Source of the DNA: an uncultured virus (IMG/VR IMGVR_UViG_3300047160_009670)
Taxonomy: Duplodnaviria > Heunggongvirae > Uroviricota > Caudoviricetes
Virus record (IMG/VR): IMGVR_UViG_3300047160_009670
Length of the DNA stretch: 64,000 bases
Reading direction: 5' to 3' (one strand)
Made by a program: the position numbers and the translations under genes. Each line of letters starts with the position of its first letter. Position 1 is the first letter of the stretch. The notes beneath the pieces are model-generated. The model was given only the letters and a program-made list of their open reading frames with translations. It was not told where the DNA came from and made no database searches. This document shows positions 1 to 64,000 of this stretch, one piece after another.

Positions 1-310
1 TGACAAGCCGGTCCTTGCGTACCCGTTCCGTTGGGCCGGCCGGCCTGCCCCGCTTCGGTCTGGTTGGCGCGATTTGCATGATAAAGGTATATCCCGCAGC
101 CCCGCCGCGTCAACCCCCCCGCCAGGGAATCCGCAGGTTTGTCAAACCCGTTTTACAAACGCGCATCCAGCCTGCGCCAAACGTCCAAAACGCCCCCCAG
201 GAGCGCCCCGGGGCGGTCGGGCCATTTGATAGGCCGTCCCGCCCGGGGCTTCCCCCAGGGGATTTACGGGCCTGTCAAGAGAACAGGCGCCCATGTCGCA
301 AACTGCAATC

Positions 311-580
311 TTAGGTAGCCGGTTCCACGCTGATGCTTCCCGTGCCGGTGGGCAGCATAACAAACCTAGCAGGTTCTTCCAGCCGCAGTTGACAGGCCGC
401 GCATTCGATCAGTTCGGAACCAGTCTCCACCAAGACCATGACGTAGGGCAGACTGGACCGTAACCATAACGCCCGGATCGTGCCCGTAACCGGTTCCCAG
501 GCCGAATCCCGGTCGGGCCGGAACCCGGTTATGCGGGCGCCGATCAGGTTCGTGGTCAAGTCATTCATCGCCAGGGTCAT
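311..580 (-). CDS. Hypothetical early protein
   Basis: ORF contiguous with the minus-strand operon. Confidence 0.55.
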   Translation of the reverse strand: MTLAMNDLTTNLIGARITGFRPDRDSAWEPVTGTIRALWLRSSLPYVMVLVETGSELIECAACQLRLEEPARFVMLPTGTGSISVEPAT

Positions 581-780
581 CCGCTGGTATCAGGTCCGGG
601 TAGGCATTGACCGCCGCGACGATCAGGGCTGCGTCGGCCGCCGTCAAGGTAACCATCCCTTCGAACGGCTGACAGTCATCTATGACGATATCGCCATTTG
701 AATCAAGGATCATAACACCGATTTCGGTTTCATGCACCCCTGGATACGCGCCAGGGCCGCGGACTGGGTTCATTGTTCAT
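561..780 (-). pseudogene. Third paralogue of the EPSPRPW small-protein family, apparently frameshifted in a G4 run
   Basis: ATG at 780 reads MNNEPSPRPWRVSRGA-stop; the C-terminal part (HETEIG...LIVAAVNAY) is in the +1 frame. Confidence 0.55.
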
Positions 781-1344
781 GTTCGCGATCCGGTAAGCGC
801 TGATACCCGTTGACCGCTGCGACGATGAATTCCCAGACATAATATTCCGGGTCTTGTGTATCTATGTTCATGACAGTAGTAAAAGACCGCCTATTCGCCG
901 CGCGAATTTCGATCCCGGGTTCCAGGTAAACCAGTTCCCATGGTCGGGGAAACCAGTCCTTCAGATGACCGTCGGGCCAGGGCCGCGGACTGGGTTCGTT
1001 CATGTTGGCGGCTCCGGTTTGGGCTTCCAGTGCGTTGGCTCTATCAGGCGGTCATAATCAGGCTCAAACCATAGGCCCGATTCGTAGAACCCTTCGATGA
1101 CTGACTTGCCGACCGCGACCAGAACATGACGGTCATCGGCCGGCAACCGGTCAGCGCAAGGAATCCAGGGCTGGTAGTCATTGACCCCATCGCGGATCAG
1201 GACTGCGTTCGCTGGAAACCCTTCGATCCCCCCGCCGTTCGTCAGGACTTCGGCTATCGGGCAACCGTTCGCATCGTATACCTTGATGTGCTTATCTTCC
1301 CACCAGTAACCATCATCAAGACGCCAGGGCCGCGGACTGGGTTC
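750..1344 (-). repeat. Three identical 22-bp repeats at the 5' ends of three tandem paralogues (750-771, 976-997, 1323-1344)
   Basis: gccagggccgcggactgggttc occurs three times and encodes EPSPRPW. Confidence 0.9.
770..1003 (-). CDS. Small early protein, EPSPRPW family
   Basis: MNEPSPRPW...FIVAAVNGY. Confidence 0.7.
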   Translation of the reverse strand: MNEPSPRPWPDGHLKDWFPRPWELVYLEPGIEIRAANRRSFTTVMNIDTQDPEYYVWEFIVAAVNGYQRLPDREHEQ

Positions 1345-1353
1345 GCCTATCAT
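1000..1353 (-). CDS. EPSPRPW-family protein with C-terminal DUF551-like domain
   Basis: WIPCADRLP..D..VLV...PTHWKPKPEPP pattern typical of DUF551. Confidence 0.75.
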   Translation of the reverse strand: MIGEPSPRPWRLDDGYWWEDKHIKVYDANGCPIAEVLTNGGGIEGFPANAVLIRDGVNDYQPWIPCADRLPADDRHVLVAVGKSVIEGFYESGLWFEPDYDRLIEPTHWKPKPEPPT

Positions 1354-1362
1354 GGTAGACCC

Positions 1363-1818
1363 CTAGAACCAGTAGTACAGGCCGCATTTCGGGCAGCGCC
1401 CTTCATACCACTGGAAACGTAACCATTCGTATCCAGTAACGATATGACGATCCATTAACACCATGGGCGGTATGCCTAGTTGCCCTGTCGGCCTGCGGGA
1501 CAGCCAGAAATCCGCCAGGGCCGCCCGTATGCTGAACTGCCCGCACAGGCAGGGGTATAGCATCGCCGCCCGGCCGGCCGGGACCGCAAAGGCCGGGCGT
1601 CCGCGTTCCGGCCCGTCGTAGGCGCGCAGACAGACCCGCGGGAAAATCCCCCGCGGGTCCAATGAATTACGTTCCAGCCAGCGCTGCGGCGCCGGGGGCG
1701 CCGGGTCTTCCATCGCGCCAACCCCCGTCAGGAATTCGGGCTCGCATATATCCTTGCCCATCGCGCGCCCCCTGTCATGGATGACGCCCATCAATGACAT
1801 GGGCGCCATGTCATACAT
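1363..1818 (-). CDS. Hypothetical protein with CxCG/CxxCG zinc ligands
   Basis: CLCGQ and CPKCG motifs; contiguous with operon. Confidence 0.55.
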   Translation of the reverse strand: MYDMAPMSLMGVIHDRGRAMGKDICEPEFLTGVGAMEDPAPPAPQRWLERNSLDPRGIFPRVCLRAYDGPERGRPAFAVPAGRAAMLYPCLCGQFSIRAALADFWLSRRPTGQLGIPPMVLMDRHIVTGYEWLRFQWYEGRCPKCGLYYWF

Positions 1819-1820
1819 AA

Positions 1821-2915
1821 TCAGAAAGGAATATCATCATCCCCATCCGGCGGGGCGTACGGCCGGGCCGCCGGCAGGGGACGACCTGGGGCCGGGGCCG
1901 GCGAAGCCGGGCCAATCGGCCGCGTCGGTTCGCTGAACCCGACCTTGTTATGCGACCGGCCCGTTTGCTGCCGAACCCGGCCGTCGGCAATGTCTTCCAG
2001 GGTCCGACCGTACCATTTGGGCAGCCAGCCCAGGGCCGGGAATGGGTCGCCTGTAACGTATGACCATGAAACCAAGTCAATCGACCGTTCCATGGCGCGC
2101 GCGTCGCCATCGCCAGACCCAATCCCGGTCATCGAATCGTAGGTACGTTCCTGACCGTCCCGGCCGGTACTGGTTGAATGCGCGATTTGGACCGTGACCG
2201 GCTGGTCGAGCAGGGACAGGATATCAAACTTGTCGCCGTCCCGAAATTCCCGGCCCATGACCGCTTCGACCATGGCGCGCCATTTGGCCGTCGTGAACAG
2301 GCTTTTGCTGTACCCCAGGATGAAGACGAACGGTTCCCCGTTCTGCTTGCGCGTCGCCAGTTCGACCGCGACGAAAATCTGCGCGGTACGCCGCGTTTCC
2401 CCTTGATATTCGTATTCTTGAATGCCTACATCAAACAGCCCGACAATCCGACCGGGATTGGCCCCCGCGGGGGCGTTGCTGAACCCCGAGTATTCTTCCG
2501 AAGTCGCTTCCTGCCGCCATGGATTCGCTGCCATTGGTTCCCCCTTGGGCATTGCTGCCAGTCCCCCGAACGCCAGGCGCGCTACGCTGCGCGCCCAGTC
2601 GAATTGCCTTGCTAGTTCCCATCCTTCATGATATGCGCCGTAATCCCATTCGTCAAACCCTAAAATGTAACCAGACCTTTCTTTCATTCCTGCCAGAATG
2701 TAAGAATGCGATTCTACACCCAGTTCCGAGGCGGCGGCAATTTCCGGCCAGGCCATGACGGCCGCGACCCCCAGGGCACAACCGCATTTGGTCTTGCTGT
2801 CCCAGAATTGCCGGGTCGCAAACCCGTACCCCCGGGCCTGGGCCGCGGCGACAAATTCCGCGGGGGTCAGGTCCAGGGGACGGGGTATCGCGGGTAGGTC
2901 CGTCGGCTGGGTCAT
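1821..2915 (-). CDS. Phage SSB-like protein (probable internal start at 2534) with in-frame N-terminal extension
   Basis: Ends in DDDIPF, the SSB C-terminal tail; AAGGGGG RBS precedes MAANPW at 2534; lies next to the recombination genes. Confidence 0.65.
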   Translation of the reverse strand: MTQPTDLPAIPRPLDLTPAEFVAAAQARGYGFATRQFWDSKTKCGCALGVAAVMAWPEIAAASELGVESHSYILAGMKERSGYILGFDEWDYGAYHEGWELARQFDWARSVARLAFGGLAAMPKGEPMAANPWRQEATSEEYSGFSNAPAGANPGRIVGLFDVGIQEYEYQGETRRTAQIFVAVELATRKQNGEPFVFILGYSKSLFTTAKWRAMVEAVMGREFRDGDKFDILSLLDQPVTVQIAHSTSTGRDGQERTYDSMTGIGSGDGDARAMERSIDLVSWSYVTGDPFPALGWLPKWYGRTLEDIADGRVRQQTGRSHNKVGFSEPTRPIGPASPAPAPGRPLPAARPYAPPDGDDDIPF

Positions 2916-3325
2916 GGCTGCCCCCCGCCCGGTTCGCCGAACCCGTCGATCAGCCTGCCGATTTCTTCATCGGTCGCCGGACCGATTCCGAAGACGTTGG
3001 CCCCCCCGGCCGCCGCCGCTTCTTTCAGGGCAGACCGCAGGATGCCCCCTTCCCGTTCTTGGAGCAGGGCCGCGTCCCCGTCCCGGACCCGACGCGCAAA
3101 GGTAATGATATCTTTCTTGCAATGATCCTTGAATGCAACCCAGATTTGCGACCCGCGCAGACCCAGGCGCTCCATGTCCAGGAACAGGTCCAGATGACCC
3201 GCCGGCAGGTCGGCCCTGGGACGTTCGGCCAGCATGCACAGAACCGTCGCCGCGCCGGGGTTCCCCGCGGCCAGTTGTGTCATCATCGGCTTGTAAACAT
3301 CAATGAAATCGTTCACTTCAGACAT
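2912..3325 (-). CDS. Hypothetical protein
   Basis: Globular-looking ORF with G-rich RBS. Confidence 0.65.
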   Translation of the reverse strand: MSEVNDFIDVYKPMMTQLAAGNPGAATVLCMLAERPRADLPAGHLDLFLDMERLGLRGSQIWVAFKDHCKKDIITFARRVRDGDAALLQEREGGILRSALKEAAAAGGANVFGIGPATDEEIGRLIDGFGEPGGGQP

Positions 3326-3335
3326 GATCGTCCCC

Positions 3336-3626
3336 CTAGTTAAGTGACCCCCCGCAATGCGGGCACTTCAAGACGAGCGCCCCCGATGGCGCTGGCCTGC
3401 CCAGTGGGGCCAAGGCCCGGGCCGCGTGCGGCTTGCGGGTCAAGTACCCCTTCGCTTCCATCGACCGCAGATGACGGCTAACCCCGTTCGGCGAACTAAT
3501 ATCAAAATGTTTACCGATTTCACGGGTAGTCGGCGCGTACTGATGTTCGTTTATGTAGTCTCGAATGAATGACAGAATGGATTTCTGCCGGTCCGTCAGC
3601 GTCCCTAGTTTTTGACCTGCCCGCAT
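3336..3626 (-). CDS. LexA-like winged-HTH DNA-binding protein lacking the S24 peptidase domain
   Basis: LTDRQKSILSFI...APTTREIG..FDISSPNGV..HL..MEAKGYL matches the LexA N-terminal domain; only 96 aa, ends CPHCG. Confidence 0.85.
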   Translation of the reverse strand: MRAGQKLGTLTDRQKSILSFIRDYINEHQYAPTTREIGKHFDISSPNGVSRHLRSMEAKGYLTRKPHAARALAPLGRPAPSGALVLKCPHCGGSLN

Positions 3627-3921
3627 GTGCTACCCCCTTCATCTGGCGGGGGCTTGGCCGTAGAGCGTGTGGGATCGGAAGCCCCCTTTGTCCCACGCAC
3701 AAACACAGCAACCGATCCCTGGCCAAGCCCCCATTTGTACCGTTCATTTTGTCGGGGGCTTGGGCTTGCCCCCGTAGTTCCCCATCTGCGTAGGCGCTGG
3801 CCCCGCAGCCGCCTTGCCAGCCGCCAAGGCCCCGTCCTGCCCCGCCAGGATGCTGGGCAGTGTGTCGTAGCCGGGCGCCTTCAGGATCGGCACGGGCGGC
3901 TTGCCGGGCGCCAGGGCCAGG

Positions 3922-5493
3922 TTAACCATCTTGTCTGGATTCGTCGGCATCAGATTCACCAGTGAATGTGTCGGAATCTGTCAAGGTTCCGTCGGCGATG
4001 ACGAACCCGTCGCCGCCGTCTTCCGATGGGACTTCTAACCATGCTTGCATATCATATTGTTCCGCAAGCATGCGAATGGTTTCCCGGCCCCCCGCGGTAA
4101 AGGCCGCGCCCCGCTTGAAGATGGCAACCGCTAGCTGGGGATGCCGCGCCGCCTGGACGGCAAAGCAGACCCGCAGCGATTCGGCTTCCGACCATTGCGA
4201 ACGCGGCGCCCCCTGGAATCGTACCGTATCCCCGTCCATCGACAACCCGTCAATCGGGAATTCGGCCCCGGCCAGCGCATCCGCCTTGGCCTGTTCAATG
4301 GCCTTCAGCCGGTCGGTCAGTTCCTTGGCCTGCGCCTTGGCCTTGTCGGCATCGGCCTGCCTGGCCCGCCAGGCTTCATTGTCCGCGACCATGCCATTGG
4401 TCGCGGCGGCCGCGTCCATGTCGGCTTCCACGTCCCCCAGGCCGCTGGGCGGGCAAGCCCGCAACTTGTCGGCAAAGTCGGCTGCGTTCCCCTTGGCCGC
4501 TTCGAAGGTCCGGGCCGCCTGGGCCGCGGCTGCCCCGGCCGCCGCTGCCGCGTGCCGCGCCCGGTCCAGGTCGGCTTTCGCCGCTTCGGCCTTGGCCCGC
4601 TGGCGGTCGTTCGCTGCTAGCTGCGCTTCGGCTGTGCCGATCCGGGCAATGAGCGCGTTCAGTTCGGCCCGCAGTGCGGCAATGTTTGGGTCTATCAGTG
4701 CGTCGGCGGCTTCCATGGCCCGCTGGGCCGGTTCTTCGGCCGCCCGGTAGGCTGCATGGGATTTCTGGGCCGCCGCTAGCAGACCGTCCGCCACGACCGA
4801 CAACCGGTTCATGTCGGCTTCGGCTTCGATCATGCGGCGCTTGATAGCCAGCGTTTCGGCTTCGATGATCCGCGCTTGACGATGCCGTTCCGTCAGGTCC
4901 GCCAGGTTGACCGGTTCGTCCGGGGCTTCTTCATGGTACGGCATGCCCTGTGCCTGCGCTTGAAGCGTATCAGCCAGGCGCTTGGCCGCGGCCCGTTCGG
5001 CAAAAATCTTCGCATATTCGATTTCAAGCATCCTTGTATCAATCCCGGCCAGGGACCGCAACATATCAGCGAATTCTTTATCGGACATATCCATAAGGTC
5101 GCCGGGATCGAACGACCGGTCTTCCCGGAACCGGTCGAGCAGGGTTTGACCGGCTTTCAGTACCCCATCCCGGCCTGTCACGCGCAGCCGGGTTTCCCGG
5201 TTCGGGGCGATTTCCAGTTCGATTTGATATTCGCCCGTGTCGCCGTACACGGTCGCGGTTTCCGTGCCGTAGCGGACCGGTTCGTCCGGGACCGCCCGCT
5301 TGCCCGCGAACAGCGCCTGCAAGGCCCGCAGTACCGAAGTCTTGCCAGACCCGTTGGCCCCTTTGATTTCGATGTAATTGCGGTCGGGATGTATCGCGAC
5401 CGCCTTCAGGCGCAGGAAGTTTTCCGCGCGCAGTTCCAGGAGCCGCAAGGCCCCGGCAGCCTGTTCCGCCGGGGCCGTAGTCTTCTTAGCCAT
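3922..5493 (-). CDS. SMC/SbcC-like ATPase with coiled coil
   Basis: Walker A GANGSGKTS, LRAENF strand, long Ala-rich coiled coil; RBS before MAKK. Confidence 0.8.
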   Translation of the reverse strand: MAKKTTAPAEQAAGALRLLELRAENFLRLKAVAIHPDRNYIEIKGANGSGKTSVLRALQALFAGKRAVPDEPVRYGTETATVYGDTGEYQIELEIAPNRETRLRVTGRDGVLKAGQTLLDRFREDRSFDPGDLMDMSDKEFADMLRSLAGIDTRMLEIEYAKIFAERAAAKRLADTLQAQAQGMPYHEEAPDEPVNLADLTERHRQARIIEAETLAIKRRMIEAEADMNRLSVVADGLLAAAQKSHAAYRAAEEPAQRAMEAADALIDPNIAALRAELNALIARIGTAEAQLAANDRQRAKAEAAKADLDRARHAAAAAGAAAAQAARTFEAAKGNAADFADKLRACPPSGLGDVEADMDAAAATNGMVADNEAWRARQADADKAKAQAKELTDRLKAIEQAKADALAGAEFPIDGLSMDGDTVRFQGAPRSQWSEAESLRVCFAVQAARHPQLAVAIFKRGAAFTAGGRETIRMLAEQYDMQAWLEVPSEDGGDGFVIADGTLTDSDTFTGESDADESRQDG

Positions 5494-5956
5494 TGCTGTC
5501 CCCTTCACCGTTCAGTTTGTAGACGACATGGAACCCCCGCCGACGCAGCGCCGCCTGGGCCTTCTGCGCCCATTCCAGGTCGCCGGCTTCCAGGGCACTG
5601 ACGAAAATGTCGAAATGAAACCGGGCGGTTTCATTCTTGTTTTCGGGCGCATGGATGTTTACATCTATATGCTTGACATTGGGAACCGGCGCGTAGGACG
5701 GTTCGGACCCGAACGCCGATTCCAGGGGCGTGTCGTTCTTGGGAACGAACAGGCCGTTGGACTTCAATTCGTCTTCCAGCCTGACCTTGGCGCGCAGCTT
5801 GTAGAACGTAGCGTCTGATGGCGCGCCATTCGGGTACAGGCGCTTCAGGTCGGGCTGCGCGTCCCGGAAGGTCAGGTTCGGCTTGGACCGGAGCAAGGCC
5901 TCCAGTGCGGGGAATCCCGCCGGCCGCATGCCCTTGTTACGCTTTGCCCCCGCCAT
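5486..5956 (-). CDS. Hypothetical protein
   Basis: RBS GGGGG before MAGAKRNK; fills the gap in the operon. Confidence 0.55.
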   Translation of the reverse strand: MAGAKRNKGMRPAGFPALEALLRSKPNLTFRDAQPDLKRLYPNGAPSDATFYKLRAKVRLEDELKSNGLFVPKNDTPLESAFGSEPSYAPVPNVKHIDVNIHAPENKNETARFHFDIFVSALEAGDLEWAQKAQAALRRRGFHVVYKLNGEGDSNG

Positions 5957-7154
5957 TCTTGCTTCCCCCCTTTCCCTTGGTAGGACTGGCCGGCCCGGGG
6001 TCCGGCGCCGCGGCCGGCTGGTCAACCCCCAGGGCCATGGCCCAGGTAACGCCCGGACCGATATGCTTCTCGATATCGGCCAGGGCTTCACAATGTTCAT
6101 CCGTCATGGATGACCGATCCTTAATGCGTAAGGATCGAAAGATATCCGCATCCTTGAATCCAAACGCCCGCAGCTTGGCCAGCCAGTCGTCTTGCCGCGT
6201 CGTCGCCGGCGCGACCCCCGCCGCCCCGACCGATGGGGGCGGACTGGGCGCCGGGACTTCCCTGCCCGACAGTTCCGCCGCGGGCGGGTCTGCCTTGGCC
6301 GCCAGCCGATCCGCCAGTTGATCCGCCGGGCTGCCGCCGCCGTTGCCGGCCGGCGGGGTCGGTTCCGGGAATGCCTGTTCCAAGGTTGTCCCCCCGTCCT
6401 GGATGGACTTGCCCAGATTTTGTAACCAGACGATATGTTCGTATGTCATATCGTCGATGGACTTCAGGCCCAGGGTCGCCAGAACCCGGTCGCGACTGAT
6501 CCCCCGACTTTCGATCTTGGCCAGGTACCGTTCCCGTTCCTGGGCGATCTTGTCTTCGCCCCCGATTGCTGCCATCTGCGCCGCCCGCCAGACCGGGTTC
6601 CATACGGCGCGGGGGATGATGGCCAGGATCGCTTCCCGCTTGGCGATGGAAGTCAGGGCCGCGGCGGTCGTTTTAATCAGGTCCAGACTGTACCGGAACC
6701 CTTTCTTGCCGACTATTTGCCGGACCGCTTCCCGGCCTTCGGTATTGTTCTTCTGTAAATCCAGGCACACAGCCTGAACCTTGATGAACTGGCCATCGTC
6801 GCCGACAATCCTTGTCCGAACATCCATGTTACCCCATGCATACATCATGATTTCTGCAAACCTGATGGATGGCCCGGTAATGGGGTCGCCAACGGTCCCT
6901 TCCCCGCTGCGCCGCGGGGGCAGACTGTACGTACAGGCTTCAGCGATTTCCCGGTCCATCCGAACCAAGGTAACCGCCTGCGCCTTGCAGGCCGGTTCGT
7001 TCCGGGGCCGGGCCGTAGCCAAATCCATCTTGGCTTCGATTTCTGACTTCATGATGAGCGCCAGGGTCTTGTCGCCGTCGGCGGTCTGCGCGTGGTAGAA
7101 TTCGGCGATTTCCCGGTCGGTCATCTGCTCCGCTGGCAGGTTTGCGCTGGACAT
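5937..7154 (-). CDS. Putative single-strand annealing/recombination protein
   Basis: Directly downstream of YqaJ; PRNE..C.YSLP..GPSIRFAE..WGN motifs seen in phage proteins paired with YqaJ. Confidence 0.55.
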   Translation of the reverse strand: MSSANLPAEQMTDREIAEFYHAQTADGDKTLALIMKSEIEAKMDLATARPRNEPACKAQAVTLVRMDREIAEACTYSLPPRRSGEGTVGDPITGPSIRFAEIMMYAWGNMDVRTRIVGDDGQFIKVQAVCLDLQKNNTEGREAVRQIVGKKGFRYSLDLIKTTAAALTSIAKREAILAIIPRAVWNPVWRAAQMAAIGGEDKIAQERERYLAKIESRGISRDRVLATLGLKSIDDMTYEHIVWLQNLGKSIQDGGTTLEQAFPEPTPPAGNGGGSPADQLADRLAAKADPPAAELSGREVPAPSPPPSVGAAGVAPATTRQDDWLAKLRAFGFKDADIFRSLRIKDRSSMTDEHCEALADIEKHIGPGVTWAMALGVDQPAAAPDPGPASPTKGKGGSKNGGGKA

Positions 7155-7157
7155 GGT

Positions 7158-8099
7158 TCAACCCCCATTCTTTGATTTGAGAATGCGAATCATTGTTGAT
7201 TGGTACGCTTGGATTTCTTGAACCCGCGCCGGGTAGTCGGTCGTGTACCGCTTGACGGTCCGCCCGTCGGGCAGCATGCCGGCGGTATTCGGCCCCAGGG
7301 CCGCCAGCAACCGGACCTTGGCCAGGTCCTGTTCTTCCTTGGCCCCCTTGGCGGTTTCCGACGCAGACAGGTACAGTTCCGCCAGGTCGGCTTCGGCCTG
7401 GCCGAAAACGACGGTCTGGCCGTTCCCCTTGCCGTTGATTGCGATATGGACCGCGGGGTCGGCGAATTCGCCAGGGGGCGGCGGCCGGCGGGATTCAAGG
7501 CAGTCCATGAAATCGGCTTCCAGCCGCAGCATGGCCTTGACAAGCTTGTCGTTCCGGCCCAGTTCGTACAGCCGGGGCGGGTCAGACATGCCAATCTGAG
7601 CATATACATCTGCCTTGTCTGATTCATGGGCAATCATCTGATGATGCGCCTGAATCAAGTAGGCCCGGGGAATGTCTTCGGGGCCTTCGCCCCATTCGTG
7701 TTTCATCCACGAATCGACAGTTTTAACTTCCACCAACCGGCCGTCATCCCGGATCGCATCGACCGTTGCCAGGATGTAGGGAATGGTCGGATGGACGATG
7801 AATGCCTGGGTTGCCGCAATGTCATGGCCCGTCGCTTCCCGGTACAGGTCGAGCAGGACGGGTTCCATCAGCCTGCCGAACCGCTGACGGAACGTTTCCG
7901 GGGGTTCGGGCAGTAGCCCCAGCTTGCGGCAGTAGATCGTCGCGGCATCGCCCCATTTCGATTCGCCGCAGACCGCGGGGGCGTCGGATGACCCGATGCC
8001 CCGGCGCCGGGCCGCCAGCCAGGCCGCGCGGTCGGTAACCGGCGAAATGCGGGGATTGACATTTGATTGGATCGCGCCTAACATTGAATCGCTTGCCAT
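7158..8099 (-). CDS. YqaJ-like viral recombinase exonuclease
   Basis: WLAARRRGIGSSDAPAVCG, ATVD, EVKT, YLIQAHHQM motifs. Confidence 0.9.
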   Translation of the reverse strand: MASDSMLGAIQSNVNPRISPVTDRAAWLAARRRGIGSSDAPAVCGESKWGDAATIYCRKLGLLPEPPETFRQRFGRLMEPVLLDLYREATGHDIAATQAFIVHPTIPYILATVDAIRDDGRLVEVKTVDSWMKHEWGEGPEDIPRAYLIQAHHQMIAHESDKADVYAQIGMSDPPRLYELGRNDKLVKAMLRLEADFMDCLESRRPPPPGEFADPAVHIAINGKGNGQTVVFGQAEADLAELYLSASETAKGAKEEQDLAKVRLLAALGPNTAGMLPDGRTVKRYTTDYPARVQEIQAYQSTMIRILKSKNGG

Positions 8100-8117
8100 T
8101 GGATTGGTTCCCTTGAG

Positions 8118-8164
8118 CCGCCCGCTAGCCTGGCCTGCCTTGCCTGGGCTAGCGGGCTTTTTTT
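8118..8164 (+). terminator. Intrinsic terminator-like hairpin oriented against the early operon
   Basis: cccgctagcc...ggctagcggg followed by T7 on +. Confidence 0.55.
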
Positions 8165-8177
8165 GTTCAGGTAGGAA

Positions 8178-8206
8178 ATTGTATACCCCGCGCTGGCGCT
8201 TGTCAA
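8178..8206 (-). promoter_or_regulatory. sigma70 promoter for the recombination module
   Basis: TTGACA-17-TACAAT on -. Confidence 0.8.
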
Positions 8207-9007
8207 GCGCCGGCCGGCCCGCGGTCGTCGAAACCGAACGACCCCGGGTCGCGGACGATTTGGCCCATCGCCGATTCAATCGTCAAGCCGGAAATCCGGG
8301 CCAGTTCCCGCGCGGCTGTAAGCAAGTTGTTCGGCATCGGCTGTAATTGGGCCGCATCCTTGACCATCAAGTTTCCTTCCCTTACGCAGTCCTGGCAGGC
8401 GTTTCCCAAGAACGCAACGCGGGCCGCGCAGGCGTCATGCAAGGGCTTGCCGCAGATGTTGCAGCAGCGCCTGGATACCCGCCGGTCTTCCTGGACCGTC
8501 TTGCCACAATTGACGCATGCATAGCTGACCATGATTTGCCCCATTCGGTTACCAGCGCGCCCAGTCGGGCAGTTGCTTGTAAATACGTTCGCATTTTCCT
8601 TCAAGATACCTTGCGACGGTAATGTCCCCCGCCTTGCGAGCGGTCATCGCGTCCGCCTTGGTTTCGGCATAGAAACGAAGCCGGTCCAGCCATTCGGACA
8701 TTGCCCGTAAGTCATCTTCATTCATGTCATCCAGATTGATATTCAGATTGTCCATTCTTTACCCCTTCCGGTAGATGGTCCATTGCCGGGAACGGTCATC
8801 GTATTCAATGCCGTATCGGGCATACCCGCCGATGATCGAGAATTCGCCCCCCTTGAACGCGGTACCGATCCAGCGCCCCCCCGTGACCCGGCGGGCCGTC
8901 CGGGGCTTGTCCCAGTAGGTCCGCGCGAAGTCCCCCGCGACAGAATCGGCGTTATTGGCGCCGGCAGGGAAATCCCCCGCTCTGTAGACTTCCAGGTCGC
9001 TTGCCAT
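8203..9007 (-). CDS. Three small early ORFs (8203-~8544 Cys-rich, 8549-8755, 8759-9007)
   Basis: Tightly packed, with AAGGGG-type RBSs, downstream of promoter 9030-9058. Confidence 0.6.
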
Positions 9008-9029
9008 GGTAGACCCCCTTTCTATCCCA

Positions 9030-9058
9030 ATTATAGGCGCCTGTCCTTCGCTTGTCAA
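9030..9058 (-). promoter_or_regulatory. Conserved early promoter
   Basis: TTGACA-17-TATAAT with GACAGGCGCC spacer. Confidence 0.9.
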
Positions 9059-9624
9059 CGGATCAGGTCGCGCGGCGGGGCCGGGTCCAGTTCCCGGCCG
9101 CCCTGAAAGACGACCGCGCCGCCGGGCTGGACCCGGTAGGTTTCCAGCCAGCGGTCATGCGTGCGCAGGGCCGACCCGTCGGGGTCCGCCAGCATCGGCC
9201 GGGCGGTCATCGTCACGGTCCATCGGTCGTCGCCCAGGGGGTCCGCGCGCTGAATCGTACAGGACCAGCCCGTCAGGACCGTATCCGGTTCGATGGCCCA
9301 TGGCCAGGCAAACCGGATTTCCCGCGCCGCAGGAACCAAGCCGACCCGGTTCAGGGTCGCCGCCAGCCGGTCATGCAACTGGGCGGATTCGGGGCCGCAG
9401 TCATCGCGTCGATAAACAGTTACACCTTGATAAGACAGGTCGGCCGCCCGGTCAGCGGCGATGGCCTGTAACGCCCGTTCGGTAGACCCCGCCGGGATCG
9501 GCAGGGTAACCGCGACCCCGGCCGGCTGACCCCGGGGCCGTATGACCCGCTGGGCCAGGACCCCGCCGATCAAGGCCCCCAGAATGACCGGCAGAATCGC
9601 CAGGCGCCGCCAAAAGTACCGCAT
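9055..9624 (-). CDS. Exported or membrane-anchored protein
   Basis: N-terminal basic plus hydrophobic segment (MRYFWRRLAILPVILGALIGGVLA). Confidence 0.65.
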   Translation of the reverse strand: MRYFWRRLAILPVILGALIGGVLAQRVIRPRGQPAGVAVTLPIPAGSTERALQAIAADRAADLSYQGVTVYRRDDCGPESAQLHDRLAATLNRVGLVPAAREIRFAWPWAIEPDTVLTGWSCTIQRADPLGDDRWTVTMTARPMLADPDGSALRTHDRWLETYRVQPGGAVVFQGGRELDPAPPRDLIR

Positions 9625-9637
9625 CGCTTACCCCCTT

Positions 9638-10453
9638 TCAGTTGACGACGACCAGAACCCAGCCGTCGCCCCATCTGATCTTGTTGAAGTGAATCGTCCC
9701 CAGGTTAAACGTCAACGTATTGCCACAGCAATCCATGCTAATCAGATAATTCGTTTGGTAATAGTCGTCCAGGACCGTACCGTCGGGCAACGCCCCGAAC
9801 CCCGGGAATCCATGGTAACTGATGTTATCAGTTATTTTCCCGTTAGAATAGTAAAAGGTACCTTGAACCTGATTCGTTGTGAACAGTTCCCAGCGCCCAT
9901 CGATCCATTCCTTGACGACCTTCCTGGCCCGGCCGTAGGCCCCGGGGCCGATGGGCTTGCCCCCGCTGGTTAGCTGATAGATCACGGTATCCAGGCTGTT
10001 CCCCGCAGGCGTAGGCGGACGTTGATATGTTCCCGCAAAGATCGTTTCCCCGTTGGGGGCTGCGACCGCGACCGACTTGGTTGCCTTGACCAAGACCGTC
10101 GAACTGCCCGGCGATGACAGGACCGCGTTGGCGATGATCGTGTAATTGCTAGCCAGGGGAAAAATCACGTTACAGACCGGACCGTTCGGGGCCTGGGTCA
10201 GTACCCCAGACTGGCAACCGGTCTTGCCCGCGGCCCCGCAGGTATAGGACCAAGTTACCGCCGCCGGGGGCGGGCAGGTACCGGTAAAGGACATGGTAAA
10301 GGTCGTCGGTACCCCGACAATGACCGGGGTAGGACTGGCCCCCAGGGTCGCCGTACAGCCCCCCTGCGGCCAGGCTGTCGCCGCCAGCGCAAGCAGGAAC
10401 GCAACCGCGTCGGCCGCCACGATGGCTGTCCAGGTCCAACGGTAACCGTTCAT
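9638..10453 (-). CDS. Secreted beta-rich Cys-containing protein
   Basis: Signal-peptide-like N-terminus; Thr/Val beta-strand pattern, several Cys. Confidence 0.65.
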   Translation of the reverse strand: MNGYRWTWTAIVAADAVAFLLALAATAWPQGGCTATLGASPTPVIVGVPTTFTMSFTGTCPPPAAVTWSYTCGAAGKTGCQSGVLTQAPNGPVCNVIFPLASNYTIIANAVLSSPGSSTVLVKATKSVAVAAPNGETIFAGTYQRPPTPAGNSLDTVIYQLTSGGKPIGPGAYGRARKVVKEWIDGRWELFTTNQVQGTFYYSNGKITDNISYHGFPGFGALPDGTVLDDYYQTNYLISMDCCGNTLTFNLGTIHFNKIRWGDGWVLVVVN

Positions 10454-10557
10454 GAAAACCCCCTTGTCAGTCGGGCCGGTCCCGGGTCACGACCCAGGAC
10501 GCGACCTTGACCAGTGCGATCAGGAACAGGCCGCATAGGAATGCATACAAGACGTGT

Positions 10558-11664
10558 TCAACTATGAAATTCATTATCGGTTCCTTCCGGGTCGTCATCG
10601 TCCCCCAGGTTGACCGGGATCGGCGGTAGCCATTTCAGGATGAATTTCCGCTTACCGGCTTCGGCCTTGCGGGGTCCGGTCCAGTACCCATGCCAATGGG
10701 CATTGCGAATATGCCCATGCGGCGATGAGTGCGTCCCGCCCTTCGATGGTCCCGCCGGCAGGGCGCGGGCGCGCCGGATGGCTGCTCCCAAGGACGGGCC
10801 GACTTCCCAGATGGTCGCCTTGGCCGGGGCGAACAGCCGCCAGCCTTTCTTGGTCTTGACCGGTTCCGGCGGGTCTGCCGGTACTGTCTGGCCCAGGGGG
10901 CCGCGCCGGTCAATCGTCGGACAGCATAAGGCCATCGTCAGACTGACCAAGGGCGCGATGGCCTTCGCTACCTGCGCGGCGACTTCCGGGGTATCCCGGA
11001 TGAACGACATGAACCCCGCGCCCAGCCGATGCGCTTCCTTGACCGCGGACATGATCCCTTCTTCCATGGTTCCGGTCAGATGAACACAGACTGGTTCCAG
11101 AACATCATTTCCATGTTCATTTGTAACATCCATGACGAACCGGATTTCCGGCCGGCCGCCGTCGGCGATGCTGTAGGGAACCCGCCAGTTGTCTACATTG
11201 ACCCTTGCTATGTTCAAATGAGCAAAGAATCCGTGGATCGCGACCGGTCCGAAGGGCGCGGGTACCCCGTCGCCGTCCCAGGATGTATCAATCCAGACCC
11301 CCCATTCGGGCAGGCGCAGGAGCACGTCCGCGGGGATGTTGCCGGTTACCGGGGTCGTCCAGAGCGATTCGAAGATTTCGGGATCGAACTTGTAGACCCC
11401 CTGGGTAGGCCGCCAGGCCGCTATCGCGGTCAGGATGGCGCAGTCCGCCAAGGCCCCTTGCGGGTCGCGCAGGGGGCGATGGGTCAGGGATTCCAGCATG
11501 CCGGTCAGGGGCACAAAACACCAAGCCGGCCAGGCTGGCAGTTCCTTGCCGTTTTCCGACCGTACCTTGTCGTACATCTTCCAGGCCATTGGGTAGCGTT
11601 CCTGATATGCCTTCAGATGGGCTACCGGCCGGAAGGCTGGGTTTGCTTGGATCGTCGTATTCAT
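10558..11664 (-). CDS. AcrVA2-family anti-CRISPR homologue
   Basis: AWRPTQGVYKFDPEI, LPEWGVWID, GFFAHL, MALCC and HIRNAHWHGYWTG...KWLPPIPVN match AcrVA2 family motifs in order. Confidence 0.85.
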   Translation of the reverse strand: MNTTIQANPAFRPVAHLKAYQERYPMAWKMYDKVRSENGKELPAWPAWCFVPLTGMLESLTHRPLRDPQGALADCAILTAIAAWRPTQGVYKFDPEIFESLWTTPVTGNIPADVLLRLPEWGVWIDTSWDGDGVPAPFGPVAIHGFFAHLNIARVNVDNWRVPYSIADGGRPEIRFVMDVTNEHGNDVLEPVCVHLTGTMEEGIMSAVKEAHRLGAGFMSFIRDTPEVAAQVAKAIAPLVSLTMALCCPTIDRRGPLGQTVPADPPEPVKTKKGWRLFAPAKATIWEVGPSLGAAIRRARALPAGPSKGGTHSSPHGHIRNAHWHGYWTGPRKAEAGKRKFILKWLPPIPVNLGDDDDPEGTDNEFHS

Positions 11665-14600
11665 TTATCTACCTTCCTTTCGAACGGGTCGTCTTGCATG
11701 GCCTGAATCTGTAGGCCACAGTCGCGAGCGAACCGCGACAAGGCCCCCAGTTCGGCCCCCACTTCCCTTAGCAGGCTGGCCGCATGGTCCGCCCGCTGAC
11801 CCCCCGCCAGGCCCAGCCCGGCCCATTGGGACTTGGCCGCGCCGACCGCGACATGGACCCGCATGACCCGCCCGGCAACTTCATTCATCAAGTCATCCAA
11901 CGATTCTAATGCTTCAATTGGATCGGTCATCGTTGACCCCCTTCCAACCAATCATAGGCGCCTGTCTATCGTTTGTCAATTCGACTTCGGCGCGTCCCGT
12001 TCGGCAGCCGCGTCGGCGACCAAGGCCGCAGCCGTTTCGGCGGCCAGGCCCCGGCTTTCCAGCCAGGACTGCGCGTAGCTGTCAGGAACAACCCATTTCT
12101 TCTTGCCGGCCTTCATGGCGATGCAGGCAATGCCGGGCGATCCCCCGAACGACAGGTAGACCCCGGCCGCGCGGTAGGTCTTCCCCTTGTACCGGGCGAC
12201 ATGGGTAAAGGTAACCGCAAACTTATCCTTGAATGTCTTGTCCTTATCCTTGCTTGCCATGGGAAACCCCCCTGCCGGGCCTGGCCCGGCGCCGGTACTG
12301 GGACACGCGAACAATGAATAATTGTTCGCCGAATTGTAGATATAAGCGCGTTCCATCGCGAGAGACTTCATCGGGCGTCGGAACATCAGGGGATGATTCG
12401 TTCATCTGCTGATATCCTTCCGCTTCGGATTCGATAAGGCAGGCGAACAGGAATTCGGCCGCCTGCGCGGTTGTGATCCCCGCCTTGCGTGCCATGGTCA
12501 GGCCCCGTCAAAAATCTATGAAATTGCCCGGTTCTTCATTGGCCGCGTCAGCCGCATCGGCAGCCATGGCGTCATTGAAGGCCGCGATTTCGGCAGCCGT
12601 ACAATGGCAGACCCAGTCTTCTGCGCACAGCCGCGGGTCGCGTACGACTTGCTTGCCGCAACGGTCGCAACGGCCCGGGCCAGGATCGTCGGGCGGGCCG
12701 CTGCAACCGGGCGGATAGGACCATCCAAAGATGCCCATAGTTACCCCCGTTTCTTGACCGACAGGAACCCGGCTTCGAATTCGGCCGGGGCCGGCGGCAG
12801 ACATTCGGCAACCTGGCGGACCGCGTACCGGACCGCCTGGGATGCTTCTTCCGAACCCAGCCGGTAGGCGATGCGCGCGATCAGGCGCAGGTCCGACGCC
12901 GAACAACGCATGAAGAAAGTCTTAATCAGTTCATGATCGTTCGAACCGCCGCCGCCCTTGGCCTTCGCGGTCTTGCGGTTCGGGTTCGTCTTGGCTGCCA
13001 TGTCTACCGCCTTTCTTCCGCCGGCTGGGGCGGATTGGATGCCGGTTCGTTCCGTTCGACTGCCGATTCCAGTTCGTCAATCCGTTGTTCGATCAGGGCT
13101 AGACGCCGCATGGCAAAGTCCAGCGTTTGCCGGGCCGCGTTCAGTTCCGTATGCGCGCCCAGGACATATCCTTCCGCTTCATAGCGCAGGTCGCGCAATT
13201 TCTTGATAATGTCCTTCATTGTGAACCCCGATTCCAGCGCTCGCGCGCCCAGAAAAAAAGCTGCATACCGGCCAGACCCAGGCCGAACCCGGCCCAGAAA
13301 TGGAACTGGTCTTCCAGTACGTACCGGATCATACGTTTACCCCTTCACGCCCGCCAGTACCTTGGCAACCGCCCGGCCTACGCCGGTCCGCGGCAGCCAT
13401 TCGATGACCGTCAGCCGGTCCCCGCCGGCTGCCCGGTCTTCGGCCTGGATCGACTTCAAGGCTTCATTCGCCGTCCCGTAGATGCGGGTTACTGTCCCGC
13501 CGCCGTACCGTTCGGTTTTGACTTCCCAGCCGTAGCCGGCCTGTTCGGTTATCTGGACTGTTCTGGTCTTCATATGTTACCCCTTATTCGGGTACGTTGT
13601 CGATGTACCGGCCGTCGCGCTGGACGCTGCCCCACAGACCCGTCCCGAAGTCATAGGTCAGGTTATTGCGCTTGCATACGTCGTTGATTTGATCCCGGGT
13701 CCTGTCCAGGTCCGCTTCCCAGGCCCGCGCGTTGGCGTTCTTGTCCTTGCCGTACCAGACGGTCGAAGGATGCGGGTCGCCGTTGCTGGCCTTGGTTTCC
13801 TGCCAGACCCTTTCATGTAACAGCCTGCGCAGCTTGCGGGCATCGCGGAGCGCGACCCCGAACCGTTCTGACCAAGCCTGCAACCTTGTCGTTCGTACCG
13901 ATTTCATGATCCGCCCCCTTTCCTACCTGTATTTTAGGCGCTTGTCGATCCCTTGTCAAGTTTGTTGACCCTGTTCCGGCGCCGCCTGACCCGGAAGACA
14001 TAGTTCCAGGATTCGGCATCGCCGCTTATGAGCCTGGCCGTCCATTCGCACGGTAAGCAGTACAGCCGCGCCCGGTCTTCGGCTTCGCGGATGGCCTGAT
14101 GGGCGCAGTCTTCCACGTCCCCAAGGTCGGTAGGTATGCTTACCTGATAGTAGTCGTACTGTAACTTCGGCATTGGCCCCCCCCCGGGGGCCGGCTGACC
14201 GGCCCCCCGGCTGTCGGTCAGTCCGCCAGCCGCTTGACATAGTTCAGGACGCGATACGTGTTGCCTTTCTGGCTGACCCGTTCGGTCTTGACCCGGCCGG
14301 TAACCGTGACCCGGTCCCCGACCTTGACCTTCGGTTCCAGATGCTTGTCAGCCGGTACGCACGGGCTGGCGACTGCCTGTTCCCCGGTCAGGTCGAACCA
14401 AGGATGGTTCGCCGGCCATTCGACCTTGCCATCCTGGACCCGTTCCCCGTCGTAGCCGACAATCGCAAACGGCCCGCCGCTCGTTACATGCCACTTGTTG
14501 CGAACCTTGAAGTAGCAGACCGGCCCGCCGTCGTCTGGCCGCAGGGCACAGTCCAGAACCGCCTGATAGTTCTCGGTAGGCGGTCCGTAGTAACTGTGCG

Positions 14601-15897
14601 CGAACGGGTCGTCTTCCTTCGGCTGGAAATCCGCCCGTTCCAAGACCCCCGTGACCTTGACCGTATTGGCCTTGACCGCTTCCATTGGAAACCCCCTTTG
14701 TCTTGCTGTTCCTTTCTTTGTCCATCTATATTATAGGCGCCTGTCAAGCTTTTGTCAATAGAACGGGGCCAGCGAACCTTGCGGTTCGGCCGGCCCCGCC
14801 TGCGCGAGCGGATTCGGGAAGGTCCGCTAGAACAGAATCCGCCCGTACTTCCGCCGTTCCCGGCGCCAGGCTTGCAACGATTGCATCGCCCCGTCGCTGC
14901 CTTCCCGGTCGGTATCAGCCAGGGCCTTCAGCATGGCCCGCGTGGCCGAGTATGCGACTTCCTGGGTTGCGGTCGGGCCTTCGGGCGGATGCGGGCCAAA
15001 GGATTCGGCCAGAACCATATCCACCCATGCATCCAGGTCGAAGTAAATCGGCGGTCCCTTGGGCTTGCGTACCCGCTTCGGGGCCGATGGCAGGGGCATG
15101 GCCCCAGGGCCGCCAGAAATGCCCGGCAAGGCCCCTGTCCCGTCGTCCCCCGGTTCCGCTACGTCCCCGGCCCCGGTCGCTTCCAGGGGCATTTCCGGCC
15201 CCGTAGCGTCATTCGCCTTTGCCTTCGCCATTGGATGCCCCCTTGTGCGAGATGGACCCCCTGACATTGACCGACCGCATGCCAAGTTCCCGGTAGGCCC
15301 CCGTCATCCCCCGGACGCGGGCGTCCAAGGCTGTCCGGGCTTCTTCCAGTTGACCCCGCCTGACCGGGGCCAAGTCCCGGTCATGACTGAGCGCTTCCGC
15401 AAACCGGGCGGTCAGGTAACCGACCGCCTTGGCCGCATGAACCACATCCATTAGCATATCTTCAAATAATCCGTCCATCCCTATACCCCCTTTGTACGGA
15501 CCCGGCCGGCTTGCAATCCGACCGGGCGCGCCTGCCCCATGCCCAGGCCGCCCGGATTGACGGCCTAAACGACCCAGGCATTCGATTGGCAGGGGGCCGT
15601 ACCCCAGTCTGAGCGGCTACGGTACGGCCCGACGGTCCAAAGGATCGCGTTTGGTCAATGGACCGCCTTGCTGGCATGATAATTCCCCTATTCCTTGACA
15701 TGATCCGGGGCGTTGGGCCGTTCCGGTAGCAGGTCGGCCCGTCCCAGGAAGATGCAGAATGCAGCATGAACCAAGTCGGTCATGGTTACCCCCAGCCTGG
15801 CGGCTTCGGTCTTGAACTGCCTATGGAGAACGGGATGGACGCGAACGCCCATCACGCGCCATTCCCCTAGCTGCGTAGCGGTTTCCTTCAGCGGCAT
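11661..15897 (-). CDS. Array of about 14 small early hypothetical ORFs, including two small putative DNA-binding proteins (12741-13001, 15688-15897)
   Basis: Abutting ORFs with G-rich RBSs under the repeated promoters. Confidence 0.6.
11951..11979 (-). promoter_or_regulatory. Conserved early promoter driving the acr operon
   Basis: TTGACA-17-TATGAT with GACAGGCGCC. Confidence 0.85.
13931..13959 (-). promoter_or_regulatory. Conserved early promoter
   Basis: TTGACA-17-TAAAAT with GACAAGCGCC. Confidence 0.85.
14730..14758 (-). promoter_or_regulatory. Conserved early promoter
   Basis: TTGACA-17-TATAAT with TTGACAGGCGCC. Confidence 0.9.
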
Positions 15898-15953
15898 GGC
15901 CCAGACCCCCGGTTATCTTGTTAGCTTTCGGCATCCTAGAGCATGTCCCGAAA

Positions 15954-16925
15954 TCAGTCAACCGCATCCGCCGCGTCCGCGTCGGCTGCCCGCTTGGGCC
16001 GATACCAAGGCACGGTCCGGTCCCAGTATTTGCCGAACCGCTTTTCCCAGGCCGGCCATCCCACTTTGGTCAGGTACAGATGGGCCATCGCCCGAATGTC
16101 GGCGTCCGCCGCGTTGTCGCCCATGACTTCCGCGAAGGCCCGGGGGTCGGACTGGTTCGTCAGCCGCGGTCTGGGCCGTAGATGCTCGACCGCCTTGCGC
16201 CAGACCCAGTAGTGCGCCGTCGATGCCCTGTCAGCCAGTTCGGCCGCGTCCACGTCCGCGGTCCGAAAGAGCATCATATTCATCTGTGAAATCATTTCGG
16301 TTTCCTGCCAGCAAAGGATTTTCTTGACCTTGCCGGCCGATGCCCGGCGCAAGGGGACAACCTGGGTTTGCCAGGTCCATTCCCCGGTCCCCTGCCATAT
16401 GTCGTAGAATGCCGTATCGAATTGGCCCGGACCCATGGTCTTGACGTATTCGAATAGGTCTGCATGAACAACCTTGACGCCAAACGGGGGAACATATGGT
16501 CGGATCAATTCGATTAAATCCTTTTCGATTTCGATCACGGTCACGTTCTTGACCCGCATGGAATGCGCCAGTAGCCAGGGGATGACCCCCAGCCCCAGGC
16601 CCCCGACCAAGACCCGGCCCCGTAGCTGCCGGGCCGCGTCGGCCATCTGCGCGGTTTCCTGCAACGTCGTCGTCATCCAGGTTCCGTTGTCTTCATCGGT
16701 CAGTTTGGCGTATGTGAACGGTTCATCGAACGTTGTCCCTAGCGGCTGCCGGCCGGTCAAGAACCCTTCCCGGACGCCGATCAGGGGGATATGTTCGCCC
16801 GGCGCTATCGTCACGGTTTCGATGGCAAACCGACCCCGACTGCCGGGCCTGTACCGCGGCAAGGCATGCCAGGCGGATAAGGCCCGCTGGCCGTAGGCCC
16901 GTCGCTTCGCTTTGGTATCGGTCAT
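15954..16925 (-). CDS. Class I SAM-dependent methyltransferase / spermidine-synthase-like protein
   Basis: VLVGGLGLG motif I, VTVIEIE, VHADLFEY, FYDIW. Confidence 0.8.
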   Translation of the reverse strand: MTDTKAKRRAYGQRALSAWHALPRYRPGSRGRFAIETVTIAPGEHIPLIGVREGFLTGRQPLGTTFDEPFTYAKLTDEDNGTWMTTTLQETAQMADAARQLRGRVLVGGLGLGVIPWLLAHSMRVKNVTVIEIEKDLIELIRPYVPPFGVKVVHADLFEYVKTMGPGQFDTAFYDIWQGTGEWTWQTQVVPLRRASAGKVKKILCWQETEMISQMNMMLFRTADVDAAELADRASTAHYWVWRKAVEHLRPRPRLTNQSDPRAFAEVMGDNAADADIRAMAHLYLTKVGWPAWEKRFGKYWDRTVPWYRPKRAADADAADAVD

Positions 16926-19900
16926 GGCTTGTCCCCTTCCGTTGCTTCAATGGCGCTGCCGGTCCCGCCGCCCGCGGCCACGCCGCGGATGGCTAGCTTG
17001 CAGGCGTCGATTTCGGCTTGCTTCTCTTCGGCAGGCCGGCGCGCTGCGGTAACGGTCATCCGGCATTCGGATGGCCGCATGATCCCCTTGTACTGGACCC
17101 AGCGACCCGGCATGTACCAGCGCTTGCGCCACGCCAGTTGCGCATACCGCAAAGTCTGCCTGCGCTCGAATATCATCATATGATCTGTGTCAAAGATGAC
17201 CCAAACCGGGTCCGCATCCCAGCGGACCCGGCAGATGTATGCGGTCGTTCCTGGCTTGGCTGTCATTGGTTCCCCCCTTCATCGTTAGCCGTCCTGGGCC
17301 GGCAGTCATGGAATTCCAGCCGGCCGTCCAGGGCTTCGCCCAGGGCTTCCAGGCTTTCAATCGGGTACGATGACCGCCGGCCCCCGCAGGTCGGGCAGGT
17401 CGTAACGAGCCGCAAGGTCCGGTCACGGTCGCCGCCGGAAAAACCGTACCAGAAATCTAACCCATCGATACGGAATTCTGCGTTAGGTCTGCGCGGCAGG
17501 CCCGTCAGTTGGATGGCGTATACGGACAGTTCGTAGTCCTGTCCGAATAGTCCCCTGATATGTTCGCATGTTTCCCGCCGCATGGAATCGGCGGCTTCCT
17601 GTTTTTCCTGTTCGTCCCGCAGGACGTTGGCGGCCCGCTGGGCCGCCAGGGCCGCGACGGCGCGTTCAGCTAAGGTCATGACTGGCCCCCTTCCCAGCCC
17701 GCCGCGGCGATTTCGTCCCGCGTGAGCCATCTACGGCCCCCGGTTTCCCCGGCAGCCGCTTCGGCGGGCGTGGACGGGCGTACGTACCAAGCGACTTCCC
17801 CGCATGCCTTGCAGCGGACCCGCCCGACTGCAAGCTTCGCATCGGCTATGTCCATCGCCGTGAATTCCTTCCCCTGGCGCCGGCAACCCCGGCGCTTGCA
17901 AACGTAAACGGTCATGGCTTGTCCCCCCTTACAGGTCTTTCAGGTCCGGGAAGTTATTGCAAACCATCTGAACGTAATGCGGATGTTCCGGCGCGTTCGG
18001 GACCGGGTAAACCCGGTCTTCGGTACCGTCGTCAAACCGGATCGGGTCGCCTTCCCCGCATAGCTTCAAAGGCTGCCCGCGGTACGGGTCAACGTCGTGG
18101 AAGAAAATCAGGCTGCCGCGATCCATGGCCCAGGGTTCGTATTTGATGACTGTCCCGCCCGGGACCGTCAGCACGTCCCCGACCATTGGGTCCAGGACGA
18201 TGGACCCGCCCGGACCGCGACTTAGCTTCCGTACCATCTGCCCGGTATACAGGCAGCAAATTTCGGCCGTTTCATGGCCTTCCAACAGGTCGTTAAATGT
18301 ACGGACCTTCATATCAAACCCCCTTCCAAGTCAGGCCCCCATCGCCCGTTCCGCGGCCACTTCCTGACGGTACAGGTCGGCGGCGCGGTCATGCCGATCC
18401 ATCAGCTTCAAAACGGCCTTGTCGGCCCGCTTGCGGTCTACAACCGCGACGACCCGTTCCCCGCCGCATTCGTAGCAGGTAACGTCATAGCAGCCGCCCA
18501 GGTAGTCTTCCGCGAAGTCGGGGTCTTCGTCAAAGTCGGCCGCGGTCAGGCCGCCAGCGTCTACGCTGGGATTGACATGCGTGCCGGCGCCGCGACAGGT
18601 CGGGCAGACCCGGTACTTGACCGGGACGCGGTATTCGCGCTCTTCGCCGTCGTCGTCTTCCAGTTCGAATACCGCTTGCATACGGGCCTTGTCTACGTGC
18701 CGTAGCAAGCTACCTTCGGCCCGATGGCCGGCCCGGACCCGGCTGTCGCCGTAGTAGTTCCGGGCGTCCATGTATGCTTGTGCGTTTGTCATGGCCTTAG
18801 CCCCTTTCTTGTCCACTTCCCTGCCATCTGTATTATAGGCGCTTGTCAAGCGAAAGTCAAGCCCTTGTCAATACAGTTCGTCCCCCGGCAGCCGGGCCTT
18901 GGTCGGCGCCGGAACCGGGAACCGGTCTACCTGGGCGCCCGCGTGGCGGTCGGCCGCGTCCCGGGCGGCTTGGTAGCGGGCCAGGATCGTTGTCAGCATG
19001 TCGGCCGTCCATGCCAGTTCGTATTGAAACGTCCCCAGGGCATCCGCCAAGGGCGCGTCGTCCGGGTAGGTCAGATCGTCCATCCGGGCGATGAACCCGC
19101 GCAGCCTGGCCAGGCTATTGGCCAAGTTGACTACATTGGTAACATCGGGTTTGTTGTTCATAGATTTACCCTTCATTCCCCGTTGCCGGGCTTGATTTCC
19201 TGCCATCCTTCCTGTTCCGCCAGCATCCGGCGCCGGGCGCCGCGCTCCGCCAGGCTGGCGAAGAAATCGTCCGCCGTCGGCGCTGGCGGGGTTACCGCCA
19301 GGCAGGTCGGGACATGCTGGCCCAGCCGCCCGGCAGGGATTTCCCTGCCGCACTGGCAAACGATGTAGACCCGATGGGGTCTACGGACGCCGGGAAGCCG
19401 GTCGCCGCGCTTGATGATTACATCCCAGAGCAAGGGAATGTCGCCAAAGCGTCCATATTCCTGGATATCTTCATCCCATACTGCTTTGTAGGCCGGAACC
19501 TTCATTCCATGAACGGTTCCTTCGGTATCCTTCGGAATGTGATTCCCGCGATACCCCAGCCGCAGGATCAACCGCGGCAGGTCAACGCGATACAGATCGT
19601 TTGTCATGGTTAAGCCCCCTTGGTTACCTTGCCCTGATAGATCAGGTACGGGTTATTGGTCTTTCGCTTGACTTCGATGCGGTCCGCGACGCGCAGGTCG
19701 AAATGAAGCCCTTGAAGTTTTTCGATCAGGTAGCCGCGCCGTACGATGGCGTAGACCTGGCCGTCCTGATCGGCCCTGACTACCCTGGCTTGCATGATTG
19801 AACCCCCCTTTCCCAAGTAGCCCGTAGGGGATTCGAACCCCTGTCGCCGGCTTGAAAGGCCGGCATCCTTCCCAGTAGACGAACGGGCCATAGTCGGGTC

Positions 19901-22153
19901 TGGCATCCCTGCCAGACCCTTCCCCGCCTTACTTGCTGACATACGCATTCAGGCCAATACGGACTTCCTGGGGACCCTTACCGAGATCCAGGTTGACCGT
20001 CTTGTTACCATGCGTAGACGCAACGATCAGCGTCTTGCCTGACCCGCTGGGCTGCGGGGTCTGAAGCGGGATACGCAATACCAAGTCGCCCTTTTCAATC
20101 TTCGCGGTCAACATCTGACTAGCCCCTTTCTTGATTGGTCCTTTCTTTCTCCATCTACATTATAGGCGCTTGTCAAGCGCTTGTCAAGCCCTTGTCAAGC
20201 TTACCCTTGACGAATTCGTAAACCATGGCCCAGTAAGGCTTATCGCGCTCCGGGGCGCTGGCGCATAGTTTCCTGGCCAGGTCGGCCGCGCCGGCTTCGC
20301 CTAGCAAGTCGATGTAGGCGGCGGCGCAGTCCGCGGCCGCCTTGGCTTCCATCTGTAACCCGTCGGTCGCCCGTTGGACTTTACGCTTTGCCATGGTTAG
20401 CCCCCTTTCCCCTGGGCCGGCCGGTAGCCGGCTTCGACCCATTGCGTACCATCGAATTTGACCCGCATACCGCGAGCGACCCCCGCGGGCATGGATTCCA
20501 GGGCTGCGTAGTAGGAATCATGGCCCCGGCCGGCTTCGATGCGGGCCAGGCGGGATACCCCGTCAAGGCCCGCGACCGTGCCGTAGGTTCCGGCCCGCAG
20601 TCGTTCGCCGCGTCGGTACAGCATGGTTACCCCCCCATCAAAAGGGTCGTGCCGTCCCCAGCGTCCCCGCCGATGACCTGGCGTATCTGGTCGATCAGCG
20701 CGGCCGGTACTTCGACCAAGACCGCCCCGAAGACCGGGTTCAACTTGAAGGACCCTTGATGACCCCCCTTGCCGTCCGAGAGCAGTCCCTTGCCGGTATC
20801 CAGGTTGACGGACGCGATGCGGCCGTCCGACTGGATGACCGCGTTCTGACCCGCCTTGTACGGGTAGACCGTCCAATCAACATCCTTGCGCATGTTCCCT
20901 AGTCGTCCTGTTACGGATCGAAAGACGTTCATTGCTTATCCCTTTATTGGTTGATGACTGTCAGCCTGGCCCCGCAGGGATGGCTGAAATGCCACTTCAA
21001 TACCAAGCGGTCCCGGCTGCCCGGAACCGTATCGGTCTTGCCCAGATGATAGGACCAGACCCGTTCCCCGCAGTTCGGGCAGGGCACGGGAGCCCGGTCC
21101 GGGTATTCCCGCCGCATGTCCCTGGCCAGCGCGCTGTAACTGCCGTTGGCGTTCTTGGTCCAAAGGCCGTTCATCGCGTTCCCCCTTTCGGCCGCCCGTT
21201 CGGCCCGTACAGAACCAGCCATAGCCATTCCAGCCGTTGCAGCGGCAGCCGTTCGAGCGTTTCCTTGGCCCGCTGGTAGACCGCGCTGTTGGGCTGGTAG
21301 ATGGTCGAATCCCAAAGCAGGTCGCCTACCATCTTGGCCCGCCATCTGATCCGTTCGTCTTTCTTCCATTGCTTCAGGTTCATGGCCTTCCCCTTTCTAC
21401 CCCCATTATAGGCGCCGGTCATGCGGTTGTCAAGCGCGGACCGGCGCCATAGGGTCAGGTATGGACGAACCAGCCCCGGCCTTCCGCCAGACTGACCGTA
21501 AAGCTGGGCGCGCCCCCGTCGGCCGGGCTGTCAGGCCCCTGATAAATCAACCCGCCGTTGAACCAGTAGCGCCGCTCGCCGTCGCGAATCTGGTAGATCG
21601 CGAACGCGAACGAATGCGGGGCGAAGTCCTTGCCGATGATGCAAACGTTTTCCTTGGTCCCGCCGTTGCTGGCGTAGGTTGACAGGTAGTCAAACTGCTT
21701 TTCCAGTTGATCCCGCAGACCCAGGCTGTCCGCGAACGCGCGGACCTTGGCCAGATAGTCATCGTCGCATTTGAATTCGATCATCTTGGTTCCCTTCCTT
21801 CCCGTTGAACCTTGCTTTCCCTATCTGCATTATAGGCGCTTGTCAGGCGCTTGTCAAATGAACCGGATGAAATCCGGGATCGTTTCGACAAGTTCGTTGC
21901 CGAACTGAACCAACAACCGGACGGACCGGCCTTCATACTGGTAGACGGCGACGATTTCGCCGACCTTGCCGATATGTGGCTGGTACTTGGACTGGCCAAG
22001 CCAGTGGTACCAGCGGACCGCGGTAGCGGCCGCGACGGTCGTGTCGAATTCCGGGCCTGGGTACTGGCGCTGGGCGTCTTCCTTGGCGTCATCGTCATTC
22101 GGCAGCCGTACCTTGCGCCCGATCAGATTGGTTTCCAGCGCTTGCTTTGTCAT
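16922..22153 (-). CDS. Array of about 15 small early ORFs; includes a zinc-binding protein 18331-18792 and a DUF4120-like protein 21455-21784
   Basis: CPTCRGAG/CYECGG motifs; KDFAPHSFAF..WFNGGLIYQG..GWFVHT resembles DUF4120. Confidence 0.6.
18832..18860 (-). promoter_or_regulatory. Conserved early promoter
   Basis: TTGACT-17-TATAAT, extra TTGACA units 11 bp either side of the -35 box. Confidence 0.85.
19818..19889 (-). tRNA. tRNA-Glu (anticodon UUC)
   Basis: GGCCCGT acceptor, CCGGC-CTTTCAA-GCCGG anticodon arm, AGGGG-TTCGAAT-CCCCT T arm; CCA not encoded. Confidence 0.95.
20159..20187 (-). promoter_or_regulatory. Conserved early promoter
   Basis: TTGACA-17-TATAAT; three tandem TTGACAAG units at 11-bp period. 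Confidence 0.9.
21405..21433 (-). promoter_or_regulatory. Conserved early promoter
   Basis: TTGACA-17-TATAAT with GACCGGCGCC. Confidence 0.85.
21829..21857 (-). promoter_or_regulatory. Conserved early promoter
   Basis: TTGACA-17-TATAAT with TGACAAGCGCC. Confidence 0.9.
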
Positions 22154-22169
22154 GGTCTTCCCCCTTCGC

Positions 22170-22206
22170 AAAAAAAAGGCCAGGGGCGCCCAGGGCGCCC
22201 CCGGCC
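22170..22206 (-). terminator. Intrinsic terminator after the DUF932 gene
   Basis: GC hairpin GGCCGGGGGCGCCC-T-GGGCGCCCCTGGCC followed by a T run on -. Confidence 0.8.
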
Positions 22207-22214
22207 AAGGTCGG

Positions 22215-22985
22215 TCAATCGTCGCTGACTTCCGTAATCAGTTCCGGCGCCTTGTACCCGACAGACTTGCCGATCAGGGCGCCCAGTTGCATGGTCAGCA
22301 AGGCATGCTTTTGGGCGCGGGTTTCGGCCAGCGGGTTCAAAACGGTCGTGAAATCGTTGTAGAGCGACCATGCGTTCCGCGGCTGGAAGTCCTGGAACGA
22401 CGGTTCGCGCCATTCCTTGATGATGCCCGGAAGCTGGCGCGTGTTCACGACGCCCTGTTCGAAGGCCCGCAGGATGATGCTTTCGGCCTGCATATCCGAA
22501 ATGTCAGCATTGCGGAATGCTTCGATGCGATTCTTTTCCGCATCCTTGTAGAGCGCCATCGACTGAACGGCCAGGCTGACCGCTTCCGAAAAGCGGGTTT
22601 CGCCGAAGCGGGTATGCTTGCGCAGGACAACCATGTCCGTGAAGAATGCAAGATTGTCACAGACAAACACGTTTGACCCGCACACGAACGCCCGCGGGCA
22701 GGACTGGTCATTGGCGTTGCGCACGCCGATGGACAGGCCGACCCCTTCGGAAATCTGGTCTTCCAGGTCCAGGGTCGCGAAGAACCGGGCGTCTTCCTTC
22801 GAAGTCGCGTACCGGGCGCGCCGGACCTTCAGACCGCCGTTGTCGAGCGCCTGTTCCACGGTTGACAGAACGTCAATGTGTCTGGCCGGGAACCAAGTCG
22901 CCGTCGGTTGCGGCGCGGCGATGGTCGCCAGTTCGTCCCGGGTAACCGTCCGACCGCCGCAGTGGACTACCAGTTGACTAGCCAT
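22215..22985 (-). CDS. DUF932-family protein
   Basis: P.PT.TW.P..H, GVRNAND.S, VFVCDNLAF, RKHT, NAWSLYN.FT motifs. Confidence 0.8.
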   Translation of the reverse strand: MASQLVVHCGGRTVTRDELATIAAPQPTATWFPARHIDVLSTVEQALDNGGLKVRRARYATSKEDARFFATLDLEDQISEGVGLSIGVRNANDQSCPRAFVCGSNVFVCDNLAFFTDMVVLRKHTRFGETRFSEAVSLAVQSMALYKDAEKNRIEAFRNADISDMQAESIILRAFEQGVVNTRQLPGIIKEWREPSFQDFQPRNAWSLYNDFTTVLNPLAETRAQKHALLTMQLGALIGKSVGYKAPELITEVSDD

Positions 22986-23119
22986 TGATGCTGCTCCCAG
23001 TTGAGCCCTTGAAAATCCCCCCGGTCGAACTGACCGGGTCTATTAACATAATAACAAGATAGCGCGCCGGGTCAAGGCTTAATTTCGGATTTTTCCGAAA
23101 GTTTTACGGAATCGTTCGA

Positions 23120-23734
23120 TCAAGTACCCCGGTAGGACCGGCCGCCCCGGGCGGGTGCATGATACTTGGTCGGCCCGACCGGCTTGGGGGCCGGCTTGAT
23201 GCGCAGGATCAAGTAATCAACTGATGAACGCTTGCAGTTCGGACAAACCGTTGACGGACCTAACTGTTCATTATGACATAAAGGACATGATTCTATCATG
23301 TCGCCATGATTGCATGCCAGGAATTCGGTTTCGGTCCCGTTGTCATTGGCAACGTACCCCGGCGGGGGCCAGGGGCCATCGGACCCCAGGATATGCGCGG
23401 GCCATGGCAAGTCGGCCAGACCCGATGCCAGGGTAACCAGCCGGGCCGCTTCCATCTGTTCGGTAAAGCTGGCGGGGCGCAAGGGGGTCGGGATGACGAC
23501 GACCGGCAGCCGGGCCGCCAGTTCGGCCTGTTCGGCCGCTTCCGCGGCAGCCGCCGCGTCCAGGGGATCGACCGCCCCGGGATCGGCAATGCCCGCAAAA
23601 TTGAAGGGTTCGCGCCGCCCGGATGGCCCGCGGTTCCGGGTCTGTATCTGGCTGGCCGCTTCAGCGCGTCGCGCCATATAGTCCCCCCTGATCCGCCGTC
23701 CGTTTGCTTTTGCGAATTTTGCGCCGGCGCCCAA
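23120..23734 (-). CDS. Hypothetical protein with C-terminal Cys cluster
   Basis: CNHG..CPLC..CPNC; start uncertain. Confidence 0.45.
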   Translation of the reverse strand: MGAGAKFAKANGRRIRGDYMARRAEAASQIQTRNRGPSGRREPFNFAGIADPGAVDPLDAAAAAEAAEQAELAARLPVVVIPTPLRPASFTEQMEAARLVTLASGLADLPWPAHILGSDGPWPPPGYVANDNGTETEFLACNHGDMIESCPLCHNEQLGPSTVCPNCKRSSVDYLILRIKPAPKPVGPTKYHAPARGGRSYRGT

Positions 23735-23837
23735 GCCTTGTCAATACATGGGTTTCCGTTTAGATTCCAGGTTGCGTACTTTTCCCAAACCGCAAGCCCT
23801 ACCCCCCCAGGGAATAAGAATATGAGAAGGGGCGCCG

Positions 23838-24916
23838 ATGCTGACGGAACGAAGCAAAGGGGCCGGCGCTATGGCGTCAATCATCGGACCGGCGGGCGAA
23901 CGGAAGCCCCCCGTCCTGGACGATATCGACAAGGCGATTTTGCGCCTGGGCGCGATGATGAACCCCAACGGGGACGCGCTGTCCGTACGCGAAATCCTGG
24001 CGGTCCTGAAATCCAATGGTAAACGCCTGACTATAAGTCAACTACGTACCCGCGCCGAACGGATGGGCGATGCCTGGCGCGGGAACGGCAACGCTTCGGG
24101 GGCATAGTTGAATATAATCAAGGAACGATTTCCGCATGCTGCGGCCGCCGGGGGCGCGTACGGTTGACGTACGCGCCTGCTTTGTTCATGTCGGCCCATG
24201 GTCCGGTAGACCGCGCCGAACGGTCTGCGCGGCAGGCGCTGGCGGTCTGGGATGGCCTGCGCCGCAAGTCCAGCCCGCCGGAAAATGATCCGGCCTGGCC
24301 GGCCTTGAAGGACCGGTTCCTGCAAGCCGCCGACGACTGGGGCGGTCTGTGCCGGCTGGCTGCGGCGCGGTACGCCGCGGGCCTGGAAGCCCTGGAAGAT
24401 GCCAAGCATATCCCGGGCGGTAAGGATTGCGGCCGGGATCGAATTCTGGCGCTAGATACTGTTTATACGGAAATCCGTACCGCCTGGGCGGAATGGCGCA
24501 AAGCCTACATCCTACTGGGGCAAGTCATCGCCGCGGCCCCGTTCGCCCTGGCCGCCGCCGGTCAGGTCGATGCCCCGCCCGACTGCCCGCCGTAACATAG
24601 CGACATATTTACGAATCATCCCCGCTGGCCGACCGGTAACCCTATCCCAAGTACGGTCCCGGTCCGTGACATTCTTCCCAGGGCTGGCGGGGATGAATCA
24701 CTGACGGGGCGACCTATGGGCCGCGCTGACAAGGCCCGCGCCGCGATGTATGCCATGGCCGCGCTATTGGCCATCGCCGGCCTGATCCTGCTAGGGGCCG
24801 GCCTGCCCCGCGGAAACCCCGCCTTCCATGCTGCGGCCCTGGGGGTCGTCGCCCTACTTGCCGGCGGCGGCATCGGGGCCGCTGCGTACCTTACCCATAA
24901 AGAGGACCAAGAATGA
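23838..24916 (+). CDS. First rightward ORFs (23838-24107 HTH-like, 24164-24595 helical, 24716-24916 two-TM protein)
   Basis: Strand switch; RBS-like G runs; hydrophobic segments in the third ORF. Confidence 0.55.
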
Positions 24917-25794
24917 GACCGTTTTCAATCATTACCGCATGGCTGGCGGTCCTGGCGACCGCCCCGGCCGACGCCCAGATTTGCATCGGCGGTCGCTGCT
25001 ATGGCGGGCGCATGTCGATGGGGTACGCCATGCCTGCGTATCAAATCATGTCAACGCCAACCTACAGCCAGCGCCTGGCCCCGGCATCATCGCTGCCGGT
25101 CTACTACCAGCAAGTCCCGGCAACCCCCAGCCCGCAGGGGCAGACCTACGCGGCGCCGGCGCCGCAAACGTTCGCCATGCCCGGGTACGTTCCCCAGCAA
25201 TTCGCGGCCCCCCAGCAATTCGCCAGCGGCTGTAACGGCGGGTCGTATCAATACCAGATGGCCCCGCAGCAATCGTATTCGGCCCCGATGGAACTGGCGC
25301 CCCAGGCGTTCATTCCGACAACCAGATATGTTCCAGCCCAGACCTACATGCTGGTTCCGCAGCAATCGCAGCGGATGCTGGCCTACGGCCAAGCCTTGCA
25401 GTTTTCGCAGGGGGTCAACGCCATGGTCCTGGGCGGGCCGCCCATGGGGGCCTACGGCTACGGCGGGGAAGGGGTCGGCTTCGGCGGGCGCCTGCGCCGG
25501 AACAACCAGTTCGGTGTAGGCGTCTTCGGTCCGGGCGTCCGAAACCATTATCATATCAAGAACAAGTTTAAGTTCATCAGCGAAACAGATGACGATGAAG
25601 TCAAGGAGGAGGGAGCCGGCGGGGAGCGGGCAGCCGGCGCATCAACGGCCCCCGCGCCCCCGTCGGTTACGACGGACAAACCGGCCGAAGCGCCCCATGA
25701 CCCCGGGTCCGGGGCGCCCTATGTCGAATCGGTCCCGCTGGACGCGCCGCCCGTGACGCGACCGCCGACCCGTATCGTTCTTAAGGGAGAATGA
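24913..25794 (+). CDS. Secreted low-complexity protein
   Basis: Signal peptide ending ADA, then QICIGGRCYG; Gln/Pro/Tyr-rich. Confidence 0.7.
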   Translation: MRPFSIITAWLAVLATAPADAQICIGGRCYGGRMSMGYAMPAYQIMSTPTYSQRLAPASSLPVYYQQVPATPSPQGQTYAAPAPQTFAMPGYVPQQFAAPQQFASGCNGGSYQYQMAPQQSYSAPMELAPQAFIPTTRYVPAQTYMLVPQQSQRMLAYGQALQFSQGVNAMVLGGPPMGAYGYGGEGVGFGGRLRRNNQFGVGVFGPGVRNHYHIKNKFKFISETDDDEVKEEGAGGERAAGASTAPAPPSVTTDKPAEAPHDPGSGAPYVESVPLDAPPVTRPPTRIVLKGE

Positions 25795-26723
25795 ACATGC
25801 CGTATTATGATGTTGTAGGCGGGCGTTTACTTCTAAATCCGGTAGCGGTCCAGCCCCCCGGGCCGGTCGATCCCGGGTACAGCCCCCCGTGGGCGCAGGT
25901 ACCGCCAGGAACGCAGCCCCCGGGGCCGGTCGATCCCGGGTACAGCCCCCCGTGGGCGCAGGTACCGCCAGGCAGCCAGCCGCGTCCGCCGGGAACGCCG
26001 ATTCATCCCATCTGGGGACCGCCCGGGTTTAACCCCCCGGGTCCGGGTATGCCCCCGGGCATCTGGGGCGGCCCGGTCCTGCCCGGCCCGCCCGTAGACC
26101 CCGGCTACAGCCCCCCATGGGCCAGACCGCCCGTAGACCCCGGCTATAGCCCGCCATGGGCGCAGGTACCGGTAGACCCTGGATACAGCCCCCCATGGGC
26201 CAGACCGCCCGTAGACCCCGGCTACAGCCCCCCGTGGGCGCAGGTACCGCCAGGCAGCCAGCCGCGTCCGCCGGGAACGCCGATTCATCCCATCTGGGGA
26301 CCGCCAGGATTCAATCCCCCCGGACCGGGCATGCCCCCCGGTATCTGGGGCGGTCCGATCATCCCGCCGGCGCAGCCGCCCAATCCGACCCCGCCGCCCG
26401 TCTACGCAGCCCTGCCGCCATCCCTGGCTCTACCCGGTACGCCCCCAGACCCGGCGACGCAACCCCCCGACCTGGCCAGCCCGGGCCATAATGCCATGGT
26501 CGCTACGCCTGATGGTATGCAAATGGCTTGGGTTCAAACAGCCATCAATACCGATCCGAACCATACGCCGCAGCCGCCGACCGCGGGCCTGCCCGGTACC
26601 TGGATTCCCGTCTACGGTCCTGGCGGACCGACCGGCTACGCCGCCAGCCTAACCTGCGGACCCGGCGGGGCCTACGCCTGGCTACCGACCCCGCCGACTA
26701 CGCCGCCCGCTACGCCGGCATGA
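25791..26723 (+). CDS. Proline-rich repeat protein
   Basis: Six PVDPGYSPPWA repeats and two copies of a longer PIHPIWGPPGFN block. Confidence 0.8.
   Translation: MNMPYYDVVGGRLLLNPVAVQPPGPVDPGYSPPWAQVPPGTQPPGPVDPGYSPPWAQVPPGSQPRPPGTPIHPIWGPPGFNPPGPGMPPGIWGGPVLPGPPVDPGYSPPWARPPVDPGYSPPWAQVPVDPGYSPPWARPPVDPGYSPPWAQVPPGSQPRPPGTPIHPIWGPPGFNPPGPGMPPGIWGGPIIPPAQPPNPTPPPVYAALPPSLALPGTPPDPATQPPDLASPGHNAMVATPDGMQMAWVQTAINTDPNHTPQPPTAGLPGTWIPVYGPGGPTGYAASLTCGPGGAYAWLPTPPTTPPATPA
25850..26360 (+). repeat. Coding tandem repeats (33-39 bp units plus duplicated longer block)
   Basis: Visible in DNA and protein. Confidence 0.9.
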
Positions 26724-26737
26724 ATGGGTAAACTTCC

Positions 26738-26962
26738 ATGAATATTCCCATGCTTTTGGCGCAAGCCGTTGGCCTGGATTTCGTCGGCATTGCCATTCTG
26801 GTTGTCGTGGTCGTCGCGGTCGTCGGCATCGTCATCGTGTTCGTGCGCCTGTCGGGCGTCAACATCCCTGGCTGGCTGGTTCAGGTGTTTTGGATTGTCG
26901 TCGCGGCCGTCGTCTGCATCGTCGCCATCCTGTTCATTGCCCGGATCGCAGGCTGGCGCTAG
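26738..26962 (+). CDS. Small two-TM membrane protein (holin-like)
   Basis: Two hydrophobic helices separated by NIPGW. Confidence 0.6.
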   Translation: MNIPMLLAQAVGLDFVGIAILVVVVVAVVGIVIVFVRLSGVNIPGWLVQVFWIVVAAVVCIVAILFIARIAGWR

Positions 26963-27425
26963 ATGCCGAACATCCGGTCGAGCGACCGCCGATTCTACAT
27001 CGGCCCGAAGGATCGGGATCGCATCATAGTCTTGCGCGCGCAAGGCGTTACATTTGCAGATATTGGTAGGCGATTGGGGTTTACCGCGTCGGCCGTAGGA
27101 TTCGTCTACCGGCAGGAAATGGCCAGGCGCCGCCAGTCAGGCGGCGGGGCATGAACCCGACAGGGGGCGGCCCATGGCTTTTCGCAAGCGCAAGCCCCCG
27201 CCGGAACCGCCAGGATTCGACCCGGACCGCGCCCCGCCCTGCGCGTGGTGTGGCACTGAAGCCCATATCCGCCAATGGATAAGCGGTCTGACCCTGTGCC
27301 ATGACTGCGCCGACATGCTGGGCGAAACCGAACGGTTGCTGGCCGCCAGGCTTATCTATAAATATCCGCAAATCTACAAGCGTACCCGGTTCGTCTGGGG
27401 ATGCAAGAACCTGCTAGGGGGTTAA
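26963..27425 (+). CDS. Small HTH protein (26963-27154) and zinc-finger protein (27174-27425)
   Basis: LRAQGVTFADIGRRLG; CAWCG..LCHDC. Confidence 0.6.
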
Positions 27426-27427
27426 TC

Positions 27428-29506
27428 ATGGGCGCTGCCTTGAACCGGATCATCAATGGACTGCGCCGCCTGGCCGATGACGATGAACCGTCCGTGGAAC
27501 GGTACGCCCGTGAGCCGCACCCTATCGAGAACCTGGCCAACGCGGGATATACAGTTGAAGATGCCGGCCACGGTGTGATGAAAACATATAATCAGGCCGG
27601 AACGATGGTCGGCTACAATATCCCCGGTCACGGCAAGACGTTCACAACGAAGGGTGCGGCACAGAGACAGATGACGCGGCCATCTTACGCATCACCGCCC
27701 CCGCCGCCCCGGCAACCTACGGAACGCGAGAAATGGGCGGAGGCTATGCGCCGCAATGCCGCCGAGAGACGGGTACGCAAGGCGGCAGAGGCCAAGGCGT
27801 CCAGAGAGAGAACGCGCGAAGCGTACGCGGCGGAGCAACCGGCCTATTACGATCAAGGTTCGGATATGTACTTAGAAGAACATGACTTGCCTGCCTTTGG
27901 CCTAGGCGCCCATCGGGCGCCCAAGCGCGAACGGGAACGACATGCCCGCAGCGAACAGTACGCCGCCCCGCCCCATCGGGCCGTCAAGGTCGGCGGCGGG
28001 CCGGTCCCCCAGGCCCCGCGGCATCAACTGACGCATCAGGAAGAACGTCGTAGGATCAACAAGGCATATGAAGAGAACCCGGCCGCAGTCCTGCATCCCC
28101 GGCCCGAATCGCGCATTAGCATGACGCATAGGAAGCGCGAATACGGGACTGCCAAGGGAACCCGGCGCGGCAAGCGGGCCATGGTAGGGCAGGAACATCC
28201 CCGCGCTACCCTGGCGCCGGGCATGGCTACCGAAGCAACCCCGCCCGGGCATATACCCCGATTAGGTAGGCATCTGTCCATGGAGCAGGTAGGCGCATTT
28301 GTGCCGCATCCATCTGATATCAAGAAAATGTCGCAAGAACATGCTCAAGCGCATGCACATTATCATGGCGCGCCACACTGGCAACGGTCCTGGGAAATCC
28401 AGCATAGCGCGCCTTTGGTCGGCGAAGGCCGACATACCGCCCGGCATGTCACGACCGGCCTGCCGTACAAGGGGGCGCATACGGGCCAGACCCCGCTACA
28501 TCATGGCAGCGGCGGGCATGGGTACCGCGAAACCATCGAATACGAACCGCGCGCCCAGCATGGATCGACCATTCCCGGCGAACCCAGCCGCCCGGTAGGA
28601 CTGGAAGCCAGGCGCAAGCGCGAGAAGATTGCCGGCGAACATGCGCCGGCAGTGCGCGAAACCGGCCGGCAGGCCCATCGGGCCGTCAGCCATCTGCATA
28701 CCGTGGAACCCAGGCGGGTCCGCGACCAGTACCGCTACGCGGCGGAAGGGGAACCGTCCTATACAGTTCAACATATGGACCGAAGCGGTACAGGCGAATC
28801 AGGCGAATGGCGCAAGGGGCAAACCTATCAAGGCGTTCCCCATAGCCAGGTCGGCAAACATATCAAGGCGGCCAAGAAGCGCGGCGCCGGGGTTATCATC
28901 AGCGATCCATCAGGTAAACAGGTCTTCCCGCATCATTTCGGGCGGTATGCCGCCGAAGGGGCGCCGCGCGAACGGTATGCCCGCGGCATGAGCCTGGGCG
29001 ATTGGTCAAGGAAACATCAAATCGACATACAGGAAGACAGGGGCCTGCATCCCCATCCTGACGCCCGGATCGTCCGGGCGCCTTATGGTCCTGCATCGCG
29101 CGACCTGTATCGCCTGAACGATTATATGATTGCAAATATTTCTGGGGATACCCATCGCTTGATTCCGCGGCCGGCCAAGACCAAGGAACGTCATGCTGGC
29201 GGCGGCCGCCGGGGTCAGCGTCAATGGTCATCGGAACTTGAAGTCATGCATAACAGTCCATTCTACCGACGCCAGGCAGGATACGGCGCGACCGAAATGG
29301 GGGGCGGGGAAGACCTGAAACCGGCCCCGCATCTGGGCCAGGGATGGGGCCAGCGCAAGATCATCGGCGGAATCGTTAAACATTACGATCCTAACGGGCA
29401 ATTCCATAGCTATGGGATTCCCAACGAACGCATCGCCTTCGAACGGCCCGAACACGCCCGTGCCGAACTGTCCCGCCGTCGGCGCATGGCGCGGGTGGAT
29501 ATGTAA
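27428..29506 (+). CDS. Basic modular polyprotein 1 (putative internal virion protein)
   Basis: RBS GGGGG before ATG 27428; at least eight ERYA/EAYA/EQYA/ERHA/RYA motifs separating short modules. Confidence 0.75.
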   Translation: MGAALNRIINGLRRLADDDEPSVERYAREPHPIENLANAGYTVEDAGHGVMKTYNQAGTMVGYNIPGHGKTFTTKGAAQRQMTRPSYASPPPPPRQPTEREKWAEAMRRNAAERRVRKAAEAKASRERTREAYAAEQPAYYDQGSDMYLEEHDLPAFGLGAHRAPKRERERHARSEQYAAPPHRAVKVGGGPVPQAPRHQLTHQEERRRINKAYEENPAAVLHPRPESRISMTHRKREYGTAKGTRRGKRAMVGQEHPRATLAPGMATEATPPGHIPRLGRHLSMEQVGAFVPHPSDIKKMSQEHAQAHAHYHGAPHWQRSWEIQHSAPLVGEGRHTARHVTTGLPYKGAHTGQTPLHHGSGGHGYRETIEYEPRAQHGSTIPGEPSRPVGLEARRKREKIAGEHAPAVRETGRQAHRAVSHLHTVEPRRVRDQYRYAAEGEPSYTVQHMDRSGTGESGEWRKGQTYQGVPHSQVGKHIKAAKKRGAGVIISDPSGKQVFPHHFGRYAAEGAPRERYARGMSLGDWSRKHQIDIQEDRGLHPHPDARIVRAPYGPASRDLYRLNDYMIANISGDTHRLIPRPAKTKERHAGGGRRGQRQWSSELEVMHNSPFYRRQAGYGATEMGGGEDLKPAPHLGQGWGQRKIIGGIVKHYDPNGQFHSYGIPNERIAFERPEHARAELSRRRRMARVDM

Positions 29507-31615
29507 ATGCCAGCAAGAACGCCAGGCGCCGCATCGGTAACCGGCCGACATGGCGGGGCCATGGACCCGGCGGCCGGGGATACCGGCAGCCCCCTGGGAC
29601 GGTCCGGGGCTAGCCCCAGCCCGGCCCGGTACGCCGCGGCGGAAGTCCGCGATGCGGGCGTTCGCGTACCTGGCGGAACCCTTCATGGCGCCGGACCGCC
29701 CGGCAGCGTCCAGGCCATGCTACGGCCCGCAGCCCGGGCCGCGGGCGGCGCGCTGGGCCGGCTGGAAAGTGCCCGGCCCCGTACGCAGTTCATGGGGCCG
29801 ACGCGCAGCCTGGATAGGCCGCAGCCGATGCGGGCAGCCCGCAGCGGACCCGCGCCCGCGACGCGCCCGCCTGCCCTTCCCCCCATGCCCGTTGACCCTT
29901 TGCGCCCGTCATGGTCGCCGCCGGAAGCGCCGATAACCCATCGACATAGATGGTTTAGAGAATGGCAGGACAAGCCGTACCCGCAGCGGCATCCCGAAGG
30001 GGAACGGATGCAGCAACGGGTCTTGGCCAAGGAATTCGCCCCGCCGGAAAAGTCGCAATATGCCCGCGACCTGCCCATGGACCGGGCCGGCCTGGAACGG
30101 ATCGGCAGGGCGCCCGATGACAATATGGGACCGTTCCAGGAATGGCCGTACCGGGGCCGAACGATCCGGGAACGGCCTGCCAACGGACGGATCAGATATG
30201 AATTGATAAATGCAGATGGAACCATGGAAACATGGTCGAGCCATTTCGGGGACGTTGCTGAACATGCCCGACGCCTGGCCCCGCCGGAACGGTACGCCAG
30301 CGCCGCCCGGCCGACTGAAGAAACAAGCCATATGAAAGGCGCGCCGGGCAGCATGGACCCGAGCAATGTCTTTTGGTCAACCGGGGGGAGCGAGTTAGCA
30401 TTGATGGACGTTTCTGGCGCGACCAAGGCGCAAATCCCGGCAATACGGCGCGTGCAAGTAGAAAAGCAACTTCCCGGCGAGCCGATGCGATTACATCCCA
30501 ATCAGTTTGAAGCGGAGATGCACGCGGCGAAATTCAACTGGGGACCGGGCGGCCCGCATCGGCGGGATTTGGAAGCCGGTATTGGCCATCTTGAAGCGCC
30601 AGGGCATGGCGGCTGGGGCGGGTCAGATGTTATCCCAACCCGCTTGAGCGGGGCGGCCAGCCTGGGAATGCAGACCGGCCAGCGGGTTCGAACGTCGGTT
30701 AAGAACCCGACCATCCCTGAAGAACTGCGCTTCCGGCCGCAACGCGAACAGTATGCCGATTTGAGCACATTAGGTCGTAAACATATCAAGCCGAAAAACT
30801 TCGCCCTGCCCGGCCGGCGGTACCCCATCGAAGATCGACCGCATGCCCGCAATGCGCTGGCCAGGGTCGCGCAGCATGGGACGCCGGCTGAACAGGCCCG
30901 GGTTCGAGCCGCCGTCCATCGCAAGTACCCCGGGATCGGGGCCGACGAACGCGAAGAATATGCCCTGGGGACCATCGGCTTTGTCGCCCCGGAAACGCAG
31001 GAATTCACGCCGGAATCGGCCGAAGCGGCGATGCATAGCCAGCGCGAAAAGTCGATCCGCCGGCATATGCAGACCGTGGGCGCCAAATACGGACCGTCAG
31101 CCGTCCATCTGGGAATCGGGCGCTGGGGGATGACCAAGGCCAGCGCCGGGGCGGAACCGACGACAGTACATTTATATGAAGATACTGTTAAACCGGAAGC
31201 GGTCCGGGAAGACCTGGCCAGGCAGGCGCGCCGGCATCATCAAATCCAGGTCTTGCAGTTCAGAAAGTCGAAGACAGGTCCGCATACGATGCATTATGCG
31301 GATGTTCATGCCAAGATACCGGAAATCAGTCAAGGACTTGCCAATCAGGGCATTGACTTCCATACGGTTCATAAGATAGGCAAAGGCCGGCATCGGGTCT
31401 ACGTCTACGATGAAACCGGGGAACACGAAACCCCCTTCAGGAAATTCGCCCATGAATTCCAGGCAACCCCCAGGCGGCATCATGGGACCGGGGAATTCTG
31501 GCCGCCCAAGGCCGATCTTCCCGCGGGCCTTTCGCCCGTCGAGCAGACCCGCGCCCAGCGCCGTAACGCGCTACGCGCGTACCATCGGATCGTCGCCGCA
31601 GGCGGCAAGGCATGA
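29507..31615 (+). CDS. Modular polyprotein 2 containing a DUF6582-like module
   Basis: ARYA, SQYA, ERYA, EQYA, EEYA motifs; FALPGRRYPIEDRPHARNALARV module at about 30758-30952. Confidence 0.75.
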   Translation: MPARTPGAASVTGRHGGAMDPAAGDTGSPLGRSGASPSPARYAAAEVRDAGVRVPGGTLHGAGPPGSVQAMLRPAARAAGGALGRLESARPRTQFMGPTRSLDRPQPMRAARSGPAPATRPPALPPMPVDPLRPSWSPPEAPITHRHRWFREWQDKPYPQRHPEGERMQQRVLAKEFAPPEKSQYARDLPMDRAGLERIGRAPDDNMGPFQEWPYRGRTIRERPANGRIRYELINADGTMETWSSHFGDVAEHARRLAPPERYASAARPTEETSHMKGAPGSMDPSNVFWSTGGSELALMDVSGATKAQIPAIRRVQVEKQLPGEPMRLHPNQFEAEMHAAKFNWGPGGPHRRDLEAGIGHLEAPGHGGWGGSDVIPTRLSGAASLGMQTGQRVRTSVKNPTIPEELRFRPQREQYADLSTLGRKHIKPKNFALPGRRYPIEDRPHARNALARVAQHGTPAEQARVRAAVHRKYPGIGADEREEYALGTIGFVAPETQEFTPESAEAAMHSQREKSIRRHMQTVGAKYGPSAVHLGIGRWGMTKASAGAEPTTVHLYEDTVKPEAVREDLARQARRHHQIQVLQFRKSKTGPHTMHYADVHAKIPEISQGLANQGIDFHTVHKIGKGRHRVYVYDETGEHETPFRKFAHEFQATPRRHHGTGEFWPPKADLPAGLSPVEQTRAQRRNALRAYHRIVAAGGKA

Positions 31616-31723
31616 CCGGATTACCGGGCAGCCCATCGCCTACGCGGATGATGGCCTGCCCAGCATCATTGACGATGACGACGGCGGCGGGACCATCTGC
31701 TTTGTCCGGGGCGGCGGACCGTA

Positions 31724-32191
31724 ATGTCGGACCATCCGGCCTGGGTACCGACCTTTCTGGAACTGATCCGCAAGACAGGGAACGTCAGCAAGGCGGCGAC
31801 CCGCGCGGGGATTGATCGCGGTACAGCCTACTACCATGCCAGCCGGTCCAAGGAATTCGCGGCGGCATGGGCGGAAGCGGACCAGACCCATATCGACAAC
31901 CTGGAAGAACTGGGCCTACTGCGGGCCAAGTACGGCCGCAGGCGCACGGTTCTCAACGATGAAGGGCAAGAAGTAGTTATACATGATAAGCCATCAGATA
32001 GGCTTATGGAATTCTTCCTGAAAGGGAACCGGCCGGAAAAGTATGGGAACATCCGCGAACTGGAAGAAATCGCCCGCCGAATATGCAGAGAGGAAATGGG
32101 GCGACCGCTACCCGATGATGGCCCGGGCGATCCGCCCGGCCATCGCGGCCGAAACGGCGGCCAAGGCGGCGGCCGCACAAATGGACCCTAA
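31724..32191 (+). CDS. terS: Terminase small subunit
   Basis: FLELIRKTGNVSKAA..AGI.R...Y...F..AW..A...D.LE and SDRLMEFFLK..RPEKY; directly before TerL. Confidence 0.85.
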   Translation: MSDHPAWVPTFLELIRKTGNVSKAATRAGIDRGTAYYHASRSKEFAAAWAEADQTHIDNLEELGLLRAKYGRRRTVLNDEGQEVVIHDKPSDRLMEFFLKGNRPEKYGNIRELEEIARRICREEMGRPLPDDGPGDPPGHRGRNGGQGGGRTNGP

Positions 32192-33875
32192 TAACAAATA
32201 CCTATACGATCCGGTCGCGTTCGCAAAGGACGAACTGGGCATCGACCTGTGGAGAGAACAGGCCGACATTGCCCGGTCGCTGTGCGTCTTCCCCCATCGC
32301 GTCATTGCCCGGACCGCGAATTCGGTCGGCAAGTCGATCACGGCCGCTTGCGTAGCCATCTGGTTCTACCGGACCCGGCCCCGTGGGCAGGTCATCATCA
32401 CGGCGCCCAAGGCAACGCAGGTTGATGATATCATATTCAAGGAAATCCGCCGACTTTACAAATGGGCGGGCGTCTATCCCAAGGCGTCCCGGATCGAAGA
32501 TGTTCCGGGCCATCTGCTTTACGGGTTCACGGCCCGGTCCGAAGCCCATTTCCAGGGTGAACATGAACCGCATACTTTAATCATATTTGATGAAGCTGTA
32601 GGTATTGATGAACAGTTCTGGACCGCGGCCCGCGGCATCCTGTCGGCGGGCATTGAATCCATGTGGCTGGTCCTGGAAAACCCGACCGACCCGTCCAGCT
32701 ATGCCTATGAAGATGAATTGCGCGGCGGATGGGATGTTCATGCGATAAGTGGGTTCAGGCATCCCAATATCGCCGCGGAACTGGATGACAAGCCGGCGCC
32801 CATCCCCGAAGCCCTGCGCCTGGGACAGCATACGCTCAACATGGGGGACTGGGGCGACTGGCTGGAACATGACGATGAAGCCGGGCCGGGGGACATTGAC
32901 ATACTGGACCCGACCCTGTACGGCCTGGAAGCGCTGACGCCCCTACAGGTCGAGCGCGCCGGCCTGATCTTCCCGTCCCGCTACTGGCGCCCCGGACCCG
33001 ACGGCGAAGCCCGCGTCCTGGGACGGTTCCCCAGCCAGGCCGCCTACAGCGTCTTTGCGGAAGCCGCGTTCGACCGGGCATTCGCGTCCAAGATGCTGCC
33101 CCTGCCGAGCGATGGACCGGTCATAGGCTGCGACGTGGCCCGCATGGGCGACGATGCGACCGCCATCCATGTGCGCCGGGGTAACGTATCATTGGAACAT
33201 AGGACTTACCGTAAACAAGATACGCTTGCTACTGCGAACACATTAAAGGAACTATGTCATAAGTGGGGACCGAAGTTCAATGTCTGGCCGCATCTGGTAC
33301 CTTGCCTTATTGACGATGATGGCGTTGGCGGGGGCGTGGTTGACAACCGCGTATCGACAGCGGGGCCGGCCGATATCGCGGCGGGGCGGGAATGGGGGCG
33401 GGCCTACAACTTCATACCGATCCGGGCAAGTACCCTACCCAGGCGGCCGGAACGGTATCCTAATGTAAGATCAGAATTACTTTTTGATCTTGCGGAACGC
33501 ATGGCGAACGGCCTGATTTCGCTGGCCGGCCTGCCGCGGGATACCATGCTGGAACTAAGGCGCCAGGCCATCGGGATTACCTACAATCTTGATGCGGCCG
33601 GCCGCCGGGTAGCGGAACCGAAAGACGCGATGAAGTCCCGGCTGGGCCGCTCGCCCGATGACCTGGACGCGATGGCGCTCTGCTACTACACGCCGACCGA
33701 AGCCCCGCCGGTCTTCGAACCGGTCCTGTCCGAACGCCCCAATCTGTGGCGCGGCGAAACATCGACCGCCGGCCTGCAAATGATGTTCGCGGAACCGCGG
33801 CGCCATCGTCCCGATGACCTGGACGATATGAGCGCATTTAAGCGCGGTAATGGATGGAACTTCCGCGGGGGCTAA
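32043..33875 (+). CDS. terL: Terminase large subunit (true start probably 32116-32181)
   Basis: Walker A ANSVGKS, Walker B IIFDEA, nuclease GCDVARMGDD, IDDDGVGGGV, SPDDLDA. Confidence 0.92.
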   Translation: MGTSANWKKSPAEYAERKWGDRYPMMARAIRPAIAAETAAKAAAAQMDPNNKYLYDPVAFAKDELGIDLWREQADIARSLCVFPHRVIARTANSVGKSITAACVAIWFYRTRPRGQVIITAPKATQVDDIIFKEIRRLYKWAGVYPKASRIEDVPGHLLYGFTARSEAHFQGEHEPHTLIIFDEAVGIDEQFWTAARGILSAGIESMWLVLENPTDPSSYAYEDELRGGWDVHAISGFRHPNIAAELDDKPAPIPEALRLGQHTLNMGDWGDWLEHDDEAGPGDIDILDPTLYGLEALTPLQVERAGLIFPSRYWRPGPDGEARVLGRFPSQAAYSVFAEAAFDRAFASKMLPLPSDGPVIGCDVARMGDDATAIHVRRGNVSLEHRTYRKQDTLATANTLKELCHKWGPKFNVWPHLVPCLIDDDGVGGGVVDNRVSTAGPADIAAGREWGRAYNFIPIRASTLPRRPERYPNVRSELLFDLAERMANGLISLAGLPRDTMLELRRQAIGITYNLDAAGRRVAEPKDAMKSRLGRSPDDLDAMALCYYTPTEAPPVFEPVLSERPNLWRGETSTAGLQMMFAEPRRHRPDDLDDMSAFKRGNGWNFRGG

Positions 33876-33878
33876 TAT

Positions 33879-34580
33879 ATGTCTTTCGCTTCATTTCTGG
33901 GTAACTTGATACGTGCCCGCCATGGCGGGGGCGTCCCGGTCGGTCCCGGCGGCCAAGGCCCCGGGGACCAAGGGTTCCGACCCGGCATCCCCATCGCCTA
34001 CCCGCCCGCGGGTCCGCGCGTCCCCGGGCCGCAAGACCTGGGATGGGTCAATCCCTACCGGGAACGCAGCTACCCCGCGCAGCCCGGGTTACTGCCGGAA
34101 AATCAGGGCGGGGTCATCCCCGACTGGCGCACGATCCCCCTGATCCCGGTCGTGTCCAGCAATGTCCAGGCCATCGGCTACGACGCGACGACCCGGTTCA
34201 TGTTGATCCAGTTCAAGGGGAAGGAAGCCAAGCCGGGCCGGCCGTCCAAGGGGCCTAGCCTGTACGGCTACCGCGATATCGCGCCGGGGTTCTTCCAGAC
34301 GTTCGCCAATGCCCCCAGCAAGGGCAAGTTTGTCTGGGAACAAATCCGGTCCGCGTCCCAGGTCGGAACAATTGCCTACGTCAAGATATATGGACCTGGC
34401 GCTTTGCAGCCGGATCGGACCGGGCGCAAGTTCATTACCGAACAGCCGTCGGCGACCTATCATGGTCCCGAAGGCCGGGGGTACCGGGCCTACGTCAAGA
34501 TGCAAAAGAAGCGGCAAGGCGGCCGCGTGCCGACCGCCAGGTTCGCCAAACCTTGGTGGCGGCGAAAAATAGGAATCTAA
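33879..34580 (+). CDS. KTSC-domain protein
   Basis: PVVSSNVQAIGYD....LIQFK...LYGY..I....F..F.NAPSKGKFV..QIR. Confidence 0.85.
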   Translation: MSFASFLGNLIRARHGGGVPVGPGGQGPGDQGFRPGIPIAYPPAGPRVPGPQDLGWVNPYRERSYPAQPGLLPENQGGVIPDWRTIPLIPVVSSNVQAIGYDATTRFMLIQFKGKEAKPGRPSKGPSLYGYRDIAPGFFQTFANAPSKGKFVWEQIRSASQVGTIAYVKIYGPGALQPDRTGRKFITEQPSATYHGPEGRGYRAYVKMQKKRQGGRVPTARFAKPWWRRKIGI

Positions 34581-34581
34581 C

Positions 34582-37500
34582 CATGGCAGCGGTCTACAGT
34601 CATCCGGGCGGAACCCATACCATGCGCGGCCTGACCCTGGGATGGCTCAACCGGGCAGCGGCCGGCGGGTTCGCCCATCCGGTCGTCGGCGGGGCCTGGC
34701 CGACGTTTGCCGCGGATACCTGGGTTCCGGTCACGTCGTACATGGCCACGGAAACCCCGCCGCCCGCGGGGCCTGGCGGAATCGACTTTGCTGATATGAA
34801 CCATGATGCCCTGTATGCCGTGCCCGCCGGCAGTACGCCCGAAGGGGCGGAATGATCGGCATGCATCGCATCGTCCGCCGGATTCAAGCCGCCGCCCTGG
34901 GGCGCATGGACCCGCACGGGGGCCTTGTCCCCCCCAGCCTGGAACGCGCCAAGAAAGTAGACCTGATTACCCTGCCCATCGAACTGGTCGGAACCAATTG
35001 CGGCAACTGCAAGCATTTCGAAGGGCTGCGCGGGGCGCCGGGCTTTTGCAATCATAAAGATGTTCGGATGCACGTAACTAATCGGCAATGCTGCGTCAAA
35101 TGGGATGCCGAAGGAACCTACCGTCCCTGGGAAAAGAAGCATGATACCCCTTGATGAAGGCGAATCCGTACCGGTCGGGGAAATCTTTGACCTGGGGTTC
35201 CCGCGGCGGTCGTTCCAGAACCCGGTTGCCCGGATGCTGTTCCCTGACGGATGCATTCCTTCATGCTGTATTCAGAATATAACGTTCTGGAATGATGAAT
35301 CGGTTTCGATCCGATTACATCCCAACTTCGCCCTGCCTGGCTTGCCGACCGAACTGAAGTTTACCGGCGACGATGCCAAGGAAGCGCGGCGGCAGATTCG
35401 CCGGCAATGCGGGCAATGGACCGACTTGATGGATAAACAGAAATGGATCAATAACAAGCGCGCGGTCGGCCGGCGGCATATCGCGCGACTTTTGAAGAAA
35501 GGGTAAGGCATGCCCCTGAAACCTGGCAAGGCCGGCATCGGCCCCAATATCAAGCGGGAAATGGCCCATGGCAAGCCGCAGGACCAAGCCGTCGCCATCG
35601 CGCTGTCCCATGCCCGCAAGACCGGGGCCGATATACCGCCGAACCCCAAGGAACGCCATGCGTGCGGCTGTCAAGCGCCGGATAAAGAAAGGATGATGCA
35701 TTGCCCGCATTGCAAGGCCCATTACCGCTACGGCGCTGGCCATTGTCCCCAATGCGGGGGGGCCTGGGGATGACAATAGACGGCGAATCGACCCCGGCCA
35801 TGCCGGAAGATGAATTGCAAAAGGCGGCCGACGACCTGGCGGCGGCCTTCCCCGTCCTATGTACGGTTACCGGCCTTTGGCTGTCGGTTCGGCTGCCCAG
35901 CGGTCTGACCCGCCAACTTCTATGGAAGGAAGACGAAGATATCGCTACATTCCGGGAACGGCTCTGGGCAGCCATTGCCCAAGAACTAGGGGGAACCAAT
36001 GACCAAGGAAACGACCAGCCATAGCCATACGGCAACCCATGGCCATGCGTCTGGTAAGGAAGATGAACATACAAGCAAGGAAGGGGAACAGGCCAAGGAA
36101 GAAGCCAAGACGTTGACGCCAGATGAAATCCGGTCGCTGCAAGCCCTTGTCGATCAGGCGGCCGGCGGCAAGCCCGATGCCGGTCTGGTCACGCAAGCGG
36201 CCAACATGCTGCGCCGACTGAAGCCGGCGCCCGTTGACCATCTGGTCGATGCGGTACTGGTCAATCCCGGCAGGGATGCCCGGCCGGCGCTCAAGGCGCT
36301 CTGGGATGCCCTGTTCTTTCATGACAACTATCAGGACAAGGGGCGTCAGGTCGGGCTGGCCGCGGTTCGGCTTGGCGCCGGCCAGCGTGCTATCAGCATT
36401 TCATGGGATGACCAGTAATGAATGAAACCAGTCGCCGCGGATTTCTGGGCGCCCTGGCCGCCGTCCCCATCCTGGGCCGGCTGGTATGCAGGCGTCCGCG
36501 CAAACTGAATGACATGAAGTCATGGGTCAAATTGGAATGGCGGACCATCAAGCTGGACCCGCCGGTCAAGGTCTACGCCGGGCAGTCGGCGGTCGCGTAC
36601 CTGGAATGTGGGGGCGCCATCAAGCCCGGTCAGTTCGTGACGGCCGATGCCCTGGGACGCGCGGTCCCTGCCGGGCCGGGGGATGGGGTCCTGGCGCAGG
36701 TCTGCAACCCGGTCCGATTCAATGACCGCGGGCATGTCGCGTGCGACCTTTTCCCGTTCGGACATTATCGGGTCCGCAAGTCATGACCGTAAACGAACTG
36801 ATTGGACGTTTGCGCGAAATACTTGATGACATGATGGACCCTACCCGCGACGAACGCTACCGTCGCCGCCGGGCGGCCGATGATATCCGGGCGTTGATCG
36901 GGGAACTGGAAAACCGTAGCCAGCCCAGCGCGCCGCAACCTGTAAGCGGGGTCGTCGCGGCCGCCGTCGCGGCGGCCAATGCCGAACCGCCTACCAGCCG
37001 CGATGACCTGATGCGAGCGGCCGGGGCTGCGGCGCCGGCGCCTAAGGGCATGGCGCCGGCGGATGTAATTCCCCCGGGCGGCCAGCCCAAACCGAAACCC
37101 GTACCCCAGCCCCCGCCGGCCAGACCGGCCAGGCGCAACCTAACGGAACCCGAACGATGACCAAGACCCGCATGCCGGCGCCTGATATGCAGCGGCCCGT
37201 CCCCAGTCCGCCCCCCGAACCCGAACCGGAACCTGAACCCGAACCGGAACCTGAACCGGAACCTGTCCCCCAGGCCGAACCGCTGACGGCCCTGAAAATC
37301 ATCCACGCGCTCTTGCAAGCGACCGGCGATGAGAAAAAGCTTATCAAGGATTTGATCGCTGGGTCCAACAATCCCTGGCGCCACACGGAAGACTACGGGC
37401 CGGCCTTGCATGAACTACTGAAACCGAACGCGGTCCCGTTGCAGGCGCAGTCCCCGCGCCCGTACGGTTGACAGGGGATTACGTATGTTAATCGAAATTG

Positions 37501-38169
37501 GCCATCGAATGTTCAATACAGATCATATCGGTAAAATCGAAATCTACGACGATGGGTCGATCATCGTCTTGATGAACCCGCATGAAGCGACCGAAAAGAT
37601 GCTCAAAATCGAAGCTAAAATGTTCCTTGATGCCTTGCGTACCCATTGTGATGTAAAGAAACTTGGCATTTGACCGCCGCAAATTCCTGAAGGCCGTCGC
37701 CGCCGGCATCGCAGCGCCCGTCGCCGCGGCCAAGGCGCTGGTACGCCGGTCGCCGATAGGCTGGGCCTTCCCGGGGATGCCGTTCGAACCGGCCCCGCCG
37801 CCTGGACCTGTTATCCCGCCGGGTCTTTTGTTCAAGGGACCGCTTACTACCAAGATGGTCAAGGATGGCTTGGCTGGTCTGCCGCCTACGACCTACGGGG
37901 TTCCGGTCGAATTCCATGGCAACCATCTGACCCCGGACCTGGGGGCCAAGGCGCTGCGGTTCGCCGTGAGCGGCCGGCCGGAACCGGGGATCACTTACGG
38001 TCCAAAAATCTATATGTATACTGATGAAGATGGACTTCCGCGTGTGTCCATCGACCAGCCCCCGCCGGTCAAGTACCAGATTCGGTTCCTGCCGTCCGAA
38101 AAGGTCTGGCATGCCCCGCAAGGCTTGATTGCTGACCTGGACCGGCAGTATGGCGGGGCCGAAGTCTAG
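34582..38169 (+). CDS. Further small late ORFs between TerL and portal, including two with twin-arginine-like N-termini (36418-36786, 37663-38169) and a PE-repeat protein (37157-37471)
   Basis: SRRGFLG, DRRKFLK; run of PE dipeptides. Confidence 0.55.
34852..35154 (+). CDS. Small Cys-rich protein (HiPIP-like ligand spacing)
   Basis: NCGNCKHF....GFC......V....CCVKW. Confidence 0.55.
   Translation: MIGMHRIVRRIQAAALGRMDPHGGLVPPSLERAKKVDLITLPIELVGTNCGNCKHFEGLRGAPGFCNHKDVRMHVTNRQCCVKWDAEGTYRPWEKKHDTP
35510..35773 (+). CDS. DUF6496-like protein with C-terminal zinc ribbon
   Basis: MPLKPGK...NIKREM..GKPQDQAVAIALSHARK, then ERHA, CPHC/CPQC. Confidence 0.7.
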   Translation: MPLKPGKAGIGPNIKREMAHGKPQDQAVAIALSHARKTGADIPPNPKERHACGCQAPDKERMMHCPHCKAHYRYGAGHCPQCGGAWG

Positions 38170-38172
38170 GCC

Positions 38173-39987
38173 ATGAAAGATGAAGATATCGATTACCAGC
38201 GGGAACCGACCCGCGGCCAGTCCGCCTTGTACGGCATGGCCAAGATCGTCGAGCAGGTTGCATCCGCCCTGCCCGGCGATGCCGCCAGGGAATTGACCGA
38301 CGGGTTCAAACGCAAGGCGCGCGAATTTGATGATATTCTTGACCAATGGGTCATCCAGCCGCAATCGACCTGGGCGGCTCAGTGGAACACGATTTCCCGG
38401 ACGTTCCGCAGCTATTCCGATGCGGCGCTCAAGGACAACTGGATTTCGGCGATTGCCTTCCGCAATGACCCGTCCATCGACAGGCATATGCAAAGGCGCA
38501 AGGACCCGGTCAGTACCCTGGACTGGGAAATTGAAAGCGACGATGAAGACGACAAGGACCAAAAGGAAATATGTAAACAAGTAGGTCAAATCGTCAAACA
38601 GACCCCCTACTTCATCAACATCAAGAACTGGTTAGGCGAAGCGATATGGGGCGGCCGGTCGGCGGTCCAGTTGATGTATACCCGGAAGATGATTGCCGGA
38701 CGGCGGCGGGTCGTCGTCAAGAAATTCATTCCCATATCTTGCGACAAAGTCATATGGAAATGGGACGGTACGCCCGGCATATTGGTCTACATGCCCGCGA
38801 CCGTTCCCGCGAACCAGTATTCCAAGAGCCTGGAACAGCTAGCGGACCGCGGGCCTTGCCTGTTCCTGTACGACCGCTTCGACCGGATGCAGTATGTCAT
38901 CCATACATTTCAACCATCCGATTCCGACTACCTGTACCAAGGGGACTTCGCGGCGGCCATCTACGGCTACGGGCTGCGCGGCAGGCTGTACCATTGCTGG
39001 TGGACACGGACGGAACTGCTTTCATGGGTCATGAACGCCCTGCAACGCCTGGCCATCAACGGTATGCTGATCGGGTTCTACGATTCGGGGGATGACGCGG
39101 CGAAGGCGGCAGTCAAGCAGTGTCTTTTGAACATCAAAGACTTTGCTTTTGGGTTGATGCCCAGGCGTCCGGGGCAAGTAGACCCAACAAGCATGATTCA
39201 TAACATACCGCCACAAACAGTTGGATATCCTGTTCTGAAAGAATGGATCGACTACTTCGATACGCTTGCTGAAGAAGTTATCCTTGGACGCATTGATAAC
39301 TACGGGGTCACGGGGGATGCGGCCCTGGAACTGGTTACCAGTGCCCAGTTCCTGCGGTTGAAGTCCGATTCATCGGCCCTGGACGATACGCTGACGGCGC
39401 AGTTCCTTGGTCCCTTGCTGCGGATGAACGAATTCGTCTACCGCGGGCGGCGCTACCGGGGAAACGAATTACCATTTCAAATCAGGTACAAATCGGTACT
39501 TGATACCGAAAACGTCCTGAAGAAATTGCAGTCAGCCCAGCTACTTAACGGCATGGGCGCGCAACTGGACGAAAAACATCTGCTACGAATTGCCGGATTC
39601 AAGCGACCCGAAAAGCCGGATGATGTTCTGGGCTACAAGGCCAAGCAAGCCGAACTGGCGATGCAGGCGCAGGCCGAACAGGAAGCTGCCCAGGCTCAGG
39701 CAGCGGCCCAAGGCGGGGCCGGGATGGAACCTGGCATGGAAGGACCGCCCGCAGGCGCGGAAGGCATGGCGCCCGCGCAGAACGGCCCTGGCATGGCCCC
39801 GGGACCGGCCCTGTCGGGCAGCATCGCGGCCAGGCCCGATACCTACACGCATGAAGGGGAAGGCGCCCCGCCCCCGCGCCTGGAACGGGAACGGTACGCG
39901 GCCAGCGCGTACCATGCTCCGATAACCAATCGGATCGCGCGGTTACTGAATGGACGCGGTAAAGAAACCACCAATGGTCATAAGTAA
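38173..39987 (+). CDS. Portal protein (Mu gp29/DUF935-like)
   Basis: DP.I...M..RK.PV..LDW.I, EAIWGG.S...L.Y, G.GL...LY..WW motifs; position and size. Confidence 0.8.
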   Translation: MKDEDIDYQREPTRGQSALYGMAKIVEQVASALPGDAARELTDGFKRKAREFDDILDQWVIQPQSTWAAQWNTISRTFRSYSDAALKDNWISAIAFRNDPSIDRHMQRRKDPVSTLDWEIESDDEDDKDQKEICKQVGQIVKQTPYFINIKNWLGEAIWGGRSAVQLMYTRKMIAGRRRVVVKKFIPISCDKVIWKWDGTPGILVYMPATVPANQYSKSLEQLADRGPCLFLYDRFDRMQYVIHTFQPSDSDYLYQGDFAAAIYGYGLRGRLYHCWWTRTELLSWVMNALQRLAINGMLIGFYDSGDDAAKAAVKQCLLNIKDFAFGLMPRRPGQVDPTSMIHNIPPQTVGYPVLKEWIDYFDTLAEEVILGRIDNYGVTGDAALELVTSAQFLRLKSDSSALDDTLTAQFLGPLLRMNEFVYRGRRYRGNELPFQIRYKSVLDTENVLKKLQSAQLLNGMGAQLDEKHLLRIAGFKRPEKPDDVLGYKAKQAELAMQAQAEQEAAQAQAAAQGGAGMEPGMEGPPAGAEGMAPAQNGPGMAPGPALSGSIAARPDTYTHEGEGAPPPRLERERYAASAYHAPITNRIARLLNGRGKETTNGHK

Positions 39988-41361
39988 ATGACGCTACCCG
40001 CATCCCGGGCCGCTTCGCGCGGGGCCATCTTCCTGGGTCCGCATCGGCCCTGGGAAGAAGCCAAGCATCCCCGCGGCAAAGGGGGGAAATGGGTCCGCAA
40101 GGGATTCGGGCAAGCCGGACCGGCCGTATCGGCCGGGCATAACTTTTCCGCCTTACTAAAAGGCTTTTCGCCAACGCCTGCGGCGCCGCCCGAACCGCCG
40201 TCCCCCAGGACCAGCGGCAGCCGGGCCGGAACGGCGACCCCATCTGCCGAGCGCGAGGAACCCGAGCGCGAGGAACCTTCGACAACCAAAAAAGGTTCGA
40301 CCCCGTTCCAGGATCGCCAGACCGTTGCGAAAACGGCATTCTCGTATTCGGGGCCGTTGAAAGGCGGCATCAACGGATCGCATATAATCGTGGCGCCTAA
40401 CGGGATGCAGGCGGTTTTCAAGCCGAGCGATGAAGAAAGCAGCGGCGCGCGCAAGGGAATCACAGTCGGAACCTACTGGCGGCGCGAGATCGCGGCCAGC
40501 GAAATTGCCGATATCATGGGGTTCGGCGATTTGGTTCCGACGACCGTAGAAAAGACGGTCAGAATCGGGAAGAAGTCCAAGCGCGGGTCGGCGCAGGAAT
40601 TCGTGCCGGAAACCGACACTGCCATCAATTCGTATAACCCCTGGGATGGAGAGAAGGACGCCATACGGGCCGCAGCATTCGACTACCTGATCGGAAACAA
40701 TGATCGACATATGCGGAACTGGTTGCTGCGCGACAAAGATGACAGCATGGTCCTGATCGACCATGGATTCTCATTCTCAAATACCATGTACGAATTTGGC
40801 CTGAAGATGTTTATGGAGCGTGCGGTTACCAATGATTGGCCCGTACCGGATATGACCAAGCTGGCCGGTCGCTGGCCGGAAGTCGAAGCGGTCTTGAAGC
40901 GCCTGGAAATCGAACCGGATGCCATTGCGCTGACCAAGGGGCGGTTCAAGAATCTTACATCGGGCAAGTACGAAAACTTCAATCAACTGGCGTCGGCGCC
41001 CTTGGGCGAACCCATCAAGGCGTCTACGATGGCGCATCCCGCGTCTACGCCCCCGCGGTCTTCGGGCTACGGGGAGCCCATGGGTTCCAGGTCAAGGGAA
41101 TCCATCCTACGGGGCGCCGCAGCGAAGAAAGAACCGCGCGGCCCCAGTACAATGCATGAACGGGCCGAAGAATTCGAACTGAAGAAACAGGAAGAAGCGG
41201 AACGGAAGACCCGTACGGATATGCGCGACTTGGCAGCGCTGACCCGCGGTATGAATCAGTCTACAATTGATTATGCGGCGCGGCTGATGGACAAGCATGG
41301 GACGGCGTGGGTCAAGTCCTGGCTACGCGGTCGAAGAAGTCTACTAGGACTATCAAGTTGA
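39988..41361 (+). CDS. HipA/PI3-PI4-like kinase with N-terminal WEEAKHPRGKGGKW motif
   Basis: GGINGS, VFKP, REIAAS, VPTTV, GSAQEFV, FDYLIGNNDRHMRN, LIDHGFSF. Confidence 0.85.
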   Translation: MTLPASRAASRGAIFLGPHRPWEEAKHPRGKGGKWVRKGFGQAGPAVSAGHNFSALLKGFSPTPAAPPEPPSPRTSGSRAGTATPSAEREEPEREEPSTTKKGSTPFQDRQTVAKTAFSYSGPLKGGINGSHIIVAPNGMQAVFKPSDEESSGARKGITVGTYWRREIAASEIADIMGFGDLVPTTVEKTVRIGKKSKRGSAQEFVPETDTAINSYNPWDGEKDAIRAAAFDYLIGNNDRHMRNWLLRDKDDSMVLIDHGFSFSNTMYEFGLKMFMERAVTNDWPVPDMTKLAGRWPEVEAVLKRLEIEPDAIALTKGRFKNLTSGKYENFNQLASAPLGEPIKASTMAHPASTPPRSSGYGEPMGSRSRESILRGAAAKKEPRGPSTMHERAEEFELKKQEEAERKTRTDMRDLAALTRGMNQSTIDYAARLMDKHGTAWVKSWLRGRRSLLGLSS

Positions 41362-41651
41362 CCGTCATTTTCTACCAGTTGAAGCAAGGCCCTGATCGGG
41401 TCGCCGCCGATCAGGTCGTCGGTACCCTGACCCTGCGCGGGCGCAAGATCGTCGCGGACCCCCGCGATTCCCTGGCCCTGTCGCGCGTGCTGCAAACGCC
41501 GGTCTTTGAACGCGGGACCGGTAAACAGATTCGCGCCACGGACGATCCAGTGCGGTTTCTTGTGAACCTGCGCTGGAATTACCATGGCGCGTACTTCCGG
41601 GCATCGGCGCCCCAGGTCCGGCGCGGCAGCCCGCGCCCGGCCGGGGGTTAG
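41358..41651 (+). CDS. Small protein coupled to the kinase gene
   Basis: TTG start overlapping the kinase TGA; globular-looking sequence. Confidence 0.5.
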   Translation: MTVIFYQLKQGPDRVAADQVVGTLTLRGRKIVADPRDSLALSRVLQTPVFERGTGKQIRATDDPVRFLVNLRWNYHGAYFRASAPQVRRGSPRPAGG

Positions 41652-41657
41652 CCACGG

Positions 41658-44266
41658 TCATGCTGTGAAGACGACGGTACCGCCGTTCTTGTCGTCTTCA
41701 TCTTCAACTGTATACTTGATTTCCCCTTTAAGCAAACGGTCGAACACGTCGGCGGGCGGGGCGATTGGCCCCTGGAACCCTTCGGTAAAGACCCGCAGCA
41801 ATGCCTTCCGGTCCTTGCGGAACTTGTAGCCGTTCATGGCCCAGCGCAGGATGCCGGGCGTGCAAATGAGAGAACTGGAAAGCAGGCGGTAAGTCCGCGG
41901 TTCGGTCTTGTCAGTCTTGTTCTTGGCGGTCATGGTTCAACCCCCCTTCATTGGTTTCGGTCACGTTGGCCCGCGCAGCCTGATCGACCAGTCGTTCGCG
42001 CGCTGCGGTATAGGCTGCCGACGGGCATTCATGGTCTTCGCGCGCGAAGTAGATATGGGCGCAGGCCGGGCAGCGCTTGGTCTTGACCGTTACTACAACT
42101 GCGCTACCGTTCATGTTATCCCCCTTTTATACGTTCTTGACCCAGGCCCCGTTCGCATCGTCGGCCCCGAAAGCCTTTACTGCCCCTGTCTGCGTATCGT
42201 AGACCAAGGCGAAGGCCGGCAGGTCGGTCGATACGTTCGTTGCCTTGATTAGTTCATGGGCGCGGGTCTTGGCTTCCGTAATGGTCGCATGGTACGACCA
42301 TGGCTTGACAACCGGGTATTCGGTATGGTTATGACTAAGCCATACCTGATATCGAGAGAAGTTCATGTTATCCCCCTTTCAGGCCGGCTGCAAGTCGGCC
42401 GTAGCATGCCATTGGATATCGTCAACGCACAGCGCGTTGTCGCGGTCCATGCCGCAGACCAGATGCAGGACCGGGTCAACCCCGACCATGCAAGCGATGG
42501 TTTGCAGCCGGGCCGGGCCAGTACCGACGGCCAGGACTTGCGGGTCCAGGTCCACAATCTGGCCCAGCCAGCCGTTTTCAACGTTCCGGGCGTAATCGCC
42601 AACCTTGAAAATGTTCATCGGATTATCCTTTCATCGAACAACGAACCCGTCATCGGTCAGGTTCCGTGCCAGGTCCTGGGCGTAGCGCGGTTCAACCGCG
42701 ACCGCATCGCCCAGGAAGCCGGCGGCTTCTTCGACATGCTCGAACAGCCAGTCCGCAGCCCGCTTGTTCAGCGGCCGGCATAGGAACAGCGAACCGTGGT
42801 ATTCGAACCGATAGTCAGGCTTGACGGTCTTCATCGTAGACCCCTTTCATTCCCGTTCGTAGCCATCGAACCAAGGACCATGACGACGCGTACGCCGATG
42901 GGCCTTCGCCCCGCGCGCCGTACGGCTATGGGTTTCCGGGTTCCGGCAATGGGCCTGGGCTTCATCCAGCGATAGGCCCCGCGCGATGACCCGCTTGTAA
43001 ACCTGACCGCGGGCCAGATGGTTGTAGTAACCGTCATAGTAACCGCGTACGACACGATAGGTATCCATACATTTAAACCCTTTCATCCTAGCGCCTTGTC
43101 TACCTGATCCGCAGCCCGTTCCAGGATGCGGGCCAACTTGTTCCAGGGACGGCCGGCCCCCTTGTCTTGCCAGGCCGCCGTCAGTTCCAGGGCCGATTCC
43201 GCGTACGTTTCCGCAGCGCGCCGCAAAACCGCGGCGACTTGATCGGGATGCGATACGTCCAGGTCCAGGTCTTTCATCGTGCCCCCCTTCATCTACCCCC
43301 ATTATAGGCGCTTGTCTAGCGCTTGTCAATAGTCGTCGTCGGGCAGGCCCGCGAGAACGTGACCCAAAGGCTGATGGGTCGTTCCGCCGTCCGGGCCGAA
43401 ATCGTCATACTTGAATCCCTTGACCCGTTCCTTGACGCCCTTCAGGTCCAAACGCGCCTGTTCCCAGGTATCCCAGGTTTCCAGCCAGACCCGCCGATCC
43501 CGGCCTGCCAGGACGCTAGTGCCGGGGTAGACGCTATGGCCGTACAGAACCGGGTTCGCGGTCCGGTAGGTCGTCCCCCGGCCCGCTTCCAGCGTGAACG
43601 TCCAGCGCTGCTTGCCGCCGTCGGCCTTCAGTTCCGCAAGACGTTCCGCAATAGCCTTGGCGTTCATCGTATTCCCCTTTCAATAACAGCCGTTGCCGTC
43701 TACCCAGTCGCCGGCATTGGTTTCATCAACGTAGAAGCATTCGTAAAGGCCATGCTTCATCGGCAGCCGGAAATCGTCCGGCCGCGTCTTCCAGGTTTTG
43801 CAGCGTCCGTTGACGCGCGCCCGCATCGGCGTTCCATCCGCGTTTTTCAGCGTAACATGATGGAATTCCTGCCGGTACTGGGCATTCATCGCTTGTTCGC
43901 GGGTCATCTTCGACCCCCCTTTCTTGGTCTACTTACATTATAGGCGCTTGTCATGCGCCTGTCAAGTGACGGCCGCGGGAATCGAACCCGCTTATGTTCC
44001 CGTTCTCCTGGGCTTGCTGAAGGCCCCGGCCCAACGGGCGTCCCCAGGAAAACGGCTGGTTCAGCGGCCAGCCGCCGCCCTGCAAGACAGGATGCCAACC
44101 CCCCGACCGTCATAAGTCATGCATCAAAGCCGCTTGTCGTCTTCCAGCCCAGTCTACGGGCGGTTCCGTCGAGCAAGTCGGCCGCAACCAGCCCCCCGAA
44201 AGCTATGTCAGCGGCCAATGCCAGCCGCAGCAACCAAAGCGTTCCGGTAAGAAGCAATGCGGTCAT
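41658..44266 (-). CDS. Antisense island of about 10 small early-type ORFs
   Basis: Abutting minus-strand ORFs with AAGGGG-type RBSs under three early promoters. Confidence 0.7.
43301..43329 (-). promoter_or_regulatory. Conserved early promoter
   Basis: TTGACA-AGCGCTAGACAAGCGCC-TATAAT. Confidence 0.9.
43937..43965 (-). promoter_or_regulatory. Conserved early promoter
   Basis: TTGACA-GGCGCATGACAAGCGCC-TATAAT. Confidence 0.9.
43967..44111 (-). ncRNA. tRNA-like RNA (acceptor stem plus T arm, large insert instead of an anticodon arm)
   Basis: GACGGTC pairs with GGCCGTC-A; GCGGG-TTCGATT-CCCGC T arm; internal hairpins. Confidence 0.65.
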
Positions 44267-44313
44267 CCTGAAACCACCTTTCCTTCGATCCCTTTCCTTT
44301 CCCTTACATCATT

Positions 44314-44342
44314 ATTATAGGCGCTTGTCCAGCGCTTGTCAA
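44314..44342 (-). promoter_or_regulatory. Conserved early promoter
   Basis: TTGACA-AGCGCTGGACAAGCGCC-TATAAT. Confidence 0.9.
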
Positions 44343-47300
44343 TAGGCGGGGGGATGACCTTGGGCGGAATATCCACCAAACGCATGGCTCTGCGGGGACG
44401 GTACTTCCGGCGACCCGACGGGGCCGAACGGTACGAAATCCGGCATACCCCGGAAGGCGGGGCGACCGTCGCGGGGCATCCCTACAAGGGGGGCCAGTTC
44501 CTACCCGGGGGGCCGGTCGCCGCCGCGGGGAAGGCCGTTGCCGCCGGTAAGGCCGTCGCGGGCAAGGCGGGTCGAGCGGTCCTAGGCGCCCATCGGGTCG
44601 CCGCCCATCATGCCGGGCGTGCCCTGGCCGCTGGGCAGGCTGCCGCAGGCCGGACCGGCCGGGCCATCGCCAGCGGAGCCGTACGGGCCGCTCCCCATAT
44701 CGCCCGGGGCTGGCAGGCTACGGAAGAATGGCTAGAACGCGCCGGGGAATTCGCCATCCATCGGCTGCCCAGGCGCTGGCAGGAAGCCGCCCGCGGCTTC
44801 TGGCGGGCCTATATGTCATCGTTCGAAGCCGCCTGGAAGACGGTCGAAGCGGTCGCGCTCGATTCGGGCCTGGACGAAGAACAGACCAAGATACTGGGCC
44901 GGGTCATCGCCGCAGCGGACATGGTCCTAAGTTATCCTATGTCCATAGGCGCGCATGTCGTCCTGGGACCCGCCGGCATCGCCGCATCGTTCATTCCCGT
45001 AGCGTCCATAACCTACCTGGCATGGTCGGGCCGGCGCGACCCCCTGGGCGCGTTCGCCCATGCCCGCCGGGCCATCCGCAAGACCATGATCGAAGTCCGC
45101 CATGGCAAGGAACGGCATGCCGAACGGCATGCGGCCGATCCGGTCAGGAAGCTGGGTTTGGATCGGGGCCTGATCCGGGCCTTGGCCCGCCTGTCTGATA
45201 ATCCTGACTTCATGCTTTTACTTCATGTCGCCCTTGATGAAACCCGCGGCAACCTACCGCAGTCGATCAAGCTGGCCGGCATGGCGCTGGGCCGGCCCCG
45301 GCCCCAGCGGTACGCGACCGGCCGGTCCCTGGGTCGATGGATACCCGACAGGCAGCTAGAAAAGTATGAAGTACGGCACGCGCCGGCCGGCGGGGCCGTC
45401 ATCCGGGGCAAGGAATATCCTGGGGGCGAATTCATACCGCCGGGCGTCTACGCGCGAGCGACCCCCGAAGAAAAGGCCAAGCTTGAACCGGGCGCGGCCG
45501 AAGGGAATGGCAAGCCCCCTGCGGCGCATGCTGCGGCCGAAGCCCGTCAGGCCCGGGCCAGCCATCGGCATCAAAGCCGGCTCTATGCCCTGCGCGACTA
45601 CCGGGAACATGGTCTGAAAGCAAAAGCATTCAAGCATTGGTTTGGGGACTGGGAAGCCGATCCCGGTAATGCATCGAAAGTCGTTAGTAGAAAGACAGGG
45701 GAACCGACAGAAAATTACGGGGTCGTCAAGGTCTACCACGGTACCGGCGCGCGGTTCGTTGCCTTCGACCCGGCCCACAAGGGTACCCATGGCAGCATGG
45801 TAGGCCAGGGATTCTACTTTGCCGAAAAGCGGCGCATCGCCGAATCGTTCGAAGAAATATCAGGTAAGGGCGGCCGAATCGTTGAAGCCTATCTGAACAT
45901 ACGAAATCCCTTTTCATTTACTGATACCTTTACAGAAAATGATATCAATCGGATCGCGAAGTCTGCCGGGGAATGGATGGTCGAGAAGTACCCCCAGCTT
46001 CTACCCCGGCCGGATGAATGGACGGAAACGGACGAACCGCGGAAGCCTACGGCGGATGAATGGGAACGGTCCATCAGGGAAAGTATCTATGTCCGTCTGA
46101 GCGGGGATCGGGAAGCTAACGGGTACAATGTCTACCTTGGTCTAGGCATGCGCCTGGGCACGCGCTTCATCAATTCCTTTATCGAATCGCTTGGATATGA
46201 TGGAATAATGCATGATTCAAATGATGAATTCGGAACGCCCAGGCGCAGCGACAATGATTACAATTACGGCCGGGTCTGGATTGCCTTCAACCCGGAACAG
46301 ATCAAGGCAACAAACAATATAGGAACATTTGATCCCGACGACCCCCGGATGCGCTATGCGGGCGATGTTTATCCCCCCTTCCGCCGGCGCGAACGGTACG
46401 CGATTGTCCATGCCCCCGCAGGCGGGGCGGTCATCGGCGGCAAGGAATACCCCGGGGGGGAATTCACGCCGGCCGGCGCGATGGCCCTGGGGAAGCATGA
46501 CGGCACGACGCATGACGGCGCGCGGTCCGAATCCGACCTGGGACCGGCCAGCCTGGCCAGGCGGTTTGCCAAGCCCAAGGCGACCATCGGCGAAATGGTC
46601 CCCGTGCGCCGTATCGGCAAGGGGAAGGAAGCCAAACTGGTCAAACCCGATGGCAGCGACTTCCCCAGCCATGTCCGGGCCGCCAGCATCCCGCCGGCCT
46701 GGACCGATGTTACAGTGGCGGTAGACGCAGATTCAGATGTTCAAGTCAAGGGGCGCGATGCCGCGGGACGGCCGGTTACCAAGTACCGGCCCAGCTACGT
46801 CCTGAAGACGCAACAAATCAAGTTTGCCAGAATTGATTATGTAATGCGGACCTTCCCCAAGATCATGCGCCGGATCGAAGCCGGCCGCAACGCTCATTCC
46901 CCCTTGACCCGGGCCGCCGCCGATGCCGCCTGGCTGATTGCCGTCCATGGCATCCGGCCGGGCAGCGCCAAGGATACCAAGGCGGTTCACAAGGCGTACG
47001 GCGCGACGACCTTGCTGGCCGAACACGTCAAGCAAGAGCGCGACGGGGTCTACCTGGACTTTCCCGGCAAGTCGGGGGTTCATAACCGCCATCTGATCGC
47101 CGACCCCGCCCTGGCGACGATGCTTATCAAGCGGAAGCTGACCGCCCAGCGACGGGGCGGACGCATCTTTGACATATCCCCTGAACATCTGAATTCATTT
47201 ATAAAGTCGGCCGATGCCGGCGCCATAACGGCTAAAGACCTGCGAACCCGTTTGGCAACACAAACGGCAATCAATCTGGTAAATGCCCGCAAGGCCCCGC

Positions 47301-47440
47301 CCGCGACCCACAAGGACTACAAGGCGTCGGTCAAGGCGGTCGCGGAACTGGTCGCGCGCAAGCTGGGCAACAAGCCATCGGAAGCCCTGAAAAGCTACAT
47401 CAATCCCGCGGTCTTCGCGGGCTGGGCGCAGGCTGCCTAG
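44336..47440 (+). CDS. Polyvalent protein: helical/hydrophobic module, ART-PolyVal-like ADP-ribosyltransferase and DNA topoisomerase IB
   Basis: FKHWFGDW..VYHGT..GQGFYFA..YLNIRNP..GYDG..AFNPEQIK; TopIB motifs IPPAW, GIRPG, YGATTL, FPGKSG, AKDLRT, LGN, SYI. Confidence 0.88.
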   Translation: MSIGGGMTLGGISTKRMALRGRYFRRPDGAERYEIRHTPEGGATVAGHPYKGGQFLPGGPVAAAGKAVAAGKAVAGKAGRAVLGAHRVAAHHAGRALAAGQAAAGRTGRAIASGAVRAAPHIARGWQATEEWLERAGEFAIHRLPRRWQEAARGFWRAYMSSFEAAWKTVEAVALDSGLDEEQTKILGRVIAAADMVLSYPMSIGAHVVLGPAGIAASFIPVASITYLAWSGRRDPLGAFAHARRAIRKTMIEVRHGKERHAERHAADPVRKLGLDRGLIRALARLSDNPDFMLLLHVALDETRGNLPQSIKLAGMALGRPRPQRYATGRSLGRWIPDRQLEKYEVRHAPAGGAVIRGKEYPGGEFIPPGVYARATPEEKAKLEPGAAEGNGKPPAAHAAAEARQARASHRHQSRLYALRDYREHGLKAKAFKHWFGDWEADPGNASKVVSRKTGEPTENYGVVKVYHGTGARFVAFDPAHKGTHGSMVGQGFYFAEKRRIAESFEEISGKGGRIVEAYLNIRNPFSFTDTFTENDINRIAKSAGEWMVEKYPQLLPRPDEWTETDEPRKPTADEWERSIRESIYVRLSGDREANGYNVYLGLGMRLGTRFINSFIESLGYDGIMHDSNDEFGTPRRSDNDYNYGRVWIAFNPEQIKATNNIGTFDPDDPRMRYAGDVYPPFRRRERYAIVHAPAGGAVIGGKEYPGGEFTPAGAMALGKHDGTTHDGARSESDLGPASLARRFAKPKATIGEMVPVRRIGKGKEAKLVKPDGSDFPSHVRAASIPPAWTDVTVAVDADSDVQVKGRDAAGRPVTKYRPSYVLKTQQIKFARIDYVMRTFPKIMRRIEAGRNAHSPLTRAAADAAWLIAVHGIRPGSAKDTKAVHKAYGATTLLAEHVKQERDGVYLDFPGKSGVHNRHLIADPALATMLIKRKLTAQRRGGRIFDISPEHLNSFIKSADAGAITAKDLRTRLATQTAINLVNARKAPPATHKDYKASVKAVAELVARKLGNKPSEALKSYINPAVFAGWAQAA

Positions 47441-47444
47441 GCCG

Positions 47445-47672
47445 ATGCCCCATCTACCGGGCATGCGGAACCGGGTCTTCTTCGGCCGGCATACGCCGAA
47501 CTGGAAAGCCGAAAAAGGGGCCGACCGCGCCGCCAATGACGATGACGATGCGGAACCGACCGCAGACCAGTTAGAAGCATTGGTCATCATACTTGGATTT
47601 GACCCGGACGAACTGGAAGACGAAGCCGAACCGGAAGAAACCGACGATGCCCAGGATACGGGAAACGATTGA
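47445..47672 (+). CDS. Small acidic protein after the TopIB polyprotein
   Basis: D/E-rich with LGFDP core. Confidence 0.6.
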   Translation: MPHLPGMRNRVFFGRHTPNWKAEKGADRAANDDDDAEPTADQLEALVIILGFDPDELEDEAEPEETDDAQDTGND

Positions 47673-49329
47673 TCCATCAGCGCCGGGGGTCGGCCTGTCG
47701 CGGCGGGCGGGCGAACCCTTGCGCGCGCGCTACGCCGCGGGGCCGCCCCTGACGATGGAAGCCCATGACGGGGAAGACGAACTGGACCTGAACAGCCTGC
47801 CCGAAGCGGGGATCGAAGACCTGGACCTGGACGACAGTTCCAAGTTTGTCCGGTTCGCCCGCGTTCCAGTCATGGATACGCATGGAACGATATTTGGACG
47901 GGATCAGATAAAGAAACCAATATCATGGAAGACGCTGAAGCTGATGGCGCAGAACAATAACGCCATGATCGAAAGTCGGGGGCAGTACCCGACGATCCTG
48001 ATCGGGCATACGCATGACGACGGGCCGGGACCGAACGACAAGATTCGCGAAAGCGACCAGCCCGTGCATGTCGGGTTTGCCAAGAATTTCTGCCTGGGGC
48101 GCTACCGCGGCGAACCGATGCTGCTTGCGGATTTTCATATTCGCAAGCCATTGGTAGGTATGGCGCTAACATATCCGCATAGAAGTCCCGAACTGTTTCG
48201 GTCGAAGGAACCGGAACAGAATCTGGTCGATTCGATTTCCTTGCTGCGCCGGGCGCCGGAACGGCCGCTGGGTCTTTTGACCTACGACCGCGACCTGCCC
48301 CCGGGCGTGGAACTGGTTCGATACGCCCGCGATTTCCCGCCCTTGCGGCCGGCGGATACCGCGGAAGTTTTCCAAACCGGCCGCCGGGTCCAAAACGAAA
48401 GGGGAAACCGCATGCCCATGGACCCCGAAGACTTGTCAACGATCATCCATGGCGTGACCAAAGGGCTTGCCGCTTTCTTCAAGGAACTGGAACACGGCGA
48501 GCACGAAATCGAAGCCGGCGAGCATGGCATGGAAGGCGAACTTGCCGACATTGAAGCCGAAGAAGCCGGCGGGGAACCGCTGGGCGGGGAAGGCGAAGAA
48601 GAAGAAGAGGAAGAAGAAGCCGAACGGGAAGAATACGCCGCCAGTACCCCCGGCCCGACTTCCAGTTTCGTCCCCGGCCGCGGCCAGCATGCGCGCTACA
48701 AGCGCATTGATGACTTCATGTATGCCGACCCGGAACATGAAGGCGACGTTGCCGAAGAACGTGAAATCCATAAACCCAAACATCAACATGCCGCTGCGGT
48801 CATGCGGCAAGGCCGGATTTCCGGGGCGGGCGCCGGGGCCGGCGGGAACTACCCGCCCGTGGAAAGGACGCGCGAGCGCATGGCCCGAACCGCGGCCAAC
48901 ATCGAACGGGTACGGTACGAACGGGAAAACGCCCGCCTGCAACGGCGGGTCGGCGACCTGGAACGGTACGCCCGGGCCGCCGAACGGGGCGCTGACCTGA
49001 ACGCCCTTGTCGCGGCCGGCTACGACCTGGACGTAGCCCAGGAACTTGACGACTGCGTTGACCTGACCGAACCCCAATACGAACGTCATTTGACCCGTAT
49101 TGCGGAACGGTACCGCCGCGATCCCGTTGACCAGCCGGCCATCGAACCGGCGCATGTCGAAGGATCGACCGATCCAGATGCAGATATCAATGGATTGACA
49201 AGCGATGATTCCATTTCGATCTCGCGATACGTTCGCGACCATCCCGAAATGGACCATACCGTCGCGGTCAACGATTGGATCAAGAGAAACGTGGAAAGCC
49301 GCCGCGTAGGCGGCCCGCGCGTCGGGTAA
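47647..49329 (+). CDS. Prohead protease-scaffold (Mu gpI/gpZ-like); scaffold from internal start 48412
   Basis: ILIGH..VGFA..LLAD..YPHRSPEL protease-like pattern; AAAGGGGAA RBS before in-frame ATG 48412; acidic coiled C-terminal half; precedes capsid genes. Confidence 0.75.
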   Translation: MPRIRETIDPSAPGVGLSRRAGEPLRARYAAGPPLTMEAHDGEDELDLNSLPEAGIEDLDLDDSSKFVRFARVPVMDTHGTIFGRDQIKKPISWKTLKLMAQNNNAMIESRGQYPTILIGHTHDDGPGPNDKIRESDQPVHVGFAKNFCLGRYRGEPMLLADFHIRKPLVGMALTYPHRSPELFRSKEPEQNLVDSISLLRRAPERPLGLLTYDRDLPPGVELVRYARDFPPLRPADTAEVFQTGRRVQNERGNRMPMDPEDLSTIIHGVTKGLAAFFKELEHGEHEIEAGEHGMEGELADIEAEEAGGEPLGGEGEEEEEEEEAEREEYAASTPGPTSSFVPGRGQHARYKRIDDFMYADPEHEGDVAEEREIHKPKHQHAAAVMRQGRISGAGAGAGGNYPPVERTRERMARTAANIERVRYERENARLQRRVGDLERYARAAERGADLNALVAAGYDLDVAQELDDCVDLTEPQYERHLTRIAERYRRDPVDQPAIEPAHVEGSTDPDADINGLTSDDSISISRYVRDHPEMDHTVAVNDWIKRNVESRRVGGPRVG

Positions 49330-49390
49330 CCAAGCCCGTTTCCCCATCCCGGTCGATTCCTTGACCCTACCGTAAAGGGGGCCTTAGCGA

Positions 49391-50191
49391 ATGTCTACCA
49401 ATGCAGTACCCCCCGGATTGAATACGTCCGGGAACATCCTGCCGGCGACGTTCTGCAAGCTGCTTGCGACGACGCCCAAGACCATCGCCCAATGCGTTGC
49501 GAATGATCCGGTCTACTGCGTTTCCCAACTGGGTACGCATGACGCCCCGGGCCTGGCCGGTTCGACCGGCTTCGCCGCGAATGCGGGGTTGAATCAACCG
49601 ATTCAGATATTCATCATCGGCGATGTTTGCCCGCTGGCGTCCAATCCCGCCGGCGTCGGCTGGACACAGGGGGATTTCCTGCGCTCCGATGCTCTGGGCT
49701 ACGGGGCGACCGGCAGCCCGGGTACCGACAACATCGGCGCCCGCGCTCTGGAAACGGTTACGCCCGGCCAGGTCGGCCTGGTGCATCTGATCCCGTCTAC
49801 CGACAGCCTGGCCCCGGCTTATCAGGTCACGACGGCGACGACGGCGCAGACCATCAATCTGAGCGCCGCGCAGGCCGGTACCGTCCAGGCCGCCAACGTT
49901 ACGACCAGCGGCTTCGCTACCTACAACCTGCCGCCCGTCGCTACCGTCGTCCCGGGCGACCGGTTCGTCATCGTCAATCAGGCGAACCCGGCCGCGACGG
50001 GTACAACCGTCATGGTCAACCCGGCCGACGTTGCTACCGTAACCATGTACGGCAACGGGTTCGCCGCGAACCAGCATGGCGCTGTGGATACTATCGGAAC
50101 CGCCCGGCCGGGAGATTCGATTACCGTTGTCTACGACGGGGCGAACTGGGAAGTCGTTTCGGTCCTGGGAACGTGGGCCGCGCATGCGTAA
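49391..50191 (+). CDS. Capsid cement/decoration protein with extra C-terminal domain
   Basis: Between scaffold and major capsid gene; GDFLRSDALGYG...GARALE resembles DUF2190-type cement proteins. Confidence 0.65.
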   Translation: MSTNAVPPGLNTSGNILPATFCKLLATTPKTIAQCVANDPVYCVSQLGTHDAPGLAGSTGFAANAGLNQPIQIFIIGDVCPLASNPAGVGWTQGDFLRSDALGYGATGSPGTDNIGARALETVTPGQVGLVHLIPSTDSLAPAYQVTTATTAQTINLSAAQAGTVQAANVTTSGFATYNLPPVATVVPGDRFVIVNQANPAATGTTVMVNPADVATVTMYGNGFAANQHGAVDTIGTARPGDSITVVYDGANWEVVSVLGTWAAHA

Positions 50192-50302
50192 ACCGGGCCG
50201 GGGCGGCTTCGCCCCGGCATCCTTCATCCAGCCGAACCCTGACGCGGGCGGCGGCCGGTCTGCCGCGCCGGCCCCGCGCCGAACAATGGAGCGCATTCTT
50301 AC

Positions 50303-51391
50303 ATGGTAGCATCAACCCCTGTAGCAACTAACGTTTTCGTTCCGAACCATGCGGCAACCGGCGGTCTGCTCGCTGGCTTTTCTCGGAACCCGAAGGCGTT
50401 CGCGTACAACCGGTACAGCCAGATTTTCCCCGTGCCCAAGATGTTGGGCTATTACGCGACCTGGACCAGCCGCCAGGCGGCCCGCATCCATAACACGGAC
50501 CTGCGGGATTTCATCTGGCGCGATGGCAACGATGCGCCGACTGGCGTTGACAACCTTGAATCATTTTCATACGTTCTGTATGAAAGCAATCGTTATGCGT
50601 TTCCATTCACACTGGGCGACCTGACCATCGGTCAAGCCGACTGGCCGGTCCTGCAAGCCCATTCCGAAGTCGTGGCGCAGCAAGCCATGACGGGCCGGAC
50701 GGCCCTGGGGTTCTCGCAATGGGGGAACATCACGGCGACGACCCCCTGGGGAACGCATTGCGCCAACGTCGATGGCGCTGGCGGCGCGACCGCCAACGGC
50801 AACGCGGCCATCCTGCCGTCGGGGCGCAACTTCACGAACGGATCGGCGACCCAGCCGAACGTGCAGATTGCCCTGAACTACGGCACGAAATTCATCAACA
50901 TTGATACCCTGGCCGCCCTGGGCATGCGCGATACAGCCTTGGTCATGAATCCAAACATGGCGATGACAACTGCGCAATCCCCGGAAATCCATGCGTACTT
51001 CCAGGGCAGTCCGTTCGCCCAGGCGCAGATTCGCGGGGACCAGCCATCCCTGAACGAGAAATGGGGCCTGCCCGATATCATTTACGGGCATCCATTCATT
51101 GTTGAAGATGCAGTCATTGATACAAACCTGCGCGGGTCCAGCCCGGACAACCCCGGGTATGTCGTCCCTGACGGGACCGCGCTCCTGACCAGCCGCGTCG
51201 GCGGGCTGGAAGGGGTCGGCGGCAGCCCGGCCCATTCAACCATCGTGACGTTCTACTTCCAGGATGATATGACAGTTCAGTCATATCATGACCAGAACAA
51301 CGAATTGACCCGTGGACGGGTCAAGACCAATTTCGTTGTCAAGGTTGTTCAATTCTACGCTGGTTTCTTGTTCGGCCGCATCGCCGGCTAG
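50303..51391 (+). CDS. Major capsid protein
   Basis: 362 aa; position; ALVMNP and GLPDIIYG.P.IV HK97-like elements. Confidence 0.75.
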   Translation: MVASTPVATNVFVPNHAATGGLLAGFSRNPKAFAYNRYSQIFPVPKMLGYYATWTSRQAARIHNTDLRDFIWRDGNDAPTGVDNLESFSYVLYESNRYAFPFTLGDLTIGQADWPVLQAHSEVVAQQAMTGRTALGFSQWGNITATTPWGTHCANVDGAGGATANGNAAILPSGRNFTNGSATQPNVQIALNYGTKFINIDTLAALGMRDTALVMNPNMAMTTAQSPEIHAYFQGSPFAQAQIRGDQPSLNEKWGLPDIIYGHPFIVEDAVIDTNLRGSSPDNPGYVVPDGTALLTSRVGGLEGVGGSPAHSTIVTFYFQDDMTVQSYHDQNNELTRGRVKTNFVVKVVQFYAGFLFGRIAG

Positions 51392-51403
51392 ACGGGGGCC
51401 GCC

Positions 51404-51961
51404 ATGCAAACCGTTCAATCGGCAACCGTACCATATGCCACGCCGGCCCAGTTCCTTGCTACCTACGACTACCGGCCGGCGGGGCAACTGGTACGGGATG
51501 ACGGTACCCAGGCCGGTTCGTCGGACCTGACCGTCCCGGATGCGAACCTGCAATGGGCCTTGATGGAAGCGACCGGCGAGATTGAAATGATGGCCAGCAT
51601 CGGCCAAAGGTATAGTCCGACCGACCTGCAAAACCTGGCGAACAGCAATACCGCCGGCGCGGCCATCCTGGCCAAGATGACTTGCGATATCGCCGCGGAA
51701 TACCTGCGCGAACGCCGCTTGATTCCAGCCATCAACCCGTACCCGGCCTACCTGCGCGCGCAGCAAAAGCTGGATGCCCTGGCCACGGGCGGGGCCATTT
51801 TCCCGTTTACCGAAGCCGCCAAGGCTGGGGTTGCAGATAATTACACATTCAATCAAACCGATATTGACAACGTAAACCTGATTACCCGTAACAGATTCGC
51901 ATGGGGCGTCCGCGGATCGTACGGGGTCGGCTTCCCCGGTTCGTCGGCGGGGATGGGATAG
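51404..51961 (+). CDS. Head-tail adaptor (Mu gp36/DUF1320-like)
   Basis: YAT....L..YD.....L..D...ALMEATGEI......RY...L....CDIA..YL..RR. Confidence 0.75.
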   Translation: MQTVQSATVPYATPAQFLATYDYRPAGQLVRDDGTQAGSSDLTVPDANLQWALMEATGEIEMMASIGQRYSPTDLQNLANSNTAGAAILAKMTCDIAAEYLRERRLIPAINPYPAYLRAQQKLDALATGGAIFPFTEAAKAGVADNYTFNQTDIDNVNLITRNRFAWGVRGSYGVGFPGSSAGMG

Positions 51962-51963
51962 CC

Positions 51964-54900
51964 ATGGGCAGGCGTAGGCGCAGGGAACGGTACGACAGGC
52001 CAGGCGCTAATCCTGACCTGCTAGCGCCGATTGAATACCGCAAGCCCTTTTCCGTCTTCGAACATCCGACGGTATGGACGCCAGGCGGCACGTCCAGCGT
52101 AGTCGGCATGTACGACGTTCACGGCTACTTCCCTGGCCGGCGCTACGCGGATGTTCTGGATGCCCGGATAGATCAAGCCCGCAAGCCGATGGGGGTCGGC
52201 AAGACCGGCCAGTTCCCGGGCCGCGTTCCCGGCTGGGGTCCGGGCGCCATGGTACCTGGCGGGCGCCCTGCCCCAGTCATGCCCCCGAAGCCCAAGCCAG
52301 AGGAACGGCTACCGGATGAACCGGATGAATATATTCCGACCAAATGGCGCGAAGGGTCTACCCCGCGCGGGGCCAGCGAAATCCAGCCGCTGTTTCCGCG
52401 GCCGACCAGAAAGTTCGTACCGGCCCCCTGGACCCCGTCGCGCCTGAAAGAACATGCCGAAATGGATCAACCCATAGAAGAATTAGAACCCCTTGGTAGG
52501 TTTGCCAGGGACCGGCGCCCCGTCCGGTATCAAGGCCCGGAACAGGCGCCCGCGCCGGTCATCCTGCCCGAACGGAAGACGCCGGCTGCGGAACCGGCGC
52601 CGCCGCCGTCGGCGTTCCGCCAAGCCGCTCGCGTCTTTGCTACGGGCAAGGGAACAGTAATCAGCCCGGGCCGGATGCAGGTACAGCCCATCCCCGGGGG
52701 CGTTGCCTATCCCGAAGAATTCGAAGAACAATTGAAGGGAACCCCATTTGAAAAACCTAAGCCAGAAGACACATTTGTACGCACTACGGTAGCTGACTTC
52801 CCGGGACATGAACATATCCCTGACGTAACGCTGCGCGCGCAAATCCTGCCCAAGAGGCCGGGAATCCTGCCGGAAGGTTTCCATGTTCCAGTCAATCCGC
52901 GTCAATTGCATACCGGCCTGAAGGCAGCCCCGGAATTGTCGCGCCGGTACTTCAACAAGGCAATGCAGCGGACAGGTCAGGAAATCGAAGCGACCCGGCA
53001 GAAATTTGTGCCGCCGGCCCGCGTACTGGGACCGGTCCCGCGCGACCTATCCAAGCCGCAAAAGATGAAGGAACAGTACGCCATGACCAGCGGTCCAGCG
53101 ATCCGCAACGCCATGCTGCGCCGCATCGCCAGGGGGTTCGCGGCGTACCGTCGGCGCAACAAGGAACGGGAACGCTTCCAGTACATTGCTCGGATGACGG
53201 CGCCAACCCGATACCAGATGGTCCCCGATACGACCGGGACCGCGGGCGGCGCCATCCCCCGCGAACGACCGGTCCCGGTTACTTCGGGTCAAGCCGGGGT
53301 CATAGGTTCAAGTAATCCCCTGGGCGGCGGACAGGGCGCGTACGTGTCCCCCGCGCAGGCCGGGGCCGGCTTGCGACCGACCGGCATGTACGGACCGGCG
53401 CGGTACCAAGCCGATGACGAACCAAGGGGGCTACAACGGGTAACCCCGCCGGAACATCCTGCGACCTACTACACAAGCCCGTACGCCAGCCGGCAGCCGA
53501 CCCCCGCGGAAGTCAGTCACGCGGAAGGATTATCACGTACCGATATCATGAGGTCGCGGGCGCAGGTCCAGGGGCGGGCCATCCCGACCCCGCCAGGTCA
53601 ACCGCCCCCGGCCCCGCCCATGCGCCCTGGACCGGCCGCCATGCGGCAGAAAGCGCTCCAGGCGCAGCGCGGCTATCGGGGCGTACCGGCAGGAACCCCG
53701 GCGCCGGAACTGCCCCCCGGGCGGCCCCCGCCGGAATGGCCGCGCCCGGCGACCGGTCTGACTGAAGAAATCAACAAGGTAGGCGCGGCGGAAGAACGGG
53801 CGCAGATGGCCGCGTGGGCGCGCCGGGTAGGGGGCCTGGAAGACGTTCCGGGTCAACCGTCGGGATACGGCATGCCGACCGTTACCCCCGAACAGCGCCA
53901 GGCCGATTTGCGGCGCCTGGATGCGATCAAAGAAATGCACGATCAACAGCGCGAAGATATAAACAGGCTACGAAAAGCTTATGGCAAGCCCGAATTGCCG
54001 CCGCGCCATCGGTTGCGGGAATCTACCGCGCCATGGCAGCCGAACCCAAAGCTGGGGGCCATCATGCAACGGATTGCCCCGCGAAAGCTGGGCGAATTGG
54101 TTCCAGAACCCGTAACCCCGCCGGGCATGACCAATCAACAGCGCCTGAAAGCGCTACGGGAATTCCAGGCGCCCATGCCGCCGGCAGGTCCGCCAGCGCC
54201 GCCGGCAGCGGGGCAGGGGGCGGGTCAAGGGGGCGCGGGAATTACCCGCGGCGGCGCCGGCGCCGGCGGTCAGGCGGCGCGCGGCGACAGGACGGGCGTG
54301 GCGCAGGGATTCGCCAGCGTCGGCCTGGGACCGACCCGGAAATTCGCGCCCCAGATGACAGATGAAGAAGCGAGACAAGCATACATAGGTTCGCATGGGT
54401 TCGGGTTTCCAAAAAAAAAAGGTAAGACCCGCGAACAGTACGCCATGACCCCGCAAGGGGTCTGGACCAATCCCGATCCCATCGCGGCATCCCGGGGCGG
54501 AACCCAAATGCCTTCGGGCCTGGGAATGGCGCCCCAGATGCCGCAGCCAGCGCCGGCAGCCGGCGCGGGGCGGTTTGTGCCGGTGACTGGGAAAGCAGGC
54601 GAATTCATGATGGGCCAGCGCCCCGGAGGATTCATCCCGGTTACCGGCGCGCCCGGCGGTCGTCAGGAAGGCCCCAGGATCGGCCCAGAGCGGCCCGGGG
54701 CCAAAGGCGGGGCGGCAGGGGCAGGGGAACCCGCCCCGGACCGTCCGCGGGCGCGGACCGAACGGCCGACGGAAAATACCGCGGCCCAGATGCGGGGGCA
54801 GATGCGGGCGATGGGCGGGGTCGGTCCGCCGATTCCCGGACCCAGGCTACCGGGCCGGGGCAACGTCCGCCCGAACCAATGGGGTCGCGGCGGGGCCGGC

Positions 54901-55497
54901 GGCGGCGGGTTCCGGGGCCTGGGGAACGCGATACCCGGCCAAAGGCCCCGGCCGATGTTCCGCGGCGGGCGCGAATTGGGACCGGCCGGGCAACAATTCT
55001 GGCAAGACGTAAAACGGGAACAAGCGAACATAGAACCACGTCTTGAAGCGCAGGGCCGGGCGGAATTGGCGCGGCGGCGGGCCGCGATTGAAGAACGGGC
55101 CGCCCCCGCGCAGGAAGGGCTGGGCGAAACCGGGGCGTTCGCGGCGGGATTCGGTCAGCAAGCGGCAGCGGGCCGACGGGGCGGCGGCGCGATACCCAGG
55201 GTTCCCCCGCCTGCGGGCGCAGTACCGGCCGCAAGGCCAGCGGCGCCCGCGGCCCCGGCAAGGCCGGCAGCGGCTAGGCCCCCGGGCGAAGCGCTGTTCG
55301 GGCCGCTCGCTGAAGGATTCGCCCCGCCCGGCATGGTCGCGCGGCGGGCCAAGCTGCGCGATGAATACAACCTGAAAACAGACCAGCAACTGCAACGCAT
55401 TGATGACCCGCTCGCGCGCCAAATCCTGTACGAACGCGCGGACGAACGGCGGCGGCATCCGTTCCCCTGGACCGAAAAGGCAGCGGGCAAACGATAG
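51964..55497 (+). CDS. Large Pro/Gly/Arg-rich polyprotein 4
   Basis: Starts MGRRRRRERYD; EQYAMT twice; RYQ three times; largely low complexity. Confidence 0.7.
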   Translation: MGRRRRRERYDRPGANPDLLAPIEYRKPFSVFEHPTVWTPGGTSSVVGMYDVHGYFPGRRYADVLDARIDQARKPMGVGKTGQFPGRVPGWGPGAMVPGGRPAPVMPPKPKPEERLPDEPDEYIPTKWREGSTPRGASEIQPLFPRPTRKFVPAPWTPSRLKEHAEMDQPIEELEPLGRFARDRRPVRYQGPEQAPAPVILPERKTPAAEPAPPPSAFRQAARVFATGKGTVISPGRMQVQPIPGGVAYPEEFEEQLKGTPFEKPKPEDTFVRTTVADFPGHEHIPDVTLRAQILPKRPGILPEGFHVPVNPRQLHTGLKAAPELSRRYFNKAMQRTGQEIEATRQKFVPPARVLGPVPRDLSKPQKMKEQYAMTSGPAIRNAMLRRIARGFAAYRRRNKERERFQYIARMTAPTRYQMVPDTTGTAGGAIPRERPVPVTSGQAGVIGSSNPLGGGQGAYVSPAQAGAGLRPTGMYGPARYQADDEPRGLQRVTPPEHPATYYTSPYASRQPTPAEVSHAEGLSRTDIMRSRAQVQGRAIPTPPGQPPPAPPMRPGPAAMRQKALQAQRGYRGVPAGTPAPELPPGRPPPEWPRPATGLTEEINKVGAAEERAQMAAWARRVGGLEDVPGQPSGYGMPTVTPEQRQADLRRLDAIKEMHDQQREDINRLRKAYGKPELPPRHRLRESTAPWQPNPKLGAIMQRIAPRKLGELVPEPVTPPGMTNQQRLKALREFQAPMPPAGPPAPPAAGQGAGQGGAGITRGGAGAGGQAARGDRTGVAQGFASVGLGPTRKFAPQMTDEEARQAYIGSHGFGFPKKKGKTREQYAMTPQGVWTNPDPIAASRGGTQMPSGLGMAPQMPQPAPAAGAGRFVPVTGKAGEFMMGQRPGGFIPVTGAPGGRQEGPRIGPERPGAKGGAAGAGEPAPDRPRARTERPTENTAAQMRGQMRAMGGVGPPIPGPRLPGRGNVRPNQWGRGGAGGGGFRGLGNAIPGQRPRPMFRGGRELGPAGQQFWQDVKREQANIEPRLEAQGRAELARRRAAIEERAAPAQEGLGETGAFAAGFGQQAAAGRRGGGAIPRVPPPAGAVPAARPAAPAAPARPAAARPPGEALFGPLAEGFAPPGMVARRAKLRDEYNLKTDQQLQRIDDPLARQILYERADERRRHPFPWTEKAAGKR

Positions 55498-55508
55498 GGG
55501 GCTAGTCC

Positions 55509-56120
55509 ATGGCAGGCGTTCCGGTAGAAATCCGCGTAGCCGGTCCGACCTGGCATTTCTGCGGGACGGGGGGGAACAATGCGCTGGAATTCCTGGGGAC
55601 TTGCGAAGGGGATACCCAGCTAAACTTTGTCATCTTGCAGGAAGGTATCAAAACAGATGTATCTGGACCCATGATGAATCATGATTCACAATGGATGGGT
55701 ATCGCCCTGACCGCATCCGGTATGTTTTCGTGGTACAACGAAACCGTCTTGCTGAAACTTATGTCGGGCCTGCCCGGGTTCAATGGGATGTTCCAGACCG
55801 CATCCTTCAACCCCGGTCAAATCCCCCTGCAAGGGCTGGGATGCCTGACCGCGCTCGAAGGCGGCGGCTGCCGGTACTTGGTCTACGCGCCTTACAATAC
55901 CAAGGCGGTCTTCGGCGACATGATTAAAGGCATCAACATGCCCATTGCCAAGATGGTAGGCCCGCATAGTACCGCATGGTCAACCCGGTACAAGCGCAAC
56001 AACTTTACCATCGAATGCCAGCCGGCCCTGACCGCGACGAACCAAGGGGTCACGGGCGTTGTCTGGAATCAAGATGTATCTGGAATTCCAACATTCAGCT
56101 ATAACAACCAAGGAATCTAA
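55509..56120 (+). CDS. Putative tail tube protein
   Basis: About 200 aa, beta-rich, directly before chaperone and tape-measure-like genes. Confidence 0.55.
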   Translation: MAGVPVEIRVAGPTWHFCGTGGNNALEFLGTCEGDTQLNFVILQEGIKTDVSGPMMNHDSQWMGIALTASGMFSWYNETVLLKLMSGLPGFNGMFQTASFNPGQIPLQGLGCLTALEGGGCRYLVYAPYNTKAVFGDMIKGINMPIAKMVGPHSTAWSTRYKRNNFTIECQPALTATNQGVTGVVWNQDVSGIPTFSYNNQGI

Positions 56121-56122
56121 CC

Positions 56123-57015
56123 ATGTTTTCGGATCAGGATAAGTTGATCTTCCCGTATCAGGACGGCAGCCGGGACGACAACGGCGCCCTGCGCTGGGTC
56201 CATGGCGACCCCCTGGAATTTTCCATGCGGATCAGCCGGGCGGCCGCTGAAGACAACTTCAAGGATATTCTTGACCAGATGGCCAACGCCCCCAGCCCAT
56301 TTCTCGACAAGGAAGGGACCGTACGGAACCCGGACTACGACCCGGTAAACCATCCTGCGCTCATTGCCATGAATACCGAACGGGCCATCCCGATCATTCA
56401 AAAGATTTTTAATATCATTCCGCTTGATAAGGTAACCGGGCTGGGCCTGACCTGGGATCAAACCATGGCCGTCATGCGGGCATTCAACCGGTTCCAGGCC
56501 GATCTAAAAAAAAATGGCGGGGGTTCGCCGAACACGTTGCAACCTGGGGATGGTATCCCCATGGATACGGCAGCGCCGATCAATCTGCGGGAAGCCAGGC
56601 CGACCCTGCCGACGGACCCGCCGGACCCGCCGGAACCGGCCGCCGATATGGACGTGGGCAAGGCGGCCTTATTGGCCGCGGGCCGGGCGGCCATCCTGGC
56701 GCAAAAGCGACCGGCCGTCCCCGTATCCGCCGCCGGCTTCGGCGGCCCCGCTCCCGTCCTGCCCCCTTCGATTATGCAGCCTATTGCGGCTTCGAATGGA
56801 ATAAGCCCCGGGTTCAAGCAATCGCAGCCATTGCCCTGGCCCGTGCCCAGGCCGCAGCCGCCGGAAAACCGGACCGGGCCTATGTAGACGCCCTGGCGCC
56901 CGACGAAAGCCTGATTGACTACCTGACCTGGCAAATCGAAACCGGGGTAGAACAGTCCCGGGCCATTGCCGATTCGCAGGCGCGGGCCATGGCGCAGGGC
57001 ATGGGGATCGGTTAG
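56123..57015 (+). CDS. Tail assembly chaperone (56123-56887) with -1 frameshift product ending 57015
   Basis: A9 slippery run 56506-56514; -1 frame open to TAG at 57013-57015, just before the next ATG at 57019. Confidence 0.8.
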
Positions 57016-57018
57016 AAC

Positions 57019-57918
57019 ATGCCTACAGATGACGATTTCTATAACCTTGCCGTTGCCGGCGACAAGAAACTTCACGACCTGATTGATGAATCCAAGGCCG
57101 GCTTCGACTGCGTTTGTACCGCAATTCATAAAACAAACGATATATCGTCATCGGGTTTTACCGAACTGAAGATTGCCGCGACCGAAACGCCCAAGGCCCC
57201 CGGCCTGGGGGGGGGCCAGCCTGCCCCTGCGCCCCCGGCCTTGGTCCCGCCCGCGGCCCCCGAAGGCAATGCAGTCCTGGCGTTCATGAAGGATATCGCG
57301 GGGGATTTCCTGAAGGCGGTAACCGCCGTATCGGCCGCAGTCGAAGGAATCCGGCTGGCTGCCGAAGGGTTCAATGCCCTGGCGCGATCCAATGCCCAGT
57401 ACAGCCCCGAAGCGATCATGGCGTATGCAAGACAAGATATGAATCAGATTTTACGCCAGTTGCAGATTTCCGCGGCGACCGCCGATACGTCCGTCGCCAT
57501 GGCCCAGTCGGTAGACCGGATGCGCGAAGCCTGGATGGGGTTTGATATCGCGTTCGCCAACGTCCGCAACGAATTCGGCCGGTTCGCCGCCGATATCGGC
57601 ACGGTCAGCGGCATGATGGCAACCCAGATGGCAACGAACGCGGGCGGCTGGGTCGATACGGTCCTGACCGCCCTGGGCCTGAACGACCTGCGCGCCGGCG
57701 GCATGACAGGCGTTATCAATCAGATGCTGAACCCGGGCAATGCCTTTCAGATGGCCCTGGCGGCCTTGCCGTTGTGGCTCGGCGATATCCGGGGCCTGAT
57801 AAACGGGGCCTTGGAAGACATGAAGGCGGCCCTGGCTGCCCCGGCCGGCGGCGGCGGCCTGGCCGATCCGGCAGCGAACATGCTCTGGGGCGTTGCCGTC
57901 CCGCGCTTAAGGCGATAA
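57019..57918 (+). CDS. Short tape-measure-like helical protein
   Basis: Follows the chaperone; Ala/Met/Gly-rich amphipathic helices; only 299 aa. Confidence 0.55.
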   Translation: MPTDDDFYNLAVAGDKKLHDLIDESKAGFDCVCTAIHKTNDISSSGFTELKIAATETPKAPGLGGGQPAPAPPALVPPAAPEGNAVLAFMKDIAGDFLKAVTAVSAAVEGIRLAAEGFNALARSNAQYSPEAIMAYARQDMNQILRQLQISAATADTSVAMAQSVDRMREAWMGFDIAFANVRNEFGRFAADIGTVSGMMATQMATNAGGWVDTVLTALGLNDLRAGGMTGVINQMLNPGNAFQMALAALPLWLGDIRGLINGALEDMKAALAAPAGGGGLADPAANMLWGVAVPRLRR

Positions 57919-57921
57919 TCT

Positions 57922-59847
57922 ATGTACCTTGCAGTCAATGGTTATATCTTAGAAATGCTTAAGACAAATAGCATCCAATTCGATCCCATCATGTCGCCCG
58001 ATGGGACCGATTTCATGTATACGCGCGTACTTATTGATGTGACCTGTACCTATTCCCCCGGCGCAACCGCGGTCGATCAGTTCGGCTTGCAGCATTTCGG
58101 CTACAACCCCAATGCCCCGGTCTATGCCGACGTGACGGCAACCGAACTGAAACAGCGGCTAGCCGTACCGCGCAACCTATGGATTTTCAGCGGCGACAAT
58201 GCGGTCATGCTGGTCAGCCCCCCTGTCCTGAACGGGGTCCAGTGCGCGGTCGATGCCAAGGACGGCCCCAAATGCCTGGGGGTTTCCGTCGTCGCCATTA
58301 CCAATTCGCGCAACTTCCTTGTGCGCTGGCGCGGGGAAACATTCATATCTGACTGTATCGTTCCATTCATAGGTTTATCCAGCAACGTGCCGCCCTTGGT
58401 CAGTAACCGCTGGTCGCAGTCGCAGACCATCGAACAGCCCAGCCTGCGTACGACCATCCTGACCGAAGGGACCGCAGTATTCCGGTCGGACCTACTGGAC
58501 TACCTGGGACAGATCAACGGGTTTTCCGTGGGCGCCGACTACTTCCGCGATTTCGTCATCCCGCCCTGCCCGCTGGGCTTCAAGCGGACGAATGGCAACG
58601 TCAATGTAACCCCCCTGGGGAACGTCCTGTCCTGGCGCGTCGTCGATGTAGAACAGGCCGTCAACATCGGCAGCCTTGTCTTTCAGGCGTATGGCGTGAC
58701 TTCCTTCGATGGGGTCTATGGCCAGCATTCCCAGCGGATCGGCAGCGACATTGCTATGACCGGGCCGTTCTTTACCGAAACCCTGGACGCGCGCTGCCAT
58801 GGTCATATGAGATCAAGTAAGAAAAACTTACTGCGCTTCCTGGCTGTCCTGGCGGTCGAGCAGATGAACCTGCCGCCGCCCGGGTCCAAACCGTCGGACT
58901 TTGCGGGCTTCCCGATCATCGGCAACCTGTCGATCCGGGAAAGCCTTGATGAAAAATGGATGTCAATTCATGTAGAAGCGTTATGCGTTCCCGGCAAGAC
59001 CTTCGCCCCGGCACTGCAAGGGGTCGATCCCAATCATGGCCGGCCGGTAAGCGGGGGACTGAACCCCGACTGGCTGGGCGTGGACGATATCGGAACCCTG
59101 ACCGATCCGACCGGCCGGAACCCGAACCCGCAGTACGACAACGGAACCCGCGCGACCTACTGGGGCCAGATGTTTACCCAGGCGGTCTTGCAAGCCTGCA
59201 ACGTGCCCTTCAGTCCGACGCAAGGGAACTGCATCACGTCGATCCTGGGGGACAACTTCACGGTCAGTTGCGCGCCGGCTGCCGATAACGGGTCAACCCT
59301 GCCCCTGAACGGCGATCTGGTCGCTCCCATCCATCTATCTGGACTTGTCCCACATTTTAATATGAATTGGGTCTGGGGATGCTTCGGCGGCCGGATTCAG
59401 AACCCGGCGACGGGCGGCATACCGGATTCCTGGAACCCGGGCGGCGGCGGGCCGGGCGGTCCCTTGGTTCGCGGCGTACCCGCGGCGCCCGACAGTAGCG
59501 ATGCCCCGGTCGTCGGCCCGGAAATCATGCAAATCTTTTCCCCCTATACGACCCTGACCATCAACTGGGAAGTCCTGTCGATCAACAATGACCCGCCCCT
59601 GCCCCATCCGGTTTCGAACGAACCGGGCTACGTCCTACTGGACTTCAAGCCGACAACCTGGGTTCCTTATATATATCCTGATATGAATTCGGCCGGATAC
59701 TTGGTCCAGGGGTCCTTTACCTACGCCCTGAAGTTTCCGATCGCGCCTGGCGACCCGCTGCCCATGGGGGCCAGCCCGGCTTATACCCTGGGCTGGTCGG
59801 AAGTCAAAGATACCGACTGGCTACATCTAATCATTGATGAAGGATAA
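57922..59847 (+). CDS. Tail structural protein
   Basis: 641 aa beta-rich ORF in the tail module. Confidence 0.6.
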   Translation: MYLAVNGYILEMLKTNSIQFDPIMSPDGTDFMYTRVLIDVTCTYSPGATAVDQFGLQHFGYNPNAPVYADVTATELKQRLAVPRNLWIFSGDNAVMLVSPPVLNGVQCAVDAKDGPKCLGVSVVAITNSRNFLVRWRGETFISDCIVPFIGLSSNVPPLVSNRWSQSQTIEQPSLRTTILTEGTAVFRSDLLDYLGQINGFSVGADYFRDFVIPPCPLGFKRTNGNVNVTPLGNVLSWRVVDVEQAVNIGSLVFQAYGVTSFDGVYGQHSQRIGSDIAMTGPFFTETLDARCHGHMRSSKKNLLRFLAVLAVEQMNLPPPGSKPSDFAGFPIIGNLSIRESLDEKWMSIHVEALCVPGKTFAPALQGVDPNHGRPVSGGLNPDWLGVDDIGTLTDPTGRNPNPQYDNGTRATYWGQMFTQAVLQACNVPFSPTQGNCITSILGDNFTVSCAPAADNGSTLPLNGDLVAPIHLSGLVPHFNMNWVWGCFGGRIQNPATGGIPDSWNPGGGGPGGPLVRGVPAAPDSSDAPVVGPEIMQIFSPYTTLTINWEVLSINNDPPLPHPVSNEPGYVLLDFKPTTWVPYIYPDMNSAGYLVQGSFTYALKFPIAPGDPLPMGASPAYTLGWSEVKDTDWLHLIIDEG

Positions 59848-59853
59848 ACGACC

Positions 59854-61236
59854 ATGACGGTACCCCTTACCGGGTCGCAAGGACTGTTCACGCGGCTAGG
59901 GCATATCCTGGGGCGCCTGAACAACCTGAACGTCTACCTGGGTACGACCTTTCCCCCGCAGTTGGGCACGATTGACGCCGACTATGCGACGACCGATCAA
60001 AATCTGGTCGGATCATTATATTCGCAAGGGTCTTCATTCCAGGCGCTAGCCGGCGGTTCCTGGCCGACCTACCTGTCGTCCCTGGCGCAGAATACCATTA
60101 TCCAGATGGCCGCCGACGATGGCTTGCAGCCCAATTCGACCCTTAGTCAAGCGCTTCAATATATCATTAACCAGATGAAAGGCGTGGCGACCGTCCAGCG
60201 GGCGACCGTCGGGTCGAGCGTCGTCGCGGGGGTAGCGAACGTCGGCAACCCGGTCTGGGTCATTTCGGTCAAACGCCCCGATGGCCTGTTTCAAGAAAAC
60301 CTGTTCGCGGAAGCCGCCCTGGCCGCGACCGTCGCGGACGGGCAGGTCGGCGGCGGGGCGACTACGAACCGGGAACAGATTACCTTGACCGGCCTGCAAG
60401 CGGCCCCTAGCCCGCTCAACTTTTCCTGGCCGGGCGGCAGCGGGGCGGTCGTCAGCGCCATCTGCGTCGATGCCGGGACCGCGGGGGCGGGCGGTAATCA
60501 AAACTTCCTTGTCAATTCCAACTTTGAATCGTTCAATACCAATCCCAACGTTCCCGATCAATGGGTCGTCGATACCGGAACCCCCGGAACGCAAATCAAG
60601 AAAGGGACCATAGCCTACGATGGGACCGCCAGCCTGCAATTCGCCGGGGACAATACGACCCTTACCGCGGTTCATCAGGAATTCAACAATTCGAACCTGG
60701 GGACCGTGCAGCGGCTTTTGCCATTAACGCAGTATTGCGTGAATCTATGGGTCAAGTTCGATGTGGCCCCGGCCAGCGGAACCCTGCGCTTGGCCCTGAC
60801 CGATGGGTCGAATTCGGTCATCAACGATGCGCAGGGCTTGGCGAACGCGGTCACGCAAAGCATCAGTTCCATGTCTACGGCCTACACGCCCCTGAACGCG
60901 ACCTTCCGTACCCCGGCCAGCCTGCCGCCCATCCTGCGCTTGCAGCTATCCCTGACCGCGGGCCTGTCCACGGGCAGCAATCTGTATATGGACCGCCTGG
61001 CCTTCGCGCAGCCGTACCTGTTCTACCCCGGCGGGCCATACCTGTCGGTCTTTTCGGGCAGCATCCCTACCGTCAAGGGTCTGGATACCTGGGTTGTAAC
61101 GTTCACGAATAACCGAACATCTACATCAAATGGCGGGTTCCAGTTTGGAAGTCAACGACTTTTGAATATGAATACGCTTGGTTTTGTCTGGCCGTCGGCC
61201 CTGAGCCCGACTATCAGCGATGCTTTGATCGTTTGA
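59854..61236 (+). CDS. Tail protein with carbohydrate-binding-like jelly-roll domain
   Basis: NFLVNSNFE...W...G...SLQF...Q...L.P.TQY.V.LWVK pattern. Confidence 0.6.
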   Translation: MTVPLTGSQGLFTRLGHILGRLNNLNVYLGTTFPPQLGTIDADYATTDQNLVGSLYSQGSSFQALAGGSWPTYLSSLAQNTIIQMAADDGLQPNSTLSQALQYIINQMKGVATVQRATVGSSVVAGVANVGNPVWVISVKRPDGLFQENLFAEAALAATVADGQVGGGATTNREQITLTGLQAAPSPLNFSWPGGSGAVVSAICVDAGTAGAGGNQNFLVNSNFESFNTNPNVPDQWVVDTGTPGTQIKKGTIAYDGTASLQFAGDNTTLTAVHQEFNNSNLGTVQRLLPLTQYCVNLWVKFDVAPASGTLRLALTDGSNSVINDAQGLANAVTQSISSMSTAYTPLNATFRTPASLPPILRLQLSLTAGLSTGSNLYMDRLAFAQPYLFYPGGPYLSVFSGSIPTVKGLDTWVVTFTNNRTSTSNGGFQFGSQRLLNMNTLGFVWPSALSPTISDALIV

Positions 61237-61260
61237 CCCGAAGGCGGCGGGCCATGTCCT

Positions 61261-63300
61261 ATGTCCATGCTGGTCGCTGGCGTGCCGGTCTTGATGCCGA
61301 CGCCGCAGTTAGTTGCGCTTATAAGAAACCATATGGATGCGCGAATGGCGCATCCGTTCTACCGCCGGGCCTGGCCGGGGGCCGGGTCGGTCTGCCTGGG
61401 GTACCCGCTACAGCATAGGCCGATCCCGCCCGTTGAAGTCGGCCGCATCTACTGGCGGGGCACGAACGCCAGCGAATTTTCCTACGGCTACTTGCTGGCC
61501 AGCGGGTCACAAACCAGCCAGATTGCGGCGCAGGCGTTCAAGTCGTTCACGTCGTCGGGCGGCGGCGCCAGTTCCGACCTGAACCCGATAACAATTGTCA
61601 TCAGGTCCGAAGGGGTACGCAGCGCTGAAACTGTAACGCTTCAAACGATGTACTTGCTGCCGCCGACGCCCTTGGCGCAGGCGCTCAAGACGGACGGATC
61701 GGCAGCGCAAGACATAAACGGGCTTTACCTGCTAACGGTAGTCGATCCCCGCTTTTACTGGTGGAACTTTCCCTGCCCCGCCCTGAACATCACGTCGTCA
61801 ACGTCCTGGCAAACCGTACTTAGTAACATCAGCGCATCTTTGGGGATCAACAATCCCCCCCTGACCTGGGACGAACCGGACCCGACCTTACTGTTTCCGC
61901 ATAATGCCCTGAACCAGTTGCAGGGGGAACCGATCCCGCTGGTTCTTGATACCATTCTGTATAACATTCAAGCGCGCTTGGTTGCGACGACCGACGGCAA
62001 TTACCATCTGGAAGGACAGGAAACAGCGTACGCGAATCGAACCCTGGACGATGAAGGCGGGACCAAACGCAGCTACCATGCGGGCGGCAACATCATCCCC
62101 AAGGGGCCGGGCTGGGGCAACAAGAACATTCCGCCCCTGCAAGCGATCCTGCCGCAAGCGGTTGAATTCCATTTCCGGCCCAAGCTATGCCATCCATCGA
62201 CTACCGACGCGCAGAACGTCACGCCCGTAACGTACATCGTCAAGGAACCGATTACCAATTTCGATGCGCAGTACATCGGCCATCCTGGGGCCAAGCTGTT
62301 CCGCGACCTGTGTACCGCGTCATTTACCGGCGGGCAGCAACAACCAGATAATTATACCCAGTTATTGGCGCTGGTTAATGGATTCGTCGAAGAATGGATT
62401 GAATGGAACAATTCCGTATGGTATGATCGTATCTACAATGGTATTGTCAATTTCCTACCGGAAGGGTTCAACGATACCGTCGAATGGACCTACCGGCTGC
62501 GGGATTACCAGAATGCGGGCGAAGACCCGTTCCCGTCGATGGGGACGAGCGCCAGCCCCGATCCAGACAAGCGCAAAGATGAAAATGATGAATGGGGCGA
62601 ATATGAAATAACGACCCGTGCGTACACGAAAGCATACAATTGGGAACCTGAACAGCTACATCATCTGGGAACCGATTGCCAGATCGGGGCATGCGGGCCG
62701 CCCCAGCGCCGGAATCCCCAGAAAGGCGGCGCAACCCTTGTCTGCCAGACCCTGTACGAACCGGCCATCTGCGGCAACCCGGGGGCCTTGGTCAATACCG
62801 GGCTGTCGTCGTGCTGCGTCCTGGAATGCTGCAAGTCAACCAGTCAGTCATCGTCGGGCGGCGGCTGCGACCCGCGCTGCCAGATTTGCGGGGTCTTCCT
62901 GTGCCCGATTTCCGTCATCGTCAACTGCCTGCGCGGCGGAACGCAACCTTGCTGCCCGGGCCTGGGCCTTTGCTGCGGTCCGCTCAATGATGTATACATC
63001 ATGTATTGTTCCAATCCTGACGCAAACGGACATTGCGATTGCGTCAGTCATCAGACCCATGTTCCCAATACCGCGGTCATGAACTGGTCCAATTCCCTGG
63101 GCGGCTATGTCTTTACCGTGACCAATGGATGTACGACCGCAACCTTCCTGCCGGATACGACCCAGGCGCCTTGCGCTGCGGGGGTAGGATGTACTTCAAC
63201 GGGGTATATTATGATGCTGCGTACTGATCCAACAAATCCGAACGATATCTGTTTGCCCGGATGCCAGGCGGGCGTCGCGATTGCGCAGGTCAAATGCTAG
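61261..63300 (+). CDS. Tail protein with Cys-rich C-terminus
   Basis: More than 20 Cys in the last ~215 aa. Confidence 0.6.
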   Translation: MSMLVAGVPVLMPTPQLVALIRNHMDARMAHPFYRRAWPGAGSVCLGYPLQHRPIPPVEVGRIYWRGTNASEFSYGYLLASGSQTSQIAAQAFKSFTSSGGGASSDLNPITIVIRSEGVRSAETVTLQTMYLLPPTPLAQALKTDGSAAQDINGLYLLTVVDPRFYWWNFPCPALNITSSTSWQTVLSNISASLGINNPPLTWDEPDPTLLFPHNALNQLQGEPIPLVLDTILYNIQARLVATTDGNYHLEGQETAYANRTLDDEGGTKRSYHAGGNIIPKGPGWGNKNIPPLQAILPQAVEFHFRPKLCHPSTTDAQNVTPVTYIVKEPITNFDAQYIGHPGAKLFRDLCTASFTGGQQQPDNYTQLLALVNGFVEEWIEWNNSVWYDRIYNGIVNFLPEGFNDTVEWTYRLRDYQNAGEDPFPSMGTSASPDPDKRKDENDEWGEYEITTRAYTKAYNWEPEQLHHLGTDCQIGACGPPQRRNPQKGGATLVCQTLYEPAICGNPGALVNTGLSSCCVLECCKSTSQSSSGGGCDPRCQICGVFLCPISVIVNCLRGGTQPCCPGLGLCCGPLNDVYIMYCSNPDANGHCDCVSHQTHVPNTAVMNWSNSLGGYVFTVTNGCTTATFLPDTTQAPCAAGVGCTSTGYIMMLRTDPTNPNDICLPGCQAGVAIAQVKC

Positions 63301-63305
63301 AAACC

Positions 63306-64000
63306 ATGGCCGAACCCATAGCGGAACCGCCGCCGCCCATACCGCCCTGCATCTGTACCCCGGAACAGGCTGCGGTATGGTGTCCACGTTGGCGCCGACC
63401 CATTCCCGGCGCTTTCTATGAAACATGCCGGAATACCTGCCTGGGATGCTACATCCCGGGCAAGCGCGAATCGCTGATTCGTAACTGGGGCTGGGAAGCC
63501 GAAGCCGCCGAACGCAAGGCGGCCGCCCAGTTCGAAACCCCGGGGTTCTTCGCCAAGGTCGGTCATCTGGCCCGGGCCATGGGGGGATGGGCCAAGGAAC
63601 GGTTCCGGGTTACAACGGAAGCGGGCATGGCCGAACGACGGGCCATCTGCAACCCATGCGAACATCGTGATCCTATCAAGGATGAATGTAAGCTATGCGG
63701 CTGCCATCTGTCGGGTCTCATTCTGAACAAGCTGCGGGTCGCGACCGAAGCCTGCCCCGTCGGCAAATGGGGGCCTGAACCGGAAACCCCGGAATCCAAG
63801 GTCGAAGACCTGCCCGACGATGCCGACCTGCGCATCGCCGCCCCCGACCTGCGGGGCGCGACCATGCCCCCGCGGGTTCCGGGCCTGTTTACCGCCGACA
63901 TGCGGCCGGTCCTACTGACAGGCCATTTCCGGGGAACCGATGCCTGGATTCTGGGACGCGGGCCATCCCTGCGCCATATGGACCTGTCGTTCCTGAAGGA
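63306..64000 (+). CDS. Cys-rich DUF6171-like domain followed by a glycosyltransferase-like domain (truncated by window end; not in ORF track)
   Basis: MAEPIAEP...RRAICNPC...ECKLCGC...K....EACPVGKW; then AWILGRGPSL. Confidence 0.65.
   Translation, partial: MAEPIAEPPPPIPPCICTPEQAAVWCPRWRRPIPGAFYETCRNTCLGCYIPGKRESLIRNWGWEAEAAERKAAAQFETPGFFAKVGHLARAMGGWAKERFRVTTEAGMAERRAICNPCEHRDPIKDECKLCGCHLSGLILNKLRVATEACPVGKWGPEPETPESKVEDLPDDADLRIAAPDLRGATMPPRVPGLFTADMRPVLLTGHFRGTDAWILGRGPSLRHMDLSFLK

Follow-up and report, generated by a model that had tools for sequence, protein, structure and literature searches.

About nine in ten copies of the trinucleotides GAG/CTC and CAC/GTG are absent from a 64,000-nt (64 kb) stretch of DNA, referred to here as the window, which is part of a novel tailed phage of ~91 kb present in many soil metagenomes (Table 1). 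The purge operates at the level of DNA and of the whole word. It has rewritten the choice of Glu, His, Val and Leu codons, the context of stop codons and the Shine-Dalgarno word, and is accompanied by a phage-borne tRNA-Glu (UUC). We give roughly even chances to the explanation that natural selection acted on the words themselves (G-W-G on either strand) and was imposed by host enzymes reading 3–4 nt.

In the window, which has a GC content of 62%, initial observed/expected ratios (o/e) were calculated from base composition. The four words occur at 0.06 (CTC, 74 observed vs 1217 expected), 0.13 (GAG, 140 vs 1118), 0.14 (CAC, 183 vs 1268) and 0.18 (GTG, 196 vs 1073), the next-lowest trinucleotide being ACT at 0.48. 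The control words GAC, GTC, CAG and CTG lie between 0.98 and 1.16 and are as common as the first-pass annotation had stated. Among S-W-S words only those with equal ends are depleted (GAC and CAG ~1.0; GCG 1.13 and GGG 1.02). After dinucleotide (Markov-1) correction with both strands summed, GAG/CTC still stands at 214 vs 1574 expected (z = −46.3) and CAC/GTG at 379 vs 1807 (z = −46.2). The depletion is uniform along the window, with all 32 two-kb bins affected and 11–35 sites of the four words pooled per bin. That annotation had reported strong avoidance on both strands from hand counts of about one site in 4201–4500, none in 38521–38760 and about one in 48961–49230. The recount gives 1, 0 and 1 against 22.6, 14.9 and 19.5 expected from composition, and the avoidance itself holds across the window. 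It could have vanished after codon or dinucleotide correction, and persisted under both the Markov-1 model and synonymous shuffles.

Table 1. Features of the window discussed in the text
Feature	Position	Strand	Remarks
G-W-G/C-W-C purge (GAG, GTG, CTC, CAC)	1..64000	.	593 sites left vs ~4676 expected from base composition
Residual-word hot spot, second and weaker	3150..3900	.	18 in 600 bp
Rewritten ribosome-binding site AAAGGGGGT replacing a GGAGG-type site	9625..9646	-	upstream of gene 9055-9624; among the 45 GGGG-type sites
tRNA-Glu, anticodon UUC, phage-borne	19817..19889	-	73 nt; reads purge-forced GAA codons
Residual-word hot spot	27150..28050	.	23 in 600 bp vs 5.6 at the window's own rate
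Terminase large subunit	32043..33875	+	marks a tailed phage; handle for collecting relatives
Mu-type portal protein	38173..39987	+	own protein cluster on contigs up to 91,412 bp

The pressure at DNA level that had been proposed from strand symmetry is borne out by several features. The depletion is equal in size on the sense and antisense strands, and sense-strand words are depleted equally strongly at codon offsets 0, 1 and 2. Intergenic DNA (8014 nt) contains 68 copies of the four words vs 567 of the four control words. In 200 synonymous-codon shuffles preserving amino acids and codon usage, off-frame counts were 4–12 times below expectation (e.g., GAG 15 and 28 vs 111 and 145), and words at offset 1 reached 0.14–0.27 of the shuffled expectation, like those at other offsets. 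Since the freely changeable base is the third, middle or first letter across offsets 0, 1 and 2, any letter of the word gets changed. For both words, depletion is at least 2.5-fold in each of the 16 3′-dinucleotide contexts and in every 5′ context, the least depleted 5-mers containing them still being 2.5–3 times down, with a strength graded by the 3′ neighbor of the word. The unit of depletion is the 3-mer, shorter than the usual site of 4–8 specified bases. The words show two marks of target-word avoidance, namely rarity relative to a Markov model and depletion on both strands, in all frames and in non-coding DNA.

The consequences reach far into the coding and translation signals of the phage. 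Glu is encoded by GAA in 966 of 1026 codons (94%) and His by CAT in 362 of 409 (89%), much as noticed earlier, in contrast to Lys (AAG 75%) and Gln (CAG 65%). G is the last letter of 35% of codons but of none of those before the 45 TGA stops, and Trp follows a G-ending codon in only 19 of 326 cases. Even the protein sequence is affected: dipeptides of Met or Trp followed by Trp or Cys, where GTG is unavoidable, are three times too rare (7 vs 21.3 ± 4.5; 0 of 2000 shuffles as low). Ribosome-binding sites had been described as AAGGGGG rather than AAGGAGG, and upstream of the 87 called genes GGGG is present in 45 and AAGGGG in 25, with GGAG in two and GAGG in one. Per 10 kb, AAGGAG occurs 0.2 times in the window vs 0–8.4 in 20 related loci, and AAGGGG 14.4 times vs 0–9.6. 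Going by established knowledge of the anti-Shine-Dalgarno sequence, the rewritten word is probably read through G·U wobble. The tRNA-Glu (UUC) gene itself contains none of the four words, compared to 5.4 expected from its own composition.

The 593 residual words correspond to about one per 108 bp, so that protection can only be quantitative. As many as 514 of the 521 residual coding words could be removed synonymously, which points to a balance between mutation and selection, each word costing little, and not to an all-or-none escape. Scaled selection estimated from codon ratios is ~3.4–3.9 for GAG and 2.4–3.0 for CAC. The local residual densities of GAG/CTC and CAC/GTG are uncorrelated (rho 0.11, p 0.38). 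The stronger of the two residual-word hot spots lies at the 5′ end of a 692-aa gene with no function assigned.

The window is real sequence, as indicated by matches in soil runs. Six soil runs contain 98–100% of the words sampled from the 7,958-base stretch 32043–40000. In four other soil runs (2019), short contigs match positions 28001–48000; among the pieces listed, 31 of 32 are identical and one carries one difference. Relatives were collected as 218 loci around related terminase genes, comprising 138 viral or metagenome loci (≥3 kb) and 80 loci from bacterial genomes. The viral and metagenome loci have a median o/e of 0.92 for GAG and 0.82 for CAC, with no CAC value below 0.44, while the minimum among the bacterial loci is 0.37 for GAG and 0.52 for CAC. 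The double purge is found in none of the 138 and none of the 80, a sample that does not knowingly include the host. Three unrelated phage contigs lose GAG/CTC and keep CAC/GTG. Across the sampled loci, the purge does not appear to be a family or host-lineage trait. Armatimonadota account for nine of the 15 best terminase matches and for nine of the 80 genome loci.

Further words are missing from the same DNA. Sixteen six-base restriction-type words with at least 30 expected copies are present at no more than 12% of expectation; 11 are palindromes (e.g., GGGCCC, 0 of 76 expected) and five are asymmetric, namely CAGCAG (2/41), ACCAGG (1/55), GACATC (1/44), ACCAAC (2/34) and CAGAAG (5/48). Interrupted palindromes are missing as well (e.g., GACN4GTC, 0/49). 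Some longer words that contain one of the trinucleotides fall below the 3-mer level (GAGTC 0/12.5, CCTC 15/78, GGTGA 5/35), and we take these three to be type IIS sites. A scan of the window revealed no strongly depleted 4- or 5-mer lacking the four words. The strongest depletions in a scan of 27,360 word pairs included no asymmetric bipartite 3+N+3 word; sites of the 3+4 and 4+4 types are invisible to such a scan.

As to the origin of the pressure, we infer that the responsible agent is a host defence. In the proposed mechanism, the host would have one or two anti-phage enzymes that read only 3–4 nt, the damage scaling approximately with how many words the phage DNA contains. The cost per word would then be small; mutation would keep making words and selection would remove them, almost always via synonymous or codon-pair changes. 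The candidate reader that we rank highest would be a base-modifying or nicking defence of the toxin type, with 3–4-nt specificity on single or double strands, of which the DarT family is the nearest described example. The candidate ranked second is an adenine-methylation-guided restriction or exclusion system with a module reading G-A-G or C-A-C. It is somewhat more probable that GAG/CTC and CAC/GTG each have a reader of their own than that one G-W-G reader recognizes both, the latter being disfavored by the three contigs with loss of GAG/CTC only and by the uncorrelated residual densities. A G-N-G reader should have lowered GCG and GGG too, and neither is depleted. Even tiny costs, whatever their source, would produce this pattern in large phage populations, and the effect size therefore does not identify the agent. 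We know of no described defence that reads exactly GAG or CAC. No DNA methyltransferase was recognized among the ORFs of the window (64 kb of the ~91-kb phage), and a scan of 89 ORFs there gave no NADAR or macro domain; the remaining ~27 kb could still code for an antidote or a modification enzyme. A bolder version, possible though doubtful, is that an undescribed but widespread class of anti-phage enzymes recognizes words of just three letters, with GAG/CTC as the target in many phages and CAC/GTG as a further target in this one. Such an enzyme, maybe a DarT1-like guanine ADP-ribosyltransferase or another modifier of bases on exposed strands, would do harm in proportion to word count, and some phages would reply with a genome-wide purge that rewrites codons, Shine-Dalgarno words and tRNA content.

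Type I, IIG and III restriction and BREX systems read 4–8 specified bases. The first-pass annotation had inferred an escape from host systems and named these as the source. The escape fits the 16 lost six-base words and the lack of a methyltransferase in the window, but the named culprits do not agree with a bare 3-mer purged in every flank or with the 593 sites left for an all-or-none endonuclease to cut. An unlikely variant holds that the 3-mer depletion is the sum over many 5–8-nt sites of type I, IIG/IIS, III and BREX-like systems in the host population that share a GAG or CAC core. The genome does avoid the five asymmetric 6-mers, which are of the type read by such systems, as well as GAGTC, CCTC and GGTGA beyond the 3-mer level, and both words have a central adenine, which is common in the half-sites of adenine-methylating systems. 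On the other hand, it would take dozens of distinct longer sites to deplete every context at least 2.5-fold, and the 4- and 5-mers without the words give no sign of a general abundance of short asymmetric sites. The bipartite words, within the reach of that scan, also weigh against this variant. Moreover, phage avoidance of asymmetric type I/IIG/III sites is not uniform, according to the available part of a 2026 preprint citing earlier surveys (10.64898/2026.09.23.753747). A phage whose composition or codon usage mirrors that of a host with the same signature is a quite improbable source of the pattern. The first-pass annotation had allowed for such a host signature, which is absent from the sampled relatives and candidate host lineages, the host not being knowingly among them. 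Phages often resemble their hosts in oligonucleotide usage, but codon matching leaves the off-frame and intergenic depletion unexplained, and none of the bacterial loci, Armatimonadota included, carries the signature. Phage tRNAs are usually read as a sign that phage codon usage differs from that of the host, and the tRNA-Glu (UUC) accordingly suggests a GAA-heavy usage unlike the host's. Likewise, a wobble-pairing ribosome-binding word would be unexpected if the host used the canonical word freely.

Erosion of CRISPR PAMs, with GAG and CAC or their complements as host type I PAMs worn away by escape mutation, is more improbable again. PAMs of 2–4 nt, effective on either strand and at a small cost each, would fit the graded balance, yet no PAM set was matched to GAG plus CAC. 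AAG and TTC, PAMs of well-studied type I systems, are enriched in the window, published PAM depletion in phages is weak, and 401 Armatimonadota genomes revealed no spacer-like match to 20 kb of the phage. A CpG-like mutational hot spot, in which a marked or hypermutable base decays without selection on the word, is hardly credible. Transition products are indeed in excess under Markov-1 (CTT/AAG 1.40, CAT/ATG 1.21, TTC/GAA 1.37, TAC/GTA 1.54), but so are transversion products, CAG/CTG most of all (1.59) and GAC/GTC as well (1.35). Words at offset 1, where both S letters are non-synonymous and only the middle W is free, are depleted as strongly as the others, and the adjustment extends to codon pairs, stop-codon context and ribosome-binding sites. 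The excess is thus not confined to transitions, and depletion is not weaker where the protein code holds the mutable base, as methylation-driven decay would have it. Least probable of all is that the phage's own enzyme, a frequent nickase or an ADP-ribosyltransferase (ART) domain, attacks host DNA at the words while the phage is spared by lacking them. A 1018-aa polyvalent protein with an ART-PolyVal domain (E = 6e-18) and a type IB topoisomerase domain could supply such an enzyme, and the ORFs of the window offer no methyltransferase for chemical self-protection. Against this, the words left would still expose the phage to attack, the ART domain has no sequence link to DarT or any solved structure, and its single-sequence model is unusable (mean pLDDT 35.6).

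Motif avoidance is the oldest known phage counter-defence and is understood for sites of 4–8 bases; the purge of GAG/CTC and CAC/GTG extends it to bare 3-nt words. A double-stranded DNA phage pays for this with a codon each for Glu and His, with the canonical ribosome-binding word and with some dipeptides. So large a price for two 3-nt words suggests a selective agent that reads much shorter sequences than do the restriction systems commonly invoked. GAG/CTC and CAC/GTG together offer a handle on this agent, since word purges across phage collections can be set against host defence repertoires and recoded DNA against candidate systems. Host prediction from codon usage and k-mers would be misled by such genomes, and engineered phages or plasmids for such hosts may need the same purge.

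Several known systems resemble the selective purge of 3-nt words in part. CpG suppression in vertebrates and their viruses, due to methyl-cytosine decay or an RNA-binding sensor, also depletes a very short word genome-wide with visible effects on codon choice, but decay of one base does not sit well with the offset-1 test and the transversion products in the window. In single-stranded RNA phages, the trinucleotide ACA is under-represented (relative frequency 0.59–0.92 in nine reference genomes, mean 0.83 in 57), which the available text of the source attributes to the RNase MazF (PMC12151602). As described there, phage genomes are short of a trinucleotide that a toxin-type defence enzyme reads, the reader in our case being a candidate; that effect is weak and concerns one strand of RNA, whereas the present one concerns both strands of double-stranded DNA at o/e 0.06–0.18. 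M.EcoGIX and M.BceJIII are single-strand adenine methyltransferases specific for SAY, which modify partially, handicap M13 replication and, in the portion of the source at hand, serve plasmids as anti-restriction rather than hosts as defence (PMC7736820). They share with our words the length of 3 nt and a central adenine beside C or G, but SAY as given there comprises CAC, CAT, GAC and GAT, not GAG, and GAC is not depleted here.

DarTG is an anti-phage defence with ADP-ribosyltransferases acting on single-stranded DNA, whose lesions block replication (PMC11543638; PMC11825919), so that harm should grow with the number of sites. In the accessible text, DarT2 reads TNTC, while Escherichia coli DarT1 modifies G, favored by two G spaced by one base, and no consensus motif was found for it (PMC11543638). 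The 3–4-nt motif with like first and third bases recalls our words, and GAG and GTG fit G-N-G; unlike what the DarT1 preference reported there implies, GCG and GGG are retained here. The escapes from DarTG described in the available parts of these sources are antidote enzymes and none proceeds by motif loss (PMC11543638; PMC11825919). Restriction-site avoidance likewise removes target words from both strands of phage DNA. Its classical form, which is directed mostly at palindromic type II sites as far as the preprint text goes (10.64898/2026.09.23.753747), is seen here for the 11 six-base palindromes and for several interrupted palindromes. In contrast, the words purged here are non-palindromic, 3 nt long and ~85–94% removed in balance with mutation, and purging them has altered codon usage, ribosome-binding sites and even the frequency of some dipeptides.

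The trinucleotides GAG, CTC, CAC and GTG are strongly depleted throughout the window. The first-pass annotation had counted 1, 0 and 1 sites by hand in three short segments, and these counts proved exact, against 22.6, 14.9 and 19.5 expected. Over the whole window, the observed/expected ratios (o/e) derived from base composition are 0.06 for CTC, 0.13 for GAG, 0.14 for CAC and 0.18 for GTG. Of the other 60 trinucleotides none falls below 0.48, and the control words GAC, GTC, CAG and CTG lie at 0.98–1.16. After dinucleotide correction, with both strands summed, GAG/CTC occurs 214 times versus 1574 expected and CAC/GTG 379 times versus 1807 expected (z about −46 for either pair), and the depletion is found in all 32 of the two-kb bins. 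Among trinucleotides with equal first and last letters, only GAG, GTG, CTC and CAC are depleted; GCG (o/e 1.13) and GGG (1.02) are not, and the values of AGA (0.69) and ACA (0.72) are accounted for by dinucleotides. The purged words are compactly described as G-W-G on either strand. All flanking contexts are depleted, to an unequal degree: with the 3' neighbor included, o/e is 0.01 for GAGT, 0.02 for GAGG, 0.13 for GAGA and 0.19 for GAGC, and 0.04 for CACC, 0.10 for CACT, 0.20 for CACA and 0.30 for CACG. The mildest 5-mer depletions are seen at GAGAA (0.39), GAGCG (0.33) and CACGN (about 0.3). On the plus strand of the first 34 kb, CTC (0.04) is scarcer than GAG (0.14–0.21) independently of gene orientation, an asymmetry that is absent from 44 to 64 kb.

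The target of the pressure is the DNA word rather than the codon. All four words are scarce at each codon offset of the sense strand, and the 8014 nt of intergenic DNA hold 68 copies of the four purged words versus 567 of the four control words. When synonymous codons were shuffled among positions in 200 rounds, keeping proteins and codon usage, off-frame words turned out to be 4–12 times fewer in the window than the shuffles predict (for off-frame CTC, 21 and 15 versus 86 and 187). In frame, Glu is encoded by GAA in 966 of 1026 codons and His by CAT in 362 of 409, GTG makes up 9% of Val codons and CTC 4% of Leu codons, whereas the comparison families favor G or C (Lys AAG 75%, Gln CAG 65%, Tyr TAC 71%). 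None of the 45 TGA stops follows a G-ending codon, though 35% of codons end in G, and Trp follows such a codon in only 19 of 326 cases. Met or Trp followed by Trp or Cys are the only dipeptides unable to avoid GTG; they occur 7 times versus 21.3 ± 4.5, a number as low as this being reached in 0 of 2000 within-protein shuffles, and the reverse-order control gives 14. The pressure therefore extends to protein sequence.

Translation signals are likewise rewritten. Upstream of the 87 genes, GGGG was found 45 times and AAGGGG 25 times, GGAG twice and GAGG once. AAGGAG occurs 0.2 times per 10 kb in the window versus 0–8.4 in 20 related loci, and AAGGGG 14.4 times versus 0–9.6. From what is known of the anti-Shine-Dalgarno sequence, GGGGG should still pair with it via one G·U wobble. 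The tRNA-Glu gene contains none of the four words, against 5.4 expected.

In total, 593 copies of the four words remain in the window. A synonymous change creating no new word would suffice to remove 514 of the 521 residual words within genes; therefore, protein constraint is not what keeps them. They reflect an equilibrium between mutation and selection, for which scaled selection, estimated from codon ratios relative to neighboring two-codon families, amounts to about 3.4–3.9 for GAG and 2.4–3.0 for CAC. The residual words are over-dispersed, with two hot spots (see the table), and the local residual densities of GAG/CTC and CAC/GTG are uncorrelated (rho 0.11).

Features of the window, with positions in nucleotides
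Feature	Position	Strand	Remarks
Residual-word hot spot	3150-3900		
SbcC-like ATPase	3922-5508		
RecE/YqaJ-type exonuclease	7158-8084		
Class I methyltransferase-like protein	15954-16925	-	
Tandem repeats	25851-26249		63 + 78 nt (93-98% matches), within 310-aa ORF 25791-26723
Residual-word hot spot	27150-28050		23 in 600 bp versus 5.6
Terminase large subunit	32043-33875		
CCCGAA hexamer repeat	37214-37263		8 copies, in a small gene
Mu-type portal	38173-39987		
Kinase-domain protein	39988-41361	+	457 aa, directly 3' of portal; PI3/PI4-kinase or HipA-like kinase domain (E 4e-8)
Polyvalent protein	44384-47440	+	1018 aa; ART-PolyVal ADP-ribosyltransferase and type IB topoisomerase domains
tRNA-Glu			Anticodon UUC, 73 nt; sole RNA gene of the window

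The window, 64 kb with an even GC content of 62% (0.59–0.66 along its length), is phage DNA. A simple caller of our own yielded 87 genes covering 87% of it, with minus-strand genes in the first 24 kb or so and mostly plus-strand genes thereafter, and many of the small genes have no family assignment. The kinase-domain protein downstream of the portal, which also shows weak matches to candidate defense families, may be a packaged or early kinase. No DNA match to the window was found by megablast in 50,697 phage records; in the same collection the portal has no tblastn match and the terminase only matches of at most 25% identity. Portal homologues were not found in viral and metagenome contigs, and querying viral contigs with the two nearest terminase homologues (62 and 54% identity) gave no match either. 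In a set of 5.8 billion proteins the portal has only three homologues, one being the window's own cluster, found on contigs as long as 91,412 bp. Judged by these comparisons, the phage is new. An exhaustive protein search with the SbcC-like ATPase returned 7634 distant relatives, which have no bearing on the purge.

All 24 listed sequencing runs containing the 7,958-base stretch 32043–40000 are labeled soil metagenome, and 98–100% of the words sampled from this stretch were recovered in six soil runs. Short contigs matching the 20-kb stretch 28001–48000 are present in four other soil runs, dated 2019 and belonging to different studies; among the matching pieces listed, 31 of 32 are identical and one carries a single difference. 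Because matching data occur in several soil runs and studies, the window sequence is not the artefact of a single assembly.

The window has also been rid outright of classical restriction-type words. Observed versus expected counts are 0/76 for GGGCCC, 0/30 for GGATCC, 0/27 for TCCGGA, 0/25 for GTCGAC, 0/22 for GACGTC, 0/21 for CAGCTG, 0/19 for CTGCAG, 0/16 for TGATCA, 1/36 for CGATCG and 1/18 for AGGCCT, and, among degenerate or interrupted words, 1/62 for RGATCY, 0/49 for GACN4GTC, 4/117 for GGGNCCC and 0/20 for GCTNAGC. Five asymmetric 6-mers (CAGCAG, ACCAGG, GACATC, ACCAAC and CAGAAG) are lost as well. Since many palindromes are left intact (e.g., GAATTC with 44 copies, CCGCGG with 106, CCCGGG with 74), the avoidance is specific and not a dislike of palindromes in general. 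No 4- or 5-mer of the window lacking an internal G-W-G is strongly depleted. GATC is common, with 235 sites, but never in the form of AGATCT, GGATCC or TGATCA and only once as CGATCG; CGATCC/GGATCG is enriched 1.8-fold. The flanks of GATC are thus precisely sorted. Six-base palindrome avoidance of a generic kind is common among the collected relatives' loci (those below 8 kb left out) and therefore provides no host fingerprint.

Neither a DNA methyltransferase nor an anti-restriction protein turned up in a scan of 89 window ORFs, and NADAR domains and macrodomains were likewise missing. Within these 64 kb the phage appears to rely on the absence of the words. The class I methyltransferase-like protein carries a SAM-type loop rich in glycine. 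Its match to a PHROG "methyltransferase" family is joined by weak ones to models of spermidine synthase and of a defense-system methyltransferase. On inspection, its translation lacks the (D/N/S)PP(Y/F) motif of DNA amino-methyltransferases, which makes methylation of adenine or N4-cytosine in DNA by this protein improbable. For the ART domain of the polyvalent protein, sequence searches gave no solved relative, relaxed Pfam thresholds no link to DarT, and single-sequence modeling an unusable structure (mean pLDDT 35.6). CCCTT, the word of type IB topoisomerases, is not enriched in the window (187 versus 193).

Loci around terminase relatives were collected from viral contigs (80, at most 39% identity) and metagenomes (80, at most 41%), of which 138 of the 160, each at least 3 kb long, were kept, and from bacterial and archaeal genomes (a further 80, at most 41%). 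Median o/e in the 138 loci is 0.92 for GAG (5th percentile 0.57) and 0.82 for CAC (minimum 0.44), the genome loci reach minima of 0.37 and 0.52, respectively, and depletion of both word pairs is absent from all 138 and 80 loci at this terminase identity of at most 41%. Three viral and metagenome contigs from other phages (L069, L112 and L145; 39–50% GC) are depleted of GAG/CTC down to 0.08–0.21, on both strands, in all contexts and evenly along 5–21 kb, with normal CAC/GTG (0.98–1.30); a purge of GAG/CTC only therefore recurs in unrelated phages. L112 shares 66% terminase identity with an Enterococcus phage, and three cultured or named phages whose terminases are related to that of L112 show no GAG depletion. 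L112 and L145 are also without GATC, GGCC, CTAG, CTGCAG and CTGAAG. Another trinucleotide-level anomaly, of a different direction, is seen in a 67% GC metagenome contig of 17.5 kb (CAG/CTG 0.26, CAC/GTG 0.44, GAG/CTC enriched at 2.09, GCCGGC 0/35). Armatimonadota MAGs (Chthonomonadales, Fimbriimonadaceae), whose DNA is normal, supply nine of the 15 best genome matches, a weak hint, from terminase similarity, at this phylum as host. A 20-kb phage query against 401 Armatimonadota genomes gave only low-complexity matches to the CCCGAA repeat, which is a trap in similarity searches because it draws many unrelated contig and genome matches. One 32-nt match at 94% in these genomes was rejected as a spacer, lying outside any repeat array.

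The best fit, to which we give about an even chance, is selection imposed by the host through readers of short words. There would be one or two such readers, each recognizing 3–4 nt and doing more harm the more words are present, so that a single word costs little; two are favored over one because some contigs are purged of GAG/CTC only and because the two word pairs do not covary locally. For a classical endonuclease recognizing nothing but the 3-mer, 593 sites would still be available to cut. That the depletion is the shadow of many longer sites is doubtful, as dozens of distinct specificities would be required to cover every context.

It is less probable that the phage mirrors its host, which leaves the off-frame and intergenic depletion unexplained except where selection of this kind on words acts on the host too. 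That the phage encodes a tRNA-Glu(UUC) moreover suggests a mismatch with host usage. Lower still in probability comes erosion of PAMs, and below it mutational decay from a hot spot at one base. The latter is unlikely, given that transversion products show the largest excesses (CAG/CTG 1.59, GAC/GTC 1.35), that words at offset 1, where both S letters are non-synonymous, are depleted like the others, and that whichever of the three letters is free gets changed. Self-immunity to a weapon of the phage's own is the least probable of these readings.

Avoidance of target words is an already known phenomenon. New here, for 64 kb of a phage of about 91 kb and with relatives' DNA at no more than 41% terminase identity, are how short the word is, how deep the purge goes (tenfold deeper than in the published ACA case) and the visible rewriting of translation signals. 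Full-text searches, in a literature consisting mostly of journals outside subscription, gave no report of phages purged of GAG/CTC or CAC/GTG, and no enzyme specific for GAG or CAC among the trinucleotide motifs of the methylome literature. Enzymes of the kind proposed here have been described. DarT2 acts on single strands, where it ADP-ribosylates thymidine within TNTC, and E. coli DarT1 modifies guanosine, favoring two G spaced by one base, although it showed no consensus (PMC11543638). Lesions of the DarT type block replication and are countered by phages with NADAR enzymes (PMC11825919). Plasmid methyltransferases partially modify adenine in SAY on single strands, by which M13 is handicapped (PMC7736820), and MazF, which cuts at ACA, has been associated with a slight under-representation of ACA in RNA phages (relative frequency 0.59–0.92; PMC12151602). 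None of these enzymes reads GAG or CAC as such, and a reader of G-N-G should also deplete GCG and GGG, both of which are undepleted in the window.

Follow-up and report, generated by a model that had tools for sequence, protein, structure and literature searches.

Introduction

The capsid targeting sequence of phage T4 is an unfolded N-terminal element of about 10 amino acids, which has a defined cleavage motif and is processed by a known prohead protease. Apart from poxviruses, we know of no virus in which a type IB topoisomerase (TopIB) is packaged in the virion, and a literature search on phage-packaged TopIB found no paper. In polymorphic toxins, pre-toxin motifs are said, following work by Zhang et al. 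in 2012, to stand directly ahead of interchangeable C-terminal domains. Overall, how tailed phages choose what is loaded into the head and injected is understood for few model phages only. The passages of Iyer et al. (2017, PMC5512222) used here describe polyvalent proteins of phages and conjugative elements, for which packaging in the head and injection are predicted and processing into units is proposed, with zincin metallopeptidase domains as the suggested processing device; in the main text, as far as covered, the word topoisomerase occurs a single time. Here we describe a locus of an uncultured Caudoviricetes virus, within a stretch of 64 kb (the whole of the DNA analyzed, hereafter the window), in which an ADP-ribosyltransferase and a TopIB are encoded on one polypeptide.

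Three Modules, Each Preceded by a Small Conserved Domain

The open reading frame (ORF) at 44336..47440 encodes a product of 1034 aa, in which a hydrophobic domain, an ADP-ribosyltransferase and a type IB topoisomerase follow one another in series, each after a copy of a small conserved domain, which we call the junction domain:

44336..47440, plus strand: ORF, 1034 aa counted from TTG 44336; ATG 44354 (aa 7) and ATG 44384 (aa 17) are likelier starts
44417..44569, plus strand: junction domain copy 1 (aa 28-78), with the hairpin core ERYEIRHTPEGGATVAGHPYKGGQFLPGG and an Ala/Gly-rich stretch in place of the helix
44603..45328, plus strand: module 1, a conserved domain (aa ~90-331, about 240 aa) ending in RPQRYA
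45350..45493, plus strand: junction domain copy 2 (aa 339-386), complete, including the helix ATPEEKAKLE
45608..46360, plus strand: ART-PolyVal domain with an N-terminal FKxWFGDW extension (aa 425-675), ending in GTFDPDDPRMRY
46382..46531, plus strand: junction domain copy 3 (aa 683-732), hairpin core present, helix diverged
46535..47437, plus strand: type IB topoisomerase (aa ~734-1034), catalytic domain and probable N-terminal domain

Regarding the start, TTG 44336 is overlapped by the -35 box of a minus-strand promoter, and the ESM Atlas record of the protein begins at residue 17. The preliminary description of this DNA had noticed a motif occurring three times, once ahead of each module. 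A regular expression close to the one given there, run on all six frames of the 64-kb window, agreed with this observation, matching exactly three times (44426, 45359 and 46391), always in the frame of this ORF (residues 31, 342 and 686). The motif had been taken for an identical tag of about 25 aa, which needs correction on both counts: it forms the core of a larger domain, about 45-50 aa long, with the consensus RYxxxHAPxGGVTIxGKxFxGGEFIP..ATPEEKA, and copies 1 and 3 are only 39% and 57% identical to copy 2 over 51 aa. At the DNA level, the best pair (copies 2 and 3) reaches 80% identity over 70 nt and differs at synonymous sites; therefore, conservation acts on the protein, and a recent duplication as the origin of the three copies was rejected.

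The domain opens with an RY[AE] strand, followed by two glycine hairpins (HAPxGG and GKxFxGGEF) and, usually, a helix (ATPEEKAxLE), which only copy 2 retains among the three copies present here. In 40 diverse copies, eight positions never vary, with H, P and five G among them, and a profile built from 7 copies matches the 1034-aa protein three times, with the H, P, GG, G, GG and P that define the family in place. A structural model of moderate confidence (pLDDT 70.5) suggests a folded hairpin-plus-helix unit. No model covering the domain was found in Pfam, NCBIfam or PHROG, and no known fold could be named for it: the best Z was 2.6 in a VIA-align comparison of the model with 48,161 chains, Foldseek gave no match at E<=0.001 in the PDB, and the profile reached a best E of 0.77 against PDB sequences.

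Predicted Enzymatic Modules and a Hydrophobic Module

The middle module passes the gathering score of the ART-PolyVal family (PF18760, 66.4 bits versus a cut-off of 31.2, aa 464-665), and its FKxWFGDW extension is common to 111 of 120 hits. In this family (Tox-ART-HYD2 clade), the active site is formed by His on strand 1, Tyr on strand 2 and Asp on strand 5 (PMC5512222, section 9). The corresponding triad is intact, with H468 in VYHGT, Y494 in GFYFAE and D622 in GYDGIM, these residues being placed by alignment columns and the strands assigned from sequence rather than from a structure; moreover, an alignment of 7 sequences shows conservation of the H and DG columns. By sequence, the module is thus an ART-PolyVal ADP-ribosyltransferase, with predicted activity.

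The last module matches the TopIB catalytic core (PF01028, 66.5 bits versus a cut-off of 23.7, aa 826-1015) and the structure of Deinococcus radiodurans TopIB (2f4q, E 1e-20, residues 765-1029). Residues R874, K912, R970, N1012 and Y1021 align to R137, K174, R239, N280 and Y289 of 2f4q, which we take to be its catalytic residues. As to the N-terminal domain, Top1B_N_bact scored 25.1 bits with a cut-off of 27, and the alignment to 2f4q begins at chain residue 22. The module can therefore be assigned as a topoisomerase IB of the bacterial/poxvirus type, with all residues of the catalytic pentad and predicted activity. Both folds, and the presence of the catalytic residues of the topoisomerase, had been recognized in the preliminary description, which moreover had spoken of a three-module effector. 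That holds for ART and TopIB; module 1 is a conserved hydrophobic domain with no recognizable effector.

Module 1 has a hydrophobic stretch at aa ~186-230, with the hydropathy peak at aa 211-219. Homologues were found (P0156, P0264, P0221, P0157, an ORF of L035 and P0269), and in P0269 the module is fused N-terminally to a homologue of the head-module gene that lies downstream of our ORF. It belongs to no family in Pfam, PHROG or NCBIfam; its best score against the ESM Atlas (0.86) was under the useful range, a word-indexed search for longer proteins returned no relatives, and P0269 as a query against metagenome contigs found nothing. Module 1 is probably structural or membrane-active rather than enzymatic. 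For the 1034-aa protein as a whole, with its two effector domains on one polypeptide plus this third conserved module, no relatives were found in the IMG/VR search, and Pfam scans gave no portal domain and no match to MuF (PF04233) at E<=1.

The Gene Lies in a Head-Gene Context

The genes surrounding the ORF that matter for its interpretation are the following:

32043..33875, plus strand: TerL, upstream
38173..39987, plus strand: Mu-type portal gene (Portal_Mu at E 2e-23)
39988..41361, plus strand: PI3/PI4-kinase-like gene with an N-terminal HPRGKGGKW motif
47593..49329, plus strand: downstream head-module gene (product of 578 aa, probably starting at aa 19)

TerL, the portal gene and the ORF at 44336..47440 succeed each other in one plus-strand block, which places the ORF in a portal-terminase and head-gene context. 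A cluster of minus-strand genes with its own promoters sits between the portal gene and the ORF, parting the two, as one would expect if the 1034-aa protein were a non-virion, intracellular polyprotein of late enzymes that stands among head genes by chance. We consider this extremely improbable, as homologous modules are covalently joined to portals elsewhere (L028, L019, P0171 and P0246), and module 1 is itself found fused to a head-module protein.

The C-terminal tail of the portal (RERYAASAYHAP...GK...G) aligns to the start of the junction domain in portal fusions. The kinase-like gene is in the same frame as the portal gene, with a single TAA between the two and an ATG immediately behind it, and the fused counterpart of this pair is P0201 (portal-tag-kinase). 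Read-through of the stop was considered and dropped, since the position of the ATG right behind TAA fits ordinary coupling.

In the product of the downstream gene, a conserved N-terminal domain is joined through an acidic linker to a helical C-terminal part; the gene occupies the slot of the protease/scaffold gene in Mu-like phages. PDB and Pfam searches with this product and with the capsid candidate gave chance-level hits only and no family. Neither a maturation protease nor a zincin peptidase was identified within the 64-kb window, and HExxH is absent from 20 plus-strand ORFs. The RY-A motif closes the portal tail, module 1 and the ART module, and it is enriched in six proteins of the block (23 observed versus 5.9 expected, with none of 1000 shuffles reaching 23), the RY after ART domains being in part the C-terminus of the ART domain itself.

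Distribution of the Junction Domain and Its Cargo

Searched against cluster representatives of 1.84 billion proteins, the profile from 7 sequences matched 1026 clusters at E<=1e-3, of which 290 also pass E<=1e-10, which takes the motif far beyond chance. That the tag should be associated with variable cargo in other phages was the test that the preliminary description had set for itself, and the profile search bears it out with many cargo families. Among the recognized ones, TopIB (8), ART-PolyVal (7), ADPrib_exo_Tox (5), Zeta_toxin (9), PI3_PI4_kinase (3), 2H (5) and others follow the domain, amounting to at least a dozen unrelated families. Two to five copies were present in 68 of 151 re-scanned proteins. 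Portal_Mu was found in 29 of 115 proteins scanned with Pfam, and in each of these 29 the full copies come after the portal domain, on its C-terminal side. The domain occurs at the boundary between portal or MuF and cargo, at the boundary between two cargoes, or at the N-terminus of stand-alone cargo. It is the element shared throughout a large group of cargo proteins linked to portal or MuF. In viral contigs, it stands in cis behind portals of three Pfam families (10 of 28 ORFs), and a gene with the tag follows the portal gene in trans at 6 of the 15 loci examined. TopIB is joined to portals in L019, L024, L028, P0171, P0246 and P0167, with the order portal-tag-ART-TopIB in L028 and portal-tag-TopIB in L019, P0171 and P0246.

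The domain could be a structural spacer and nothing else, that is, a small rigid unit between flexible linkers with no part in targeting, cleavage or exchange. Its position between modules, the low-complexity linkers that flank it and the lack of any partner or fold relative among our search results are in agreement with such a proposal. Nevertheless, in many two-part proteins it stands at the extreme N-terminus, where there is nothing to space, and all 15 proteins that lack a portal or MuF domain and have one or two recognized cargo domains carry it ahead of the cargo. In addition, an invariant H, P and five G in very diverse phages exceed the needs of a spacer, and the domain is tied to portal-adjacent genes. 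We therefore regard a mere spacer as quite improbable.

Comparison of portal fusions revealed where cargo changes. L019 and L028 share 94-96% identity and differ by an ART-PolyVal insert of 198 aa, located about 35 aa past the junction domain, and between L019 and both L032 and L038 all similarity ends at that same distance. This switch of cargo in fusions otherwise 57-96% identical, together with the dozen or more unrelated families behind the domain, would also be expected if the domain were mainly a junction for swapping cassettes by homologous recombination, without a packaging or cleavage role of its own. We find this unlikely. Conservation is at the protein level, as the three copies differ synonymously and share at best 80% over 70 nt, eight residues are invariant in 40 diverse copies, and a junction acting on DNA would not need the folded hairpin-plus-helix unit suggested by the model. 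Exchange of cassettes at this position is, in itself, compatible with the role in packaging and separation proposed below.

Matches to the short core were also detected in tail or tape-measure-like proteins (L031 and L040). As tape-measure-like proteins likewise exit via the tail, and as the domain stands before each module rather than after it, one may ask whether it acts once injection has begun, by localizing cargo on a host or DNA feature, or by starting its unfolding and threading through the tail. Such a function seems very improbable to us, since the consensus has neither marked basic charge nor a known nucleic-acid-binding pattern, and the hosts are so diverse that a common host target is not to be expected. 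With regard to cultured phages, none with the domain was found: a tblastn search of 50,697 phage records with copy 2 returned nothing. A scan of species genomes with the 40-row alignment detected one locus only, in a Planctomycetota MAG.

Proposed Role of the Junction Domain

From the overall interpretation in the preliminary description, the domains, the association of tag and cargo, and the head-module site behind a Mu-type portal are retained, while the identical tags, the 25-aa length and module 1 as an effector are given up. Based on these results, we lean towards the ORF at 44336..47440 encoding a phage polyvalent protein, whose cargo modules would be carried in the capsid, with the junction domain as both their handle and their separation site. 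Synthesized alongside the head proteins, the modules would be held in the assembling head by the junction domain, either in cis, on a portal or MuF protein, or, as would be the case here, in trans. The same domain may be where modules come apart from the portal and from each other, possibly by cleavage near the RY-A motif. The hydrophobic module, ART and TopIB would then exit together with the DNA to act as infection begins; TopIB would presumably work on the incoming DNA or that of the host, and ART would presumably modify proteins or nucleic acids of the host. Prediction of a complex between portal aa 1-520 (20-row alignment) and the junction domain (7-row alignment) scored 0.00, which speaks neither for nor against binding.

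Cargo fused to a portal could not be injected unless cut off, and the junction domain is the sole conserved element between portal and cargo, which points to release at this domain. Portal and MuF fusions would have no need of a handle for packaging, so that reading the domain purely as a packaging tag is incomplete; as a cleavage site between modules would in turn be needless at the N-terminus of stand-alone proteins, no single simple role fits all cases. It is possible, and we put it forward only tentatively, that the domain is a portable load-and-release signal: whatever protein follows it would enter the procapsid by docking on the portal or on the scaffold/protease core, be cut free at the RY-A boundary during maturation and be injected with the DNA. 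If so, one signal would serve more than 1000 protein clusters and at least three portal families, and phages would shuffle a shared pool of first-minute enzymes (TopIB, ADP-ribosyltransferases, kinases, 2H phosphoesterases and even sigma factors). A domain marking cargo in about 1000 clusters would allow injected phage enzymes to be listed directly in metagenomes. Moreover, foreign proteins might be loaded into phage heads with it as the handle, and it would offer a testable site for maturation cleavage.

Comparison with Known Systems

Judged from sequence, the 1034-aa protein appears to be a polyvalent virion protein, hence of a known kind, organized by a junction domain that is apparently new to the literature. 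This novelty was assessed against passages of the text of PMC5512222, where no description of the domain was found. As in the polyvalent proteins presented in those passages, several effector domains share one polypeptide, ART-PolyVal serves as a hub domain and the gene lies beside portal and terminase genes; unlike them, neither the 1034-aa protein nor the window contains a zincin. The effectors fused to MuF or portal proteins and the MuF polymorphic toxins, as far as covered in Jamet et al. (2017, PMC5576092) and Iyer et al. (2022, PMC9503650), likewise have cargo enzymes on a head protein located at the portal or bound to it, with variable cargo at the C-terminus. Those parts of the two papers contain no mention of the junction domain. 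The 1034-aa protein differs in having neither a MuF nor a portal domain, the junction domain being the shared element.

In the proposed model only, the domain would resemble the T4 capsid targeting sequence in function, as an N-terminal element for prohead entry followed by cleavage during maturation; it differs from it in being about 45 aa long, folded according to the model, and repeated internally. With pre-toxin motifs it shares the breakpoint of cargo just behind the element, whereas it is unrelated to them in sequence, belongs to a phage head rather than to secretion, and is repeated within one protein. Finally, the topoisomerase module is like D. radiodurans TopIB (2f4q) in that the catalytic domain and, probably, the N-terminal domain align and the five catalytic residues are present, and differs in being the last module of a phage cargo polyprotein. 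TopIB may thus now be counted among the recurrent predicted cargo of phage heads, often fused to the portal, which would parallel the virion TopIB of poxviruses.

Junction domain

The polyvalent protein P0001 is encoded by the following ORF (ORF listing and translation):

44336-47440, plus strand, P0001, 1034 residues

A regular expression close to that of the preliminary description, run over all six frames of the window, gave three matches only, at 44426, 45359 and 46391, all in the frame of this ORF, which bears out the threefold motif reported there. The copies had been called identical; they are alike, yet over 51 residues copies 1 and 3 share only 39% and 57% identity, respectively, with copy 2. 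At the DNA level the best pair is copies 2 and 3 (80% identity over 70 nt, with many synonymous differences), which rules out a recent duplication as the origin of the repeat; as the copies differ at many synonymous sites, the repeat is kept by selection at the protein level. The TTG at 44336, a possible start, shares nucleotides with the -35 box of a promoter on the minus strand, and ATG 44354 or ATG 44384, where the ESM Atlas record of P0001 begins, is the likelier true start. Whichever is used, copy 1 lies about 10-30 residues from the N-terminus.

The recurring motif is thus real, but "tag" describes it too narrowly, as in four proteins among the first homologues it is extended by a helix, giving a domain family, the junction domain. 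A profile built from seven copies and searched against 1.84 billion cluster representatives matched 1026 proteins at E<=1e-3, 290 at E<=1e-10 and 10 at E<=1e-30. When the best 150 of the 1026 matches were re-scanned together with P0001, one copy was found in 83 proteins, two in 48, three in 14, four in 4 and five in 2; two of the 150 (P0174 and P0198) are glycine-rich with many partial matches and are possibly false. The consensus from 161 copies is r-y-a-a-x-HAPaGGVTIgGKxFxGGeFIPgeVmAkATPEEKAxle, and a 40-sequence alignment shows no variation at H, P, GG, G, GG and P; from this alignment AlphaFold predicted, with moderate confidence, two small hairpins and two short helices (pLDDT 70.5; core 81-84). 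The domain matches none of the Pfam, NCBIfam or PHROG models, even when tag-only proteins of 80-142 aa are searched at E<=5 or 0.1. A variant, [LI]RAPKGGVxIKGKxFxGGQFIPxxGGYAxEYKKMQ, characterizes proteins with Phage_portal_3 portals. Other homologues have short glycine motifs (HPRxxxGKF/W) at their junctions, and the kinase gene in the window begins with one; the long domain thus seems to be one variety within a broader class of elements placed ahead of modules.

Enzyme modules and module 1

Both enzyme assignments of the preliminary description proved right, and its observation is real (Pfam, 2f4q alignment and regular expression). Topoisom_I was matched at aa 826-1015 of P0001 (66.5 bits vs a cut-off of 23.7, Pfam), together with a Pfam match near threshold to the bacterial TopIB N-domain. 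A phmmer search of PDB sequences found D. radiodurans TopIB 2f4q (E 1e-20, aa 765-1029), whose alignment pairs R874, K912, R970, N1012 and Y1021 of P0001 with R137, K174, R239, N280 and Y289, which we take to be the catalytic residues of 2f4q. ART-PolyVal was matched at aa 464-665 (66.4 bits vs a cut-off of 31.2, Pfam), and H468 (VYHGT), Y494 (GFYFAE) and D622 (GYDGIM) hold conserved columns when six relatives are aligned with it; Iyer et al. 2017 (PMC5512222) give a strand 1 His, strand 2 Tyr and strand 5 Asp as the ART family hallmark. The ART domain of P0001 also bears the N-terminal FKxWFGDW...SKVV extension of its family, which 111 of 120 matches have in common with it, and its C-terminal motif is GTFDPxxxR[MI]xY. 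Judging from their families, TopIB may have the incoming genome as its target, relaxing or resealing it, or else host DNA, and the targets of the ART may be host proteins or nucleic acids. The nearest cultured phages have only distant ART or TopIB segments in common with the window. Directly past the TopIB module, and overlapping the annotated start of the next gene, lies a very acidic 75-aa ORF (47445-47672, plus strand), which might serve to neutralise the enzymes or to mimic DNA.

Module 1 (residues ~90-331) had no match in Pfam, PHROG or NCBIfam, and homologues of it were found inside other tag proteins (P0156, P0264/P0270, P0221, P0157 and an ORF of locus L035). It contains a conserved hydrophobic stretch, G.AAG[IL]A.S..P.AS..YL.W, with a hydropathy peak at aa 211-219, and ends in RP.RYA. 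The element ahead of it varies, being the long junction domain in P0001 and P0264, the short glycine motif H.HKGKG.GGGQF in P0221 and L035, and RDESGKW in P0156. The gene downstream of P0001 is:

47593-49329, plus strand, 578-aa head-module gene: conserved N-domain, acidic linker, helical C-terminal part

Its sole relative, the metagenomic P0269 (48% identity), has a module 1 homologue at its N-terminus (E 5e-18, one-sequence search), and this fusion links module 1 to the head-assembly gene.

Position of the domain and exchange of cargo

The Pfam scan covered 115 of the 146 newly found proteins, the 31 longest being left out for size, and 55 of the 115 had no Pfam family at E<=1e-4. Portal_Mu was found in 29, with full copies C-terminal to the portal domain in all 29 and weak partial matches near the N-terminus in two; Phage_Mu_F was matched in five, above cut-off in only one. 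Listing the domains downstream of the profile's matches showed that variable cargo families follow it, as had been expected.

Cargo downstream of a copy (Pfam scan of 115 proteins)
Zeta_toxin: 9 proteins
TopIB: 8 proteins
ART-PolyVal: 7 proteins
ADPrib_exo_Tox: 5 proteins
2H phosphoesterase: 5 proteins
PI3_PI4_kinase: 3 proteins
InPase: 2 proteins
Single cases: Fic; GNAT with sigma-70 regions; methyltransferase; zincin (ATLF); LPD1

In all 15 proteins with one or two recognised cargo domains and no portal or MuF domain, a copy lies upstream of the cargo, mostly <=100 residues from the N-terminus. In one metagenomic protein, P0178, two junction-domain copies flank sigma-70 regions 2 and 4, and 2H and GNAT domains are also present, an arrangement that suggests an injected sigma factor.

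In IMG/VR, 47 loci yielded 28 non-redundant tag ORFs, 10 of which include a portal domain (Portal_Mu in 4, Phage_portal_3 in 5 and Phage_portal, below cut-off, in 1) and 3 a MuF domain; of 15 further loci, 6 have a portal gene just ahead of the tag gene. The short core was matched in tail or tape-measure-like proteins as well (L031, L040). Four loci, L019, L028, L032 and L038, combine Phage_portal_3 portals and the variant junction domain with differing cargo. L028 (portal-tag-ART-PolyVal-TopIB) has the cargo pair of P0001 fused to a portal; it is 93.7% identical to L019 through portal and tag and 95.7% through TopIB, and contains 198 extra residues with ART-PolyVal, absent in L019, from about 35 residues past the hairpin core. 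L032 and L038 are 57-62% identical to L019 up to that breakpoint and unrelated beyond it. This sharp change of identity past the hairpin core places the domain at the border between constant carrier and variable cargo.

Genomic neighbourhood and the RY-A motif

The window looks like a phage, with the following features:

32043-33875, plus strand, large terminase (TerL; PHROG 2)
38173-39987, plus strand, Mu-type portal (Portal_Mu, E 2e-23)
44342-44314, minus strand, sigma-70 promoter
43965-43937, minus strand, sigma-70 promoter
43329-43301, minus strand, sigma-70 promoter

Along the plus strand, the portal is followed by a PI3/PI4-kinase-like gene, a cluster of small minus-strand genes, P0001 and the 578-aa gene, beyond which genes had no family match. 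The portal and kinase ORFs share a frame (region 39850-40100); only a TAA separates them, and the kinase ATG is the very next codon. The portal tail (RERYAASAYHAP...GK...G) can be aligned to the beginning of the junction domain, the kinase opens with HPRGKGGKW, and a fused counterpart, portal-tag-kinase, exists in other phages (P0201). The pair looks like an ancestral fusion split inside the junction domain. The small minus-strand genes (41658-43907) are inserted within the late plus-strand block, and their three promoters are perfect (TTGACA, 17 nt, TATAAT; 12/12 consensus matches each). Between two of them lies a tRNA-like element (43967-44043, minus strand) with a T-arm-like canonical stem, a weak tRNA-Sec model match (25.2 bits vs a gathering score of 47) and no ARAGORN call; the sole tRNA called in the window is tRNA-Glu (anticodon TTC; 19817-19889, minus strand).

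The junction domain has RY[AE] as its first strand, a motif that also ends modules: RERYAASAYHAP and then a stop at the portal tail, RPQRYA in module 1 and RMRYAGD in the ART domain. Across 20 plus-strand ORFs (9927 aa), 23 copies of [RQE]YA were counted where 5.9 would be expected, an enrichment of about fourfold (0 of 1000 shuffles gave 23). The hits are concentrated in six head-block proteins, namely two of 700 aa and unknown function that lie upstream of TerL, the portal (in its tail), P0001, the downstream gene and a Pro/Gly/Ala-rich 1198-aa protein with a repeated EQYAMT motif, with rich regions at 27401-31615, 47593-49329 and 51901-55497; the seven ORFs from 55509 on have none. The downstream gene has 8 RY against 1.7 expected (0 of 2000 shuffles gave 8), several of them kept in P0269. 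Certain stand-alone ART proteins terminate two to four residues past the RY-A motif, which after ART domains partly belongs to the domain's own C-terminus. These observations fit, without proving, a putative processing or docking site.

Relation to known systems

Its sequence places P0001 in an established class, the polyvalent proteins, whose members are predicted virion components. Iyer et al. 2017 (PMC5512222), in the text available, treat polyvalent proteins, ART-PolyVal, portal and MuF fusions and zincin processing, with 'Topoisomerase' appearing once in the main text; no description of the junction domain was found in that text, and the domain could be a numbered member of the 40 LPD alignments in its supplements, although no LPD model in Pfam matched it. 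The available text of Iyer et al. 2022 (PMC9503650) mentions head-protein fusions and yielded no element like the domain, a term search of that of Jamet et al. 2017 (PMC5576092) gave no match, and a literature search found no paper on phage-packaged TopIB. Two points appear to be new: the junction domain, for how widely it is spread, the rules that its position follows and the exchange of cargo after it, and TopIB as a recurrent portal-linked cargo.

As to its mode of action, portal-fused cargo would be stuck in the capsid unless cut, and nothing else that is conserved lies between portal and cargo, which speaks for a function of the domain in release; the N-terminal copies on stand-alone cargo argue for one in targeting. 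We infer that the domain would dock, during head assembly, on the portal or on the scaffold/protease core, and that maturation cleavage would take place beside the docked domain, a model that fits both portal fusions and stand-alone cargo. Family searches recognised no protease in the window, and the zincin signature HExxH is absent from the 20 plus-strand ORFs scanned. The Mu portal undergoes C-terminal trimming during maturation, and T4 has a capsid targeting sequence, to which the proposed docking and cleavage may be likened.
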